64,000 nucleotides of DNA from Octopus vulgaris (taxonomy: Eukaryota). The first letter of the stretch is position 1, and each line of letters starts with the position of its first letter. Below are positions 1 to 64,000 of the stretch, piece by piece. The DNA is taken from contig OX597823.1 in the NCBI GenBank assembly GCA_951406725.2, positions 47,678,001 through 47,742,000 of the forward strand. The letters are read 5' to 3'. The translations under genes were made by a program, and so were the position numbers. The notes below the pieces were generated by a model that did not search any database, was not told the DNA's origin, and worked only from the letters and a program-made list of their open reading frames with translations.

Positions 1-253
1 CCATTTTTTATTTGTTATACATGGGAAAGACATACAAAACGTTAAAAAACTGGTGTTAACCAAGTGGTACGAACACGAAGATTGGAGCTACACGGTTGTG
101 GATAGTGATGATACGGGTATATTGGCGACAAGGTTAGAGGAAGAGGGTGTGTGTTGGAAGTCAGTGAAAATGAAAGATGAATGGATAGAGAGGGCTAAAA
201 GAAAAACGAATGTTGTGATAGGTGAAACAGGAATACAAATTGGAAATGGGTGA
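1..253 (+). CDS. C-terminal part of a family A ORF1-like protein (truncated by window edge)
   Basis: Matches the C-terminus of the downstream A units (...LTKWYEHEDWSY...IGETGIQIGNG). Confidence 0.85.
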   Translation, partial: HFLFVIHGKDIQNVKKLVLTKWYEHEDWSYTVVDSDDTGILATRLEEEGVCWKSVKMKDEWIERAKRKTNVVIGETGIQIGNG

Positions 254-599
254 AGAAGGACAGACAAGTGATGCTGGCGGATGGGGCCGTCGGTATCACT
301 CTCATATATCATTTTTCATATTCCATTTTGCTCATATATATGTAATTGTGATGTTCCATGTCCCCATGTCTTGTAATGTCCCCCTCTTCGTTGGCCCCTT
401 GTGGGTAATAAAAAATCACGTGGTTTTTTCGGCTCTGTGTTTTTTGCTCTCTGTGGAATTCGGTAAAAAGAAAAAAGAACAAAAAGTGAATGGTTGTTGG
501 TGTAAAATTTTGAACATAGTTGATGAGGTTTCGCGTCTCACTGGTTCTGCGCGTTACACTTTTTCGGTTCGGGAGGCCGTTTCTCGGCCGGAGGCGACT

Positions 600-1928
600 A
601 TGAGCCGCCTCCATCAAGCGGAGGAGATGGAAGGGAGAATTTACTCTGAAATTTCGACGGAAGTATCGACATCTGAGGAGGAGTTGGCGGTGAAAAAGAT
701 GGAAGGCACCTACGCAGGTGTAACGAAGAAGTCAACGGAAAGAGAGATAGACTTGGCTAAGTTGGCGGGCCTCCAGGAATTTGTGAAGGAGGACGAGAAC
801 GGTGAAGTTGAGCTGCTGCATCCAGTAGGGTGCGGAGACTGGTTCCATCGTAGAACCATTAAATATAAAGTATTTATGAATGGAGGTAGAAAGATGGAAG
901 TAATTAACATGGAAGCAATTGAAGAGGCTCTTAAGCAGACGGGAGAGGAAATTGTGTACATGACGAAAGGATTACAATACGGAACCATAACGGTGCAATT
1001 TAAAAGTGAAAAAGCAGCCAGGAATGTAGCAGCCAAGGTGGTGAGTACAGAAAAGATTTACTTGTTACCCTCGTATCTGAATAGGCGGACAACTAGAATT
1101 AGGGTGGAGGGAATACCTCCACACCTAGAGGGCGAAGTAATAACGGCTGCGGTTATAAAAGGAAATGAGGATGAGGTGGACATCCTCCACGCCAGTATGA
1201 AGTATGAAGGCGTGAGAGGTGCCACACTGGTTATGAACATTCAAACGGAGACGGATGTTATAGAGAAGATTACGGACAGCATAAAGACTGGAAATATTAT
1301 TATGAGAGTGTGGGTGGAGGGTAGGGCGCCCAGGTGCTACAAGTGTGGCCAAAGGGGTCACATAAGAGCCTACTGCCCTCCCCCACCAAAGGAAAAAGAA
1401 AAGGAAAGCGTTGAGGAAGTCTCGGGAGAGGAAGAAAATAAACAGAAACAAACAGAGAAGGAAACGACAGAAGAAGAGGAGATGCAACAAGAGTGGAAAG
1501 AAGCGGGAACAAAGAGAAAAAGAAGGAAAAAGAAAAACTGTGCGAAGCCCCAACCCACCCCGACACCACCCATACCCTTGGAGTCCCATCCTTCCCCTGC
1601 AAACAGTAATTCCACCCACTCCCCGCCTACAAGAAGAATAAAAACAGACACACAGAGCAAAGAAAGTCCCAAGACCCATTTTTTATTTGTTATACATGGG
1701 AGAGACGTACAAAACGTTAAAAAACTGGTGTTAACCAAGTGGTACGAACACGAAGATTGGAGCTACACGGCTGTGGATGGTGATGATACGGGTATATTGG
1801 CGACAAGGTTAGAGGAAGAGGGTGTGTGTTGGAAGTCAGTGGAAATGAAAGATGAATGGATAGAGAGGGCTAAAAGAAAAACGAATGTTGTGATGGTTAA
1901 AACAGGAATACTAATTGAAAATGGGTGA
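600..1928 (+). CDS. Family A ORF1/gag-like CCHC zinc-knuckle protein, 442 aa (unit 1)
   Basis: ATG at 600 (MSRLHQ). TYAGVT motif, RRM-like segment YMTKGLQYGTITVQF, knuckle CYKCGQRGHIRAYC, acidic and basic tracts. Confidence 0.85.
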   Translation: MSRLHQAEEMEGRIYSEISTEVSTSEEELAVKKMEGTYAGVTKKSTEREIDLAKLAGLQEFVKEDENGEVELLHPVGCGDWFHRRTIKYKVFMNGGRKMEVINMEAIEEALKQTGEEIVYMTKGLQYGTITVQFKSEKAARNVAAKVVSTEKIYLLPSYLNRRTTRIRVEGIPPHLEGEVITAAVIKGNEDEVDILHASMKYEGVRGATLVMNIQTETDVIEKITDSIKTGNIIMRVWVEGRAPRCYKCGQRGHIRAYCPPPPKEKEKESVEEVSGEEENKQKQTEKETTEEEEMQQEWKEAGTKRKRRKKKNCAKPQPTPTPPIPLESHPSPANSNSTHSPPTRRIKTDTQSKESPKTHFLFVIHGRDVQNVKKLVLTKWYEHEDWSYTAVDGDDTGILATRLEEEGVCWKSVEMKDEWIERAKRKTNVVMVKTGILIENG

Positions 1929-2273
1929 AGAAGGACAGATAAGTGATGCTGGCGGATGGGGCCGTCGGTATCGCTCTCATATATCATTTTCATATTCCAT
2001 TTTGCTCATATATATGTAATTGTGATGTTCCATGTCCCCATGTCTTGTAATGTCCCCCTCTTCGTTGGCCCCTTGTGGGTAATAAAAAATCACGTGGTTT
2101 TTTCGGCTCTGTGTTTTTTGCTCTCTGTGAAATTCGGTAAAAAGAAAAAAGAACAAAAAGTGAATGGTTGTTGGTGTAAAATTTTGAACATAGTTGATGA
2201 GGTTTCGCGTCTCACTGGTTCTGCGCGTTACACTTTTTCGGTTCGGGAGGCCGTTTCTCGGCCGGAGGCGACT

Positions 2274-3602
2274 ATGAGCCGCCTCCATCAAGCGGAGGAG
2301 ATGGAAGGGAGAATTTACTCTGAAATTTCGACGGAAGTATCGACATCTGAGGAAGAGTTGGCGGTGAAAAAGATGGAAGGCACCTACGCAGGTGTAACGA
2401 AGAAGTCAACGGAAAGAGAGATAGACTTGGCTAAGTTGGCGGGCCTCCAGGAATTTGTGAAGGAGGACGAGAACGGTGAAGTTGAGCTGCTGCATCCAGT
2501 AGGGTGCGGAGACTGGTTCCATCGTAGAACCATTAAATATAAAGTATTTATGAATGGAGGTAGAAAGATGGAAGTAATTAACATGGAAGCAATTGAAGAG
2601 GCTCTTAAGCAGACGGGAGAGGAAATTGTGTACATGACGAAAGGATTACAATACGGAACCATAACGGTGCAATTTAAAAGTGAAAAAGCAGCCAGGAATG
2701 TAGCAGCCAAGGTGGTGAGTACAGAAAAGATTTACTTGTTACCCTCGTATCTGAATAGGCGGACAACTAGAATTAGGGTGGAGGGAATACCTCCACACCT
2801 AGAGGGCGAAGTAATAACGGCTGCGGTTATAAAAGGAAATGAGGATAAGGTGGACATCCTCCACGCCAGTATGAAGTATGAAGGCGTGAGAGGTGCCACA
2901 CTGGTTATGAACATTCAAACGGAGGCGGATGTTATAGAGAAGATTACGGACAGCATAAAGACTGGAAATATTATTATGAGAGTGTGGGTGGAGGGTAGGG
3001 CGCCCAGGTGCTACAAGTGTGGCCAAAGGGGTCACATAAGAGCCTACTGCCCTCCCCCACCAAAGGAAAAAGAAAAGGAAAGCGTTGAGGAAGCCTCGGG
3101 AGAGGAAGAAAATAAACAGAAACAAACAGAGAAGGAAACGACAGAAGAAGAGGAGACGCAACAAGAGTGGAAAGAAGCGGGAACAAAGAGAAAAAGAAGG
3201 AAAAAGAAAAACTGTGCGAAGCCCCAACCCACCCCGACACCACCCATACCCTTGGAGTCCCATCCTTCCCCTGCAAACAGTAATTCCACCCACTCCCCGC
3301 CTACAAGAAAAATAAAAACAGACACACAGAGCAAAGAAAGTCCCAAGACCCATTTTTTATTTGTTATACATGGGAAAGACATACAAAACGTTAAAAAACT
3401 GGTGTTAACCAAGTGGTACGAACACGAAGATTGGAGCTACACGGTTGTGGATAGTGATGATACGGGTATATTGGCGACAAGGTTAGAGGAAGAGGGTGTG
3501 TGTTGGAAGTCAGTGAAAATGAAAGATGAATGGAGAGAGAGGGCTAAAAGAAAAACGAATGTTGTGATAGGTGAAACAGGAATACAAATTGGAAATGGGT
3601 GA
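2274..3602 (+). CDS. Family A ORF1-like protein, 442 aa (unit 2)
   Basis: Intact near-identical copy of unit 1. Confidence 0.85.
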   Translation: MSRLHQAEEMEGRIYSEISTEVSTSEEELAVKKMEGTYAGVTKKSTEREIDLAKLAGLQEFVKEDENGEVELLHPVGCGDWFHRRTIKYKVFMNGGRKMEVINMEAIEEALKQTGEEIVYMTKGLQYGTITVQFKSEKAARNVAAKVVSTEKIYLLPSYLNRRTTRIRVEGIPPHLEGEVITAAVIKGNEDKVDILHASMKYEGVRGATLVMNIQTEADVIEKITDSIKTGNIIMRVWVEGRAPRCYKCGQRGHIRAYCPPPPKEKEKESVEEASGEEENKQKQTEKETTEEEETQQEWKEAGTKRKRRKKKNCAKPQPTPTPPIPLESHPSPANSNSTHSPPTRKIKTDTQSKESPKTHFLFVIHGKDIQNVKKLVLTKWYEHEDWSYTVVDSDDTGILATRLEEEGVCWKSVKMKDEWRERAKRKTNVVIGETGIQIGNG

Positions 3603-3947
3603 AGAAGGACAGACAAGTGATGCTGGCGGATGGGGCCGTCGGTATCACTCTCATATATCATTTTTCATATTCCATTTTGCTCATATATATGTAATTGTGA
3701 TGTTCCATGTCCCCATGTCTTGTAATGTCCCCCTCTTCGTTGGCCCCTTGTGGGTAATAAAAAATCACGTGGTTTTTCGGCTCTGTGTTTTTTGCTCTCT
3801 GTGAAATTCGGTAAAAAGAAAAAAGAACAAAAAGTGAATGGTTGTTGGTGTAAAATTTTGAACATAGTTGATGAGGTTTCGCGTCTCACTGGTTCTGCGC
3901 GTTACACTTTTTCGGTTCGGGAGGCCGTTTCTCGGCCGGAGGCGACT

Positions 3948-5276
3948 ATGAGCCGCCTCCATCAAGCGGAGGAGATGGAAGGGAGAATTTACTCTGAAAT
4001 TTCGACGGAAGTATCGACATCTGAGGAGGAGTTGGCGGTGAAAAAGATGGAAGGCACCTACGCAGGTGTAACGAAGAAGTCAACGGAAAGAGAGATAGAC
4101 TTGGCTAAGTTGGCGGGCCTCCAGGAATTTGTGAAGGAGGACGAGAACGGTGAAGTTGAGCTGCTGCATCCAGTAGGGTGCGGAGACTGGTTCCATCGTA
4201 GAACCATTAAATATAAAGTATTTATGAATGGAGGTAGAAAGATGGAAGTAATTAACATGGAAGCAATTGAAGAGGCTCTTAAGCAGACGGGAGAGGAAAT
4301 TGTGTACATGACGAAAGGATTACAATACGGAACCATAACGGTGCAATTTAAAAGTGAAAAAGCAGCCAGGAATGTAGCAGCCAAGGTGGTGAGTACAGAA
4401 AAGATTTACTTGTTACCCTCGTATCTGAATAGGCGGACAACTAGAATTAGGGTGGAGGGAATACCTCCACACCTAGAGGGCGAAGTAATAACGGCTGCGG
4501 TTATAAAAGGAAATGAGGATAAGGTGGACATCCTCCACGCCAGTATGAAGTATGAAGGCGTGAGAGGTGCCACACTGGTTATGAACATTCAAACGGAGGC
4601 GGATGTTATAGAGAAGATTACGGACAGCATAAAGACTGGAAATATTATTATGAGAGTGTGGGTGGAGGGTAGGGCGCCCAGGTGCTACAAGTGTGGCCAA
4701 AGGGGTCACATAAGAGCCTACTGCCCTCCCCCACCAAAGGAAAAAGAAAAGGAAAGCGTTGAGGAAGCCTCGGGAGAGGAAGAAAATAAACAGAAACAAA
4801 CAGAGAAGGAAACGACAGAAGAAGAGGAGACGCAACAAGAGTGGAAAGAAGCGGGAACAAAGAGAAAAAGAAGGAAAAAGAAAAACTGTGCGAAGCCCCA
4901 ACCCACCCCGACACCACCCATACCCTTGGAGTCCCATCCTTCCCCTGCAAACAGTAATTCCACCCACTCCCCGCCTACAAGAAAAATAAAAACAGACACA
5001 CAGAGCAAAGAAAGTCCCAAGACCCATTTTTTATTTGTTATACATGGGAAAGACATACAAAACGTTAAAAAACTGGTGTTAACCAAGTGGTACGAACACG
5101 AAGATTGGAGCTACACGGTTGTGGATAGTGATGATACGGGTATATTGGCGACAAGGTTAGAGGAAGAGGGTGTGTGTTGGAAGTCAGTGAAAATGAAAGA
5201 TGAATGGATAGAGAGGGCTAAAAGAAAAACGAATGTTGTGATAGGTGAAACAGGAATACAAATTGGAAATGGGTGA
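3948..5276 (+). CDS. Family A ORF1-like protein, 442 aa (unit 3)
   Basis: Intact copy. Confidence 0.85.
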   Translation: MSRLHQAEEMEGRIYSEISTEVSTSEEELAVKKMEGTYAGVTKKSTEREIDLAKLAGLQEFVKEDENGEVELLHPVGCGDWFHRRTIKYKVFMNGGRKMEVINMEAIEEALKQTGEEIVYMTKGLQYGTITVQFKSEKAARNVAAKVVSTEKIYLLPSYLNRRTTRIRVEGIPPHLEGEVITAAVIKGNEDKVDILHASMKYEGVRGATLVMNIQTEADVIEKITDSIKTGNIIMRVWVEGRAPRCYKCGQRGHIRAYCPPPPKEKEKESVEEASGEEENKQKQTEKETTEEEETQQEWKEAGTKRKRRKKKNCAKPQPTPTPPIPLESHPSPANSNSTHSPPTRKIKTDTQSKESPKTHFLFVIHGKDIQNVKKLVLTKWYEHEDWSYTVVDSDDTGILATRLEEEGVCWKSVKMKDEWIERAKRKTNVVIGETGIQIGNG

Positions 5277-5621
5277 AGAAGGACAGACAAGTGATGCTGG
5301 CGGATGGGGCCGTCGGTATCACTCTCATATATCATTTTTCATATTCCATTTTGCTCATATATATGTAATTGTGATGTTCCATGTCCCCATGTCTTGTAAT
5401 GTCCCCCTCTTCGTTGGCCCCTTGTGGGTAATAAAAAATCACGTGGTTTTTCGGCTCTGTGTTTTTTGCTCTCTGTGAAATTCGGTAAAAAGAAAAAAGA
5501 ACAAAAAGTGAATGGTTGTTGGTGTAAAATTTTGAACATAGTTGATGAGGTTTCGCGTCTCACTGGTTCTGCGCGTTACACTTTTTCGGTTCGGGAGGCC
5601 GTTTCTCGGCCGGAGGCGACT

Positions 5622-6950
5622 ATGAGCCGCCTCCATCAAGCGGAGGAGATGGAAGGGAGAATTTACTCTGAAATTTCGACGGAAGTATCGACATCTGAGG
5701 AGGAGTTGGCGGTGAAAAAGATGGAAGGCACCTACGCAGGTGTAACGAAGAAGTCAACGGAAAGAGAGATAGACTTGGCTAAGTTGGCGGGCCTCCAGGA
5801 ATTTGTGAAGGAGGACGAGAACGGTGAAGTTGAGCTGCTGCATCCAGTAGGGTGCGGAGACTGGTTCCATCGTAGAACCATTAAATATAAAGTATTTATG
5901 AATGGAGGTAGAAAGATGGAAGTAATTAACATGGAAGCAATTGAAGAGGCTCTTAAGCAGACGGGAGAGGAAATTGTGTACATGACGAAAGGATTACAAT
6001 ACGGAACCATAACGGTGCAATTTAAAAGTGAAAAAGCAGCCAGGAATGTAGCAGCCAAGGTGGTGAGTACAGAAAAGATTTACTTGTTACCCTCGTATCT
6101 GAATAGGCGGACAACTAGAATTAGGGTGGAGGGAATACCTCCACACCTAGAGGGCGAAGTAATAACGGCTGCGGTTATAAAAGGAAATGAGGATAAGGTG
6201 GACATCCTCCACGCCAGTATGAAGTATGAAGGCGTGAGAGGTGCCACACTGGTTATGAACATTCAAACGGAGGCGGATGTTATAGAGAAGATTACGGACA
6301 GCATAAAGACTGGAAATATTATTATGAGAGTGTGGGTGGAGGGTAGGGCGCCCAGGTGCTACAAGTGTGGCCAAAGGGGTCACATAAGAGCCTACTGCCC
6401 TCCCCCACCAAAGGAAAAAGAAAAGGAAAGCGTTGAGGAAGCCTCGGGAGAGGAAGAAAATAAACAGAAACAAACAGAGAAGGAAACGACAGAAGAAGAG
6501 GAGATGCAACAAGAGTGGAAAGAAGCGGGAACAAAGAGAAAAAGAAGGAAAAAGAAAAACTGTGCGAAGCCCCAACCCACCCCGACACCACCCATACCCT
6601 TGGAGTCCCATCCTTCCCCTGCAAACAGTAATACCACCCACTCCCCGCCTACAAGAAAAATAAAAACAGACACACAGAGCAAAGAAAGTCCCAAGACCCA
6701 TTTTTTATTTGTTATACATGGGAAAGACATACAAAACGTTAAAAAACTGGTGTTAACCAAGTGGTACGAACACGAAGATTGGAGCTACACGGTTGTGGAT
6801 AGTGATGATACGGGTATATTGGCGACAAGGTTAGAGGAAGAGGGTGTGTGTTGGAAGTCAGTGAAAATGAAAGATGAATGGATAGAGAGGGCTAAAAGAA
6901 AAACGAATGTTGTGATAGGTGAAACAGGAATACAAATTGGAAATGGGTGA
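5622..6950 (+). CDS. Family A ORF1-like protein, 442 aa (unit 4)
   Basis: Intact copy. Confidence 0.85.
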   Translation: MSRLHQAEEMEGRIYSEISTEVSTSEEELAVKKMEGTYAGVTKKSTEREIDLAKLAGLQEFVKEDENGEVELLHPVGCGDWFHRRTIKYKVFMNGGRKMEVINMEAIEEALKQTGEEIVYMTKGLQYGTITVQFKSEKAARNVAAKVVSTEKIYLLPSYLNRRTTRIRVEGIPPHLEGEVITAAVIKGNEDKVDILHASMKYEGVRGATLVMNIQTEADVIEKITDSIKTGNIIMRVWVEGRAPRCYKCGQRGHIRAYCPPPPKEKEKESVEEASGEEENKQKQTEKETTEEEEMQQEWKEAGTKRKRRKKKNCAKPQPTPTPPIPLESHPSPANSNTTHSPPTRKIKTDTQSKESPKTHFLFVIHGKDIQNVKKLVLTKWYEHEDWSYTVVDSDDTGILATRLEEEGVCWKSVKMKDEWIERAKRKTNVVIGETGIQIGNG

Positions 6951-7296
6951 AGAAGGACAGACAAGTGATGCTGGCGGATGGGGCCGTCGGTATCACTCTC
7001 ATATATCATTTTTCATATTCCATTTTGCTCATATATATGTAATTGTGATGTTCCATGTCCCCATGTCTTGTAATGTCCCCCTCTTCGTTGGCCCCTTGTG
7101 GGTAATAAAAAATCACGTGGTTTTTTCGGCTCTGTGTTTTTTGCTCTCTGTGGAATTCGGTAAAAAGAAAAAAGAACAAAAAGTGAATGGTTGTTGGTGT
7201 AAAATTTTGAACATAGTTGATGAGGTTTCGCGTCTCACTGGTTCTGCGCGTTACACTTTTTCGGTTCGGGAGGCCGTTTCTCGGCCGGAGGCGACT

Positions 7297-8625
7297 ATGA
7301 GCCGCCTCCATCAAGCGGAGGAGATGGAAGGGAGAATTTACTCTGAAATTTCGACGGAAGTATCGACATCTGAGGAGGAGTTGGCGGTGAAAAAGATGGA
7401 AGGCACCTACGCAGGTGTAACGAAGAAGTCAACGGAAAGAGAGATAGACTTGGCTAAGTTGGCGGGCCTCCAGGAATTTGTGAAGGAGGACGAGAACGGT
7501 GAAGTTGAGCTGCTGCATCCAGTAGGGTGCGGAGACTGGTTCCATCGTAGAACCATTAAATATAAAGTATTTATGAATGGAGGTAGAAAGATGGAAGTAA
7601 TTAACATGGAAGCAATTGAAGAGGCTCTTAAGCAGACGGGAGAGGAAATTGTGTACATGACGAAAGGATTACAATACGGAACCATAACGGTGCAATTTAA
7701 AAGTGAAAAAGCAGCCAGGAATGTAGCAGCCAAGGTGGTGAGTACAGAAAAGATTTACTTGTTACCCTCGTATCTGAATAGGCGGACAACTAGAATTAGG
7801 GTGGAGGGAATACCTCCACACCTAGAGGGCGAAGTAATAACGGCTGCGGTTATAAAAGGAAATGAGGATGAGGTGGACATCCTCCACGCCAGTATGAAGT
7901 ATGAAGGCGTGAGAGGTGCCACACTGGTTATGAACATTCAAACGGAGACGGATGTTATAGAGAAGATTACGGACAGCATAAAGACTGGAAATATTATTAT
8001 GAGAGTGTGGGTGGAGGGTAGGGCGCCCAGGTGCTACAAGTGTGGCCAAAGGGGTCACATAAGAGCCTACTGCCCTCCCCCACCAAAGGAAAAAGAAAAG
8101 GAAAGCGTTGAGGAAGTCTCGGGAGAGGAAGAAAATAAACAGAAACAAACAGAGAAGGAAACGACAGAAGAAGAGGAGATGCAACAAGAGTGGAAAGAAG
8201 CGGGAACAAAGAGAAAAAGAAGGAAAAAGAAAAACTGTGCGAAGCCCCAACCCACCCCGACACCACCCATACCCTTGGAGTCCCATCCTTCCCCTGCAAA
8301 CAGTAATTCCACCCACTCCCCGCCTACAAGAAGAATAAAAACAGACACACAGAGCAAAGAAAGTCCCAAGACCCATTTTTTATTTGTTATACATGGGAGA
8401 GACGTACAAAACGTTAAAAAACTGGTGTTAACCAAGTGGTACGAACACGAAGATTGGAGCTACACGGCTGTGGATGGTGATGATACGGGTATATTGGCGA
8501 CAAGGTTAGAGGAAGAGGGTGTGTGTTGGAAGTCAGTGGAAATGAAAGATGAATGGATAGAGAGGGCTAAAAGAAAAACGAATGTTGTGATGGTTAAAAC
8601 AGGAATACTAATTGAAAATGGGTGA
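7297..8625 (+). CDS. Family A ORF1-like protein, 442 aa (unit 5; same variant as unit 1)
   Basis: Intact; translation identical to unit 1 in the ORF track. Confidence 0.85.
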   Translation: MSRLHQAEEMEGRIYSEISTEVSTSEEELAVKKMEGTYAGVTKKSTEREIDLAKLAGLQEFVKEDENGEVELLHPVGCGDWFHRRTIKYKVFMNGGRKMEVINMEAIEEALKQTGEEIVYMTKGLQYGTITVQFKSEKAARNVAAKVVSTEKIYLLPSYLNRRTTRIRVEGIPPHLEGEVITAAVIKGNEDEVDILHASMKYEGVRGATLVMNIQTETDVIEKITDSIKTGNIIMRVWVEGRAPRCYKCGQRGHIRAYCPPPPKEKEKESVEEVSGEEENKQKQTEKETTEEEEMQQEWKEAGTKRKRRKKKNCAKPQPTPTPPIPLESHPSPANSNSTHSPPTRRIKTDTQSKESPKTHFLFVIHGRDVQNVKKLVLTKWYEHEDWSYTAVDGDDTGILATRLEEEGVCWKSVEMKDEWIERAKRKTNVVMVKTGILIENG

Positions 8626-8970
8626 AGAAGGACAGATAAGTGATGCTGGCGGATGGGGCCGTCGGTATCGCTCTCATATATCATTTTCATATTCCATTTT
8701 GCTCATATATATGTAATTGTGATGTTCCATGTCCCCATGTCTTGTAATGTCCCCCTCTTCGTTGGCCCCTTGTGGGTAATAAAAAATCACGTGGTTTTTT
8801 CGGCTCTGTGTTTTTTGCTCTCTGTGAAATTCGGTAAAAAGAAAAAAGAACAAAAAGTGAATGGTTGTTGGTGTAAAATTTTGAACATAGTTGATGAGGT
8901 TTCGCGTCTCACTGGTTCTGCGCGTTACACTTTTTCGGTTCGGGAGGCCGTTTCTCGGCCGGAGGCGACT

Positions 8971-10299
8971 ATGAGCCGCCTCCATCAAGCGGAGGAGATG
9001 GAAGGGAGAATTTACTCTGAAATTTCGACGGAAGTATCGACATCTGAGGAAGAGTTGGCGGTGAAAAAGATGGAAGGCACCTACGCAGGTGTAACGAAGA
9101 AGTCAACGGAAAGAGAGATAGACTTGGCTAAGTTGGCGGGCCTCCAGGAATTTGTGAAGGAGGACGAGAACGGTGAAGTTGAGCTGCTGCATCCAGTAGG
9201 GTGCGGAGACTGGTTCCATCGTAGAACCATTAAATATAAAGTATTTATGAATGGAGGTAGAAAGATGGAAGTAATTAACATGGAAGCAATTGAAGAGGCT
9301 CTTAAGCAGACGGGAGAGGAAATTGTGTACATGACGAAAGGATTACAATACGGAACCATAACGGTGCAATTTAAAAGTGAAAAAGCAGCCAGGAATGTAG
9401 CAGCCAAGGTGGTGAGTACAGAAAAGATTTACTTGTTACCCTCGTATCTGAATAGGCGGACAACTAGAATTAGGGTGGAGGGAATACCTCCACACCTAGA
9501 GGGCGAAGTAATAACGGCTGCGGTTATAAAAGGAAATGAGGATAAGGTGGACATCCTCCACGCCAGTATGAAGTATGAAGGCGTGAGAGGTGCCACACTG
9601 GTTATGAACGTTCAAACGGAGGCGGATGTTATAGAGAAGATTACGGACAGCATAAAGACTGGAAATATTATTATGAGAGTGTGGGTGGAGGGTAGGGCGC
9701 CCAGGTGCTACAAGTGTGGCCAAAGGGGTCACATAAGAGCCTACTGCCCTCCCCCACCAAAGGAAAAAGAAAAGGAAAGCGTTGAGGAAGCCTCGGGAGA
9801 GGAAGAAAATAAACAGAAACAAACAGAGAAGGAAACGACAGAAGAAGAGGAGATGCAACAAGAGTGGAAAGAAGCGGGAACAAAGAGAAAAAGAAGGAAA
9901 AAGAAAAACTGTGCGAAGCCCCAACCCACCCCGACACCACCCATACCCTTGGAGTCCCATCCTTCCCCTGCAAACAGTAATTCCTCCCACTCCCCGCCTA
10001 CAAGAAAAATAAAAACAGACACACAGAGCAAAGAAAGTCCCAAGACCCATTTTTTATTTGTTATACATGGGAAAGACATACAAAACGTTAAAAAACTGGT
10101 GTTAACCAAGTGGTACGAACACGAAGATTGGAGCTACACGGTTGTGGATAGTGATGATACGGGTATATTGGCGACAAGGTTAGAGGAAGAGGGTGTGTGT
10201 TGGAAGTCAGTGAAAATGAAAGATGAATGGAGAGAGAGGGCTAAAAGAAAAACGAATGTTGTGATAGGTGAAACAGGAATACAAATTGGAAATGGGTGA
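8971..10299 (+). CDS. Family A ORF1-like protein, 442 aa (unit 6)
   Basis: Intact copy. Confidence 0.85.
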   Translation: MSRLHQAEEMEGRIYSEISTEVSTSEEELAVKKMEGTYAGVTKKSTEREIDLAKLAGLQEFVKEDENGEVELLHPVGCGDWFHRRTIKYKVFMNGGRKMEVINMEAIEEALKQTGEEIVYMTKGLQYGTITVQFKSEKAARNVAAKVVSTEKIYLLPSYLNRRTTRIRVEGIPPHLEGEVITAAVIKGNEDKVDILHASMKYEGVRGATLVMNVQTEADVIEKITDSIKTGNIIMRVWVEGRAPRCYKCGQRGHIRAYCPPPPKEKEKESVEEASGEEENKQKQTEKETTEEEEMQQEWKEAGTKRKRRKKKNCAKPQPTPTPPIPLESHPSPANSNSSHSPPTRKIKTDTQSKESPKTHFLFVIHGKDIQNVKKLVLTKWYEHEDWSYTVVDSDDTGILATRLEEEGVCWKSVKMKDEWRERAKRKTNVVIGETGIQIGNG

Positions 10300-10645
10300 A
10301 GAAGGACAGACAAGTGATGCTGGCGGATGGGGCCGTCGGTATCACTCTCATATATCATTTTTCATATTCCATTTTGCTCATATATATGTAATTGTGATGT
10401 TCCATGTCCCCATGTCTTGTAATGTCCCCCTCTTCGTTGGCCCCTTGTGGGTAATAAAAAATCACGTGGTTTTTTCGGCTCTGTGTTTTTTGCTCTCTGT
10501 GAAATTCGGTAAAAAGAAAAAAGAACAAAAAGTGAATGGTTGTTGGTGTAAAATTTTGAACATAGTTGATGAGGTTTCGCGTCTCACTGGTTCTGCGCGT
10601 TACACTTTTTCGGTTCGGGAGGCCGTTTCTCGGCCGGAGGCGACT

Positions 10646-11974
10646 ATGAGCCGCCTCCATCAAGCGGAGGAGATGGAAGGGAGAATTTACTCTGAAATTT
10701 CGACGGAAGTATCGACATCTGAGGAGGAGTTGGCGGTGAAAAAGATGGAAGGCACCTACGCAGGTGTAACGAAGAAGTCAACGGAAAGAGAGATAGACTT
10801 GGCTAAGTTGGCGGGCCTCCAGGAATTTGTGAAGGAGGACGAGAACGGTGAAGTTGAGCTGCTGCATCCAGTAGGGTGCGGAGACTGGTTCCATCGTAGA
10901 ACCATTAAATATAAAGTATTTATGAATGGAGGTAGAAAGATGGAAGTAATTAACATGGAAGCAATTGAAGAGGCTCTTAAGCAGACGGGAGAGGAAATTG
11001 TGTACATGACGAAAGGATTACAATACGGAACCATAACGGTGCAATTTAAAAGTGAAAAAGCAGCCAGGAATGTAGCAGCCAAGGTGGTGAGTACAGAAAA
11101 GATTTACTTGTTACCCTCGTATCTGAATAGGCGGACAACTAGAATTAGGGTGGAGGGAATACCTCCACACCTAGAGGGCGAAGTAATAACGGCTGCGGTT
11201 ATAAAAGGAAATGAGGATAAGGTGGACATCCTCCACGCCAGTATGAAGTATGAAGGCGTGAGAGGTGCCACACTGGTTATGAACATTCAAACGGAGGCGG
11301 ATGTTATAGAGAAGATTACGGACAGCATAAAGACTGGAAATATTATTATGAGAGTGTGGGTGGAGGGTAGGGCGCCCAGGTGCTACAAGTGTGGCCAAAG
11401 GGGTCACATAAGAGCCTACTGCCCTCCCCCACCAAAGGAAAAAGAAAAGGAAAGCGTTGAGGAAGCCTCGGGAGAGGAAGAAAATAAACAGAAACAAACA
11501 GAGAAGGAAACGACAGAAGAAGAGGAGACGCAACAAGAGTGGAAAGAAGCGGGAACAAAGAGAAAAAGAAGGAAAAAGAAAAACTGTGCGAAGCCCCAAC
11601 CCACCCCGACACCACCCATACCCTTGGAGTCCCATCCTTCCCCTGCAAACAGTAATTCCACCCACTCCCCGCCTACAAGAAAAATAAAAACAGACACACA
11701 GAGCAAAGAAAGTCCCAAGACCCATTTTTTATTTGTTATACATGGGAAAGACATACAAAACGTTAAAAAACTGGTGTTAACCAAGTGGTACGAACACGAA
11801 GATTGGAGCTACACGGTTGTGGATAGTGATGATACGGGTATATTGGCGACAAGGTTAGAGGAAGAGGGTGTGTGTTGGAAGTCAGTGAAAATGAAAGATG
11901 AATGGAGAGAGAGGGCTAAAAGAAAAACGAATGTTGTGATAGGTGAAACAGGAATACAAATTGGAAATGGGTGA
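10646..11974 (+). CDS. Family A ORF1-like protein, 442 aa (unit 7)
   Basis: Intact copy. Confidence 0.85.
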   Translation: MSRLHQAEEMEGRIYSEISTEVSTSEEELAVKKMEGTYAGVTKKSTEREIDLAKLAGLQEFVKEDENGEVELLHPVGCGDWFHRRTIKYKVFMNGGRKMEVINMEAIEEALKQTGEEIVYMTKGLQYGTITVQFKSEKAARNVAAKVVSTEKIYLLPSYLNRRTTRIRVEGIPPHLEGEVITAAVIKGNEDKVDILHASMKYEGVRGATLVMNIQTEADVIEKITDSIKTGNIIMRVWVEGRAPRCYKCGQRGHIRAYCPPPPKEKEKESVEEASGEEENKQKQTEKETTEEEETQQEWKEAGTKRKRRKKKNCAKPQPTPTPPIPLESHPSPANSNSTHSPPTRKIKTDTQSKESPKTHFLFVIHGKDIQNVKKLVLTKWYEHEDWSYTVVDSDDTGILATRLEEEGVCWKSVKMKDEWRERAKRKTNVVIGETGIQIGNG

Positions 11975-12320
11975 AGAAGGACAGACAAGTGATGCTGGCG
12001 GATGGGGCCGTCGGTATCACTCTCATATATCATTTTTCATATTCCATTTTGCTCATATATATGTAATTGTGATGTTCCATGTCCCCATGTCTTGTAATGT
12101 CCCCCTCTTCGTTGGCCCCTTGTGGGTAATAAAAAATCACGTGGTTTTTTCGGCTCTGTGTTTTTTGCTCTCTGTGAAATTCGGTAAAAAGAAAAAAGAA
12201 CAAAAAGTGAATGGTTGTTGGTGTAAAATTTTGAACATAGTTAATGCGGTTTCGCGTCTCACTGGTTCTGCGCGTTACACTTTTTCGGTTCGGGAGGCCG
12301 TTTCTCGGCCGGAGGCGACT

Positions 12321-13650
12321 ATGAGCCGCCTCCATCAAGCGGAGGAGATGGAAGGGAGAATTTACTCTGAAATTTCGACGGAAGTATCGACATCTGAGGA
12401 GGAGTTGGCGGTGAAAAAGATGGAAGGCACCTACGCAGGTGTAACGAAGAAGTCAACGGAAAGAGAGATAGATTTGGCTAAGTTGGCGGGCCTCCAGGAA
12501 TTTGTGAAGGAGGACGAGAACGGTGAAGTTGAGCTGCTGCATCCAGTAGGGTGCGGAGACTGGTTCCATCGTAGAACCATTAAATATAAAGTATTTATGA
12601 ATGGAGGTAGAAAGATGGAAGTAATTAACATGGAAGCAATTGAAGAGGCTCTTAAGCAGACGGGAGAGGAAATTGAGTACATGACGAAAGGATTACAATA
12701 CGGAACCATAACGGTGCAATTTAAAAGTGAAAAAGCAGCCAGGAATGTGGCAGCCAAGGTGGTGAGTACAGAAAAGATTTACTTGTTACCCTCGTATCTG
12801 AATAGGCGGACAACTAGAATTAGGGTGGAGGGAATACCTCCACACCTAGAGGGCGAAGTAATAACGGCTGCGGTTATAAAAGGAAATGAGGATAAGGTGG
12901 ACATCCTCCACGCCAGTATGAAGTATGAAGGCGTGAGAGGTGCCACACTGGTTATGAACATTCAAACGGAGGCGGATGTTATAGAGAAGATTACGGACAG
13001 CATAAAGACTGGAAATATTATTATGAGAGTGTGGGTGGAGGGTAGGGCGCCCAGGTGCTACAAGTGTGGCCAAAGGGGTCACATAAGAGCCTACTGCCCT
13101 CCCCCACCAAAGGAAAAAAGAAAAGGAAAGCGTTGAGGAAGCCTCGGGAGAGGAAGAAAATAAACAGAAACAAACAGAGAAGGAAACGACAGAAGAAGAG
13201 GAGATGCAACAAGAGTGGAAAGAAGCGGGAACAAAGAGAAAAAGAAGGAAAAAGAAAAACTGTGCGAAGCCCCAACCCACCCCGACACCACCCATACCCT
13301 TGGAGTCCCATCCTTCCCCTGCAAACAGTAATTCCACCCACTCCCCGCCTACAAGAAAAATAAAAACAGACACACAGAGCAAAGAAAGTCCCAAGACCCA
13401 TTTTTTATTTGTTATACATGGGAAAGACATACAAAACGTTAAAAAACTGGTGTTAACCAAGTGGTACGAACACGAAGATTGGAGCTACACGGTTGTGGAT
13501 AGTGATGATACGGGTATATTGGCGACAAGGTTAGAGGAAGAGGGTGTGTGTTGGAAGTCAGTGAAAATGAAAGATGAATGGATAGAGAGGGCTAAAAGAA
13601 AAACGAATGTTGTGATAGGTGAAACAGGAATACAAATTGGAAATGGGTGA
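12321..13650 (+). pseudogene. Family A ORF1-like copy with +1 frameshift (unit 8)
   Basis: Extra A in the run at ~13114-13119; may be a sequencing homopolymer error. Confidence 0.7.
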
Positions 13651-13978
13651 AGAAGGACAGACAAGTGATGCTGGCGGATGGGGCCGTCGGTATCACTCTC
13701 ATATATCATTTTTCATATTCCATTTTGCTCATATATATGTAATTGTGATGTTCCATGTCCCCATGTCTTGTAATGTCCCCCTCTTCGTTGGCCCCTTGTG
13801 GGTAATAAAGAATCACGTGGTTTTTTCGGCTCCTGAAAATTCGGTAAAAAAGAACAAAAAGCGTTGTTGTTGTTGTGGAAATTCTGAACGGCGTTGACGC
13901 GGTTTCGCGTTTCGCTCGTTCAGCGCGTTACACTTTTTCTGTTTTGGCGGCCGTTTTCGGTCTGTCAGACAGAAGGAG

Positions 13979-15393
13979 ATGGACTATGAGTCTCTAACAG
14001 ACTTGTCCACGACAGATGAGGAACTGGAACAGGCAATTGCAGTGAAGCTGATGGAGGAAAAGGCTGGAGTTTTTGAGTCTTTATCAGACTTGCCTATGTC
14101 TGAGAAGGAGCTAGAAATGGCAGCAAGGAAATTGGAAGACAAGCTGAGTTATACCTATGCCGGTGTAACCAAGAAGGCGGAAGAGAAAGGGGTCGACATG
14201 GCCAAGTTGCCAAGTTACCAGAAATACATGAAAAAGGAAAGCGGTGAGGTGGAACTATCACCGACACCCAGGAGAAAAGAATGGTATGATAAGAGGACCA
14301 TTGTTTACAGGGTGTGCGCAAACGAAAGGAAGAGGGTAGAAGTTGTATCCATGGAATGGATAGAGGAAGCCCTGCGAAGAACTGAGGAGGAAATAAATTT
14401 TCTGACTCGAGGATCCAAGTACGGGACCGTAGTTGTGCACTTTAAAAGTGAATCTGCAGCGAGGAAGATGGCAGCGAAGGCGGTGAAGTCGGAAAAGGTA
14501 ACACTGTTACCTACGTATTTAAACAGGAGGATTACACGAATAAGGGTGGAGGGAGTGCCACCAAACGTGGAGGCAGAATGGATTGTGGCGGCTGTGATCA
14601 GCGGCCACGAGGACGAAGTGGATATTCTCCATGCCTCGGTTAAGTCCGAGGGCTGGAGAGGCGTAACAGTGGAGCTGAACGTACAGGCAGAGACCGAGGT
14701 ACTGGTGGACCTGACGGAAAGCATCAGACTGGGAGAAGTGATCATGAGAGTGTGGGTGGAGGGCAGGGCTCCACGTTGTTACAAGTGTGGCCTGAGGGGT
14801 CACATAAGAGCCTTCTGCCCTCCCCCAGGGAAAGAAACGGATTCCGAACCAGAGAGAGAGAGCAGAAACCAGAGGAGAAGGAAACTGAGGAAGAGAATAC
14901 ACAGAAATGGAAGGAAGCTGGAAGTAAGAGGAAGAGAAGAATTCATGGAAAAGAAAATAATATGGAACTCCAATCTACCCCAAAACCACCCACACCCTCT
15001 GAGTCCCACCCTATCCATGCAGACATTGAACCCACCCGCTCCCCCCCAACAAGAAAACAAAAGAAAAAAAAGAATACACATACACAAGAGATTGAAATCG
15101 AGCCCAGGCCGTACATTTGTACTGTGACTGAACGGAGAGAAGTTGAAAGTCTAATGGAGGAGTATAAATGGTATGATGTTGGAGAGACTAGGTATGCTGT
15201 GATTGAAAGGAAGAACATAGGTGAGTTTGTGGGGAGGTGTGAAGGGGAGGATTGGGAGGTGAAAGATGTAAGAATGAGCGATGAATTCGTGGAAGGTGTG
15301 AATGAGTGTTTCGGAGTAGGAATGGATATGGAATTTATTCGTATTGACAAAGAACATTCAAGTGACTATGAAAAACAAAGGACAGGTAAGTGA
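13979..15393 (+). pseudogene. Family B ORF1-like copy (MDYESL...) with -1 frameshift (unit 9)
   Basis: Knuckle CYKCGLRGHIRAFC; 1-nt loss at the end of the GA run ~14860 relative to intact unit 14. Confidence 0.75.
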
Positions 15394-15722
15394 TGCTGAC
15401 GGACGGGGCCGTTGGTATCACTTTCATTTTATCATTTTTCGTTTAACAATTCATGTTCATAAAGTTTAATTATAATGTTCTATGTCCCCATGTTTTGTAA
15501 TGTCCCCCTCTTCGTTGGCCCCTTGTGGGTAATAAAAAATCACGTTTTTTTTCGGCTCTGTGTTTTTTGCTCTCTGTGAAATTCGGTAAAAAGAAAAAAG
15601 AACAAAAAGTGAATGGTTGTTGGTGTAAAATTTTGAACATAGTTGATGAGGTTTCGCGTCTCACTGGTTCTGCGCGTTACACTTTTTCGGTTCGGGAGGC
15701 CGTTTCTCGGCCGGAGGCGACT

Positions 15723-17052
15723 ATGAGCCGCCTCCATCAAGCGGAGGAGATGGAAGGGAGAATTTACTCTGAAATTTCGACGGAAGTATCGACATCTGAG
15801 GAGGAGTTGGCGGTGAAAAAGATGGAAGGCACCTACGCAGGTGTAACGAAGAAGTCAACGGAAAGAGAGATAGACTTGGCTAAGTTGGCGGGCCTCCAGG
15901 AATTTGTGAAGGAGGACGAGAACGGTGAAGTTGAGCTGCTGCATCCAGTAGGGTGCGGAGACTGGTTCCATCGTAGAACCATTAAATATAAAGTATTTAT
16001 GAATGGAGGTAGAAAGATGGAAGTAATTAACATGGAAGCAATTGAAGAGGCTCTTAAGCAGACGGGAGAGGAAATTGTGTACATGACGAAAGGATTACAA
16101 TACGGAACCATAACGGTGCAATTTAAAAGTGAAAAAGCAGCCAGGAATGTAGCAGCCAAGGTGGTGAGTACAGAAAAGATTTACTTGTTACCCTCGTATC
16201 TGAATAGGCGGACAACTAGAATTAGGGTGGAGGGAATACCTCCACACCTAGAGGGCGAAGTAATAACGGCTGCGGTTATAAAAGGAAATGAGGATAAGGT
16301 GGACATCCTCCACGCCAGTATGAAGTATGAAGGCGTGAGAGGTGCCACACTGGTTATGAACATTCAAACGGAGGCGGATGTTATAGAGAAGATTACGGAC
16401 AGCATAAAGACTGGAAATATTATTATGAGAGTGTGGGTGGAGGGTAGGGCGCCCAGGTGCTACAAGTGTGGCCAAAGGGGTCACATAAGAGCCTACTGCC
16501 CTCCCCCACCAAAGGAAAAAGAAAAGGAAAGCGTTGAGGAAGCCTCGGGAGAGGAAGAAAATAAACAGAAACAAACAGAGAAGGAAACGACAGAAGAAGA
16601 GGAGATGCAACAAGAGTGGAAAGAAGCGGGAACAAAGAGAAAAAGAAGGAAAAAGAAAAACTGTGCGAAGCCCCAAACCACCCCGACACCACCCATACCC
16701 TTGGAGTCCCATCCTTCCCCTGCAAACAGTAATTCCACCCACTCCCCGCCTACAAGAAGAATAAAAACAGACACACAGAGCAAAGAAAGTCCCAAGACCC
16801 ATTTTTTATTTGTTATACATGGGAGAGACGTACAAAACGTTAAAAAAACTGGTGTTAACCAAGTGGTACGAACACGAAGATTGGAGCTACACGGCTGTGG
16901 ATGGTGATGATACGGGTATATTGGCGACAAGGTTAGAGGAAGAGGGTGTGTGTTGGAAGTCAGTGGAAATGAAAGATGAATGGATAGAGAGGGCTACAAG
17001 AAAAACGAATGTTGTGATGGTTAAAACAGGAATACTAATTGAAAATGGGTGA
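15723..17052 (+). pseudogene. Family A ORF1-like copy with +1 frameshift (unit 10)
   Basis: Extra A in the run at ~16842-16848. Confidence 0.7.
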
Positions 17053-17379
17053 AGAAGGACAGATAAGTGATGCTGGCGGATGGGGCCGTCGGTATCGCTC
17101 TCATATATCATTTTCATATTCCATTTTGCTCATATATATGTAATTGTGATGTTCCATGTCCCCATGTCTTGTAATGTCCCCCTCTTCGTTGGCCCCTTGT
17201 GGGTAATAAAAAATCACGTGGTTTTTTCGGCTCCTGAAAATTCGGTAAAAAAGAACAAAAAGCGTTGTTGTTGTTGTGGAAATTCTGAACGGCGTTGACG
17301 CGGTTTCGCGTTTCGCTCGTTCAGCGCGTTACACTTTTTCTGTTTTGGCGGCCGTTTTCGGTCTGTCAGACAGAAGGAG

Positions 17380-18794
17380 ATGGACTATGAGTCTCTAACA
17401 GACTTGTCCACGACAGATGAGGAACTGGAACAGGCAATTGCAGTGAAGCTGATGGAGGAAAAGGCTGGAGTTTTTGAGTCTTTATCAGACTTGCCTATGT
17501 CTGAGAAGGAGCTAGAAATGGCAGCAAGGAAATTGGAAGACAAGCTGAGTTATACCTATGCCGGTGTAACCAAGAAGGCGGAAGAGAAAGGGGTCGACAT
17601 GGCCAAGTTGCCAAGTTACCAGAAATACATGAAAAAGGAAAGCGGTGAGGTGGAACTATCACCGACACCCAGGAGAAAAGAATGGTATGATAAGAGGACC
17701 ATTGTTTACAGGGTGTGCGCAAACGAAAGGAAGAGGGTAGAAGTTGTATCCATGGAATGGATAGAGGAAGCCCTGCGAAGAACTGAGGAGGAAATAAATT
17801 TTCTGACTCGAGGATCCAAGTACGGGACCGTAGTTGTGCACTTTAAAAGTGAATCTGCAGCGAGGAAGATGGCAGCGAAGGCGGTGAAGTCGGAAAAGGT
17901 AACACTGTTACCTACGTATTTAAACAGGAGGATTACACGAATAAGGGTGGAGGGAGTGCCACCAAACGTGGAGGCAGAATGGATTGTGGCGGCTGTGATC
18001 AGCGGCCACGAGGACGAAGTGGATATTCTCCATGCCTCGGTTAAGTCCGAGGGCTGGAGAGGCGTAACAGTGGAGCTGAACGTACAGGCAGAGACCGAGG
18101 TACTGGTGGACCTGACGGAAAGCATCAGACTGGGAGAAGTGATCATGAGAGTGTGGGTGGAGGGCAGGGCTCCACGTTGTTACAAGTGTGGCCTGAGGGG
18201 TCACATAAGAGCCTTCTGCCCTCCCCCAGGGAAAGAAACGGATTCCGAACCAGAGAGAGAGAAGCAGAAACCAGAGGAGAAGGAAACAGAGGAAGAGAAT
18301 ACACAGAAATGGAAGGAAGCTGGAAGTAAGAGGAAGAGAAGAATTCATGGAAAAGAAAATAATATGGAACTCCAATCTACCCCAAAACCACCCACACCCT
18401 CTGAGTCCCACCCTATCCATGCAGACATTGAACCCACCCGCTCCCCCCAACAAGAAAACAAAAGAAAAAAAAGAATACACATACACAAGAGATTGAAATC
18501 GAACCCAGGCCGTACATTTGTACTATGACTGAACAGAAAGAAGTTAAAAGTCTAATGGAAGAGTATAAATGGTATGATGTTGGAGAGACTAGGTATGCTG
18601 TGATTGAAAAGAAGAACATAGGTGAGTTTATGGGGAGGTGTGAAAGGGAGAATTGGGAGGTGAAAGATATAAGAATGAGCGATGAATTCGTGGAAAATAT
18701 GGATGAGTATTTCGGAGTAAGAATGGATATGGAATTTATTCGTATTGACAAAGAACATTCAAGTGACTATGAACAACAAAGGACAGGTAAGTGA
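17380..18794 (+). pseudogene. Family B ORF1-like copy with -1 frameshift (unit 11)
   Basis: One C missing in the C-run at ~18443-18448. Confidence 0.75.
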
Positions 18795-19108
18795 TGCTGA
18801 CGGACGGGGCCGTTGGTATCACTTTCATTTTATCATTTTTCGTTTAACAATTCATGTTCATAAAGTTTAATTATAATGTTCTATGTCCCCATGTTTTGTA
18901 ATGTCCCCCTCTTCGTTGGCCCCTTGTGGGTAATAAAAAATCACGTGTTTTTTTGCTCTCTGTGAAATTCGGTTAAAAGAAAAAAGAACAAAAGGTGAAT
19001 GGTTGTTGTTGTAAAATTTTGAACATAGTTGATGCGGTTTCGAGTCTCACTGGTTCTGCGCGTTACACTTTTTCGGTTCGGGAGGCCGTTTTTCGGCCGG
19101 AGGCGACT

Positions 19109-20481
19109 ATGAGCCGCCTCCATCAAGCGGAGGAGATGGAAGGGAGAATTTACTCTGAAATTTCGACAGAAGTATCGACATCTGAGGAGGAGTTGGTGGT
19201 GAAAAAGATGGAAGGCACCTACGCAGGTGTAACGAAGAAGTCAACGGAAAGAGAGATAGACCTGGCGAAGTTGGCGGGCCTCCAGGAGTTTGTGAAGGAG
19301 GACGAGAACGGTGAAGTTGAGCTGCTGCATCCAGTAGGGTGCGGAGACTGGTTCCATCGTAGAACCATTAAATATAAAGTATTTATGAATGGAGGTAGAA
19401 AGATGGAAGTAATTAACATGGAAGCAATTGAAGAGGCTCTCAAGCAGACAGGAGAGGAAATTGTGTACATGACAAAAGGATTACAATACGGAACCATAAC
19501 GGTGCAATTTAAAAGTGAAAAAGCAGCCAGGAATGTAGCAGCCAAGGTGGTGAGTACAGAAAAGATTTACTTGTTACCCTCGTATCTGAATAGGCGGACA
19601 ACAAGAATTAGGGTGGAGGGAATACCTCCACACCTAGAGGGCGAATTAATAACGGCTGCGGTTATAAAAGGAAATGAAGATAAAGTGGACATCCTCCACG
19701 CCATTATGAAGTATGAAGGCGTGAGAGGTGCCACACTAGTTATGAACATTCAAACGGAGGCGGATGTTATAGAGAGGATTACGGACAGCATAAAAACTGG
19801 AAATATTATTATGAGAGTGTGGGTGGAGGGTAGGGCGCCCAGGTGCTACAAGTGTGGCCAAAGGGGTCACATAAGAGCCTACTGCCCTCCCCCACCAAAG
19901 GAAAAAGAAAAGGAAAGCGTTGAGGAAGCCTCAGGAGAGGAAGAAAATAAACAGAAACAAACAGAGAGGGAAACGACAGAAGAAGAGGAGATGCAACAAG
20001 AGTGGAAAGAAGGGGGAACAAAGAGAAAAAGAAAGAAAAAGAAAACTGTGCGAAGCCCCAACCCACCCCAACACCACCCGCACCCTCTGAATCCCACCCT
20101 TCCCCTACAGACAGTGAACCCACCCGCTCCCCTCCAACAAGAAAACAAAAGAAAAATAATAATACAGACAGACAAGAGTTTGAAAACGAACCCAGGCCGA
20201 ACATTTATATTGTGACTGAACAGAAAGAGGTTGAAAGGGTAATGGAGGAGTATGAATGGTATGAAATGGATGGGACCAGATATGCAGTGCTGGAAAAGAA
20301 GAATATAGATGAGTTTGTGTTGAGGTGTGAAAGGGAGAATTGGGAGGTGAAAGATACAAGAATGAGCGATGAATTCGTGGAATATATGGAGGACAGTTTC
20401 GGAGTAAGAATGGATATGGATGGTCTTCGTATTGGGAATGAACATTCAGGTGACAGTGAAAACAAAAGGACAGGTAAGTGA
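19109..20481 (+). pseudogene. Chimeric ORF1-like copy: A-type N-terminus, B-like C-terminal domain, one frameshift (unit 12)
   Basis: MSRLHQ... up to the basic tract, then ...SEPTRSPPTRKQKK...EPRPNIYIVTEQ...; frameshift in the A-rich run at ~20030-20045. Confidence 0.75.
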
Positions 20482-20793
20482 TGCTGGCGGAGGGGGCCGT
20501 TAGCATCGCTTTCATATATCATTTTCAAAATTCATTTTACTCATATCTATGTAATTGTGATGTTCTATGTCCCCAATGTTTGTAACGTCCCCTCTATGTA
20601 GCCCCTAGTGGGTAATAAAGAATCAGGTCGTGTTTTTTTGCTCTCTGTGAAATTCGGTAAAAAGAAAAAAGAACAAAAGGTGAATGGTTGTTGTTGTAAA
20701 ATTTTGAACATAGTTGATGCGGTTTCGAGTCTCACTGGTTCTGCGCGTTACACTTTTTCGGTTCGGGAGGCCGTTTTTCGGCCGGAGGCGACT

Positions 20794-22167
20794 ATGAGCC
20801 GCCTCCATCAAGCGGAGGAGATGGAAGGGAGAATTTACTCTGAAATTTCGACAGAAGTATCGACATCTGAGGAGGAGTTGGTGGTGAAAAAGATGGAAGG
20901 CACCTACGCAGGTGTAACGAAGAAGTCAACGGAAAGAGAGATAGACCTGGCGAAGTTGGCGGGCCTCCAGGAGTTTGTGAAGGAGGACGAGAACGGTGAA
21001 GTTGAGCTGCTGCATCCAGTAGGGTGCGGAGACTGGTTCCATCGTAGAACCATTAAATATAAAGTATTTATGAATGGAGGTAGAAAGATGGAAGTAATTA
21101 ACATGGAAGCAATTGAAGAGGCTCTCAAGCAGACAGGAGAGGAAATTGTGTACATGACAAAAGGATTACAATACGGAACCATAACGGTGCAATTTAAAAG
21201 TGAAAAAGCAGCCAGGAATGTAGCAGCCAAGGTGGTGAGTACAGAAAAGATTTACTTGTTACCCTCGTATCTGAATAGGCGGACAACCAGAATTAGGGTG
21301 GAGGGAATACCTCCACACCTAGAGGGCGAATTAATAACGGCTGCGGTTATAAAAGGAAATGAAGATAAAGTGGACATCCTCCACGCCATTATGAAGTATG
21401 AAGGCGTGAGAGGTGCCACACTAGTTATGAACATTCAAACGGAGGCGGATGTTATAGAGAGGATTACGGACAGCATAAAAACTGGAAATATTATTATGAG
21501 AGTGTGGGTGGAGGGTAGGGCGCCCAGGTGCTACAAGTGTGGCCAAAGGGGTCACATAAGAGCCTACTGCCCTCCCCCACCAAAGGAAAAAGAAAAGGAA
21601 AGCGTTGAGGAGGCCTCAGGAGAGGAAGAAAATAAACAGAAACAAACAGAGAAGGAAACGACAGAAGAAGAGGAGATGCAACAAGAGTGGAAAGAAGGGG
21701 GAACAAAGAGAAAAAGAAAAAAAAAGAAAAACTGTGCGAAGCCCCAACCCACCCCAACACCACCCGCACCCTCTGAATCCCACCCTTCCCCTACAGACAG
21801 TGAACCCACCCGCTCCCCTCCAACAAGAAAACAAAAGAAAAATACAGACAGACAAGAGTTTGAAAATGAACCCAGGCCGAACATTTATATTGTGACCGAA
21901 CAGAAAGAGGTTGAAAGGGTAATGGAGGAGTATGAATGGTATGAAATGGATGGGACCAGATATGCAGTGCTGGAAAAGAAGAATATAGATGAGTTTATGT
22001 TGAGGTGTGAAAGGGAGAATTGGGAGGTGAAAGATATAAGAATGAGCGATGAATTCGTGGAATATATGGAGGACAGTTTCGGAGTAAGAATGGATATGGA
22101 TGGTCTTCGTATTGGGAATGAACATTCAGGTGACAGTGAAAACAAAAGGTCGGGTAAGTGGTGCTAG
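20794..22167 (+). CDS. Chimeric A/B ORF1-like protein, 457 aa, intact (unit 13)
   Basis: Open frame from ATG 20794; A-type core with B-like C-terminal domain. Confidence 0.85.
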   Translation: MSRLHQAEEMEGRIYSEISTEVSTSEEELVVKKMEGTYAGVTKKSTEREIDLAKLAGLQEFVKEDENGEVELLHPVGCGDWFHRRTIKYKVFMNGGRKMEVINMEAIEEALKQTGEEIVYMTKGLQYGTITVQFKSEKAARNVAAKVVSTEKIYLLPSYLNRRTTRIRVEGIPPHLEGELITAAVIKGNEDKVDILHAIMKYEGVRGATLVMNIQTEADVIERITDSIKTGNIIMRVWVEGRAPRCYKCGQRGHIRAYCPPPPKEKEKESVEEASGEEENKQKQTEKETTEEEEMQQEWKEGGTKRKRKKKKNCAKPQPTPTPPAPSESHPSPTDSEPTRSPPTRKQKKNTDRQEFENEPRPNIYIVTEQKEVERVMEEYEWYEMDGTRYAVLEKKNIDEFMLRCERENWEVKDIRMSDEFVEYMEDSFGVRMDMDGLRIGNEHSGDSENKRSGKWC

Positions 22168-22473
22168 CGGATGGGGCCGTTGGCACCGCTTTCATATATC
22201 ATTTTCAAAATTCATTTTACTCATATCTATGTAATTGTGATGTTCTATGTCCCCAATGTTTGTAACGTCCCCTCTATGTAGCCCCTAGTGGGTAATAAAG
22301 AATCAGGTCGTGTTTTTTTGCGCTTTGTAAAATTCGGTTAAAAAAGAACAAAAAGCGTTGTTGTTGTTGTGGAAATTCTGAACGGCGTTGACGCGGTTTC
22401 GCGTTTCGCTCGTTCAGCGCGTTACACTTTTTCTGTTTTGGCGGCCGTTTTCGGTCTGTCAGACAGAAAGGAA

Positions 22474-23889
22474 ATGGACTATGAGTCTCTAACAGACTTG
22501 TCCACGACAGATGAGGAACTGGAACAGGCAATTGAAGTGAAGCTGATGGAAGAAAAGGCTGGAGTTTTCGAGTCTTTATCAGACCTGCCTACGTCTGAGA
22601 AGGAGCTAGAAATGGCAGCAAGGAATTTGGAAGAGAAGCTGGGTTATACCTATGCCGGTGTAACCAAGAAGGCGGAAGAGAAAGGGGTCGACATGGCCAA
22701 GTTGGCAAGTTACCAGAAATACATGAAAAAGGAAAGCGGTGAGGTGGAACTATCACCGACACCCAGGAGAAAAGAATGGTATGATAAGAGGACCATTATT
22801 TACAGGGTGTTCGCAAACGAAAGGAAGAGGGTAGAAGTTGTAACCATGGAATGGATAGAGGAAGCCCTGCGAAGAACTGAGGAGGAAATAAATTTTCTGA
22901 CTCGAGGATCCAAGTACGGTACCGTAGTTGTGCATTTCAAAACTGAGTCTGCAGCGAGGAAGATGGCGGCGAAGGCGGTGAAGTCAGAAAAGGTAACCCT
23001 ATTACCTACGTATTTAAACAGGAGGATTACACGAATAAGGGTGGAGGGAGTGCCACCAAACGTGGAGGCAGAATGGATTGTGGCGGCTGTGATCAGCGGC
23101 CACGAGGACGAGGTGGATATTCTCCATGCCTCGGTTAAGTCCGAGGGCTGGAGAGGCGTAACAGTGGAGCTGAACGTACAGGCAGAGACCGAGGTACTGG
23201 TGGACCTGACGGAAAGCATCAGACTGGGAGACGTGATCATGAGAGTGTGGGTGGAGGGCAGGGCTCCACGTTGTTACAAGTGTGGCCTGAGGGGTCACAT
23301 AAGAGCCTTCTGCCCTCCCCCAGGGAAAGAAATGGATTCCGAACCAGAGAGAGAGAAGCAGAAACCAGAGGAGAAGGAAACAGAGGAAGAGAATACACAG
23401 AAATGGAAGGAAGCTGGAAGTAAGAGGAAGAGAAGAATACGTGGAAAAGAAAATAATATGGAACTCCAATCTACCCCAAAACCACCCACACCCTCTGAGT
23501 CCCACCCTATCCATGCAGACATTGAACCCACCCGCTCCCCCCCAACAAGAAAACAAAAGAAAAAAAAGAATACACACACACAAGAGATTGAAATCGAACC
23601 CAGGCCGTACATTTGTACTATGACTGAACAGAGGGAAGTTAAAAGTCTAATGGAAGAGTATAAATGGTATGATGTTGGAGAGACTAGGTATGCTGTGATT
23701 GAAAAGAAGAACATAGGTGAGTTTATGGGGAGGTGTGAAAGGGAGAATTGGGAGGTGAAAGATATAAGAATGAGCGATGAATTCGTGGAAAATATGAATG
23801 AGTATTTCGGAGTAAGAATGGATATGGAATTTATTCGTATTGGCAAAGAACATTCAAGTGACTATGAAAAACAAAGGACAGGTAAGTGA
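22474..23889 (+). CDS. Family B ORF1-like protein, 471 aa, intact (unit 14)
   Basis: ATG 22474 (MDYESL), TYAGVT, RGSKYGTVVVHF, CCHC knuckle. Confidence 0.85.
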   Translation: MDYESLTDLSTTDEELEQAIEVKLMEEKAGVFESLSDLPTSEKELEMAARNLEEKLGYTYAGVTKKAEEKGVDMAKLASYQKYMKKESGEVELSPTPRRKEWYDKRTIIYRVFANERKRVEVVTMEWIEEALRRTEEEINFLTRGSKYGTVVVHFKTESAARKMAAKAVKSEKVTLLPTYLNRRITRIRVEGVPPNVEAEWIVAAVISGHEDEVDILHASVKSEGWRGVTVELNVQAETEVLVDLTESIRLGDVIMRVWVEGRAPRCYKCGLRGHIRAFCPPPGKEMDSEPEREKQKPEEKETEEENTQKWKEAGSKRKRRIRGKENNMELQSTPKPPTPSESHPIHADIEPTRSPPTRKQKKKKNTHTQEIEIEPRPYICTMTEQREVKSLMEEYKWYDVGETRYAVIEKKNIGEFMGRCERENWEVKDIRMSDEFVENMNEYFGVRMDMEFIRIGKEHSSDYEKQRTGK

Positions 23890-24200
23890 TGCTGACGGAC
23901 GGGGCCGTTGGTATCGCTTTCATTTTATCATTTTTTCGTTTAACAATTCATTTTCATAAAGTTTAATTATAATGTTCTATGTCCCCATGTTTTGTTATGT
24001 CCGCCATTCTTCGTAGCCCCTTAGTGGGTAATAAAGAAATCAGATTTGAACTCCGCGGTCGTGTTTTGAAAATTTACCCACGTGTGTTGTTATCTGTGAC
24101 TAGACAGTGAAATTTTGTTGTGTAAATTGATTATTATCGCGCGAGGCGCTTGCCTCCACGTGTGGAAACCTTCCGAAGAAGGTGAATTGACCCTCTAGTC

Positions 24201-25610
24201 ATGGCGACTTACGCGGGGGTCACGGGAAGGAAAAATAATGATTCGTCGATAATCGTGAAGGATGTTTTCTTTGAGAAGAGTAAACTCAAAGAATATGAAA
24301 AGCTATTCAAAAGGGAGGGTGATAGCGTGAAGCTAATCCCCCCCGCGAAAGCAAAAGAGGACAAAGAAAACAAGACTGTAACATATAGAACCCAAGACAA
24401 AAATACAAAGAAACTGGCAAGAGTGGAGATAGCAGAAATCGAAAAATGTCTGGGAGACATAATGGGGAAATCGACCTACGTGAGTAGAGGCAAGAAATTT
24501 GGTACGGTGGAGGTGAGATGTGCAACGGAAGAAATTGCAGCCTCACTGGCTACCACTGTACTAAGAGCGGAAACATTTATAATGTGGCCCTCATACAAGG
24601 GAAGAAGAGGGGTCCGGGTTAAAATCCCGAATATACCCCCAGAAGTAAAAACAGAATGGCTGGCAACAGCTATTCTAGGAGCAGCAGAAGAGGAAGTGGA
24701 GGTGGAATCCTTTAAGGAGTCCAACGCGATAAACTGGAGAGGATATGGGGTAGAACTGTGTTTGATGGCCACAAAAGAGGACATTGAAAGGTTCCCCTAC
24801 AGAATAGAAATTGAAGATGAGAAAACCCTCAGTGTAATTGTAGAGGGAAGAAAGCCAAACTGCTACTTGTGCGGGACAAGGGGGCACATTAAAAAAGAGT
24901 GCCCGTTATACGAATTCGTAGCGGAGTGCGAGCAGGAACTCGAAGAAAAGAAGAATACGGTAAATGAAAAAGAAAACATAGAAAAGGAAACAAAACAACA
25001 AGAGAAAGGAAATAATAAGTCAATGAAGGAAAAAGAAATAAAAGAAAAGAAAGAAATAGAACCAAAACAGAGTCAGGAAAAAAAAAAAAAGGAAAAAGAA
25101 ACAACAGGAAAAAAACAAGAGAGAGATCAGAATCAAACGAAAAGAAAAGACGACACACAAAAAGAAAAAGAAAAGGAACATAAAACACGAGAGAAAGAGA
25201 GAACAGACAAAGAACCAAAAAAACAAGAGAAGGAAGGAGAAAGAAAAGAAGGCAAAAAGAGAGAAAGAGAGAAACAAAGAGAGGAGAACAAGGAAGAAAT
25301 AAGCCCGAAAAGAAAAATGAAGGAAAACGTAGGACGGAAACAAGATTACTGCTTCTACAAGTTAGTAACCTTCCATTTCTGCCCTGAAATGAAGGATTTG
25401 ACAAGTAATACGGAGGGACATGTGTGGGTCAACAGGATGACCGATCAGTGGCAGGAGACTGCTCTTATCCCCGAAGAAAGAGTCGCTGAGTTCCTCAGAG
25501 CTGCCGGTGAGAGTGTAACATTTTACACGAGTGTTCGAGTGAGAGAGCGGCTGCCTGAGGGCTCAGTGATAGACTTTAGAGAATTGAAAACTATCATGGA
25601 ATATGTATAG
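24201..25610 (+). CDS. Family D ORF1-like protein, 469 aa, intact (unit 15)
   Basis: MATYAGVT, RGKKFGTVEVRC, knuckle CYLCGTRGHIKKEC, long K/E-rich tract, distinct C-terminal domain. Confidence 0.85.
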   Translation: MATYAGVTGRKNNDSSIIVKDVFFEKSKLKEYEKLFKREGDSVKLIPPAKAKEDKENKTVTYRTQDKNTKKLARVEIAEIEKCLGDIMGKSTYVSRGKKFGTVEVRCATEEIAASLATTVLRAETFIMWPSYKGRRGVRVKIPNIPPEVKTEWLATAILGAAEEEVEVESFKESNAINWRGYGVELCLMATKEDIERFPYRIEIEDEKTLSVIVEGRKPNCYLCGTRGHIKKECPLYEFVAECEQELEEKKNTVNEKENIEKETKQQEKGNNKSMKEKEIKEKKEIEPKQSQEKKKKEKETTGKKQERDQNQTKRKDDTQKEKEKEHKTREKERTDKEPKKQEKEGERKEGKKREREKQREENKEEISPKRKMKENVGRKQDYCFYKLVTFHFCPEMKDLTSNTEGHVWVNRMTDQWQETALIPEERVAEFLRAAGESVTFYTSVRVRERLPEGSVIDFRELKTIMEYV

Positions 25611-25999
25611 AACTGTGAGAAGAGAGAGAAGAAAGAAGAAAAAAAAAAAAATATTGTGAAATATATGTGACGAAAATGTAACCTCTCGATTCCGGGGATC
25701 GAGTGGGCATTTACATCTCATTGTAAATATTCTTTCATATGTCATTTTTTACTTTTATTTTTTCCTTTTCTTGTCATTCGCTTTCTTATTTTAAGTTCCC
25801 CGATTGTACTGTTCCATCTATGTTCGCCCCTTGTGGGTAATAATAAAATCTCCGCGGTCGTGTTTTGAAAATTTACCCACGTGTGTTGTTATCTGTGACT
25901 AGACAGTGAAATTTTGTTGTGTAAATTGATTATTATCGCGCGAGGCGTTTGCCTCCACGTGTGGAAACCTTCCGAAGAAGGTGAATTGACCCTCTAGTC

Positions 26000-27407
26000 A
26001 TGGCGACTTACGCGGGGGTCACGGGAAGGAAAAATAATGATTCGTCGATAATCGTGAAGGATGTTTTCTTTGAGAAGAGTAAACTCAAAGAATATGAAAA
26101 GCTATTCAAAAGGGAGGGTGATAGCGTGAAGCTAATCCCCCCCGCGAAAGCAAAAGAGGACAAAGAAAACAAGACTGTAACATATAGAACCCAAGACAAA
26201 AATACGAAGAAACTGGCAAGAGTGGAGATAGCCGAAAATGAAAAATGTCTGGGAGACATAATGGGGAAAACAACCTACGTGAGTAGAGGCAAGAAATTTG
26301 GTACGGTGGAGGTGAGATGTGCAACGGAAGAAATTGCAGCCTCACTGGCTACCACTGTACTAAGAGCCGAAAAATTTACAATGTGGCCCTCATACAAGGG
26401 AAGAAGAGGGGTCCGGGTTAAAATCCCGAATATACCCCCAGAAGTGAAAAACAGAATGGCTGGCAACAGCTATTCTAGGAGCAGCAGAAGAGGAAGTGGA
26501 GGTGGAATCCTTTAAGGAGTCCAACGCGGTAAACTGGAGAGGATATGGGGTAGAACTGTGTTTGATGGCCACAAAAGAGGACATTGAAAGGTTCCCCTAC
26601 AGAATAGAAATTGAAGATGAGAAAACCCTCAGTGTAATTGTAGAGGGAAGAAAGCCAAACTGCTACTTGTGCGGGACAAGGGGGCACATTAAAAAAGAGT
26701 GCCCGTTATACGAATTCGTAGCGGAGTTCGAGCAGGAACACGAAGAAAAGAAGAATACGGTAAATGAAAAAGAAAACATAGAAAAGGAAACAAAACAACA
26801 AGAGAAAGGAAATAATAAGTCAATGAAGGAAAAAGAAATAAAAGAAAAGAAAGAAATAGAACCAAAACAGAGTCAGGAAAAAAAAAAGGAAAAAGAAACA
26901 ACAGGAAAAAAACAAGAGAGAGATCAGAATCAAACGAAAAGAAAAGACGGCACACAAAAAGAAAAAGAAAAGGAACATAAAACACGAGAGAAAGAGAGAA
27001 CAGACAAAGAACCAAAAAGACAAGAGAAGGAAGGAGAAAGAAAAGAAGGCAAAAAGAGAGAAAGAGAGAAACAAAGAGAGGAGAACAAGGAAGAAATAAG
27101 CCCGAAAAGAAAAATGAAGGAAAACGTAGGACGGAAACAAGATTACTGCTTCTACAAGTTAGTAACCTTCCATTTCTGCCCTGAAATGAAAGACTTGACA
27201 TGTAATACGGAGGGACATATATGGGTCAACAGGATGACCGATCAGTGGCAAGAGCCTGCTCTAATCCCCGAAGAAAGAGTCGCTGAGTTCCTCAGAGCTG
27301 CCGGAGAGAGTGTAATATTTTACACGAGTGTTCGAGTGAGAGAGCGGCTGCCTGAGGGCTCAGTGATGGACTTTAGAGAATTGAAAGCTATTATGGAATA
27401 TGTATAG
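26000..27407 (+). pseudogene. Family D ORF1-like copy with frameshift (unit 16)
   Basis: Extra A at ~26447-26451 splits the ORF into two track entries. Confidence 0.75.
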
Positions 27408-27786
27408 AATTGTGAGAAGAGAGAGAAGAAAGAAGAGAAAAAAATGAAAATTTTGTGAAATATATGTGACGAAAATGTAACCTCTCGATTCCGGGGATCG
27501 AGTGGGCATTTACATCTCATTGTAAATATTCTTTCATATGTCATTTTTTACTTTTATTTTTTCCTTTTCTTGTCATTCGCTTTCTTATTTTAAGTTCCCC
27601 GATTGTATTGTCCCCTCTATGTTCGCCCCTTGTGGGTAGTAATAAAATCACGTGTCGGAAATCTATGCGTGTTGTTATCTGTGACTAGACGGTTGAAATT
27701 TTGTTGTGTAAATTGATTAATATCGCGCGAGGCGTTTGCCTCCACGTGTGGAAACCTTCCGAAGAAGGTGAATTGACCCTCTAGTC

Positions 27787-29189
27787 ATGGCGACTTACGC
27801 GGGGGTCACCGGGAAAAATAATGATTCGTCGATAATCATAAGGATGTTTTCTTTGAGAAGGATAAACTCAAAGAATATGAAAAGCTATTCAAAAGGGAGG
27901 GTGATAGCGTGAAGCTAATCCCCCCCGCGAAAGCAAAAGAGGACAAAGAAAGCAAGACAGTGACATACAGAACCCAAGACAAAAATACAAAGAAACTGGC
28001 AAGAGTGGAGATAGTCGAAATTGAAAAATGTCTGGGAGACATAATGGGGAAAACGAACCTACGTGAGTAGAGGCAAGAAATTTGGTACGGTGGAGGTGAG
28101 ATGTGCAACGGAAGAAATTGCAGCCTCACTGGCTACCACTGTACTAAGAGCCGAAAAATTTACAATGTGGCCCTCATACAAGGGAAGAAGAGGGGTCCGG
28201 GTTAAAATCCCGAATATACCCCCAGAAGTGAAAACAGAATGGCTGGCAACAGCTATTCTAGGAGCAGCAGAAGAGGAAGTGGAGGTGGAATCCTTTAAGG
28301 AGTCCAACGCGGTAAACTGGAGAGGATATGGGGTAGAACTGTGTTTGATGGCCACAAAAGAGGACATTGAAAGGTTCCCCTACAGAATAGAAATTGAAGA
28401 TGAGAAAACCCTCAGTGTAATTGTAGAGGGAAGAAAACCAAACTGTTACTTGTGTGGGACAAGGGGGCACATTAAAAAAGAGTGCCCGTTATACGAATTC
28501 GTAGCGGAGTGCGAGCAGGAACACGAAGAAAAGAAGAATACGGTAAATGAAAAAGAAAACATAGAAAAGGAAACAAAACAACAAGAGAAAGGAAATAATA
28601 AGTCAATGAAGGAAAAAGAAATAAAAGAAAAGAAAGAAATAGAACCAAAACAGAGTCAGGAAAAAAAAAAGGAAAAAGAAACAACAGGAAAAAAACAAGA
28701 GAGAGATCAGAATCAAACGAAAAGAAAAGACGGCACACAAAAGAAAAAGAAAAGGAACATAAAACACGAGAGAAAGAGAGAACAGACAAAGAACCAAAAA
28801 GACAAGAGAAGGAAGGAGAAAGAAAAGAAGGCAAAAAGAGAGAAAGAGAGAAACAAAGAGAGGAGAACAAGGAAGAAATAAGCCCGAAAAGAAAAATGAA
28901 GGAAAACGTAGGACGGAAACAAGATTACTGCTTCTACAAGTTAGTAACCTTCCATTTCTGCCCTGAAATGAAAGACTTGACATGTAATACGGAGGGACAT
29001 ATATGGGTCAACAGGATGACCGATCAGTGGCAAGAGCCTGCTCTAATCCCCGAAGAAAGAGTCGCTGAGTTCCTCAGAGCTGCTGGAGAGAGTGTAATAT
29101 TTTACACGAGTGTTCGAGTGAGAGAGCGGCTGCCTGAGGGCTCAGTGATGGACTTTAGAGAATTGAAAGCTATTATGGAATATGTATAG
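27787..29189 (+). pseudogene. Family D ORF1-like copy with several frameshifts (unit 17)
   Basis: Homologous to unit 15; indels near 27810, 28055 and 28740. Confidence 0.75.
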
Positions 29190-29663
29190 AATTGTGAGAA
29201 GAGAGAGAAGAAAGAAGAGAAAAAAAAAAAAAGAAAATTTTGTGAAATATATGTGACGAAAATGTAACCTCTCGATTCCGGGGATCGAGTGGGCATTTAC
29301 ATCTCATTGTAAATATTCTTTCATATGTCATTTTTTACTTTTATTTTTTCCTTTTCTTGTCATTCGCTTTCTTATTTTAAGTTCCCCGATTGTATTGTCC
29401 CATCTATGTTCGCCCCTTGTGGGTAGTAATAAAATCACGTGTCGGAAATCAATTTTTTGCGTTATTAGTAAGTTGATATATTTTTGCTCTCGTACTATTA
29501 TCTCTGTTATTATATACTGTTGGTCTACCTGTTTTGTCTATTGTTGTCTAACTGACGAAGTCAGCCTTCGCGTGAAGACTTCGCGTTGGTGTTCCCCCCT
29601 CCGTGGGGGAAAACTACAATTAATTTGGAATTACCAAAGGCTTGTTAAAGCCATTTGTTCAAG

Positions 29664-31041
29664 ATGGAGTCCCCCATCTCTTATTCGCCCGTGACGAGCG
29701 AGGATGAATACCCGGCGTTGTCGCCAAGAAAAAAAGAGGCGTTGTCGCCAAGAAAAAAAGAGGCGTTGTCGCCGAAGAAAAAAGAGGCGGCGTCGCCCAA
29801 GAAAATGGAAAAAACCAGTACCAGCATCAACTCCAGCAAAAAAATTCGCTGAAGTGGCTGGGAAAAAGATCAAAAAAATAAATATAGAAAATTTTGGAAA
29901 ATTTGCAGACTGTGTAAAAAAAGAAGGCACAGAAGTGACTGTGGCCACAAACATACAAAAACATGACGAGATAGAAAAAAAAGAATAATATATAAAACTT
30001 ACGACACAACGACAAAAATGATCCAAAAAATCGAAGAAAAAAAAATAGAGTTTTGTCTAAAACCTTTTATGGATAAAATAACGTATATAAACAGAGGAAA
30101 AAGATGCGGCACAGTGGAGGTGCGTTTTACTACGGAGGAGATAGCGAAGAAACTATCGATGGAGCCGATCAAAGCGGAAAACATTGTCTTACTACCATTG
30201 TATAAAGGAAAAAGGACGTCGAAAATTTCAATGAACAACATACCGCCAGAGGCAGATGCTGAATGTCTGGTGGCAGCAGTGATGGTAGGTCTGGAGGAAA
30301 AAATAAACATCCTCCAGGCCACAGTGGAGGAAGAGGAGTTTTGGAAAGGGCAAAAATAGTGATAGCCATTCAGGCGGAGGTGCAAACACTGGAAGAAATT
30401 CCAGAAACGGTAAAGATTAGTGAAGACGAGAAAATAACAGTGTTCGTGGAGGGCAGGAAGCCGAGGTGCTTCGGCTGCGGCAAGAAGGGTCATGTAAGGG
30501 CGGAATGCCAACCCCAACCCAAACCGCAGGAAGCACCTAAGCCAAAAGAAAAAGAAGATAATGTGTCACCAGAAGCAGCGTCGGACGGCCCAGAAGGGAA
30601 GACTGAAGGTGTGGAGGTGACGGTGACAGCAGAACCAGCGGCGGAGGAAAAAAAGAGCGAGGAAAAGATAAATGAGGAGGGGTGGGCAAAAATTACCGGA
30701 AAAAAAAAAGAAAAACGGAAACCACCCCTCCCAGAGTAATTTTAAAAAAGAAAAAAGAGTCAATGAACTCGTATATGGCCGTAAAGGCAGCAAATAGCAG
30801 ACTCGGAAACGTGTTGGCAGCCATGGCCAAAGTGGAGAAAGTAGTGAAAAAAAACGACTTTGTAATTTACAGAATAGACCGGAAGGATTACGGGCGGATA
30901 AAGTCAGAATTCTTCCATGACGTAGGCCCACTTAGATTGGATGTGACATCTCCACATATATTCGAGGGCCTACGTCAGACTCCCCCACGAGGCCCAGAAA
31001 AAGAGTTAGAAGAACAAGAGAAAACCGAACCACTGATATAA
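29664..31041 (+). pseudogene. LINE ORF1 (CCHC knuckle CFGCGKKGHVRAEC), broken by several frameshifts in A-runs
   Basis: Consecutive track fragments (29655-29852, 29704-29988, 30018-30359, 30263-30739, 30682-31041) join into a homolog of the upstream units (YINRGKRCGTVEVRF, VFVEGRKPRC). Confidence 0.8.
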
Positions 31042-31049
31042 GGTAAGTA

Positions 31050-34000
31050 ATGGATTACATTTATGTTGGTTGTTTGAATGTGCGCGGCCTGGGAGCAGGC
31101 TGGAAGCAAGGTCGCTTCCTGCATGATATCAGGTCGCGTAATTTAGATGTTATTGTTGCTACAGAAACCCGGTTAGAGGGGCCAAGAGGTCTACTCCCGC
31201 TGTTTGACGGCTACGAGAGTTTTTTCTCTCCTGGCAGTCCTACAGGCGGGAGTGGGGTGTTGGTCCTATTAAAAAGAAACCGGGTTTCTGAGAAAAAGTT
31301 AATTTTTGCAGATCCAGAAGGTAGGCTGGTCGTCATGGATTTGACGTTCAGTAATGGTAAAGTTATCAGACTGGTTGCAATTTACGCACCCAACCATACA
31401 GGGCAAAGTGATTATTTTCGTGAACTAGAAAACTTTCTTGGTACTTCGCATTCATTAGTGGTGCTAGGAGACTTTAACACAATTTGCAAAGCGGATGTAG
31501 ATTGTGTTGGCTCGCGTCCAGATAGAAAAGGCAACAGTGGCTTCATGGAACTGCTAAGCCGCTTTGAGCTAGCAGATCCTTATAGGCTGGAATTTCCGAA
31601 CGCTCCATTGTGGACATGGTCAAACAGCGACGGATCTTCCAGGTCATATTTAGATAGAATACTAATTAGAAAAGTAGACAGTAAAATAGCTAAGTGTCCA
31701 CAGTTTTACCCGATCAGCTACAGTGATCATAAAATGGTCACTTGTAAGCTTGACATAGATAAGGTTAAAAATAGAGGATCCGGTTACTGGAAACTTAATA
31801 CGTCCCTTTTGGCGATTAAGGAGTACAAAGACCGGATTAGGAATATAATTCAGAGGGCACTATCTGGTACCATCATTAATAACAAATGGTGGTACGCCCT
31901 CAAACGAGCCATCAAGTTTGAGTCTATTAGATATAGCATAGGAGTAGTGGCTAGAGAGGCTAGAAGGGAAACTACTCTAGTTAAGGAATTAGAGGAAGCC
32001 ATGAAAACTGGCTCTGCGGCTCAGGTGGCGTCCAAGAGACTGGTGTTAAACCAGCACCTCGAGGCCAAACACATGGGCTGCATTGTCAGGGCTAGAATCC
32101 GCCATATGGGATGTGAAGGAATCAACGCCGTGAGATGGGCCCGAGTGGTGGAAGCTCAGCATGGTAACGATGCCACGATTCGATCTTTGACGAACCAACA
32201 AGGTGAGTTGATAAACGAACCCGAGGAGATGTGTGAGGCCTTTCAGGAGCACTTCGCTCAGCTTTTCGGTGAGTGCGGCGGACTGGATAGGAGGAGGGCC
32301 TTTACGGACCTACTCGACGGTCTGCCGCGCTTATCGGGGCGAGATGCGGAGGGCTGTGAAGGGCCAATCACGCCTGAGGAGGTGGTTGAGGCAATGGCGG
32401 ACTGCGGCGCGGGCAAGGCGCCGGGTTTGGATGGTCTACCCTATGAGTTATATAAGAGTATGCCAGACTTGTTCGGGCACCTACTGGCGGAGGTCTATGC
32501 GAACTGGCAGCAGAACGGGCTTATACCCAGATCTGTGCGCCGGGGAGTAGTGACTCTCGTCAGAAAGGACCCGAGCAAGGGGGAGTGCATTGATAATTTC
32601 AGGCCCATCACTCTGCTAAACACAGAGTTGAAGATTTTGGCCAAAGTGTTATCGAAAAGATTGGCGCGTGTCGCGGATGGTCTGATCGGAGAGGCACAGA
32701 CATGTGCCGTTCCGGGCAGATCCATTCAGGATAATCTCCATCTAATGCGGTACACTATAGAGGGGTTTAATAGTGATTCTGGCAAGGGTGGGGCACTGGT
32801 CCATTTAGACCAATCTAAAGCTTTTGATAGGGTCGACCATCGTTACCTGGTATCTGCCCTGGCACAGTTCGGGCTGAGCCTTGGCTTCCTCAGGTGGATT
32901 ATCCAAATTTATGATAACATCGACTCGGTAGTTCGGGTGAACGGCTTCTTGTCGAAGCCGTTCAAAATCAAACGCTCGGTTCGTCAAGGGTGTCCGCTCT
33001 CCCCGCTTTTGTACGTGATGGCTCTTGAGCCATTACTGCGAAAACTGAGCGGCATCCCGAGACAGCCAGGTAATGGAAAATCAGTGTCAGCGTACGCGGA
33101 TGACATCACCATCATCGTAACCGAAATGGACCACCTATGTAAAGTAGGCAAGGCCATAGAGGTTTACGAGACGGTGACAGGAGCAAAAGTTAATCGCGAA
33201 AAGTCAGTCGGCTTGCAACTCGGCACCTGGAGAGGCAAGTCGATGCCTCCTGACAGCGTCGTGGGACGTTGGACGGAGGGTCCGATTAAACTGCTAGGGG
33301 TCTGGTTCGGTCCAGACCTCCAAATAGAGAAGAATTGGGGCGAGGTAACGAGCAAGGTGGCTGCAGTAGCCAAGACCTGGTCTTGGCGGTGGCTATCCCT
33401 GAAAGGGAGGGCGGAGGTGGCCAATGTGTTTATCGCATCGGTTATCACCTACCGCCTTTCCGTCGTTCCTTGCCCTGATTCGTGGTTGATCAAGTTGGAA
33501 AGACAGCTCTTCTACTTCTTGTGGAAGGGCGGGAAACCACTTGTGAAACGCTCTACTTGCTGTCAACAACCGTTAAAGGGTGGGCTAGGGATGCCTTGGC
33601 TGATGATGCGCAGACATGCGCTGAGGTTAAGACATCTGTGGCTCTACCTGGATGGTGAACGGGTGTGGTCTTCGCTAGCAAAACTGATGTTTCCCAAGTT
33701 CACTAGTTTCGGTGGATGGGAAACCTGGCTGAATCGTAGATCGAAACTTGGTACTTGGTACACGGAGTGTCGCAAGGCTCTCCTGCTATTCCGTCGCTCG
33801 GGCAACGCCTGCGGTGGGGGTTCCACCACATTCTTCTATAGAGGGTTGGTAGAGGCGGAATGTGAAGATACCTTGGGGGAAACCCTAGGTCTCGACGATA
33901 ATCAGCTGGCCAGTCTGTTCCGACGTACGTTCGAGCCGAGGACACTGGACAACTTCCAGAAGTCTCTGGCATGGCAATGCTACAGAGGAGCTCTACCTGT

Positions 34001-34445
34001 TCGGGATAAACTCGCAAGGCACGGTGGCCAAGACAGTCCGATATGTCCAAGATGCGGGCGGGATAGGGAAACCGTCCCGCACGCTATTGTTCATTGTCCG
34101 GACGTGTCTGAGGTGTGGGTTTATGCCGAACAGCTGTTGTCAGGTACACGAAGAGTACAGCTGTCGACTGAGTCGATTACAAAAATTGACCCACCGGATT
34201 TCCTCGTGAATGAAGGTAAGTTTCGTTTTCTCGTTGTAGTAGCAATTGCGAAAGAGGTGATATGGAAGACGAGAATGAAAGGTTTACAGTCAGGCAAGTT
34301 CATCTCCGGCCCTGGTTTGATGAAGTATTTCATCTTTCACCTGAAAAGGAAGATAGGGCTGGAGAGAATATGCCTGACTAGGAGAGTGTATGAAGAACGA
34401 TGGAAGGATGTAGCACGAAAGTTGCGAGTGAAAGATACAACATAA
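31050..34445 (+). CDS. LINE ORF2 polyprotein: AP-like endonuclease + reverse transcriptase + C-terminal zinc finger (L1/Tx1 group), 1131 aa, intact
   Basis: APE motifs LNVRG, ATET, IYAP, GDFN, YLDR, SDH, WKLN. RT motifs KAPGLDG, FRPITLLN, DQSKAFDRVDH, RQGCPLSPLLY, YADD. C-terminal CPRC-x8-H-x4-C. Confidence 0.96.
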   Translation: MDYIYVGCLNVRGLGAGWKQGRFLHDIRSRNLDVIVATETRLEGPRGLLPLFDGYESFFSPGSPTGGSGVLVLLKRNRVSEKKLIFADPEGRLVVMDLTFSNGKVIRLVAIYAPNHTGQSDYFRELENFLGTSHSLVVLGDFNTICKADVDCVGSRPDRKGNSGFMELLSRFELADPYRLEFPNAPLWTWSNSDGSSRSYLDRILIRKVDSKIAKCPQFYPISYSDHKMVTCKLDIDKVKNRGSGYWKLNTSLLAIKEYKDRIRNIIQRALSGTIINNKWWYALKRAIKFESIRYSIGVVAREARRETTLVKELEEAMKTGSAAQVASKRLVLNQHLEAKHMGCIVRARIRHMGCEGINAVRWARVVEAQHGNDATIRSLTNQQGELINEPEEMCEAFQEHFAQLFGECGGLDRRRAFTDLLDGLPRLSGRDAEGCEGPITPEEVVEAMADCGAGKAPGLDGLPYELYKSMPDLFGHLLAEVYANWQQNGLIPRSVRRGVVTLVRKDPSKGECIDNFRPITLLNTELKILAKVLSKRLARVADGLIGEAQTCAVPGRSIQDNLHLMRYTIEGFNSDSGKGGALVHLDQSKAFDRVDHRYLVSALAQFGLSLGFLRWIIQIYDNIDSVVRVNGFLSKPFKIKRSVRQGCPLSPLLYVMALEPLLRKLSGIPRQPGNGKSVSAYADDITIIVTEMDHLCKVGKAIEVYETVTGAKVNREKSVGLQLGTWRGKSMPPDSVVGRWTEGPIKLLGVWFGPDLQIEKNWGEVTSKVAAVAKTWSWRWLSLKGRAEVANVFIASVITYRLSVVPCPDSWLIKLERQLFYFLWKGGKPLVKRSTCCQQPLKGGLGMPWLMMRRHALRLRHLWLYLDGERVWSSLAKLMFPKFTSFGGWETWLNRRSKLGTWYTECRKALLLFRRSGNACGGGSTTFFYRGLVEAECEDTLGETLGLDDNQLASLFRRTFEPRTLDNFQKSLAWQCYRGALPVRDKLARHGGQDSPICPRCGRDRETVPHAIVHCPDVSEVWVYAEQLLSGTRRVQLSTESITKIDPPDFLVNEGKFRFLVVVAIAKEVIWKTRMKGLQSGKFISGPGLMKYFIFHLKRKIGLERICLTRRVYEERWKDVARKLRVKDTT

Positions 34446-34689
34446 ATGTAATACCAAGCGCAACCAAAAGTATCAGTGGGGAGGCGGGGCTCGTGGGGTC
34501 TGAGCTAAACCCGCACCCACTCCACCCGTAATGTCTTCCGGTCTGTCCCATCATTCGATTTCTGTCCATTTATTGTAATTCATGAAAATTTTTAAATCCG
34601 ATTTATTGTAAAAACCCATTCGTTTGTCTGACCCCATCATCAGATTGTATTGTCCCATCTATGTTCGCCCCTTGTGGGTAATAATAAAA

Positions 34690-35000
34690 CAATATGGAGG
34701 AAAGCACCTTCGAAAAGTGTCTTGGTGCGACTATGAAAGATATCTAATTAGAGGCAGTAAATTCGCCACAATAGAAGTAAGGTTTGGGTCAACGGAGCGT
34801 GCAAGGGAGTACTCGGCTCGAACTTGCAAAGTGGAAATATTTTATTTTCACCTTTATATCTGGGACGTAGGACGTCCCGGAAAAAAATGTAAAATTCCCC
34901 CCCCCCCCCCCCGGGAAGTAGAGGCAGGCTGGATTGTAGCCACACTTCTATACAAGAGGGAGGACAAGATACAATTGATCGAAATTACAAGAGACGGGCT
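34690..35000 (+). pseudogene. Degenerate internal fragment of a related ORF1
   Basis: YLIRGSKFATIEVRFGS and PREVEAGWIVATLL match B-type FLTRGSKYGTVVVHF and PPNVEAEWIVAAV. Confidence 0.7.
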
Positions 35001-35164
35001 AACGATTCCAGTCTGTTATATATTTTGAGTATCGTTATCACTAGCGATATCAAGATATAACTTTGTATTTTGCATTTTATGTGTAGATGTATATATGTAG
35101 ATGTTATATGTAGATGTACATGTAATATGTACACATATATATACACATTATACATGCACTAGTA

Positions 35165-35211
<47 letters not shown>

Positions 35212-35214
<3 letters not shown>

Positions 35215-35303
35215 GGTGAGGCAAAAGTCATGCACCATAGGAGCTGATTAATAATGTTTTAAATGTCTAATTTGTTCTGAGGTCACATTCTTTTGTTGTT
35301 ACA

Positions 35304-35339
<36 letters not shown>

Positions 35340-35390
35340 TATTATTATTATTACTATTATATATATGTACACACACACACACACACATGC
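35212..35390. repeat. Solo TIR-end fragment of the same Tc1/mariner family plus (ATT)n/(CA)n, duplicated at 36524-36690
   Basis: CAGGGTGAGGCAAAAGTCATGCACCATAGG...GTTACATTTTATT appears identical at both places. Confidence 0.75.
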
Positions 35391-35532
35391 ATACATATGT
35401 TTGTGTTTTTAAGCCAAGTACTTATTCTATTGGGTAATTTTACCATGTACCTAGTTATGGGGACATAAACGCACTAATGGTAGTTGTTAAGCAACAGACA
35501 CAAAGACATGTACAAACTAAAATATATATAAA

Positions 35533-36038
35533 CTGGGTGAGGCAAAAGTCGTGTAAAATAGGGATAGTTTATTAAAAGTTCAATTATGATTCAAATGAAA
35601 ATCTTATTTGCTAGTTATTTAATTGTATGTGCTTTTCAGAATGCCATCCTTCCTTTCATAACATATTTGGAACTGGTTGTAAAAGTTTCTAAAACAGCTG
35701 CCGTTGATGTTGGATTGGTTGTTCTTTTTGGTCTGCCATTCTGAGGGTGGTCTGCCAGTAGCTTTAAAACGATTAATTAAATGTCCAACAGTTGACTTAT
35801 CAACTGGAAATCGGTGTGTGGATTCTGCCAGTTGAATTCCTCAGCAACAGATTTGTGAACAGCACCTACTTTCTCATGCATAAACACTAAGGGAACTTGT
35901 TCATCCTTCGTTAGTTCATCCTTTGTTACTTTGGTAAAATTGTTTCTGCAAATAAGAAATCATCAGAACAAATTAGACCTTTTTTGAAACATAATTAATT
36001 AATTAACACCTATGGTGTACGACTTTTGCCTCACCCTG
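35533..36038 (-). mobile_element. Internally deleted Tc1/mariner-type DNA transposon
   Basis: Inverted termini C(A/T)GGGTGAGGCAAAAGTCGT.. at 35533 and 36009-36038, TA after the right end. The minus strand encodes a transposase-like N-terminus (ELTKDEQVPLVF...SVAEEFN...GRPK). Confidence 0.7.
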
Positions 36039-36052
36039 TATATATATGTATA

Positions 36053-36441
36053 TGACGGGCTTCTTTCAGTTTCCATCTACCAAATCCACTCACAAGGCTT
36101 TACTTGACTTACAGCTATAGTAGAAGACGCTTGCTCAAGGTGCCACACAGTGGGATTGAACCCAGACTCATGTGATTGGGAAGCAAACATCTTACCACAC
36201 ACCTATGCCTTTACAATTTTGAAACATCAGGAAGTGTTGGCAAAGATAAAACAGTATCATTAGAAATGTCTATTTATTTTGATATACCTGTGTATGTTAT
36301 ATATATATATATAGGCGCAGGAGTGGCTGTGTGGTTCAGTCCCACTGCATGGCACCTTGGGCAAGTGTCTTCTACTATAGCCTCGGGCCGACCAAAGCCT
36401 TGTGAGTGGATTTGGTAGCCGGAACTGAACTGAAAGAAGCC
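36053..36441. mobile_element. Two tRNA-derived SINE head fragments in opposite orientation (36053-36205 minus, 36314-36441 plus)
   Basis: GGAGTGGCTGTGTGG...GGTTCAGTCCCACTG...GCACCTTGGGCAAGTGTCTT (CORE-like) motif. Confidence 0.75.
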
Positions 36442-36615
36442 TATATATATATATATATATGCGTGTGTGTGTTTGTGTGTCTGTGTTTGTCCCCTAGCAT
36501 TGCATGACAACCGCATATATATACAGGGTGAGGCAAAAGTCATGCACCATAGGAGCTGATTAATAATGTTTTAAATGTCTAATTTGTTCTGAGGTCACAT
36601 TCTTTTGTTGTTACA

Positions 36616-36672
<57 letters not shown>

Positions 36673-36689
36673 GCACACACACACACACA

Positions 36690-36724
<35 letters not shown>

Positions 36725-36786
36725 ATAGAAATGGTAAGACAACAAAAGAATGAAAGAGACCTCAATATTATGTAAATAGAAGAATT

Positions 36787-37018
36787 TATCTGTAAATGTA
36801 ATATGTGACAATTATTCTGTAGCCATGATAAAACTCGAAGTTTTGGATGTCTGGGTGGAAATCCACACCGTCATCTCTTCAGTTATCTGACCATCGGAAA
36901 AAATGCTCTTAATGCCAGATAACTGAAGAGATGGTGGCGTGGATTTCCACCCTGACATCCAAAACTCCAAGTTTTATCATGGCTACCAAATAATTGTCAC
37001 TTATTACATTTACAGATA
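36787..37018. repeat. Long imperfect palindrome (~100-bp arms, ~26-nt loop), MITE-like or Penelope-terminus-like
   Basis: TATCTGTAAATGTAAT...TTCAGTTATCTG / CAGATAACTGAA...ATTACATTTACAGATA. Confidence 0.8.
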
Positions 37019-37019
37019 C

Positions 37020-37062
<43 letters not shown>

Positions 37063-37063
<1 letters not shown>

Positions 37064-37468
37064 TTTACTCTTTACTCTTTTACTTCTTTCAGTCATTTGG
37101 CTGCGGCCATGCTGGAGCACCGCCTTTAGTCGAATCAAATCGACCCCAGGACTTATTCTTTGTAAACCTAGTACTTATTCTATCGGTCTCTTCTGCCGAA
37201 CCGCTAAGTTATGGGGACCTAAACACATCAGCATCGGTTGTCAAGCGATGTTGGTGGGGGGGACAAACACAGATACACTACATATACACGTACATACATA
37301 TATACGACGGGGTTTCTTTCAGTTTCTGTCTACCAAATCCACTCACAAGGCTTTGGTCAGCCCGAGGCTATAGTAGAAGATACTTGCCCAAGATGCTATG
37401 CAGTGGGATTGAACCCGGAACCATGTGGTTGGTAAGCAAGTTACTTGCCACACAGCCACTCCTGCACC
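37063..37468 (-). mobile_element. Full-length tRNA-derived SINE; related copies at 39045-39482(-), 40175-40333(+), 40600-40770(+), 40905-41340(-), 45040-45175(-), 57775-58150(-), 62775-63115(+)
   Basis: Shared head, internal microsatellite and tail ...CCAGCATGGCCGCAG(T/C)CAAATGACTGAAAC..TAAAAG. Confidence 0.8.
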
Positions 37469-37544
<76 letters not shown>

Positions 37545-37859
37545 TGACTATGACAATAAGATGCTGCACAACACAGAACATCACCATTATGAATTAAAGC
37601 CTTAGAGCTGAACAAGGTACATAATTCTGATTATCTTAGTTACTTTTTGTTGTTATAGAGATACGATACTAACAACATAGATGAGTGGTTAGTTGTAGCA
37701 TTGACATCTCCACATAAAACAAATTGCTCCAATAATATGGACATTTATAAAATTTGCATATACAATCATACACATGGGGAAAGTGAATGCAAAATAGTGA
37801 AAAACTATGTGAAAACTATTGATATTTGCCTTATCACAATGTTTTAGTGATCACAATAA

Positions 37860-37969
37860 GTTAGTGGTATGTACAGTATTACAGTATGTGTGGGTTGTGT
37901 GAGTGTACAAGTACATGTAGGTGTATATGTGTATACATATGCACACATATACAAAACGTCTTGTGTATA

Positions 37970-38024
<55 letters not shown>

Positions 38025-38230
38025 TAGTATATATTTATATATATGTATATAAGCATATGTATATACATACAATATATACGATAACTACACAAACACGTGC
38101 ATGTATGTTTACATAAGTACATGTATTTATACATACATACATGCATGATGCATACATATATATATATATATATGCATATATATATACATACATATGTATA
38201 TGTACATATATATTTTTATATGTATGTATG

Positions 38231-38277
<47 letters not shown>

Positions 38278-38526
38278 GTATATTTCTTTTAAGATAAATG
38301 TTTGGCAAGTGTTTTCATCTGAAATTGAGTGCTGAATGAGGTATTGTTATATTTTGGATGTGTTGTCATTGCCAATAAACTTATTGGCATAGATAACTCT
38401 TTCAATGTGAACCGAGGCAAACACACAAACACATACACACACAATACATGTATGCATGCATATACATAAATACATGCATCCATGTGTGTGTGTGTATATA
38501 TGTCTATGTTTGTCTCTAAGTATATG

Positions 38527-38565
<39 letters not shown>

Positions 38566-38939
38566 ATTTATATGTATATGTGTGCATATATAGATATATG
38601 TATATGTACATATGTACATACACACATATATGTGTATTGTATGTGTGGTAGTACTGAAAAGTTCCTGGCTCTGAGTAAAAGAAAAAACAGGAGGGTCAGT
38701 TAATTACGATTTTATTGAACATATTCCCCTCTCAGATTCATACTTATTGCAGCAGACCTTCAGTTTTTCTAAGCCATGTAAACAAACTCAGGAGTATGAG
38801 CCTCCAGCCAGGCCTTTCACAATGCTCTTAAAACCAGGAACTTTTCAGCCCTTGCTCATACATACATACATGCATACATACATACGTACATGCATACATA
38901 CATACGTACATACATACATACATACATACATACATACAT

Positions 38940-38970
<31 letters not shown>

Positions 38971-39045
38971 AACACACACACACATATATATATATACAAA
39001 CACACATATATACATATATATAAAAAAAGAATATATATATTCTTT
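37860..39045. repeat. Dense (TA)n/(TG)n/(CATA)n compound microsatellite zone; similar zones at 45360-46180, 50920-51050, 55320-56620, 59030-59185
   Basis: Direct inspection; source of the YI/HT/CV-repeat pseudo-ORFs. Confidence 0.9.
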
Positions 39046-39262
39046 TATTCTTTTATTAGTTTCAGTCATATGACTGCGGCCATTCTGGAGCACTGGTCAA
39101 AAGGGTTTTAGTCTAAGAAATCGACCCTCTACTTATTCTTTGTAAGTCTAGTACTTAGTTTATTGGTCTTTTTTGCCAAACTGCTAGGTTACAGGGACAT
39201 AAACACACCAACTTCAGTTGTCATGTGATGGTGGCAGGGGACAAACACAGTCACACACACAC

Positions 39263-39328
<66 letters not shown>

Positions 39329-40094
39329 CAGGCTTCTTTCAGTTTCCGGCTACCAAATCCACTCACAAGGCTTTGGTCAGCCTGAAGCTATAGTAGAAGA
39401 CACATGCCCAAGGTGCTATTCTGGGACTGAACCCGGAACCATGTGTTTGGGAAGCAAGCTTCTTACCACACAGCCATGCCTGTGACTATATGTGTGGGTG
39501 TGTGTGTATATATATACACACACACACACAACATACACACTCACACATACACACCACACATGCACACACATGTATATATTTATCCTTCTTAAACAAGAAT
39601 ATTATTAATACAGTTCAATATTTAAGAGATGAGGAATTATGTACATTATTTACATTACTTACATTTGACGGATATTTGTCCTCATCTTGTTTGTTGTTAA
39701 CACAATGTTTTGCCTTCATCAGGTGTCTTGGGGAAATTTCGAACGGGACAAAACATTGCAAGTTGTACATAGCTGAACACATGAGAATTCTAAAAGACTC
39801 ACTTGAACCAGGGAACATCCTTAACTCCAGAATGGAGATTTTCAAGCCATGTTTACATTTCAGGAGGTTCCTGCTATTATTTTGGAGCCCACAAGATGGC
39901 AGCACAACCTGAAGTTGATAGCCAATAGCAAGGGGAGATAATCTCCAATGGTTATCTTTGAGTAGTGAGGCATTTCCCCTCCATATTTTGAAGAGGTCAT
40001 GGGCCAACAGGATTTTGGGATCTGAAGATATGCCATAAAGCTAAACCCTTTATGGATGGGAAACCTAAGGTAATCCCATAAACCAACCTTCCCA

Positions 40095-40177
<83 letters not shown>

Positions 40178-40350
40178 TGGAGGTGTGGCTGTGTGGTAAG
40201 AAGCTTCATTCCCAGCTACATGGTTCTGGGTTCAGTCCTACTGCATAGCACCTTGGGCGTCTTCTACTATAGATTTGGGTCGACCAAATCTTTTTGAGTG
40301 GATTTGGTAGAGAGAAACTGAAAGAAGCCCGTCATATATAAATATATATG

Positions 40351-40410
<60 letters not shown>

Positions 40411-41088
40411 TATATTAAATTAGAGATAAAACCACTATTAGGCAAATCAAACAATGAAAAATATAAGCCAATACATAAAATTAATTTAATTTATATCATT
40501 TTAAATATATATCAAAAGTATTAAAAGTTTAATAAAAGATATGTGCATATTAAAAGTTTAATAAAAGATATATGCATATATTCATGTGTATCTAGGATGC
40601 TAGTGAGTTTATGTCTTTGTAACTTAGCAGTTTGGCAAAAGACACCAATAGGAGCAGTACTTGGCTTACAAGGAATAAGTTTAGGGTTGATTTCTTTGAC
40701 TAAAACTATTTAAGGCAGAGCTTCAGCATGGCCATAGTCAAATGACTAAAACAAGTAAAAGAATAAAAGAAGATATATGTGTGTGTGTGTAGCCTTCCAG
40801 TACAGCCATCCAGTGTGACAGCCCAGTCAAACCATCCAACCCATGCCAGCATGGACAATGGACATTAAATTATGATGATGATGATGATGGTATATATATA
40901 TATATATCTTTTCTTTTATGTTCTACTTATGGCTTTTCTGGGGCACCACCTTGAAGATGTTTTAGTTGAAAGAATCAACCCCAGTGCAGTTTCCAACCGT
41001 AGTACTTATTGTAGCAATCTTTTTCACCATACTGCTAAGTTACATGGATGAAAACAAACTAACATTAGTTGCCAAGTGGTGGTGGGGA

Positions 41089-41199
<111 letters not shown>

Positions 41200-41344
41200 A
41201 TGACAGGCTTCTTTCAATTTCTGTCAACCATATCCACTCACAAGGCTTTGGTTAGCTCTCAGCTGTAGTAGATATCACTTGCCCAAGGTGCCACACAGTG
41301 GGACTGAACCTGCAACCACGTGATTGGGAAGCAAATTTCTTATT

Positions 41345-41570
41345 TCTTTACTACTCACAAGGAGCTAAACATAGAAAGGACAAACAAGGACAGACAAAGG
41401 GATTAAGTCGATTACATCGACCACAGTGCGTAACTGGAACTTAATTTATCGACCCCGAAAGGATGAAAGGCGAAGTCGACCTCAGCAGAACTTGAACTCA
41501 GAATGTAACAGCAGACAAAATACTGCGAAACATTTTGCCCAGCATGCTAACGTTTCTGCCAGCTCACTGT
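41345..41570 (-). mobile_element. Second tRNA-derived SINE family (Deu/Nin-like core); copies at 51850-52055, 53040-53195, 62240-62445 (all minus)
   Basis: Minus strand GAGCTGGCAGAA.CGTTAGCA...GAGTTCAA.TTC...GTCGACTT.GCCTTTCATCCTTTCGGGGTCGATAAATTAAGT.CCAG. Confidence 0.7.
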
Positions 41571-42479
41571 CTTTTATTTTAATTATTATCTTTTTTTCTT
41601 ACCACACAGCCTAGCCTGCATTTATGTAAACTCTTCTTCCTTGCCTTTTTTTTTTGTTGTTTTCCACACAGCCATCTGAACCCTGAAGAAGGACTCAGTA
41701 TGAAATGTTAGAAGTCTAGTCAACTGGATGCTGTTGTTTCTAGTTTATTAACTTTCATCAGCAATCAACTATCCTGTATATAACGGTCTCTGTGAAATTA
41801 TATTTGAAGCCATTGTTATGTTTATAACTAAATCAAGTAGAATGATTTGAATATTAGGCGCAATTTCAGCTGTAGTTCTCTTATGTACATTACTGTTGCA
41901 TCTGCAATGTATACTTTCATAATGTAGTAAATTTATGTAACAGAATTTACAGTCAAAAATGTGCCTAATATTGAAATCAGCCAGCCTGATTTAGTTAGAA
42001 GGCTGTAAAATGTATGGTATTCGATTGCTGAGCAAATTTAATAAACTAAGAACAGTGTTGTCCACTTGATGTCTCTTTTACTGTCCATGGTGAGGCTGTG
42101 TGGCTAACATGACAGACCTCTACTATTGCTTCATGTATCAAGTAACTTTAACTCAGCTTGTTAATTAATTTACAAATGAAGTGATGGTTAATCTCTTTGG
42201 GTATAGCCCATAGCAAGCTTTAGTGTCTGTATGTGTGGGTGTGTGAGTATATTTGCATGTATATGTATGTGCATGTGTATTTTTTCTTATATTCTCATAT
42301 ATATATATATATATGTTGTTGTCTTGTTTCGTGGTACCACAAACACACTCTCCTACATCTCATTGTCTCAATCTTGTGCTGTTGCATTAACTTCCCTAGG
42401 AGAACTTTCCCTTTGATCAACTGTGATGGTGAATCTAGGACTGCAATTATTGATATATGTCCAAAGCATAGATGCGAGA

Positions 42480-42782
42480 AGGACAGTCAGTCCTTGTGGT
42501 TAGCGCAGCGGACTCGTGGTCGAGGGATTGCGGTTTCGAATCTCAAACCGGGTGATGTGTGTGTTTATGAGCGAAAACACCTGAGCTCCACGCGGTTCCA
42601 GCAGAAGGTAAAGGCAAACTTCTGCTGACTCTTTCACCACAAATTTCTCTCACTCTTTCCTGCTGCATCTTGTAGCTCACCTGCGATGGACCGGCATCCC
42701 ATCCAGGTGGGGAACCTATACGCCAAGGAAACCGGGAAACCGGCCCTTATGAGCCAGGCATGGCTCGAGAAGGAACAAACAA
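42480..42782 (+). mobile_element. tRNA-derived SINE with V-domain-like core
   Basis: A/B-box-like TGGTTAGCGC...GGTTTCGAATC followed by CCTGCGATGGACCGGCATCCCATCCAGG. Confidence 0.6.
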
Positions 42783-43962
42783 GTCAGGGAAATATAAGCA
42801 ACACTCTTTTCTTCATTATTCTCTCAGTCAAATTTTCCGTTTCTGTTCCTTTTCACACTCAGCCATGCTTCAAGTCACTTCAGTCTTTGCTTCCTTCTTC
42901 TTTTGTTTATTTTTGTTGATGGACCAATGTCATCATTTCCTACAGTTGTTTCCATTCCATCACATGTTACTCAACACCATGGAAATCGATAGATGAAATA
43001 GCAGTGAAAGGAAAGCCTGGGAAGAACATTGCATATAATTGCACAAAGAAGCTGAACATTCCTCAAATGCAATCCTTGACTGTTTATCAGTCAACCAGGT
43101 GGCAAATCAAGGTTGAAGATAATGGAGCAAGATGAAAGCTGCAAAGAACTAAAGGCCCTCAGCTTTATCTGAGTCACACTAAGGCATATCTTCAGTGCAT
43201 TCAAGGTTATTTGTAAACTCTGTTTTTAAAGTCCGTTTGGTTTGCCCAGGCCCACTGCATCCTGATGGCTTTACTACTCTCGATCACAGCTACTCACTCA
43301 ACTAATGCTACATCTTACATTGCAGCTGTCCTGCATATCATCAGGAAATTCCACCTGAATACAACACTCAAGGGAAGTGTTGTCTACCAATAGATCTTGC
43401 AGAATTGGATCACAAGCTTATTCTATCTGGTGAGACTGCTATGGCTGTCTGTTGGTTCATTTACTGATGACAATACTTTCCTCAAACATTTGTTCCACTG
43501 TAACCATGAGGTGTATTCAGAAGAGAGGCTAGACTCTCAGTAAAAGGTTTTACTTGGATGTCATGAAGCATTGAAGAGAGAAATTTTGAAGGAAGAAAGC
43601 TGAGGGATGAACTAACAAAAATAAGGATACTGCACCATAACATGGTACTTTTCAGACAAGTCAAATTTGATTTTTTGAGGGGTGGGGATGAACACACAGT
43701 TGACTCTTACCTTCAGTTTTATAACAAACTCCATCTTTGCAAAAAATAGATGAGGGTAAATTCAGCAATTTCAGCTCCCAACATAGCGCTGGCACTGCAT
43801 ACATCATAAACATCATGCCTACAAGCAAAAACAAAATCAGATGCATAGTACTACATCAAATCTGTGTGCATCGAGGTTATTTCTTTTTCTGCAGGCACAT
43901 GGTGTTTGCTATGCATAAACCCAGCTCCTGATACAAGCCATTATTACTGCACTTTGCATATG

Positions 43963-44015
<53 letters not shown>

Positions 44016-44268
44016 ATTCTTTCACTTGTTTGCATCCTCTTCGCATCAAAATGTACCTCCTTGCAACAATGTAGCCTTTAATCTAATCAAGATATCCTTG
44101 GCCTGAAGAGTAGCTGGTAGTATACACCTCACTTGGATTTTACCACTTCTGAGGTAAAATCCATTCACTATGAAACATATGTAGCCTGGATTTTTCCTAC
44201 TCCATTCCACAACTCTTATGTATGTATGTATGTATGTATGTATGTATGTATGTATGTATGTATGTATG

Positions 44269-44299
<31 letters not shown>

Positions 44300-44334
44300 T
44301 TCTCTCCTTTTTTTTCTCTCCTTTTTTTTATCTC

Positions 44335-44467
44335 CTTGTTTCTTTCTGTGTTCCTTTCTGTGGAAGAGCATAGGCTTGAAACGTAAAAGACTTTTTCAAT
44401 TCCTGAGCATTATACTAATACATCTGTTTGTTTCCTACACCACCTGTCTTCGTCTTGTGTTTTTTTC

Positions 44468-44472
<5 letters not shown>
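44335..44472 (+). repeat. Dispersed short repeat (copies at 45215-45362 plus, 51055-51245 minus)
   Basis: Shared TTTCTGT.GAAGAGCATAGGCTCGAAACGTAAAAGACTT...CACCTG.CTT sequence. Confidence 0.7.
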
Positions 44473-44547
<75 letters not shown>

Positions 44548-44915
44548 AAAGTTGAGAGTGAGTGTTTCCTCGACATTGTAACAATCAAAAAAAGCTAAGG
44601 GATATAAAAATTATGTTCATCTCCAAAAAGCTCTCCATGTCCTAGAGGCAACAATCATAAACAGGTAATCACAAAGGAGAAAATGTCTTTATTCCCAAAA
44701 TTCCCCGCCTACCTACAGATGTTCCATTTGAATTTAAGACGTTTCAGATTCCAGTCAAACTAAGTTTTACTATTTCAATCAACAAATCTCAGGGTCAATC
44801 CCTCAAGGTAGTTGGACTTGATCACTATACTATAAGCTTCTCCTGCTGCCAACTCTATGTTGCTTGCTCGTGACTTGGAAGCCGCAACAATTTATTCATT
44901 TCAGCACCAACAAAA
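44548..44915 (+). pseudogene. Helitron PIF1-type helicase C-terminal relic
   Basis: Translates GENVFIPKIP..PTDVPFEFKTFQIPVKLSFTISINKSQGQSLKVVGLD....FSCCQLYVACS* (helicase motifs V/VI of Helitron RepHel). Confidence 0.85.
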
Positions 44916-45392
44916 AATTACACAAGGTGCTTCAACATTGATAGATTTTCAGTTTGAAATTCTATTATCATAAGATTTTAGATATTTTTTTAATAAAATA
45001 TAGATATTTTGAAATAATTATGAGAATATATCTTTATATTTGTCTTTTACTTGTATCAGTCGTTAGCATGTGGTCATGCTGGGACATCACCTTGAAGAAT
45101 TTTAGTCAAACAAATCAACCCTGGTAATTATTATTTTTTGTTAAGACTGGCATCTTTGCTATCAGCAACTTTTGCCATATTATATATATATAACCACAAG
45201 CTTTTTTTAATTCTCTCTCTGTTTATTTCCTTGCATTCCTTTCTGTTGAAGAGCATAGGCTCGAAATGTAAAAGACTTTCTCACATTTCCGAGCATCAAA
45301 CTATTACACCTGCTTGTTGTTTATATACCTGTCTGCAAATTTTGTTTTTCTGTAAATTTCAACAATATATATATGTGTGCATATATATATGT

Positions 45393-45435
<43 letters not shown>

Positions 45436-45996
45436 CAGAGAGATAAATAGATTAGATATAGATACAGGAAGAAGTATGATAAGCATGGAATGCAATTTAT
45501 ACCACTGTGGATGCAGAGCAGATATACAGTATACTGCTATGGATCTGCATCCAATTGCACTATGAACTCTCATTACAGAGGATGCAAATAACCACAATGG
45601 CAAACTATGTATAGGGAAGGAATGGTTAAAACAGACATTTACCATACTTTGTATGTCATAACCAATAATACTGTTAAGTACAGTAGTAACCACACCACTT
45701 TGTTGGCAGTAGAATGGATGATGTTGGTCTATGGGAAGCGCTAAATTCAAAGCAGCAGTCGTACATCTACACACAGGAAATATTATACAAATGTGTGTGC
45801 CTGTGTGAGTATATATATAGATATATACACACACACACACATTCATATATATGTATGTATAGCTATATATATATAGATATATATATACACATTCATTTAT
45901 GTGTATGTAGAGCTATTTATAAATACACATATACATGTATATATATATAGATATATGTATATGTGTGTGTGTACACATATACATATATATACGTAT

Positions 45997-46089
<93 letters not shown>

Positions 46090-47804
46090 TATATGCATAC
46101 ATTTATACATACATATATGGCTGTGTGTGTGTGTGGCTGATACGTATATATATATATATATATATAAATACATATATGTTGCCAGATTAAGAAATACTTG
46201 TTTCCTTCTCAATCATTTCAATCAGTTGTGATTCATTCATATTGAATGAAAAATGAAAAGAAAAAAGAAAAAAAGCAGTACACATTGGTCATTTGGTCAT
46301 CAGTTTTGATAAGATAAATTTTGGGGAGAAGAATGAAAAGGAAACTGAAGGTGTTTAGCTGAAAATTAAAAAAGGAAGAGGAACAATTATTCCTGCGTAT
46401 GAATCTAAGAATAGGTGTGTGATCTAAAATGCTTAGTTTAGCTCACTTGTCTCTACTTCAAAAGAAAATATCAGAATCTGGTTGAGAATAAATGTAACTT
46501 ATCATTTGCTGATATCTCTTAGGTTAATGGTTCAATCTAGACATGAAATACTTAAGTTGTATCGTATGATAAATGAAGGCAATTTTCTTAATATTAATTT
46601 GGCACTTCTTTGTGTTAGCACACAGGTTATTCTCATCTAGTGGGGACATCCATAAGTTACTTTAGAATTCTTTCTTCATTCGTGAGACTTTGAAGATACT
46701 CTTACAAAGGAATGAAATTCAGAAGGGATTACCAATAAATTAATAGCCATAAATTGGAAATAATGAAGACATCCTCATCCTAGAAAGAAGTCCTTCATTA
46801 TCGTTTGTGCCATCAATAGCAGCGAAACATTCTTAGTCATATATATTAATCTTCAAAAAGCTTTATGATTAGTGTTATATTTCTAGTTGTTATATATTAC
46901 AGCAAAATCTTTGCTTCAAAAGAATGTAATTATATTTATATTGTTCGCTTCAATTTAATTTCTTAGCTTTGTGCTTCGTATGTTAACTTTACAATATTAC
47001 TCTTGAAGGAAAATATTACTGCCAAGCTAAATCATTTGATATTTGGAGCCAATAGTAAAATACTACAAGAATGATGATATTTTCTAGCGTCTTTATGGTA
47101 AATTACGTAGCTACTCTTGCAAACATGGTTCTTACTTTCCAAAGATTGATTGTTCTCTCAACAAAGAAAATAAAGTGGTATTCACCACAATAAATGATAA
47201 AATAATTTTTATTTAAATTTTGAAGTTTTTTTTTTTACTTTTATTTATTTATTTTTGTAAAAGATGATGTATATGACTTCATGATGTTGCTGCTTTATTC
47301 CTGACATGCTTATTTTGCTAGTGTTTAAGTTTATGTATCAGTCATTTCAAATTTGTATTAATATATTCTTTTGCTTGTTTGTTCATGCCTACACTTTAGA
47401 TTTATCATGACATATCAGGATTTCGCAAAGTCATAGTTCAAAGGAGTACTTTATTTGCTTTACCGGACCTCTTTCAATGAAGACTTCAGACTCTAAGAAT
47501 GTAGTTTTGATAATATTGTAGTTTCTTGTTATTTGGTAATGTAGTTGGATATCAATATTTAGACAGAAATATAAATCTCGGAGAAAACCAGAGAGTCACA
47601 TTAGAATCTGAATTAATTTCAATAGAATATGCTACAAAAGTTTTTGTGCCACTAATATCAACCAACTGACAGAAACAGTAAGTCTGGTAGTATTTACTTT
47701 ACTCCAGATTATTATCAGGATCAAATCAATACCAGTAATATTCTACTAATTCAACTGACCATGTTACTTCTTTACAATGTTTAGTTTTGTTCCCAATCAA
47801 AAGA

Positions 47805-47829
47805 AATCATCATCATCATAATCATCATC

Positions 47830-47860
<31 letters not shown>

Positions 47861-47909
47861 CCATCACCATCACCATCATCATCATCATCATCATCAACAC
47901 CACCATCAC

Positions 47910-47950
<41 letters not shown>

Positions 47951-47956
47951 CAACAC

Positions 47957-48005
<49 letters not shown>

Positions 48006-48045
48006 GTCATCATCATCGTCATCATCATCATCATCATCATCATCA
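47805..48045. repeat. (CAT/CAC)n trinucleotide microsatellite, tail of the adjacent SINE
   Basis: Direct inspection; source of the poly-H/D/M pseudo-ORFs. Confidence 0.9.
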
Positions 48046-49789
48046 CTTAACATCTGGTTGGACAGTTTGACAGAAGTCAAACAAGCTGAAGAGCTGCACC
48101 AGGTTCTGGTTATCTGTCTTGGCTTTGGCTTCTACAGCTGGATGCCCTCCCTAATGTTAACCACTTTACAGACTATACTGGGCGTTCTTTGTGTGGCACC
48201 AGCACCTGTGCTTTATAAATGAAACCAGCAAATGTGCTTCATATGTGGCACCAGCATGGGTGCTTTTTACATGAAATATTAAGTCTTTCCTTTTTAAACC
48301 AAAGCCAGCCATGGAATTAGGCTGTTGTTTACTTTCCTATTTCTAGACTATCTCACAGTGGAGCTTGCAAAATTATTCTCTCTTTTCAATACTGCAGGTT
48401 CTCTATAATTTACCAGTTTAATTCCAATTTCTTTGATCAAGAAAAGTATACAAAAACTAAATTAATAATCAAACATTCATAATATTCTCCAATCTGTTAC
48501 AGGTGTAAAGCATTTAAGGTATTTGTTTTTATTCTCAGTGTGATTAGCTTAGAGTTTGAATTGTAAAATGAGAATTTCACAACAGGAGCAAAGGATGTTT
48601 GTTTGAATAATAAAACCAAAAGTACAACATAGTTTTAACAATTTCAAACTCTGCAAAATAATTTTGAATTATATATTCACTTGAACTTGTCTTATTCCTA
48701 GGGGCGATATATTTCTATTGGTTAATCATTATTGATTAGCATCAACATTTAATGATATTTGTTGAAAAATGTCTAGCATGCATTACAAGAATAGTTTCTT
48801 TTAAAAATTATATTTAAGAAAATGAAAATTCATAAACTGTATTTCATTTTAAACATTAAATCATCTTCATTTATGAATAATCTTTTTAATAGCTGTTATT
48901 GTTGTTTATGTTATTGTTGATATTACAGTCTGATGTTGCCGTTGTTTTTGTTTTTGTTTTGTTGTTGTTGAAGTACCATGAGAGAATTTCAATGTTTACA
49001 GTTCTCTAATTGATTTTCTGGACATTTTCCTTTTGTTTTTATTTATTTATTTATTCTATTCAGCATAAAAGAAAGAAGAAATGGTTTCCAATTCTAAACA
49101 TCATCATTTACAGATATTTATCATTAATTCTTGTAGTTAGCTGTTTGAAAAATAGCTTGCTCCTTCCACAACACCATTTGAAATACTAAACGAAAATTTC
49201 ACCTAAAAATGTAAATTAATGTTTTAATTTATTTATATGTATTTAGCGTATATAACGAATACTTTTTTTAATGACATTTTCAAGTTTTTTTTTCCTTTTC
49301 TTACAAATTCAAACAAAGAAAAAATAAGTAAAGAAAAAAAAAAAGCAACAGCCCCAAATTCTTATTTTAAAAATAGATTAGCTTCATCAGAGTTGGAAAA
49401 ATTAATTACATTGAAATTAATTATAAAACTGATTTATAGTGAGGTTTGGAAAGTACCAGTATTTCATTCTACATAGACATAATTTTTGATAAAGCTTAGT
49501 TTCTTAGTTTCTAAACTAAATCGAGAAAAATCAATAAGTTGAAGTTTTAGGCTATGTTTGTAAACTAAAGCAGTAATGGTTGAGGGAATGTCTGTGTTTG
49601 TATTTGTGTGTATATGTGTGGATATATGTGTGTGGGCATGCAGACTTGGTACATACACCTTTCCTCTTCATGATTGTTTTAAATCCAGTTTGTCAAACTG
49701 GCACACACACACGAACACATTCATAAACTTACACACATACACTCTCTCCCACACATTAAAATATACACATACGTGCTATATTTCATCAT

Positions 49790-50280
49790 CATCATCATCA
49801 GCAGCAGCAGCAGCATTTAACGCCTGCTTTCCATGCCAGCATAGGTTGGACAGTTTGGCTGAGGACTGGTAAACCAGTAGGCTGCAACCAGGCTCCAATC
49901 TGATTTGGTAAAGTTTCTACAGCTGGATGCCTTTCCTAATGACAATCACTCTGAGAGTGTAGCGGGTGCTTTTTACATGACAAGGCACAGGAGCCAGTCA
50001 GAGGGCACTGGCATCAACCACGTTCGGATAGTACTTTTTACATGCCACCGGCATGGGAGCCAGATAGAGAGCACTGGCAACATTCGGATGGTGCTTTTTA
50101 CATGCCATTGGCACAGGAGCCAGTCAGGAGATACTGGCATCAATCATGGTCGCATGGTGCCTTTTACATGCCACCGGCATGCGGAGCCAGTCAAGTGGCA
50201 CTAGCATCGACTCACGCTTGGATAATGCTTATTACGTGCTACCAGCATGGGTGCCAGTCAGGCAGCACTGCCCACAACTA
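49790..50280 (-). mobile_element. SINE-like family with (GAT)n tail, containing about five ~55-64 bp internal tandem repeats; related copies at 40800-40890, 48045-48270, 50380-50632, 52810-52920, 57440-57705, 60100-60355, 63565-63840
   Basis: Shared GGTTGGCGTTAGGAAGGGCATCCAGC.GTAGAAAC and CCATGC.AGCATGGAAAGCGGACG.TAAA.GATGAT motifs. Confidence 0.7.
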
Positions 50281-50924
50281 TGATTATATTTGAATATGAA
50301 TACATATATAAATATATATATACATATATCTATCTATCTGTCTATCTATCTATATATATATATATATATATATATATTCATGACACGTAAAAGCACCATC
50401 CGTTCGTGGCTGTTCGCCAGCTCTGTCTGACACCTGTGCAGGTGGCACGTAAAAAACACCCACTACACTCGCGGAGTGGTTGGCGTTAGGAAGGGCATCC
50501 AGCCGTAGAAACACTGCCAGATCTGACTGGGCCTGACGAAGCCTTCCAGCTTCACAGACCCCCAGTTGACCCGTCCAACCCATGCTAGCATGGAAAGCGG
50601 ACGCTAAACGATGATGATGATGATGATGATGATATATATATATATATGTACATGCACGCACACATACATGTATATCATCATTTAACAACCACCTTTCTAT
50701 GCTTGCAGGAGTAAGATAAAATTTATTGAGGCAGATTTTCTTTGGCTGGATGCCTTTCCTGTCACCAACTCTCACTTGTTTCCAAGCAAGAAAGTATTTC
50801 CCCATGCCCAGATGTTTTCCATGACTGGAAATGAACACCATTACTTCTTTGATGATTATACTTGCTTACAAACATCACATGATGTCATGACAAGGGTACA
50901 CACATATATGTGTGTACATATCTT

Positions 50925-50958
<34 letters not shown>

Positions 50959-50990
50959 CATACATACACACACACACATATACATATATA

Positions 50991-51052
<62 letters not shown>

Positions 51053-51538
51053 GGGAAGGTTTGTGAAAATAAACAAAAGACGAAGGCAGGTTTACGAAAA
51101 TGAACAAAAGACGAAGGCAGGTGGAGTACAAAGAAACAATTGTATTAGTATGGTGCTCAGGAATAGAAATAAAACAAGTCTTTTACGTTTCGAGCCTTCA
51201 CTCTTCAACAGAAAGATACACAGAAAAGAAACAAGGAGAGGAGAAAATTGCCTGTAGGAGCTAACGATCCAACATGACACACACATAGGTACATGGTTTA
51301 ATGGTTAGGCTGTTGTACTAACGACTGCTAGATGATAGGTTCCCTTCCCTGACTGGGCAGCATCTTGTGTTCTTGTGCAAAACACTTGATTTCATGTTAC
51401 CTTTCCGATCAGGGGAGAATGTTGGTCTACTCACCTATCCAGTGGGGTGGTGTCATTTGAAGGCTAAAACAATGCAAAAGTGAATTGTGACCAGTGATGT
51501 GTAACAACATTTGATAGTCTGGTCAGTCACATGTTCAT

Positions 51539-51587
<49 letters not shown>

Positions 51588-52053
51588 TGGTATTCCGTCG
51601 GTTACGATGATGAGGGTTCCAGCTGATCCCATTAATGGAACAGCTTGCTTGTGAAATTAATGTATAAGTGGTTGAGCTCGCCACAGACATGTGTACCCTT
51701 AATGTAGTTCTCAAGGAGATTCAGCGTGACACAGCGTTGATTCTGGTAGAATTTTAACTCAGAAGGTAAAGCCAGTCAAAATGCTGCTTAGCACTTCCTC
51801 TGTCATGCTAATAATTCTGCCAGCTTAACAACAACAACAACAATCATAATCCTTTCTACTATAGGCACAAGGCCTTAAATTTGTGGGGAAGGGATTAGTC
51901 GATTACATTGACCCCAGTGTTTCACTGGTACTTAATTTATCAACCCTGTAAAGGATAGAAGGCAAAGTCATCCTTAGTGGAATTTGAACTCAGGACGTGT
52001 GAAGACAGAAAAAATGCCACCCAGCGTGCTAACGATCCTGCCAGCTCACCGCC

Positions 52054-52107
<54 letters not shown>

Positions 52108-52469
52108 TTGATGCCCTGATGCAGTACCAGGCAGTGGCTCTCATGGCTTCTGGTCTTAACTGATTGGAAGTGTTATCATGTACATTGTTTTATCTTGGTA
52201 TAAAAGATGGGCTACAGCAAATATTCTACTCAATACCACAGATTTGCTTGCCAGTTGTTTAACCATAACCAGTTGAGCATTCCCTTTGTTGCTGATGAGA
52301 TGTGCATCTCTGCTCACATGCAGAAGTTGTGGAGAGCATTATAGCTATGTGTTCAGAGGAATTCTTTGAGGTTTTAATAATTCACCCTTGGAAACATGGT
52401 GCTCTGTTCATCATGCTTAAACAAACCTTATTCAGGGAACTTTTGAGTAACCAGCCATTGGATTACAGA

Positions 52470-52733
52470 GACTATAGAAAGTGCAGGTAAAATGTATCCC
52501 TGTAGCTATAGGTGCATTAGGAACTATCCCTAAAGATTTGAACAGATGGATACAGGAAGCAGGCATAAAAGCTAGTTTAGTACAGCTCCAGGAAACTGTG
52601 TTATTAGGGGCAGCTAAGATGCTTAGGCGGGTTCTTGGCATCAAAAGTTACTTGGTGCCCACTGTTAGGAACTTTTCTTTTCCGACAGTTTAATCTGTTG
52701 TGCATATACGAAATAACAACAACAACAATGATA

Positions 52734-52791
<58 letters not shown>

Positions 52792-52800
52792 TTATAACAA
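52470..52800 (+). mobile_element. 3' relic of an RLE-type (R4/Dong-like) non-LTR element ending in (AAT)n
   Basis: IPVAIGALGTIPKDL..W....GI......LQETVLLGAAKMLRRVL is typical of R4/Dong C-termini. Confidence 0.7.
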
Positions 52801-53431
52801 TCATCATTATCAGCATCATCATTTAACGTCTGTTGTCCATGCTGGCACGGATCGGATGGTTTGACAGGGTTGGCAAGCTGCACCAGACTCCAGTCTGATT
52901 TGGCATGGTTTCTATGGCAAATAATGATAATAATAACGATAATGATAGTGACAGTGATGATGATGATGATGATGATGACAACGACGACGATGATGATGAT
53001 GATGATGATGACAACGACGACGATGATGATGATGATGATAGTTTCTAATATAGGCTCAAGGCCTGAAATTTGGGAAAGAGGTTAGTCAATTACATTGAGT
53101 TGACTTTGGCAGAAATTGAACTCAGAACATAAAGAACTATAAAGAAATACCACTAAGTACTCTGTCTGATGCGCTAATGTGTTTTCCAGCTCACTACTTT
53201 AATAATAATAATAATAATAATAGTTGACAAGAACAGATAGCATAGTACAATACGCTGCAGGTACCAAACTCACTATGCATGCAAAACTCCAGGAGTTCCA
53301 ACAGAACCTGGGGTAAAAAGAAATAATAATAATAATAATAATAATAACAACAACAACAGTAACAACAACAACAACAACAACAACAATAATAATAATAATA
53401 ATGATGATGGGAACTCAACACATGAGAAGAA

Positions 53432-53830
53432 GAAATGTAATTGTAGGATACTCAATAATTGCTATTTGAGTAGTCATTGTCTGCAATATAATATAGTTTA
53501 TAAGTGCACTTATATACTTAAGTCTAAACTTCAACTGAAATATACATAGGGTCTCCTACTGATTTTGAGGGATGCTACTTGGCACATGTTTGTTCATTCT
53601 CTAGTATTAAGTGCAAGACTTCTACATCGTTGGCCAAATATATCAATCATCCCAAAGTTAATTGTATTTCCTATATCTTTTGGTGTGTAATTAAGATTGG
53701 AAGACATTACCAAGGTGGTCACATTGCATGCAATTTCTGCAGGTGGGAATCCCTTAAGATATATGAGAATAAAGATTTTCTCGTTAAACAGTTTGGTGTA
53801 ATAACATTCTGCAAGCATAGCTTTCATTAA
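53432..53830 (+). pseudogene. Penelope-like element GIY-YIG endonuclease relic
   Basis: KCNCRILNNCYLSSHCLQYNIVYKCT ... YIG ... TSLAKYI ... W.VIK....Y......CNFCRWE.L.I ... CKH. Confidence 0.75.
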
Positions 53831-53887
53831 ACATTTTCCTTTTATCAAAGATTGACATACCTCAATCAACTTAGATATCTTTATAGT

Positions 53888-53931
<44 letters not shown>

Positions 53932-54289
53932 CGTGTGTGTATGCACCTTTGTCTAGGTATCATGAGAGGGTGGTAAATGAGCATCGTCTTTGAACAAGCA
54001 CGGTTCCTGCTTCCAGTCTTCCATGAGAAACATGTCTAGCTATGGAAAAATACTGCTTTGTCTGAAAACAGGTGAGGGTTGGCAACAGAGAGGGCATCTG
54101 AGAGTAGAGAATCTGCCATCAATGGAATTTGCACACAGGTAATGTGCTCAGTCCTCAGCTTTCTCCTATTTATTATATTTATTATAATCCTAGAGGAGTT
54201 TAAGACTAACTATACATGGGAACTCTTGTATAACTCTTGTATGCTGATAACCTTGTTCTTAAAAGAAAACCCGTTGAAGAACTGAAAAA

Positions 54290-54690
54290 GTAATTCTAAA
54301 TATGGAATCAAAACCTGAAAGTGAAGGACCTTAAAGCAAACTTAGCCAAGTGTAAAGTTATACAGAGCAGGAAAGAAGACAGAACTCTACTGATATCAAG
54401 CAATGAGCTGTGCTTGATATGCAGAAAAGGGGTGAGCAGAAACTCCAAGTCTAAACTGCCTAGGCTAAACAATGGATGCATGAAACATGCAGTAGGGTCA
54501 CAGGTGAGCAAATAGCGAAAGTAAGATTTATATATGGTAGGTGCGGAAGAGAATTAAGTTCGAAGTAGCTAGAAAATAGTATCTTTCAACTCCTCAGAAA
54601 ACTCCCTTGTTAGTAGTCAATAGTTTCTGCTACCTATCTGACCACATTAACAGTTGGACAGGTGCTCTGAGAGCATAGCCAGAGTAGGAA
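54290..54690 (+). pseudogene. Degenerate non-LTR (RTE-like) ORF fragment
   Basis: KDLKANLAKCKV...CLICRKGVSRNS...VVNSFCYL.D resembles the end of RT and the thumb region; frameshifted. Confidence 0.5.
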
Positions 54691-55617
54691 CCAATTGATC
54701 TCATGGTAAGATATGAACTCTAGATACAAATTCTGCAAAACTCTTATCAATCTTATAACTCGCTCTATGATTTATTATTGTTTGTTTACACTTTTTTGAT
54801 ATCAGTGTCTTTACGATACTGGAAAAAGTATATGTATTTGTGAAGGGAACCTACTTTTCATCGACAACTGTGATTGTCACATGCCGATGACGGGTCAATA
54901 CCCAAAAACTCAAGTCTGTGTGTATCATAGGTTGGAGATGGAAAGGATGGCTTCCCTTTGCAAATACTGATAGGGCACAGAAAGTGTGTGTATAGCCAGC
55001 TGGAGGAGGTGTCCTCCTGGGGCTACAAACTACAGTAGCATCCACCCTTAGAGGTTAGCCATATTTAAATGGCAAATATACGTCACGATGTGTTGCAGCT
55101 ACTGTTTATAACTCGCTCTATGATTTATTATTTCTTATCAATTATATTCTAGAAAGTCTGTATTCTAAACAATGATGAAGAACAGCTTTCCCAAAGTCGA
55201 GTTGATGGGGCAGACTGGACTGGTAAGAGTTAACTAGGAACACCAAGCAGTTCATAAGAGAGGTTATGAACTGTCAAGCTCTGAACTGGAAGGCTAACGT
55301 CTGTTGCTGCAGCTGCAAGTGTGTGTGAGTTTGCACACACACACAAACCTGCACATACACTCACACAAACACACACATACACACGCACATATAAATACAT
55401 GTATAAAAGCGTGTATGTGAGCGTGTGTGAGTGTGTGTGCATGTAATTTGTGTGCGGTATGTATACATATGTTTTATGTATACATGTTTATATAACTTAT
55501 ACACATATAATTAATGTGTACATATTGATCTGTATACATGTATTCATACACATACACGCATGTACATATACATAAAGAAGCACATATATGTATATATATG
55601 TGTGTGTGTATGTATAT

Positions 55618-55675
<58 letters not shown>

Positions 55676-55710
55676 AACACACACAGACACACACAAACAC
55701 ATGCACACAG

Positions 55711-55742
<32 letters not shown>

Positions 55743-55746
55743 TTAC

Positions 55747-55811
<65 letters not shown>

Positions 55812-56108
55812 TATATATATATATATATATATAGATATAGATATATATGCATGTATATACATACAGTATATACGTATATACATATATCAATTTTTCTTCC
55901 ACTTGAAAGCAAATTATTCATTGATTTGTCTGATCCTTTGTTCTGTATAAACAAGCTCTGTTTAAACAGAATAATAGTTTGGCATATGGACTACTACATT
56001 CACAACTACAGTTGCTGTCTGTGTTGGAACCTTCTCCTTCAGAAATATTCCATTCCATCTGGTAGACAATACTTTCACTTATCATATGGATGTGTGTGTG
56101 TGTGAGCC

Positions 56109-56150
<42 letters not shown>

Positions 56151-56214
56151 CACACACATATATATATACATACACACATATATATATAAATATATATATA
56201 CATGAATATATGTG

Positions 56215-56252
<38 letters not shown>

Positions 56253-56311
56253 CATGCGCATATGCGAGGTTTCTGTATTAGATTAGAAGTATATATAGTC
56301 AGAAGGATGTG

Positions 56312-56343
<32 letters not shown>

Positions 56344-57404
56344 CATGTGTGCATGTGTGTGTGCGTTTAGTTATGTACTTGTGTAGCCCTCTGCAAGTGT
56401 GTTTACATGCATATCCATATACATGTGTGTCTGTGTGTGTATATGTGTAGATATATGTATATAATATATGTGTGTTTGTATATATGTATATATGTATACA
56501 CACACAATTATATATATGTACATGTGTTTTGTGTACACGTGTGTGAGTGCATGTGTGTGTGTGTGTGTGTGTATGTCTTTGTGTTGTGTCTTTGTGTGTG
56601 TATATACATTGCGTGCATGTATTCTTTAGTCTGTTACCTAAATGCCTCTTGAAATATTTTTTTGTTTTTGTTTTTTCATCCTTTTCCCTCTGAATATTAT
56701 TTCAGTGATCCACATGTATCTAAACACTGAAATCAATACAAGTAGAAGCAAGACAATGTGTGGAACCATATTTTCTTTGTGATGTATCAAATTCTCCACA
56801 TAAAGGCAAACTTTTCTTTCCTCTTCTTTTAAACATTACAGACATAATCCTGTTAGTAAAATAATAGCTATATTCGACAGATACCTCTTTTTTTATTTGT
56901 GTTTGTTTTTGTTCTTTTTATTTGTGGAGATGGAAAAAGGATACGCTTATGGTACCATTTTTGATTTTTGCTCTTTTTTTTTGTTTATTGTGTTTTTTTT
57001 TTTTTTGGTTTTTCTTTCAGTTTTTGAGTTATTGTGAAGCAATTTTATCTGTATTGAAATTAAAAGGAACCTTGCTTATCACAGAACATAGACTAAAGTA
57101 ATAAGGATTCCCAAAGAAAATATTATTTTGTTTATAATTCAAGATTACAGAATTTTGAAAAGAACATTTTTCGGGATAAATTCACATTCTCTCTTCTCCC
57201 TCCCCACCACTGCCAACACTGTCGCTTCGTACACACATACACTCTCTCTCTCACTCATCCTCTCTCTTTCCCTCCCTTCAAGATTTCAGAATATTATTAT
57301 GCTGTATGATAAACCTTAAACATCACACATACACATATACACACAAATCATATCATTCATATCACATACATATATGTATTTATTATACACTCTCCCAAAC
57401 ACAC

Positions 57405-57447
<43 letters not shown>

Positions 57448-58439
57448 CCATGTAAATGCCACCCATACAACTTGATCATGGTTGTTGGCAGTGCCATCTA
57501 AATGGCACCTGTGAGACATAGTTGTTGCCAGTGCCATGTAAATGACACTCATTACATTCCTGGAATGATAGGCATTAAGAAGGGAATCCAGCTGTAGACA
57601 CCATGCCAAATCAGACTGGAACCTAGTGTAGATCTCCAGCTCATCAGCTTCGGTCAAAGTGTCTAACCTATGCCAGCATGGGAATCTGACATTAAATGAT
57701 GATAAATGATACCTATACATAAGTCCATTATGTATGTGTATATATAATATGTGTGTGTGTATCTCTATATATATACTCTTTTACTTGTTTCAGTCATTTG
57801 ACTGCGGCCATGCTGGAGCACCACCTTTAGTTGAGCAAATCGACCCCGGGACTTATTCTTTGTAAGCCCAGTACTTATTCTATCGGTCTCTTTTGCTGAA
57901 CCACTAAGTGACGGGGACATAAACACAACAGCATCGGTTGTCAAGCAATGCTAGGGGACAAACATATACACACATATACATATATACTTCAGGCTTCTTT
58001 CAGTTTCCATCTGCCAAATCCACTCACAAGGCATTGGTCGGCCTGAGGTTATAGCAAAAGACACTTGCCCAAGATGCCACGCAGTGGGACTGAACCTGCA
58101 ACCATGTGGTTGGTAAGCAAGCTACTTACCACACAGCAACTCCTGCACCTATATATATATATATTTATAAAAAAGAAGTTTGAAAACACCACTATATAAG
58201 ATAAATTTTAATTTTCTTAGAAATTTTACATGTTTCGGTCCTTCTTGAAAAGATGAACCTTATCAAAAATATTTTAGAAAGGTAAGTGTAATAAAAACGT
58301 TCGTAATTGTTTCTTACTGGTCTCAACAGAATCCACGAGGTGGTTTTTTGTGGGGAGTAAGCATAATAGCTGTCTTATGTGTTCAAATAAAACTAAAGAA
58401 TATATATATATATATATATATACACAACTAAAGAAAAAA

Positions 58440-58509
<70 letters not shown>

Positions 58510-59063
58510 AATGGAGATTAACGCAGGTTTAACAGAAAATGACGGATATGTATAGTGATTAACTGAACGCTATTAATGTAGTTTGAAAAAAACGTTATAT
58601 GATATAACGTCAGAGGTAGCCTATAGAAAGAGGAGGGATAAATTAAAGAAAAGCTAAATAAATGAGAAGTATATGACTATATGTATGTTAAATAAAACCG
58701 TATATACTAGGAAAAAATATATTTTTAGTGAATGTGGAATATAAAAAGAAAATTAATGTTTAAATTATATATAATGATAGAGATCACTAGCATGAACTAA
58801 AGGCATGTTTTTGTCAATGTTTACATTGGTATGCACGCTCTATAACCATGTTTACTAGGGGATTTTTATTTATTTATATATTACACAAAAAAATTCCCGT
58901 AAACCCGATTTTTTTACATTTAAAAATAAGGAGTTACAACCTTTTTACATGTGTGATTTTTTGCTACCCTGGTTACTATTTATCTATTTTTTTCCACGTT
59001 AATTGTTAACAAAGGAAAAATACACACATCTATTTATATATATATATATATATACATACACAT

Positions 59064-59104
<41 letters not shown>

Positions 59105-59138
59105 TATACATACATACATACATACATACATACATACA

Positions 59139-59185
<47 letters not shown>

Positions 59186-59460
59186 CAAACAAGGTTTGAA
59201 CATGCAATTTTTAAAGATGTTTATTCACTTGACCGGTTTCACTTTTTTAGAAAAAGATTGTCAAAAGTAAAATGTGAAAGCTTTGTAAAAGCTTTGTTAA
59301 GTACTGGTTGTCACAAAATATTACAATACATATATACATTCTTTGATAATAATAAGAAAATGTTAAAAACAGTTTACAAGGAAAAATCTTGAGAAAATAT
59401 TAAAAAGTTCATTAAAAAATATTAGGATTTCATTAAAAATCATGTTTGTTTGGAAGTATC

Positions 59461-59494
<34 letters not shown>

Positions 59495-60095
59495 CAGGAA
59501 ATTATAAGTTCAAAAAGGCCATATTTGGTGGTATATATATATTCACAGAAGGAGATACATTTAGGATTTTTACAAAGAATTTGAGATGAACTGACCTGTT
59601 TTACCATTTTTCATTTTCTGTGAAGCTAAATAAAGACTGATTACTATTTTAAGGGACAGTGTGGGAGGTTGGTTTGGGTAGGGGAAGGAAGAACAATGTG
59701 GAATTGAAAGGATTCTTTTGTTTCTCTTTCAAGGTTGGTCTTTCGTGGTTCAGTGGTTTGGGGGACTGGTGTTAGAGGTCAGAATAGTGTGAGTGTGTGG
59801 GTGTGTGTGCATATATGCGTTTGTGTACAAACACACATATATATATACACACACACACACACAGGCGCATTCAAACTCATATATATACACACACACACAC
59901 AGACACACACAGACACACACACTCACACCATTCTGACCTCAACGTTTTTTGATGTCCTGTACCCATATATGCATGTATATATACATATATATGTACATAT
60001 ATGTATGTATATATGCAAATATTTATATATTTTTATATTATTATATGATCGAATGCCAAGCATCCTTTTCAAGTAAGTTTTATCTATCTATCTTT

Positions 60096-60136
<41 letters not shown>

Positions 60137-60359
60137 TATCATCATCCTCATTTAGCGTCCGCTTTCCATGCTGGCATGGGTTGGACGGTTCAACTGGGAT
60201 CTGAGAAGCCAGAAGGCTGCACCAGACCCAGTCTGATCTGGCAATGTTTCTACGGCTGGATGCCCTTCCTAACACCAACCACTCCATGAGTGTAGTGGGT
60301 GCTTTTTATGTGCCACCGGCACAGGTGCCAGACGAGGCTGGCAAATGGTCACGATCAGA

Positions 60360-60437
<78 letters not shown>

Positions 60438-61691
60438 CAGGGTGTGTAAATTATTTGAGGACCTTTTTTTGGTCATTGCAGCTTCTTTGCAAACTCTGTA
60501 TAATCTTTGTTTCAGAAAATAATAATGCCAAACCCTCAGCTTACTCAAGAAAATAAGAGGCATGCAGTTATTATGGTTATAAAGGCTGAGCATAGTGATT
60601 TAGAAATATCTCGATTTTTAAAATTTGCCATATCTTTCCTCTACAAAGTTTATAACAAGCTAAAGACTGAAGATGGAAATGTATCACCAACATCAAAACA
60701 TAAAAAGCATTCTAAACTCTCTGAAATCATCAGAACACCTGAATTTATCCAACAAGTTCAACAGACCATTGATTCCAATCCCAGAAAGTCCATGAGGTCA
60801 AATGCAAAAGTTCTCATGTGTCAGAAGGAACGGTCAGAAATGTTTTCCATGAAGACATCAGATATAAGTCTTATATAATGAGGAAATGTCAATTTGTCAG
60901 AAAAAGCAAAAGAAAATCGCTATATCAGATCTAAAAGGCTCTTAAACAAACTGAAAAGTCCACCAGAAGAAGATTTGATTTCGTTTTTCTCAAATGAGAA
61001 AAACTTCGACCAAGATCAAAAATTAATTGAAAAAATGATAGATGGTTATGTGCAGACACTTCTGAAGTTCCAAATGTTAAGCATGCAAAATATCCTGCAA
61101 CTGTCATGGTTTTAGGTGTTGTCAGCAATGAAGGACATGTGATGCCTCCTTACATTTTTCTACAAGGCCTTAGTGTTAGCTCTGCCACCTACATTGAGGC
61201 CCTGGAAATCATTGTTAAGCCCTGGATATACAGTGTGTGCAACAGAAGGCCATGGGTGTTTCAGTAAGACCCTGGACTATCACACATGGCTCTAGTAACA
61301 CAGGAATGATTGGCTGAAAATTTTGATGATCACATAACCCCTAACACTTGGCCTCCTTATTCCCCAGTCTCAATCCATTGGACTATTACATGTGGAGGGT
61401 TGTTGAGAGAGAGGTCAATGAACATGCCCATAGCACCAAAGATTCTTTGAAAGCTGCCATAGTCAGAGTAATGTCCAAAATGAACCAGGACCACTTGATT
61501 CGAGCATATAGCTGATTTAGATCTCATATAGAAGCAGTTTCTGATGTTGAAGGTTTGATTTATTGAATAAAATTATAGAAAAGAAGGTTTATTTTTATCC
61601 TCATAGCATTGTTTGATAAATAAAGTTATTATGTATTATCATATATCTGTTTTTTTATAAACATAAATCTGTCTTCAAATATCTTAAACAT

Positions 61692-61695
<4 letters not shown>
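60438..61695 (+). mobile_element. Full-length decayed Tc1/mariner element, maT (DD37D)-like; transposase ~60525-61570 with stops and frameshifts
   Basis: Imperfect TIRs (CAGGGTGTGTAAATTATTTGAGGAC / GTCTTCAAATATCTTAAACATCCTA) between TA dinucleotides. Motifs FFSNEKNF, VMVLGVVSNEG, WVFQ*D, WPP.SP.LNPLDY. Confidence 0.85.
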
Positions 61696-61769
<74 letters not shown>

Positions 61770-64000
61770 TGTATATATCATGCTGCAATTGTTATATATA
61801 TATCAGCTTGCATACATGCGTGTTTATAAATACACCACATACATAAAATGCATAGACACACACCAAGATAATAGTAATAACACACATAACTATAAGGCTA
61901 ATTAGACAAGGAAAACCAAATTTGTTACTGATTGATATACCATGTTCATTTAATTCCAGTATTGTGAAGAAAGAAGACGGAAATTAAAAAAATATGCAAT
62001 CCCTTAAAATCTGATATTGCGAGAATTTGTAATATGGAATCTGTAAATGTCGAGCTTGTAATAATGGACACATTTGAGACTGTGTGTAATGATATAGACA
62101 AATAGTTAAAAGCAATTGGAATAGAATGTTTTGTAGACCTACAGAATGTTTGCCTCTTACCAACATAAAATCTACCAGGAATAAGACCAAACATGAGTCA
62201 AGTTGAATAATAATGATAAAAATAATAATAATGCTTTCAAACTTTGGCACAAGGCCAGTAATTTCAGTGTAAGGGGTAAGTCAATTGCATCAACCCCAGG
62301 GTTCAACTGGTACTTATTTTATTGACCCTGAACAGATGAAAGGCAAAGTCAACCTTGGTGGCATTTAAACTCGGAGTATAAACTCAGAAGAAATGCTGTG
62401 AGCATTTTGTCTGGTGTGGAAATAATTCTGCCGGCTCACCACCTTATTAATGATGATGATGATGTATATAGGGGATCCTTCCTTTATTAGATTCAAGGGC
62501 TTGATGAAACTCTACTTCTAAAAAGTTACTGGACCTTGTTCCCCAAATTCTGACACTTCTCATAACAAATCTGTCTAATGTTTGTGTTCGTATTCTGTCC
62601 TTTTCATGCTGTTTAACCCTTTTGAGACCAAGCCACCTGAAACAGACCCTAGTTCTGGGATACCACTCCTTGTTTAAAGTAACCTAAATAAGTCTTCCAT
62701 TAAAATTTCCTGTTAATTTATGTTCCAAACACCACCTAAGAATGACAAAGTTATTTTACTAAATTTTGCCCAAAGTCCTATTGCATAGCACCTTGGGCAA
62801 GTTTCTTCTACTATAGCCCCGGGCCAACCAAAGCCTTGTGAGTGGATTTGGTAGATGGAAACTGAAAGAAGCCTGTCGTATATATGTATATGTATGTGTC
62901 TATGTGCATGTATCTTTGAGTTTGTCTCCCCATCACTGCTTTATAACTGGTGTTGGTGTGTTTACATCCCCTATAAATTAGTGGTTCAGCAAAAGAGACC
63001 GATAGAATAAGTACTTGGCTTAAGAAATAAGTCTTGAAGTCGATTTGTTTGACCAAAACCCTTCATGGTGGTGCTCCAGCATGGCTACAGTCAAATGACT
63101 GAAACAAGTAAAAGAAAATTATTTTCAAAATTAATTGAGACAAAGATAGTATTTTTCAGCAGAAATATAGTAACAAAAGGATTAAAATGTTATCGTATTT
63201 CATTCTCATTCTTCACATCTTCCAATAATTTTTTGTGTATGCTATATTAGTATCTTTTTAGAGCTTTGTTTTTCATGTGGATGATTGTGAATTTCATATC
63301 ATTTGAAATGGATGATGGTTCTTTCACCACTTCATAATGAAATAGTACTTCCTCAACAAAGAATGTCTTCTCTTACCATGAAGCCTCACAGTTTTAATAG
63401 CACCTTTTTTTTTCACTCAGGTTTATTTTCATTGGGTCTTTTGCTGCTGGTATTGAGGATGGTTTATTTTTATTTACTATCTCATGAGTTATGCCTAGTA
63501 ATGCCTTAAAATCAACTACCTCTGTGTCTTGGTTGTTAAGTTTTACTTTTGCTTTTAAGGTTTCTCATCATCATCAACATTATCATTTAACATCTGTTGT
63601 CCATGCTAGCATGAGTTGGACAGCTTGACCAGAGCTGGCAAGCTGGGGAGCTGCATCAGACCCCAGTCTGATTTGGCATGGTTTCTATGGCTGGATGCCC
63701 TTCTTAATGCCAACCACTTTACAGGGTGTGCTGGGTGTTTTTACGTGGCACCACGCAGGTGCTTTTATGCAATTCCACAAGGGCACTTTTATGTGACACT
63801 GTACAGGCACTTTCATGTGGAACCACATGGGTGCCTTTACATGTATATAAAGCCCTTAAGTGCCAGATTGTTTATGTTGTATGTTTGAGTTTTAAGGTCT
63901 TCCTCTCAGTTCCATTTACAAAACGTAATTCCGATTTTGTTTTGTGATCATATTCACACAAAAGATAGACATGCAAGCCACAGACTACATCCTACGTACA

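What the first reader, a model, noticed from the sequence alone, without database searches (positions are those of the whole stretch)
1..34689. Two-component retroelement array: at least 18 ORF1-only units stacked head-to-tail on one RT-encoding Tx1/L1-like element with a shared 3' end
Seen: four sub-families of ORF1-only units and the autonomous LINE are all on the + strand and abut without spacer DNA. All end in the same terminal module, although ORF1 families A, B, D and the LINE ORF1 are highly diverged. The 47-nt ends of unit 17 (29388-29434) and of the LINE (34643-34689) differ at one base. Known: ORF1-only LINE derivatives exist (mammalian HAL1, Drosophila HeT-A mobilised by TAHRE), and Tx1-clade elements are often sequence-specific. 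Inference: these units are non-autonomous partners mobilised in trans by this ORF2 and targeted to their own array. I do not know of a described multi-family, self-stacking L1/Tx1 system like this.
Basis: partly seen in the sequence, partly recalled or inferred. Interest (0 to 1): 0.9.

Follow-up and report, generated by a model that had tools for sequence, protein, structure and literature searches.

The report
Jumping genes stacked inside a Helitron
In an octopus genome, a LINE jumping gene sits at one fixed spot inside a common Helitron-like repeat at over a hundred places, and several enzyme-less relatives that likely borrow its machinery are piled in front of it in a fixed order, some carrying clustered A-to-G changes that likely record RNA editing on the way.

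Summary
The array is real and larger than reported: 23 ORF1-only units (15 A, 3 B, 2 C, 3 D; it starts 9.6 kb upstream of the window) ahead of one Tx1-like LINE, all sharing a ~45-nt tail. The array splits a ~1.1-kb Helitron-like repeat at a fixed site inside a captured, decayed ORF1 fragment. The genome has 110 exact filled and 1,020 exact empty sites, and 24 of the 30 closest LINE ends sit there. Across 31 mapped loci, D and LINE lie 3' of A/B/C/F (127 pairs to 1). Each element's 5' leader appears to provide the next landing site, so arrays likely grow 5'-ward. Eight of 109 ORF1-only copies, one in the window, carry clustered sense-strand A-to-G changes that avoid 5' G. This ADAR-like signature points to an RNA intermediate. 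Helitron hitch-hiking is rejected. Local duplication is real but partial (about 4 A units). The same tail ends a very abundant dispersed SINE. Each ingredient has a precedent (Tx1-Mar/SINEU, HAL1, HeT-A); my searches found no description of the combination. Trans-mobilisation by this ORF2 remains inferred.

The parts
1..416 (+). 3' end of an A unit; five more complete A units and the left half of the Helitron-like repeat lie upstream (array starts at -9623, repeat at about -10165)
417..13813 (+). Eight A units (1,674-1,676 bp; 442-aa ORF1, last one frameshifted). 417-2090 is identical to 7114-8787, part of a local 4-unit block duplication
13814..15540 (+). B unit with an A-to-G cluster: 16 of 19 substitutions versus the B unit at 17215 are G-for-A, all within 15102-15319
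15541..17214 (+). A unit
17215..18941 (+). B unit, unedited sibling of 13814-15540; its nearest relative (0.29%) lies on another contig
18942..22303 (+). Two C units (A-like 5' 1.2 kb, B-like 3' part; 457-aa ORF1 intact in the second)
22304..24038 (+). B unit with intact 471-aa ORF1
24040..24052 (+). Trapped 10-bp piece of the target's left flank (AGATTTGAAC); the same piece is missing at the array's left junction
24039..29434 (+). Three D units; the first has an intact 469-aa ORF1 (predicted tandem RRM folds plus CCHC)
29435..34689 (+). Tx1-like LINE: target-like 5' leader, frameshifted ORF1 (about 29665-31040), intact ORF2 31050-34445, 3' UTR and shared tail
34643..34689 (+). Shared tail with a predicted 4-bp stem and 5-nt loop; no poly(A)
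34692..35162 (+). Right half of the Helitron-like repeat, beginning at the insertion site and holding most of the decayed ORF1 fragment
41336..41575 (-). Copy of the abundant SINE that carries the same tail (not part of the array)

Best explanation
A Tx1-like LINE sits at one fixed site inside a dispersed Helitron-like repeat, and at least five ORF1-only families that share its ~45-nt tail are stacked in front of it in a fixed order, likely mobilised in trans by its ORF2 (or a sister's) and likely added one by one at the 5' side. SHOWN: the fixed site and its empty form; the site lies in a captured ORF1 homolog; polarity of arrays; independent origin of many neighbours; target duplications and 5' truncations; strand-specific A-to-G clusters; a partial local duplication. 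INFERRED: (1) ORF2 nicks the target near AC^ACATGG and reverse-transcribes any RNA bearing the tail. (2) LINE and D leave a target-like leader (ACATGG...) at their 5' end, which LINE, D, C and B can use. B, C and A leave a different leader (CGTG plus a T run), which A, B, C and F use but D and LINE almost never do. Each tier thus creates the landing site of the next. (3) The last bases of the RNA tail probably help choose the site by pairing with the nicked DNA. (4) Some unit RNAs are hyper-edited by ADAR before reverse transcription, which fixes the edits in DNA. (5) Once runs exist, unequal exchange lengthens them.
For: Target: arrays at 7 of 10 other loci are flanked by halves of the same repeat. 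23 of the 30 best repeat hits are empty and 7 are filled at the same point. Exact counts are 110 filled and 1,020 empty. Of the 30 closest LINE 3' ends, 24 abut the site, 4 abut another LINE's start and 2 lie elsewhere. Helitron-type ends: A^TC in 21 of 23 and hairpin+CTAG^T in 22 of 23 empty copies; ORF1 homology at repeat positions 615-956 (tblastn E 3e-7 to 6e-7). Polarity: 127 ordered pairs to 1; 8 of 9 mixed runs perfect versus 1.7 shuffled, p 5e-5. A is directly before D, LINE or the repeat in 0 of 44 cases; none of the 30 inspected filled sites ends in A or F. Independence: the nearest relative lies in another array for 24 of 31 B, 15 of 37 A and 4 of 10 D copies. A 5'-truncated LINE lies between 16-bp duplications (L160), and 16-19-bp duplications flank arrays at two non-Helitron sites. 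RNA passage: private A>G versus T>C is 135:5 in A, 100:16 in B and 63:8 in D, against 59:48 in LINE and 22:15 in the Helitron control. At 410 sites the changed fraction is 0.07 after G versus 0.21-0.51 after other bases, p 8e-40. Tail and target: C bodies with one tail precede ACATGG-type sites 9 of 9 times and with the other tail 0 of 4; A bodies with the A tail precede the CGTG-type leader 34 of 34 times and with the C tail 0 of 10. ORF1 constraint: dN/dS 0.22-0.29 for B-C, among C, one D pair and F.
Against: No mobilisation or expression experiment was run. Target specificity is shown for the young LINE subfamily only: on contigs C1-C3 just 23 of 67 tail clusters (95 of 167 tails) carry an exact repeat junction, and the 33 lone tails were not inspected. 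Direction of growth is indirect: the edited copy lies 5' of its sibling in 5 of 6 asymmetric pairs, p 0.22. LINEs at the 3' end often have closer relatives elsewhere (0.1-0.8%) than the D units before them, which could mean LINEs arrive last. A/F before B/C is not significant (2 of 10 perfect, p 0.34). Tail-target counts are not independent, because copies are kin. Among close A variants dN/dS is 0.5-0.8, and one pair has 16 non-synonymous to 1 synonymous change. The 3'-neighbour preference is G (0.37 vs 0.22 for A), whereas PMC5625713 reports A for invertebrate hyper-editing. The arrays were sampled by similarity to A or by the repeat junction, not at random.
Confidence: 0.72

Rival explanations
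1. The same parts, but arrays form by retrotransposition of multi-unit read-through transcripts, or new elements enter at the 3' junction or internally; the order is then inherited from a few donor arrays.
For: Variant leaders recur at different loci, so leaders travel with donors. D-LINE pairs with the same odd leader occur at L163 and L170. Terminal LINEs look young. Left-flank pieces of up to 70 bp lie inside arrays whose left flank is intact.
Against: A and F are never seen alone on the repeat's right half, although solo LINE and C insertions are common. Arrays differ in content and neighbours have different nearest relatives. In this window the piece missing at the left junction is the one trapped at 24040.
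Confidence: 0.15
2. The units are mobilised by other Tx1 subfamilies with their own target preferences, not by the ORF2 in this window; tail type marks which helper is used (not exclusive of the best explanation).
For: LINE relatives at 77%, 81%, 92% and 96% identity occur in or near arrays. The first look gave 2,421 candidates for the LINE 3' end. A, B and C tails match this LINE at about 84% against 96% for D.
Against: C, B and D insert at the same base of the repeat as this LINE.
Confidence: 0.25
3. Arrays are mainly products of DNA-level unequal crossover from one or two founding insertions.
For: A 4-unit-period block in this array has identical pairs; near-identical neighbours occur at C2b and L164; 22 of 37 A copies have their nearest relative in the same array.
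Against: It cannot join families of 28-57% protein identity in a fixed order at many loci. It does not produce sense-strand A-to-G clusters or neighbours whose closest kin is on another contig.
Confidence: 0.07
4. One composite Helitron carrying the LINE or an array was copied around by rolling-circle transposition.
For: Both halves of the repeat with intact ends flank many arrays.
Against: In 20 loci, LINE 3' ends differ by a median 1.7% and their host repeats by 5.6%, uncorrelated (rho -0.09). The 15 LINE pairs under 0.5% sit in repeats at least 3.2% apart. Filled and empty copies are unclustered on a poorly resolved tree (16 changes vs 17.0 shuffled).
Confidence: 0.03
5. Assembly artefact.
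For: Identical A units four places apart; frequent frameshifts in units and LINEs, seen at A runs in the window LINE. No long reads were examined.
Against: 31 loci have distinct content and junctions.
Confidence: 0.02

Closest known systems
Crocodilian Tx1-Mar LINEs with SINEU-3 (Kojima 2015, PMC4494074; passages and section 15 read)
   Same: A Tx1 LINE and a non-autonomous partner both insert into a non-autonomous DNA transposon; tandem insertions sandwich a target duplication.
   Different: The partner there is a non-coding snRNA-derived SINE and the target a Mariner. Here the partners are five protein-coding ORF1-only families, the target is Helitron-like with a captured ORF1 piece, and stacks are long and ordered.
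Xenopus Tx1L in Tx1D (as cited in PMC4494074, passage)
   Same: Tx1 LINE at a fixed site in a non-autonomous DNA transposon.
   Different: No ORF1-only partners or ordered mixed arrays are mentioned in the passages read.
HAL1 (half-L1) (PMC5753468, passage; Bao and Jurka 2010 not held)
   Same: Non-autonomous LINE derivative encoding only ORF1p, with several origins.
   Different: HAL1 derives from mammalian L1; dispersal and poly(A) dependence are recalled, not read. Here there is a sequence-specific tail, target specificity and stacking.
Drosophila telomeric HeT-A-type ORF1-only elements (PMC13534243, passages)
   Same: Many ORF1-only families depend on ORF2 of partners and form mixed head-to-tail arrays; ORF1-only lineages give rise to new ones.
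   Different: [quoted passage not shown] Here the arrays are interstitial and anchored on an endonuclease target.
Double insertion followed by unequal exchange, e.g. the R1 tandem array (McGurk and Barbash, 10.1101/158386, passages)
   Same: Repeated insertion at one site, then expansion by unequal exchange.
   Different: Single-family tandems there; here a multi-family hierarchy.
SART1Bm/R1Bm RNA-target annealing (PMC7265360, passages)
   Same: ORF proteins mobilise 3' UTR reporters in trans; RNA 3' bases may anneal to the nicked target.
   Different: R1 clade with telomere or rDNA targets; the pairing here is inferred only.

Membership tests
Tx1 clade LINE | ORF2 with APE endonuclease, RT and C-terminal zinc-binding domain | tested here: met
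   PF03372, PF00078 and PF13966 above cut-off
Tx1 clade LINE | ORF1 with RRM folds and CCHC knuckle (feature recalled) | tested here: met
   zf-CCHC; model of D ORF1, pLDDT 76, matches tandem-RRM proteins at low TM-score, best E 1e-5
Tx1 clade LINE | RT phylogeny within Tx1 rather than L1 | tested here: inconclusive
   Best solved relative is human L1 ORF2p (E 9e-66). One homolog is named 'Transposon TX1' (38%, 35%). No Repbase or Dfam references were available for a tree.
Tx1 clade LINE | Target preference (over 20% of flanks in one repeat, criterion of PMC4494074) | tested here: met
   24 of the 30 closest LINE ends; sample biased to the young subfamily
HAL1 | Encodes ORF1 only | tested here: met
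   No ORF2 remnant in A, B, C, D or F
HAL1 | Derived from mammalian L1 | tested here: not met
   Octopus-named homologs; ORF1 is 33-35% identical to the partner LINE's; only short matches and the tail are shared at DNA level
HeT-A-type telomeric elements | ORF1-only units in mixed head-to-tail arrays | tested here: met
HeT-A-type telomeric elements | Telomeric location | tested here: not met
   The window lies at 47.7 Mb of a 118-Mb contig; arrays are interstitial on many contigs
Helitron (HLE1), for the target repeat | 5' TC, 3' hairpin plus CTRR, insertion between A and T (PMC11417382, passage) | tested here: met
   A^TC in 21 of 23 and CTAG^T in 22 of 23 empty copies; hairpin folds
Helitron (HLE1), for the target repeat | Autonomous RepHel partner with the same ends | not tested
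   No search was made
ADAR hyper-editing, for the A-to-G clusters | Clustered, one-strand A-to-G with 5' G depletion (PMC5625713, passage) | tested here: met
   the 3' preference is G, unlike the invertebrate pattern in that paper
ADAR hyper-editing, for the A-to-G clusters | Editing seen in RNA versus DNA | not tested
   No reads were laid
tRNA/CORE SINE, for the abundant tail-sharing repeat | tRNA head and CORE domain | tested here: inconclusive
   ARAGORN found no tRNA in 10 loci; the CORE resemblance is recalled only

The most novel reading that the evidence does not exclude
A retrotransposon community with target succession: a Helitron captured a piece of the clade's own ORF1 and spread about a thousand or more landing pads; the LINE colonises them; each tier's 5' leader creates the site for the next; and the RNA tail, not ORF1, steers site choice by pairing. 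Octopus ADAR writes its edits into the germ-line copies, so host RNA editing mutates a selfish lineage, and the same tail drives one of the genome's most abundant SINEs.
Probability: 0.35. Interest if true: 0.85.

Novelty: new variant of a known kind. Interest (0 to 1): 0.68.

Why it matters
It offers a natural, multi-copy test of what decides LINE target choice (endonuclease, ORF1 or RNA tail) and of why ORF1-only elements keep their gene, a question so far studied mainly at fly telomeres. It shows HeT-A-like arrays forming away from telomeres. Genomic copies with ADAR-type clusters would be a record of germ-line RNA editing becoming heritable in an animal group known for heavy editing. A site-specific LINE that accepts tail-bearing cargo is also of interest for gene insertion tools. 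Repeat annotations would tend to mislabel these units as host genes; several already appear as uncharacterised Octopus proteins.

Tried and rejected
Rfam scan of the window: 0 matches, so no RNA-gene target. Classical target duplication around the whole array: none; the left junction lacks about 11 bp of target. LINE lacking ORF1 altogether (mutual dependence): rejected, since 2 of 20 copies have 445-459-aa ORF1s. ACCTGG variant of the site as an escape allele: not absolute, 3 of 24 filled sites carry it. A 'locus-private' GATTGAAC variant as proof of growth direction: dropped, because it occurs at two loci. Leader-versus-neighbour test: incomplete, as the script skipped some tail types and kept cut copies; 3 of 6 informative rows matched, so it is not relied on. 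One junction pattern was mis-specified and gave 0 hits. Expression: no RNA holder listed on record and no reads were laid, so the question is open. Tail fold: only 4 pairs with 1 compensatory change, weak support. Atlas hits are CCHC/RRM clusters at 0.89-0.92, leads only. ORF1 homolog searches found only 9 Octopus-named proteins each, so the range in other cephalopods is unresolved. Literature: ten searches listed no paper that describes this system or ADAR-edited genomic LINE copies, judged from listings and the passages read. Subscription papers, Repbase and Dfam entries, and the supplements of PMC13282606 (13 active L1-Tx1 and 8 Helitron families tabulated) were not seen and may hold these families. 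Bao and Jurka 2010 and Gilbert and Labuda 1999 were not held.
Full report
OBSERVATION. The tail motif occurs 19 times on the + strand from 394 to 34667. It delimits 17 complete units of 1,674-1,810 bp, one partial unit and a 5,255-bp LINE. Units form groups A, B, C and D, each with one CCHC-bearing ORF and no ORF2 remnant. The LINE has an intact 1,131-aa APE-RT-zf ORF2 and a frameshifted ORF1. The 47-nt claim holds. In 100 kb of upstream DNA the array continues to -9623, giving 23 ORF1-only units. ORF1 homologs carry Octopus vulgaris names, so the host is very likely an octopus.

THE TARGET. The DNA on either side of the array is one repeat cut in two. The same halves flank arrays at 7 of 10 other loci found with unit A. 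Of the 30 best matches to the right half, 23 are empty and read ...GAAAAAAG AAGATTTGAAC^ACATGGAGGAAAGC..., and 7 are filled at that point. Exact patterns give 110 filled and 1,020 empty sites. Empty copies are about 0.85-1.2 kb with A^TC (21 of 23) and hairpin plus CTAG^T (22 of 23), the HLE1 signature of PMC11417382 (passages); no autonomous partner was sought. Positions 615-956 of the repeat are a decayed homolog of the family's own ORF1, and the site lies inside it. Starting from the LINE instead, 24 of its 30 closest 3' ends abut the site, 4 abut another LINE and 2 lie elsewhere. The limit of this result: on contigs C1-C3 only 23 of 67 tail clusters carry an exact junction, and the rest were not inspected.

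NOT HITCH-HIKING, NOT ONLY DUPLICATION. Across 20 loci, LINE ends differ by a median 1.7% and their host repeats by 5.6%, without correlation; filled and empty repeats are intermixed on a weak tree. The nearest relative lies in another array for 24 of 31 B, 15 of 37 A and 4 of 10 D copies. A 5'-truncated LINE lies between 16-bp duplications, and arrays at two other targets have 16-19-bp duplications. Local duplication is also real: in this array three unit pairs four places apart are identical, so about 4 A units are a block copy or an assembly duplication.

ORDER. In 31 mapped loci (own, 10 chosen by similarity to A, 20 chosen from the 110 junctions; several cut by the fetched region) D and LINE lie 3' of A, B, C and F in 127 pairs to 1; 8 of 9 mixed runs are perfect against 1.7 shuffled, p 5e-5. 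LINE follows D in 7 of 8 (p 0.003). A/F before B/C is not significant. A never directly precedes D, LINE or the repeat (0 of 44). D and LINE begin with target-like leaders; A, B, C and F begin with CGTG plus a T run, and the left junction then usually lacks about 11 bp of target. Since A and F are not found alone on the site but are often leftmost, growth is likely 5'-ward. The piece missing at this array's left end is trapped at 24040, which fits. Against this, terminal LINEs look young, leaders can travel with donors, and the edited-copy polarity is only 5 of 6, p 0.22. Tail type predicts the next sequence better than the ORF1 body does, which suggests RNA-target pairing as proposed for SART1Bm and R1Bm (PMC7265360, passages). 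Different helper ORF2s would give the same pattern.

RNA PASSAGE. Eight of 109 ORF1-only copies have private substitutions dominated by sense-strand A-to-G (e.g. 48 of 49, 63 of 71, 48 of 53), with T-to-C near zero. Two further B copies and one LINE with 8 or more A-to-G were not so dominated and were left out of the context count; the 20 LINE copies and the repeat control show no such skew. At 410 sites the change avoids a 5' G (0.07 vs 0.21-0.51), the ADAR hallmark in PMC5625713 (passages); the 3' preference is G, where that paper reports A for invertebrates. In the window, unit 13814-15540 differs from its sibling at 17215 by 19 substitutions, 16 of them G-for-A within 218 bp. DNA recombination does not make this pattern; editing of RNA followed by reverse transcription would. 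This is the strongest evidence that the units retrotranspose, though editing itself was not seen in reads.

ORF1. Families share 28-57% identity (A and C 80%), about 33% with the LINE's ORF1, and form long separate branches, so they are far older than the repeat's 4-6% spread. dN/dS is 0.22-0.29 in several comparisons and 0.4-0.8 in others. The D ORF1 model matches tandem-RRM proteins. Full-length ORFs remain in 30 of 42 A, 9 of 34 B, 5 of 12 C, 1 of 15 D and 1 of 6 F copies.

COMPARISON. Tx1 LINEs that target DNA transposons, with a non-autonomous partner and tandem insertions, are known (PMC4494074, passages and section 15). So are ORF1-only derivatives (HAL1, PMC5753468, passage), multi-family ORF1-only arrays at fly telomeres (PMC13534243, passages) and double insertion followed by unequal exchange (10.1101/158386, passages). 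Two unchecked notes of this scan report stacked Tx1 arrays on other targets in other genomes, so TE-targeted stacking alone is not rare. Octopus repeat papers (PMC13282606, first third and passages; PMC8967140 and PMC12988792, passages) list L1-Tx1, Helitron and CORE SINE classes without such structure in what I saw; their supplements were not seen. PMC4758252, PMC3747384 and PMC4866542 (passages) added nothing specific. Ten searches found no description of this combination.

VERDICT. A real, genome-wide system and a new variant of known kinds. Shown: target, polarity, independent insertions, A-to-G clusters, partial local duplication. Inferred: helper identity, growth direction, tail-guided site choice, ADAR as the agent. 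Tx1 membership lacks a reference tree. Interest 0.68.

Noticed in passing
genome-wide; L001-L010; window 41336-41575 (-): A SINE accounts for 10 of 10 inspected hits among 92,125 exact tail matches. It is dispersed, shows 10-16-bp duplications in some copies, and often forms 184-bp tandems in which the tail runs into an internal point of the next copy. None of 30 inspected filled repeat sites holds it. The SINE/LINE pairing is likely but untested.
   Followed up: partly
L057-L058 (C10:73.27 Mb): An A-type pair outside the Helitron-like repeat is inserted next to another decayed ORF1 (42% to F, E 4e-25), about 20 codons from the equivalent of the usual site; ORF1 relics may be recurrent targets.
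   Followed up: partly
L051 and L057, first units: Two hyper-changed A copies on different contigs share 60 A-to-G sites against about 32 expected if independent: either an edited donor spread, or the sites are preferred. In L051 the left target duplication itself shows one A-to-G change.
   Followed up: partly
L045-L046 (C1:74.68 Mb): A B unit holds an internal inverted copy of its 3' 940 bp, like a twin-priming or fold-back product and a possible source of double-stranded RNA.
   Followed up: no
L045, L050, L061, L169 and C1:142.96 Mb: A fifth ORF1-only family (F, about 1.79 kb, 33-39% to the others) is absent from this window.
   Followed up: yes
L165 and L046: Two LINE subfamilies differ strongly in ORF1 (dS 0.53, dN 0.06) while 3' ends stay close, suggesting ORF1 module exchange; C is likewise an A/B mosaic.
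   Followed up: partly
window 417-2090 versus 2091-3765: Two A haplotypes differ by 16 non-synonymous and 1 synonymous change; not tested for selection.
   Followed up: no
window 35100-64000: AT-rich, microsatellite-dense DNA with other dispersed repeats (e.g. 37016-37498, 38990-39516, 57715-58169); no convincing ORF.
   Followed up: no

Follow-up and report, generated by a model that had tools for sequence, protein, structure and literature searches.

The 3' UTRs of a LINE and of the ORF1-only units arrayed with it in Octopus vulgaris hold two short complementary tracts, a G-run in the loop of a hairpin (P1) and a C-run further downstream, which are predicted to pair across a long linker. Based on comparison between lineages, we judge this long-range G-run/C-run pairing, here called the clasp, very probably real, the support being moderate but consistent.

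The window, which is the whole stretch of 64,000 nucleotides that was analysed, opens within a head-to-tail array whose start lies about 9.6 kb further upstream. The ORF1-only units of the array are 1.7-1.8 kb each, are of types A, B and D, and have as their sole coding sequence an ORF1 with a CCHC knuckle; the corresponding Pfam family, PF00098, was matched in four of four ORF1 queries and exceeded Pfam's cut-off in one. The coding features are:

1..34689, forward strand: head-to-tail array of ORF1-only units with one LINE at its end, recognised by unit sequence and terminal motifs.
29973..30739, forward strand: LINE ORF1 with zinc knuckle (domain match), in two frames in the window copy.
31050..34445, forward strand: LINE ORF2, intact, 1131 aa, with APE endonuclease, RT and zf-RVT (ORF and Pfam).

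ORF2 matches PF03372 and PF00078 and, at its C-terminus, the zinc-binding domain PF13966. Its best hit among solved structures (PDB) is human L1 ORF2p (E 9e-66; R2, E 4e-26), and its best named homologue, from Argonauta, is 63% identical over the RT region. Distant relatives were present in metagenomes, one flanked by U2 snRNA pieces (Keno-like) and one followed by 5S rRNA. We read the window LINE as a member of the Tx1 clade of the L1 group. It shows a target preference, the same flank lying 3' of most of the 30 closest LINE copies. The 3' flank of the window copy (34690-34980) is itself ORF1-like sequence (tblastn E 1e-4), and a piece of it of about 13 bp reappears between stacked units, as would follow from successive insertions that restore the target. 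Two units at 19109-22167 are chimeric, being A-type in the 5' half and B-like in the 3' half.

The order of elements was the same at all 19 forward-strand terminal motifs in the window, including the unit that ends at 24018: P1 with its G-run, a U-rich linker, the C-run and a conserved tail. In the first A unit these are:

267..300, forward strand: P1 hairpin, 14 bp with loop AUGGGG, present in every A unit (folding).
281..286, forward strand: P1 loop, 5' strand of the predicted long-range helix, adjoining the P1 3' arm (sequence, constrained folding).
301..361, forward strand: linker, U-rich and G-poor with YCAY repeats, the long loop of the predicted pseudoknot (composition).
362..367, forward strand: C-run tract, 3' strand of the predicted long-range helix (complementarity, co-variation).
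372..412, forward strand: tail common to a SINE, with a TGTnnnGTCC motif and AATAAA and without long poly(A); terminal 4-bp hairpin at 394-406 (alignment).

YCAY occurred 83 times in the linkers of 18 non-independent representatives, compared with a shuffle mean of 56.7 (0/500), and the YCAY-rich linker may serve as a binding platform for a host protein. The other units and the LINE carry variants of the same arrangement:

15389..15422, forward strand: B-unit P1 with loop ACGGGG, of which only the G4/C4 core pairs (C-run at 15486-15489).
20477..20510, forward strand: P1 variant with five G, its own tract having four C (sequence).
22157..22190, forward strand: P1 variant in which an A-U pair has become G-C, a compensatory change; its 5' arm contains the ORF stop (sequence).
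25685..25703, forward strand: P1 apex of the D-type ORF1-only unit, CGGGGA, with partner tract 25797-25802 (sequence, folding).
34475..34521, forward strand: LINE P1, a three-segment stem with loop UGGGGUC at 34494-34500 (alignment, folding).
34626..34645, forward strand: LINE P2, a small hairpin with C-run 34632-34635 in its loop, the outer pairs co-varying between subfamilies (alignment).
34646..34689, forward strand: LINE tail, with terminal hairpin 34667-34679 and a short A-rich end (alignment).

All strings cited in an earlier, sequence-only reading of this DNA lie where it placed them. The 14-bp stem that it described in the A unit is more stable than expected by chance (z -4.68; 0/200 shuffles as stable), the compensatory A-U to G-C change in the unit at 22157-22190 is real, and pairing in B units is limited, as it had said, to the 4-bp G4/C4 core. 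The D hairpin is weaker against shuffles (z -2.40) and the LINE hairpin by itself is not significant (z -0.36), so that the LINE case rests on comparison. A LINE stem is indeed found where the earlier reading had put it, at 34489-34505, but it extends further, in three segments. That reading had also called the A, D and LINE stems unrelated; they look instead like diverged homologues, linked via intermediate families. Dispersed relatives of the five-G loop type at 20477-20510 carry five C. The idea of a switch coupled to the stop codon was dropped, the stop-to-hairpin distance ranging from overlap to more than 60 nt.

Tail patterns that omit both the G-run and the C-run gave 727, 109 and 225 genome matches in partly overlapping sets, and the fetched subset comprised 183 distinct non-SINE ends in 77 clusters. 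These ends belong to several LINE subfamilies, about 46-99% identical in the C-terminal part of ORF2, and to ORF1-only lineages A, B, C, D and E, between which ORF1 identity is about 30-50%. Loop and tract read UGGGGUC and GACCCCA in the LINE, AUGGGG and CCCCAU in A, CGGGGA and UCCCCG in D, and GUGGGG and CCCCAC in E; a B-related family combines a five-G loop with a five-C tract. Sister LINE lineages with ORF2 about 40-60% identical also keep a G-run and a downstream C-run before the conserved tail. One sister lineage with a different UTR, found by protein search with a diverged homologue, is identical at 93 of 158 ORF2 C-terminal residues (59%). Its young copies have AGGGUUUU versus AAAACCCU at the equivalent places (GGGUUUU in older copies), and a loop-tract duplex of -6 kcal/mol or better is predicted for 63 of the 65 distinct copies. 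Downstream of sister-lineage copies lies (ATT)n. The sister-lineage tail pattern, with 1284 matches, brought up further lineages, about 40-46% identical, whose loop/tract pairs include GUGGGG/CCCCAC and GUGGGGUU/AACCCCAC. A second young Tx1 lineage, with many intact 1145-aa frames at a 5.9-kb tandem spacing and then (ATT)n, has two extra UTR hairpins beside the clasp. From metagenomes, 80 loci were fetched and 36 examined past the ORF2 stop, two of these having no UTR; by eye, tail motif or clasp was seen in none of the 34 readable UTRs (mostly 23-33% identical), so the motif appears restricted to the Tx1 clade studied. The LINE UTR itself is covered by contigs from four runs with four organism labels, and among the contig rows listed, which give neither ends nor strand, there were no substitutions in 34493-34500 or 34630-34636.

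The main evidence for pairing comes from a swap test, in which the duplex energy of each loop with its own tract was compared with its energy with the tracts of other lineages; representatives and run boundaries were hand-picked, and independent lineages are few. The test returned 3/120 permutations for five lineages and 2088/362,880 for nine (p about 0.006). Without lineage H, whose loop and tract come from different copies, it gave 764/40,320, and with two non-pairing old copies added, 1214/200,000. The flanking pairs seen were U-A, C-G, G-C and A-U. In no more than 8 of 14 rows was the own tract among the two best, with lineage I placed 13th, and in the single old copies J and K loop and tract do not pair.

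Within the LINE, the named structure scored 0.25 for covariation in 27 hand-picked copies, compared with 0.18 when shuffled (0/500) and at most 0.095 when slid along the alignment. P1 and P2 supply most of this signal. In these copies the long-range helix is paired to 96.9%, its G/C core being nearly invariant, and both-sided changes in it were confined to two cells, one copy each. Unaided, RNAalifold returned just the long-range helix and the terminal hairpin from the 27 copies; for 28 sister-lineage UTRs, both the long-range helix and the enclosing hairpin were missing from its output. Apparent compensations of the core in single copies were attributed to decay and therefore rejected. A G-C to A-U change in one D-type copy was read as CpG decay: the CAGGG loop occurs, scattered, in 7 of the 100 matches listed (of 116), and another D-type copy with this loop still has CCCCG. 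A CTCC-tract family (9 matches, 7 real copies) has a matching GGAG in 0 of 6 copies with a visible loop, and a GCGG loop was present in two copies, the sole matches of its pattern, with no matching tract.

These results also bear on whether the two runs pair at all. The runs could be two separate protein-binding sites, for example for G-run and C-run binders near a polyadenylation signal, and their complementarity would then be incidental. The nearly invariant core, the weak pairing in B, the unpaired copies J and K and the failure of the alignment fold in the sister lineage would all fit such sites. We consider them improbable, given that the flanks change in a matched fashion across lineages (p about 0.006-0.02) and that the loop geometry fits a pseudoknot.

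Regarding this geometry, the pairing segment, when kept unpaired, is part of a hairpin loop in 23 of 24 representatives, and it ends 0-1 nt from the P1 3' arm in 17 of 18 in the main clade. Leaving the G-run segment unpaired costs no energy in 11 of the 18 main-clade representatives; exposing it costs 1.4-7.2 kcal/mol in sister lineages and 3-5 kcal/mol in D, and the minimum-energy fold of the window's D unit closes part of the G-run, with an opening cost of about 5 kcal/mol. Loop and tract are about 54-157 nt apart, and this spacing is not conserved. The predicted layout is that of an H-type pseudoknot with a long third loop. LINE lineages add P2 around their C-run, a hairpin absent from the earlier reading. 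It is 82.7% paired in the 27 LINE copies, with two outer pairs that change on both sides, and a stable P2 is absent in A, B and D. Because the long-range helix could be extended only at the expense of inner P2 pairs, the LINE form would be a kissing loop or a two-state fold, in which P2 either kisses P1 or opens to lengthen the helix.

The tail downstream of the clasp has a far wider distribution. Its terminal motif matched the genome 128,002 times (control, 0), and the first 30 of these loci were all tRNA-like SINE copies by inspection; we take this SINE to be Nin-type. The last 60 nt or so of the SINE can be aligned to the end of the LINE apart from 12 nt, whose deletion has removed the C-run and the P2 3' arm. 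CCCC stands at the C-run position in 1 of 53 SINE ends versus 149 of 186 non-SINE ends, decayed copies being counted among the latter. The terminal hairpin is 100% paired in the 27 LINE copies, and in the sister lineage one C-G pair of it is replaced by G-C. SINE and LINE thus have in common a tail with a conserved stem-loop, as do LINE/SINE pairs of the stringent type. The longest A-run 3' of the tail is at most 8 nt in 177 of 182 non-SINE ends (these are genomic ends, and the poly(A) state of the RNA may differ), and A-runs are equally short at SINE ends. Two insertion sites internal to the SINE are common to SINE (23/59 ends) and LINE-family (7/183 ends) copies. Common sites and equally short A-runs are consistent with one shared enzyme, and we infer that the SINE is mobilised by the Tx1 LINE.

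Several features of the SINE were observed besides. Its tandem units of 184 bp restart at about position 55 of the SINE head, a site that follows 18 of 59 SINE ends. TGGGGTC also occurs inside the SINE, where it is locally paired in the one copy folded. In the minimum-energy fold of one copy, the part of the tail that stands in place of the deleted C-run is paired with the 5' head.

The sequence-only reading had proposed a co-varying pairing common to autonomous and ORF1-only RNAs and had interpreted it as an RT-recognition element. The first part is supported and extends to many more lineages; the second is at odds with a SINE that lacks the C-run. The pseudoknot could still be part of an RT-recognition element like the avian R2 pseudoknot-hinge-stem, with the SINE using a reduced version and compensating by abundance. 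In every coding lineage the conserved tail does follow the clasp directly, and the R2 proteins of birds and turtles are reported to bind a pseudoknot in the 3' UTR, with activity restored by compensatory mutations (PMC11601368, PMC12222951). However, the R2 fold described there is a compact one of 65-67 nt, whereas the strands here are far apart and variably spaced. If the SINE is a passenger, a compact module in all mobilised RNAs is not what we see, since it is absent in 52 of 53 SINE ends. Without a C-run, the SINE end motif nevertheless reaches about 128,000 matches, compared with the few hundred of each of the three non-SINE patterns. We therefore regard an RT-recognition role of the clasp as rather unlikely, although it is the most plausible of the alternatives considered here.

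We propose instead, as a reading with about an even chance of being right, that the 3' UTR consists of two modules: a tail that would act as the RT handle, and an upstream clasp that would act on the Pol II coding RNA and not in priming. The terminal 45-60 nt or so, with the 4-bp hairpin, would be the handle for ORF2p. Upstream, the G-run of the P1 loop would pair with the C-run in cis, stack on P1 and loop out the U-rich linker, and the compact fold might protect or license an RNA that has no introns and probably little poly(A), at the level of stability, export from the nucleus or loading with ORF1p. This step would be superfluous for a Pol III SINE, which could have dropped the clasp. Two considerations favour such a division. 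First, the clasp is kept by all coding, presumably Pol II-transcribed members and lost by the presumably Pol III-transcribed SINE, which favours a role at the mRNA stage. Second, if the SINE is a passenger, its lack of a C-run implies that the clasp is not needed for priming and that the RT handle is the tail.

Co-variation looks alike for pairing in cis and for homodimers, and the loop and tract of different RNA molecules might kiss, dimerising ORF1-only RNAs or co-packaging them with LINE RNA. The invariant core permits pairing across families, the LINE loop binding the A tract at -13.2 kcal/mol compared with -11.5 kcal/mol for A with A. Other observations in line with kissing between molecules are the CCHC knuckle of the ORF1 proteins, the chimeric A/B units of the array and the kissing loops that are reported to start dimerisation in Ty1 (PMC5454406). 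Yet the lineage-specific matching of flanks points to self-pairing, pairing between D and LINE is weak (-9.2 and -9.6 kcal/mol) although D units travel with the LINE, and recombination within arrays can also make chimeras. Pairing between molecules thus seems to us a doubtful explanation. Were it correct, the clasp would provide a non-LTR retrotransposon with a retrovirus-like RNA dimerisation step that co-packages passengers with ORF2p, and it would also account for the chimeric units. We know of no dimer-packaging step for LINEs.

The head-to-tail arrangement raises a further possibility, since unit-length RNA needs some release from array transcripts, and the earlier reading had suggested self-cleavage or processing. 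We found no support for a ribozyme that frees the units. No Rfam match in the window was above the gathering score, those near the UTRs being at chance level, and there is no conserved core apart from the two runs. The 5' limits of homology range from 41 to 596 nt with no peak (69/187 ends), and AATAAA follows the tail. A self-cleaving or processing element is thus very improbable.

If the two-module reading is right, the SINE represents a natural split of the UTR into a common tail and a dispensable long-range pairing. The clade brings together intact young LINEs, ORF1-only passengers and a SINE, with natural deletion and compensatory variants, and these variants could separate the RNA signals for priming from those for stability, export or packaging. 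The system also bears on the shift of L1-group RTs from recognition of a folded tail to recognition of poly(A).

The terminal module resembles known stringent tails. Maize LINE1-1_ZM with ZmSINE2/3 and Chlamydomonas L1-1_CR with SINEX-3_CR have a last 45-80 nt or so common to LINE and SINE, with a small hairpin (PMC3747384), and the stem-loops of zebrafish ZfL2 show a similar likeness (PMC4176376). The Chlamydomonas pair ends in poly(A), in contrast to the short A-ends here, and the accessible parts of these two papers describe no upstream long-range pairing. In light of the structured, stringently recognised 3' ends that PMC3747384 reports for plant and algal L1-clade elements, the earlier view that a structured 3' end is unexpected for the L1 group was overstated.

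Animal Tx1 3' ends have received little description in the literature that we searched, outside which lay Repbase reports, most subscription journals and supplements; within it we found no long-range pairing or pseudoknot for Tx1 or L1-group 3' UTRs. A paper on octopus repeats counts recent L1-Tx1 families, in its accessible text without detail on UTR pairing (PMC13282606). Like the LINE studied here, target-specific Tx1 families insert into other repeats or microsatellites (PMC4494074). ORF1-only non-autonomous derivatives are likewise known as HAL1 half-L1 elements; these derive from mammalian L1, and the part of the report available mentions no common structured UTR (PMC5753468).

For the clasp, avian and testudine R2 (PMC11601368, PMC12222951) provide the closest parallel, a 3' UTR pseudoknot upstream of a terminal stem whose architecture is kept while the primary sequence has diverged. 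R2 is an RLE-type element with a compact module of about 65 nt for which protein binding was shown, whereas the element here is an APE-type Tx1 whose partner SINE lacks the pairing. Two LTR elements offer likenesses as well. The musD transport element MTE (PMC4588558) also lies near a retroelement 3' end and requires a kissing loop and a pseudoknot for nuclear export; it spans about 400 nt and is experimentally proven, and the likeness would be functional only. Ty1 SL1a-SL3a (PMC5454406) similarly consists of two hairpins with complementary apices, which are needed for RNA stability and retrotransposition, but they lie at the 5' end and the dimer is packaged in particles. Pseudoknots in R2 3' UTRs and stringent tails in plant and algal L1-clade elements were already known; new, and moderately supported, is a long-range pairing in a Tx1 3' UTR.

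What the first reader, a model, noticed from the sequence alone, without database searches (positions are those of the whole stretch)
27601..29450. Junctions between different families repeat the first 16-20 nt of the downstream element, as expected for target-site duplication at a self target
Seen: unit 17 (D) and the LINE both begin TCACGTGTCGGAAATC (27648, 29435) and then diverge. Unit 13 (A-type 5' UTR) and unit 14 (B) both begin TCAGGTCGTGTTTTTTT(T)GC (20623, 22303). Unit 8 (A) and unit 9 (B) both begin TCACGTGGTTTTTTCGGCTC (12137, 13813). There are no long poly(A) tails and no 5'-truncated units. Inference: the endonuclease nicks at the AATAAA(A)/TCA boundary with a second nick ~16-20 nt downstream, so each insertion regenerates its target. 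The rule fails or is only partial at some junctions (14/15, 16/17).
Basis: partly seen in the sequence, partly recalled or inferred. Interest (0 to 1): 0.7.

Follow-up and report, generated by a model that had tools for sequence, protein, structure and literature searches.

The report
Octopus jumping genes stacking on themselves
In an octopus-like genome, several families of half-size jumping genes and one complete partner lie head to tail, and short repeats at some of their joints suggest that new copies land at the joint between older copies and so re-create their own landing site, a variant of a mechanism known from insect and crocodile elements.

Summary
Window 416-34689 is a same-strand array of 17 ORF1-only retroelements (families A-D, 1.7-1.8 kb) and one APE-RT LINE; family D is 93-97% identical to Octopus vulgaris proteins. 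Neighbours U8/U9, U13/U14 and U17/LINE share their first 20, 19 and 16 nt exactly. Of 31 between-family leader pairs only these 3 reach 16 nt, and all are adjacent (permutation p=0.016). D and the LINE also share their last 47 nt and little else, so the join at +16 is non-homologous, as an insertion would give. Target-site duplication at the elements' own tail|head joint is the best reading (about 0.55) but is not shown. It fits only 3 of 7 between-family joints exactly. In all three, the upstream unit's tail predicts the leader equally well. The LINE's own leader is not repeated behind it, and much of the array was amplified by DNA recombination. A read-through RNA that carries the next unit's leader is the main rival. 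Closest known: tandem R1 separated by 14-bp duplications, tandem SINEU-3, HAL1, HeT-A. Verdict: new variant of a known kind, interest 0.5.

The parts
27648..27663 (+). 16-nt leader at the start of unit 17 (family D), identical to the LINE's first 16 nt
   Evidence: the 16-mer occurs only here and at 29435
29435..29450 (+). 16-nt leader at the start of the LINE; behind it D and LINE 5' UTRs are unrelated
27648..29434 (+). Unit 17, ORF1-only element of family D (ORF1 frameshifted), the presumed inserted unit
29388..29434 (+). 47-nt 3' tail of unit 17, 46 of 47 identical to the LINE's 3' tail; holds a small invariant hairpin and the AATAAA signal
   Evidence: (blastn)
29435..34689 (+). Full-length LINE (5,255 nt): 5' UTR, frameshifted ORF1 (33-42% aa identity to unit ORF1s), ORF2, 3' UTR
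31050..34445 (+). ORF2, 1131 aa, open: APE endonuclease, reverse transcriptase (YADD), C-terminal CCHC
34643..34689 (+). LINE 3' tail shared with family D; not followed by the LINE's leader
34690..34980 (+). Decayed, 5'-truncated ORF1 piece of the same protein family (32-33% aa identity to B and D) abutting the LINE's 3' end
   Evidence: tblastn E 3e-5 and 4e-4
20623..20641 (+). 19-nt leader of unit 13 (family C = A-type 5' part with another 3' part), identical to the start of unit 14
22303..22321 (+). 19-nt leader of unit 14 (family B)
12137..12156 (+). 20-nt leader of unit 8 (family A), identical to the start of unit 9; joined out of register to the A 5' UTR
13813..13832 (+). 20-nt leader of unit 9 (family B)
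416..13812 (+). Units 1-8, family A, 1,674-1,676 nt each; unit 1 = unit 5 exactly, higher-order period 6,697 nt
13813..18940 (+). Units 9-11 (B, A, B); A+B dimer duplicated, B units carry an A-type last ~45 nt
18941..24039 (+). Units 12, 13 (family C) and 14 (family B)
24040..27647 (+). Units 15, 16 (family D) with other, longer leaders; unit 16 is a mosaic (5' like 15, 3' like 17)

Best explanation
The array grew in two steps. (1) Retrotransposition at the elements' own joints. ORF1-only elements that end in the same conserved tail as the LINE (…GTGGGTA[A/G]TAA(T)AAA) are copied in trans by a LINE ORF2 of this kind. The endonuclease nicks the bottom strand at or just inside the A-rich end of a resident unit and reverse transcription starts there. 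The top strand is cut a variable distance, up to about 16-20 nt, inside the next unit's 5' end. The new copy therefore lands between two units and starts with a copy of its downstream neighbour's first bases, and a new tail|TC joint is made. Because the leader is then transcribed as part of the element, captured leaders are inherited, stacked or replaced, which is why leaders differ far more than bodies. (2) Unequal exchange and conversion then multiplied single units and blocks, so the 18 joints hold only about three independent informative events. Shown: anatomy, shared tail, neighbour-restricted leader sharing, a non-homologous join at +16, purifying selection on ORF1, later recombination. 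Inferred: trans-mobilisation, nick positions, direction of copying, sequence preference of the endonuclease.
For: Leader sharing between families only among neighbours, 3 of 31 class pairs, p=0.016. D and LINE share 16 nt at the 5' end and 46 of 47 nt at the 3' end, with only short weak hits between. The A leader is a B-type 20-mer joined out of register to the shorter A/C start (units 12, 13), a net gain of about 13 nt, as a duplication plus a full-length insert gives. Units 15/16 carry extra stacked prefixes. The tail motif occurs 19 times in the window, all at unit ends on the + strand, and 18 of 18 head-to-tail joints read AA|TC. ORF2 keeps its endonuclease and RT motifs. ORF1 models as two RRMs plus a CCHC knuckle and is under purifying selection: A vs B core dN 0.28, dS 1.72; within B, C, D dN/dS 0.22-0.42 in 5 of 5 comparisons. 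Near-identical D proteins in O. vulgaris have six near-consecutive accession numbers on one 225.7-Mb sequence and one more on a 128.6-Mb sequence, which I read as another tandem array plus a copy elsewhere. Within-family divergence rises from left to right (A 0-26, C 26, B 21-69, D 51-90 differences, then the relic), as expected if new copies are added upstream. Precedent: extra R1 copies insert into the 14-bp TSD at the 5' end of resident R1s (PMC2718515); tandem SINEU-3 sandwich a TSD (PMC4494074).
Against: Exact at only 3 of 7 between-family joints; fails at 11/12, 14/15, at three within-family joints and at LINE/relic. In each positive case the upstream neighbour is of the same family, so the repeat has no left edge, and tail type predicts the following leader at least as well (A tail 10 of 10, C tail 2 of 2, D16/17 tail 2 of 2). 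The one LINE insertion visible has no duplication and sits on an ORF1 relic, not on a TC start. A-runs are nearly constant in length, unlike fresh poly(A) tails. No empty site, second locus, read or RNA end was seen. The LINE's own ORF1 is frameshifted, so this copy need not be the active donor.
Confidence: 0.55

Rival explanations
1. The leader belongs to the 3' end of the upstream unit's RNA. AATAAA lies at the very end of each unit, so the transcript is cut 16-20 nt further on, inside the next unit's U/GU-rich 5' UTR (the usual 10-30 nt spacing is recalled textbook knowledge). This extension pairs with the target and primes reverse transcription past the poly(A), so a copy brings its donor's downstream leader along. 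The RNA is terminally redundant. Still self-targeting, but guided by RNA-DNA pairing rather than by a second nick; it can act together with the best explanation.
For: Tail type predicts the next leader: A tails 10 of 10, C tails 2 of 2, D16/17 tails 2 of 2. No poly(A) and near-constant A-runs. R1 transcripts often carry downstream target sequence that may anneal to the target and is inserted along at non-28S sites (PMC2718515).
Against: The two B units with the same last 158 nt are followed by different leaders (units 10 and 12). The LINE is followed by no leader at all. The same pattern follows from one duplication plus later amplification. No RNA end was seen.
Confidence: 0.22
2. DNA-level rearrangement only: units were shuffled by recombination, conversion and microhomology-mediated duplication in the one block that all families share (last ~45 nt plus TCA…), and the 16-20 nt are conversion tracts or duplication endpoints that ran past the joint.
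For: Recombination is plain: unit 1 = unit 5, an exact 2,912-nt repeat at period 6,697; unit 16 is a 15/17 mosaic and C an A/B-like mosaic; B units 9 and 11 have taken an A-type tail. A, B and C 5' UTRs are homologous, so their breakpoints lie in related sequence.
Against: Crossover inside shared sequence cannot put one 16-mer before two unrelated 5' UTRs (D, LINE). Three events ending at +16, +19, +20 would be coincidence. The A join is out of register. ORF1 is under purifying selection.
Confidence: 0.13
3. Template jumping: at the 5' end of one RNA the RT jumps to another element RNA, which makes head-to-tail multimers in one event and adds pieces of another family's head as 5' extensions.
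For: Explains full-length units without spacer. SINEU-2, moved by Tx1 elements, repeatedly gained head sequence of other subfamilies at its 5' end, with template jump named as a possible cause (PMC4494074 section 17).
Against: Does not explain why the added piece is the head of the adjacent downstream unit rather than of any family.
Confidence: 0.07
4. Assembly artefact: collapsed or mis-joined repeats created the shared leaders.
For: Unit 1 = unit 5 exactly; 7 of 17 ORF1s carry small frameshifting indels, some perhaps read errors. The joints were not checked against reads.
Against: The leader/body combinations are unique and sit between units that differ by 1-5% from their siblings. A similar D cluster is annotated in O. 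vulgaris. 20 of 24 listed runs, from 10 studies (one may be the source), hold over half of the D+LINE words (presence only).
Confidence: 0.03

Closest known systems
Tandem R1 arrays in Drosophila rDNA; 'double insertion' TE tandems (PMC2718515; PMC5932611)
   Same: APE-type LINE, head-to-tail copies separated by a 14-33 nt duplication, new copies inserted at the 5' end of a resident copy, later expansion by unequal exchange; RNA may carry target sequence.
   Different: R1 reuses one fixed host sequence (28S rDNA) at every joint. Here no RNA gene is detected, the repeated piece is the head of a neighbouring element and changes along the array, and 17 of 18 members lack ORF2.
Tx1-Mar LINEs and SINEU of crocodilians; Xenopus Tx1L (PMC4494074, PMC1919474)
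   Same: L1/Tx1-type ORF2, non-autonomous partners, tandem copies sandwiching a 16-letter target, recurrent 5' head additions, targets that are other mobile elements.
   Different: Their target is a separate DNA transposon and their partners are non-coding SINEs; here the partners encode ORF1 under selection and the apparent target is the elements' own tail|head joint.
HAL1 (half-L1) (PMC5753468)
   Same: Non-autonomous, ORF1-only relatives of an L1-type LINE.
   Different: The passages seen describe HAL1 in mammals and say nothing of arrays; here four families form one array and share a 47-nt sequence tail with the LINE, with no poly(A).
Drosophila HeT-A/TART/TAHRE telomere arrays (PMC5537684)
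   Same: Gag/ORF1-only elements mixed with RT-encoding partners, head to tail, one orientation, 3' ends towards ordinary chromosome DNA.
   Different: HeT-A adds to chromosome ends, has long 3' UTRs and oligo(A); no telomeric position is shown here, 3' UTRs are under 200 nt, and the repeat at the joint copies the downstream head.
Zepp LINE clusters in Coccomyxa (PMC3446292)
   Same: LINEs that accumulate in clusters of their own kind.
   Different: Zepp copies are nested; here whole units are joined end to end at a precise boundary.

Membership tests
APE-type LINE of the L1/Tx1 group (the LINE at 29435-34689) | ORF2 with N-terminal APE endonuclease, RT and C-terminal CCHC | tested here: met
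   Pfam Exo_endo_phos, RVT_1, zf-RVT; the best PDB hits of the N-terminal 250 aa are L1 endonuclease chains, E 3e-10; motifs present
APE-type LINE of the L1/Tx1 group (the LINE at 29435-34689) | ORF1 with RRM(s) and CCHC knuckle | tested here: met
   Model of the unit ORF1 core, pLDDT 79.8, matches tandem RRM proteins, Foldseek E 6e-6, VIA Z 8.4 with rmsd 2.3 over 69 residues; zf-CCHC. The LINE's own ORF1 is homologous but frameshifted
Tx1 clade proper | RT groups with named Tx1-clade elements rather than L1 proper | tested here: inconclusive
   Quick tree of 25 ORF2s puts it with an Argonauta hians protein and two unnamed rows; no curated Tx1 or L1 reference was among the rows. The label Tx1 is recalled from the anatomy
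Tx1 clade proper | Sequence-specific insertion with a TSD on both sides | tested here: inconclusive
   Leader repeats at 3 of 7 between-family joints; the LINE itself has no matching repeat at its 3' side; only one locus seen
HAL1-like ORF1-only retroelements (units A-D) | Encode ORF1 only | tested here: met
   17 units of 1,674-1,809 nt with one ORF1 each, 10 of 17 open
HAL1-like ORF1-only retroelements (units A-D) | Derived from and moved by a partner LINE | tested here: inconclusive
   ORF1 33-42% aa identical to the LINE's ORF1; last 47 nt shared D/LINE, 82-85% A,C/LINE; mobilisation itself not testable
HAL1-like ORF1-only retroelements (units A-D) | 3' poly(A) tail | tested here: not met
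   Terminal A-run at most 6 in 17 of 17 units
HAL1-like ORF1-only retroelements (units A-D) | Dispersed copies flanked by TSDs | not testable with these tools
   No genome held; one O. vulgaris D protein lies on another chromosome-size sequence, DNA not seen
R1-type tandem by double insertion | Full-length copies head to tail, later expanded by unequal exchange | tested here: met
R1-type tandem by double insertion | The same duplicated target at every joint | tested here: not met
   Six leader classes among 18 starts
R1-type tandem by double insertion | Target is a conserved multicopy host gene | tested here: not met
   0 Rfam hits at gathering score, 0 tRNAs, no telomeric repeat dimers in the window; the left end of the array lies outside the window
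HeT-A-type telomeric elements | Located at a chromosome end | tested here: inconclusive
   Array runs off the left edge; no TTAGGG dimer; orientation would be compatible
HeT-A-type telomeric elements | Promoter in the 3' end of the upstream copy | not testable with these tools
   No RNA start data

The most novel reading that the evidence does not exclude
A guild of ORF1-only elements and their partner LINE in octopuses use as landing site a joint that no host sequence provides and only they build: the conserved tail of one unit fused to the head of the next. The next unit's head also supplies the downstream part of the RNA 3'-end signal, so transcripts are terminally redundant, like the R region of an LTR, and pair with the target. 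The array is then a self-renewing, polarised structure (possibly a chromosome landmark such as a telomere-side or centromeric block) in which full-length copies are favoured and leaders are swapped between families at every round.
Probability: 0.2. Interest if true: 0.8.

Novelty: new variant of a known kind. Interest (0 to 1): 0.5.

Why it matters
Target-specific LINEs normally borrow a host repeat (rDNA, snRNA, tRNA, microsatellite, another transposon) as a safe harbour. If these elements target their own tail|head joint, the harbour is self-made, which would explain how mixed arrays of ORF1-only elements arise away from Drosophila telomeres and how LINE families exchange 5' ends. The system is directly testable: ORF2 is open, the joint is under 70 nt, and near-identical elements are annotated in O. 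vulgaris. The mechanism itself (target re-created by duplication, then unequal exchange) is known from R1 and SINEU-3, which caps the surprise.

Tried and rejected
No whole genome is held, so joints could not be collected genome-wide. A junction pattern found 0 loci in metagenome contigs; ORF2 found no confirmed locus in metagenome or prokaryote genome contigs (0 of 46 and 0 of 13 candidate stretches). Sequencing runs: no RNA holder listed; no reads were laid, so other joints, empty sites and RNA ends stay open. A host RNA gene as target: 0 Rfam and 0 tRNA hits. A covarying stem-loop in the tail: only a 4-pair invariant hairpin, 0 of 4 pairs with compensatory change in 6 sequences, which says nothing either way. 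ORF1 search with the B core alone: 0 of 1,592 candidates; the three-family profile found 1 of 8,000. The protein atlas gave no answer. The mean length of recent L1-Tx1 copies in O. vulgaris (421 insertions, 2.29 Mb) looked like support for 'no 5' truncation', but the table counts only copies of at least 90% length, so I dropped it. Tx1 versus L1 placement: unfinished tree without named references. Earlier scan findings: none for this genome or sequence. Ten literature searches listed no paper on ORF1-only head-to-tail arrays or self-joint targeting in cephalopods; the library lacks most subscription journals and I could not see Repbase entries or the O. vulgaris repeat library (one supplement searched; the store of further supplements gave no answer), which may already hold these families.

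Full report
What is there. The window begins inside a same-strand array that ends at 34689. A conserved tail motif occurs 19 times, always at a unit end on the + strand and never in the remaining 29 kb. Cutting at these ends gives 17 complete units of 1,674-1,809 nt and one of 5,255 nt. The short units each encode one protein of 440-470 aa with a CCHC knuckle. A model of its core (pLDDT 79.8 from a three-sequence alignment) matches tandem RRM proteins, the usual build of a LINE ORF1. They fall into families A (units 1-8, 10), B (9, 11, 14), C (12, 13; A-like 5' part, different 3' part) and D (15-17). The long unit is a LINE with a frameshifted ORF1 homologous to the others and an open 1131-aa ORF2 with APE endonuclease, RT and zinc knuckle. 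A decayed, 5'-truncated ORF1 piece abuts its 3' end. Named relatives are octopod: ORF2 pieces of Argonauta hians at 51-59%, and O. vulgaris proteins at 93-97% to D ORF1 for 5 of 6 sequences (85% for the sixth, whose N-terminus differs). I infer an Octopus host; no genome is held.

The observation. The shared prefixes are exactly 20, 19 and 16 nt at the coordinates given. Beyond the common TCACGTG start, nine more matching bases have a chance near 7e-6. Among 9 family/leader classes, 3 of 31 between-family pairs share 16 nt or more, the next best share 8, and the three are neighbours (p=0.016 over all orders; classes and threshold chosen after seeing the data). A-runs are at most 6 long. Against the rule: it is exact at 3 of 7 between-family joints, near-exact at the two joints of unit 10 (the same A/B event duplicated), and fails at 11/12, 14/15, 12/13, 15/16, 16/17 and LINE/relic.

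Why an insertion-type event is needed. D and the LINE share 16 nt at the start, 46 of the last 47 nt, and only short weak matches in between. A crossover inside shared sequence cannot place the same 16-mer in front of two unrelated 5' UTRs; one of the two joins at +16 is non-homologous. The A leader is the B9/B11 20-mer joined out of register to the shorter start seen in units 12 and 13, a gain of about 13 nt. Units 15 and 16 carry longer stacked prefixes that differ by 10 nt. B14 differs from B9 at 11 of the first 36 alignment columns but at only about 3% of the body. Leaders thus have their own history, as expected if each insertion picks up the head of whatever lies downstream and later passes it on. 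ORF1 is under purifying selection between families (A vs B core dN 0.28, dS 1.72) and within B, C and D (dN/dS 0.22-0.42, 5 of 5 comparisons). The units are therefore selected retroelements, not inert satellite. In O. vulgaris, six near-consecutive gene models on one chromosome-size sequence and one on another encode D; I read this as a second tandem array plus a dispersed copy, without having seen the DNA.

Why the TSD reading is not proven. In all three cases the unit read as inserted has a same-family unit upstream. The repeat that flanks it therefore has a sharp right edge (+16, +19, +20) but no left edge: 32 nt exact and 210 with two mismatches for unit 17, 116 exact for unit 13, 607 with two mismatches for unit 8. 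Tail type predicts the following leader as well as the downstream neighbour does: A tails 10 of 10, C tails 2 of 2, D16/17 tails 2 of 2; the exception is the pair of B tails of units 9 and 11, identical over 158 nt but followed by different leaders. The LINE's leader does not recur behind it. Recombination has clearly reshaped the array: unit 1 equals unit 5, a 2,912-nt exact repeat has period 6,697, unit 16 is 5' like 15 and 3' like 17, and B9/B11 carry an A-type last ~45 nt. Only about three independent events bear on the rule.

Mechanism. Most likely (0.55): ORF2 nicks the bottom strand at the A-rich end of a resident unit, copies an RNA recognised by the shared tail, and the top strand is cut up to 16-20 nt inside the next unit, so the newcomer starts with its neighbour's head and a fresh tail|TC joint results; unequal exchange then amplifies units and blocks. 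All 18 head-to-tail joints read AA|TC, and divergence within families rises from left to right, which fits growth on the upstream side. What is regenerated is the joint, not a fixed target sequence. Main rival (0.22): the RNA reads through AATAAA into the next unit's leader and this extension pairs with the target, which would also explain the missing poly(A); the 10-30 nt spacing of cleavage behind AATAAA is recalled, not from a call. DNA-only rearrangement (0.13), template jumping (0.07) and assembly error (0.03) are less likely. Nick positions, trans-mobilisation and enzyme preference are inferred.

Comparison with what is known. PMC2718515 (passages): tandem R1 copies are separated by the 14-bp TSD and form by insertion into the TSD at the 5' end of a resident copy; R1 RNA often carries downstream target sequence. 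PMC5932611 (passages): double insertion at a re-created target, then unequal exchange, is a general route to TE tandems. PMC4494074 (abstract, passages, sections 16 and 17): Tx1-moved SINEU-3 occur in tandem around a 16-letter TSD, and SINEU-2 gains 5' head pieces. PMC5753468 (passages): HAL1 encodes ORF1 only. PMC5537684 (passages): HeT-A arrays. PMC3446292 (passages): nested Zepp clusters. PMC3747384 and PMC1919474 (passages): shared LINE/partner tails; endonuclease specificity. PMC13282606 (passages, section 7, one supplement): 13 recently active L1-Tx1 families in O. vulgaris, with no mention of ORF1-only or non-autonomous arrays in the terms searched. The array works like an R1 or SINEU-3 tandem but fails two defining tests of that kind (same target at every joint; host gene as target). 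Membership of the Tx1 clade proper stays open. Ten searches listed no description of such an array in cephalopods; Repbase and the O. vulgaris repeat library were not visible. Two earlier scan notes from other genomes describe related LINE tandems; they are unchecked leads and were not used as support.

Verdict. Observation confirmed, interpretation partly supported, new variant of a known kind, interest 0.5. The boldest reading not excluded is a self-built, self-renewing landing site with terminally redundant RNAs (probability 0.2, interest 0.8).

Noticed in passing
window 600-1928 vs 3948-5276 (ORF1 of units 1 and 3): The two A subtypes differ by 15 non-synonymous and 0 synonymous changes, mostly in the C-terminal third (p about 0.026 if neutral); many are A/G differences. 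Positive selection or A-to-I editing of the RNA before copying are possible.
   Followed up: partly
window 34690-34980: Decayed ORF1 relic of a fifth family directly behind the LINE, cut at both ends; suggests that the locus is an older array that was re-invaded.
   Followed up: partly
window 29449-29461: Inside the LINE start a second TCA followed by a T-run and GCG resembles the starts of units 12 and 14, so the LINE's leader may itself be a captured 14-nt prefix.
   Followed up: partly
window 1-13812: Higher-order repeat of four A units (period 6,697 nt; 2,912 nt exact from the window start): very recent duplication or assembly duplication.
   Followed up: partly
window 246-1928, 6943-8625, 10292-11974: In the A block an open frame runs from the end of one ORF1 through the 3' UTR and the joint into the next ORF1 (548-560 aa); probably incidental, but read-through RNAs could be translated.
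   Followed up: no
protein cluster of P0028: Five members of a 45%-identical ORF2 relative are each listed with a longest contig of 26,301 nt, which suggests tandem full LINEs of this lineage in another organism.
   Followed up: no
window 29714-29805: A 24-nt tandem repeat (3.8 copies) at the start of the LINE's ORF1 encodes repeated SP-basic motifs.
   Followed up: no
window 35200-35310 and 36520-36620: Two copies of a ~110-nt sequence flank a ~1.3-kb stretch that looks like a Tc1/mariner-type remnant (seen; label recalled, not tested).
   Followed up: no
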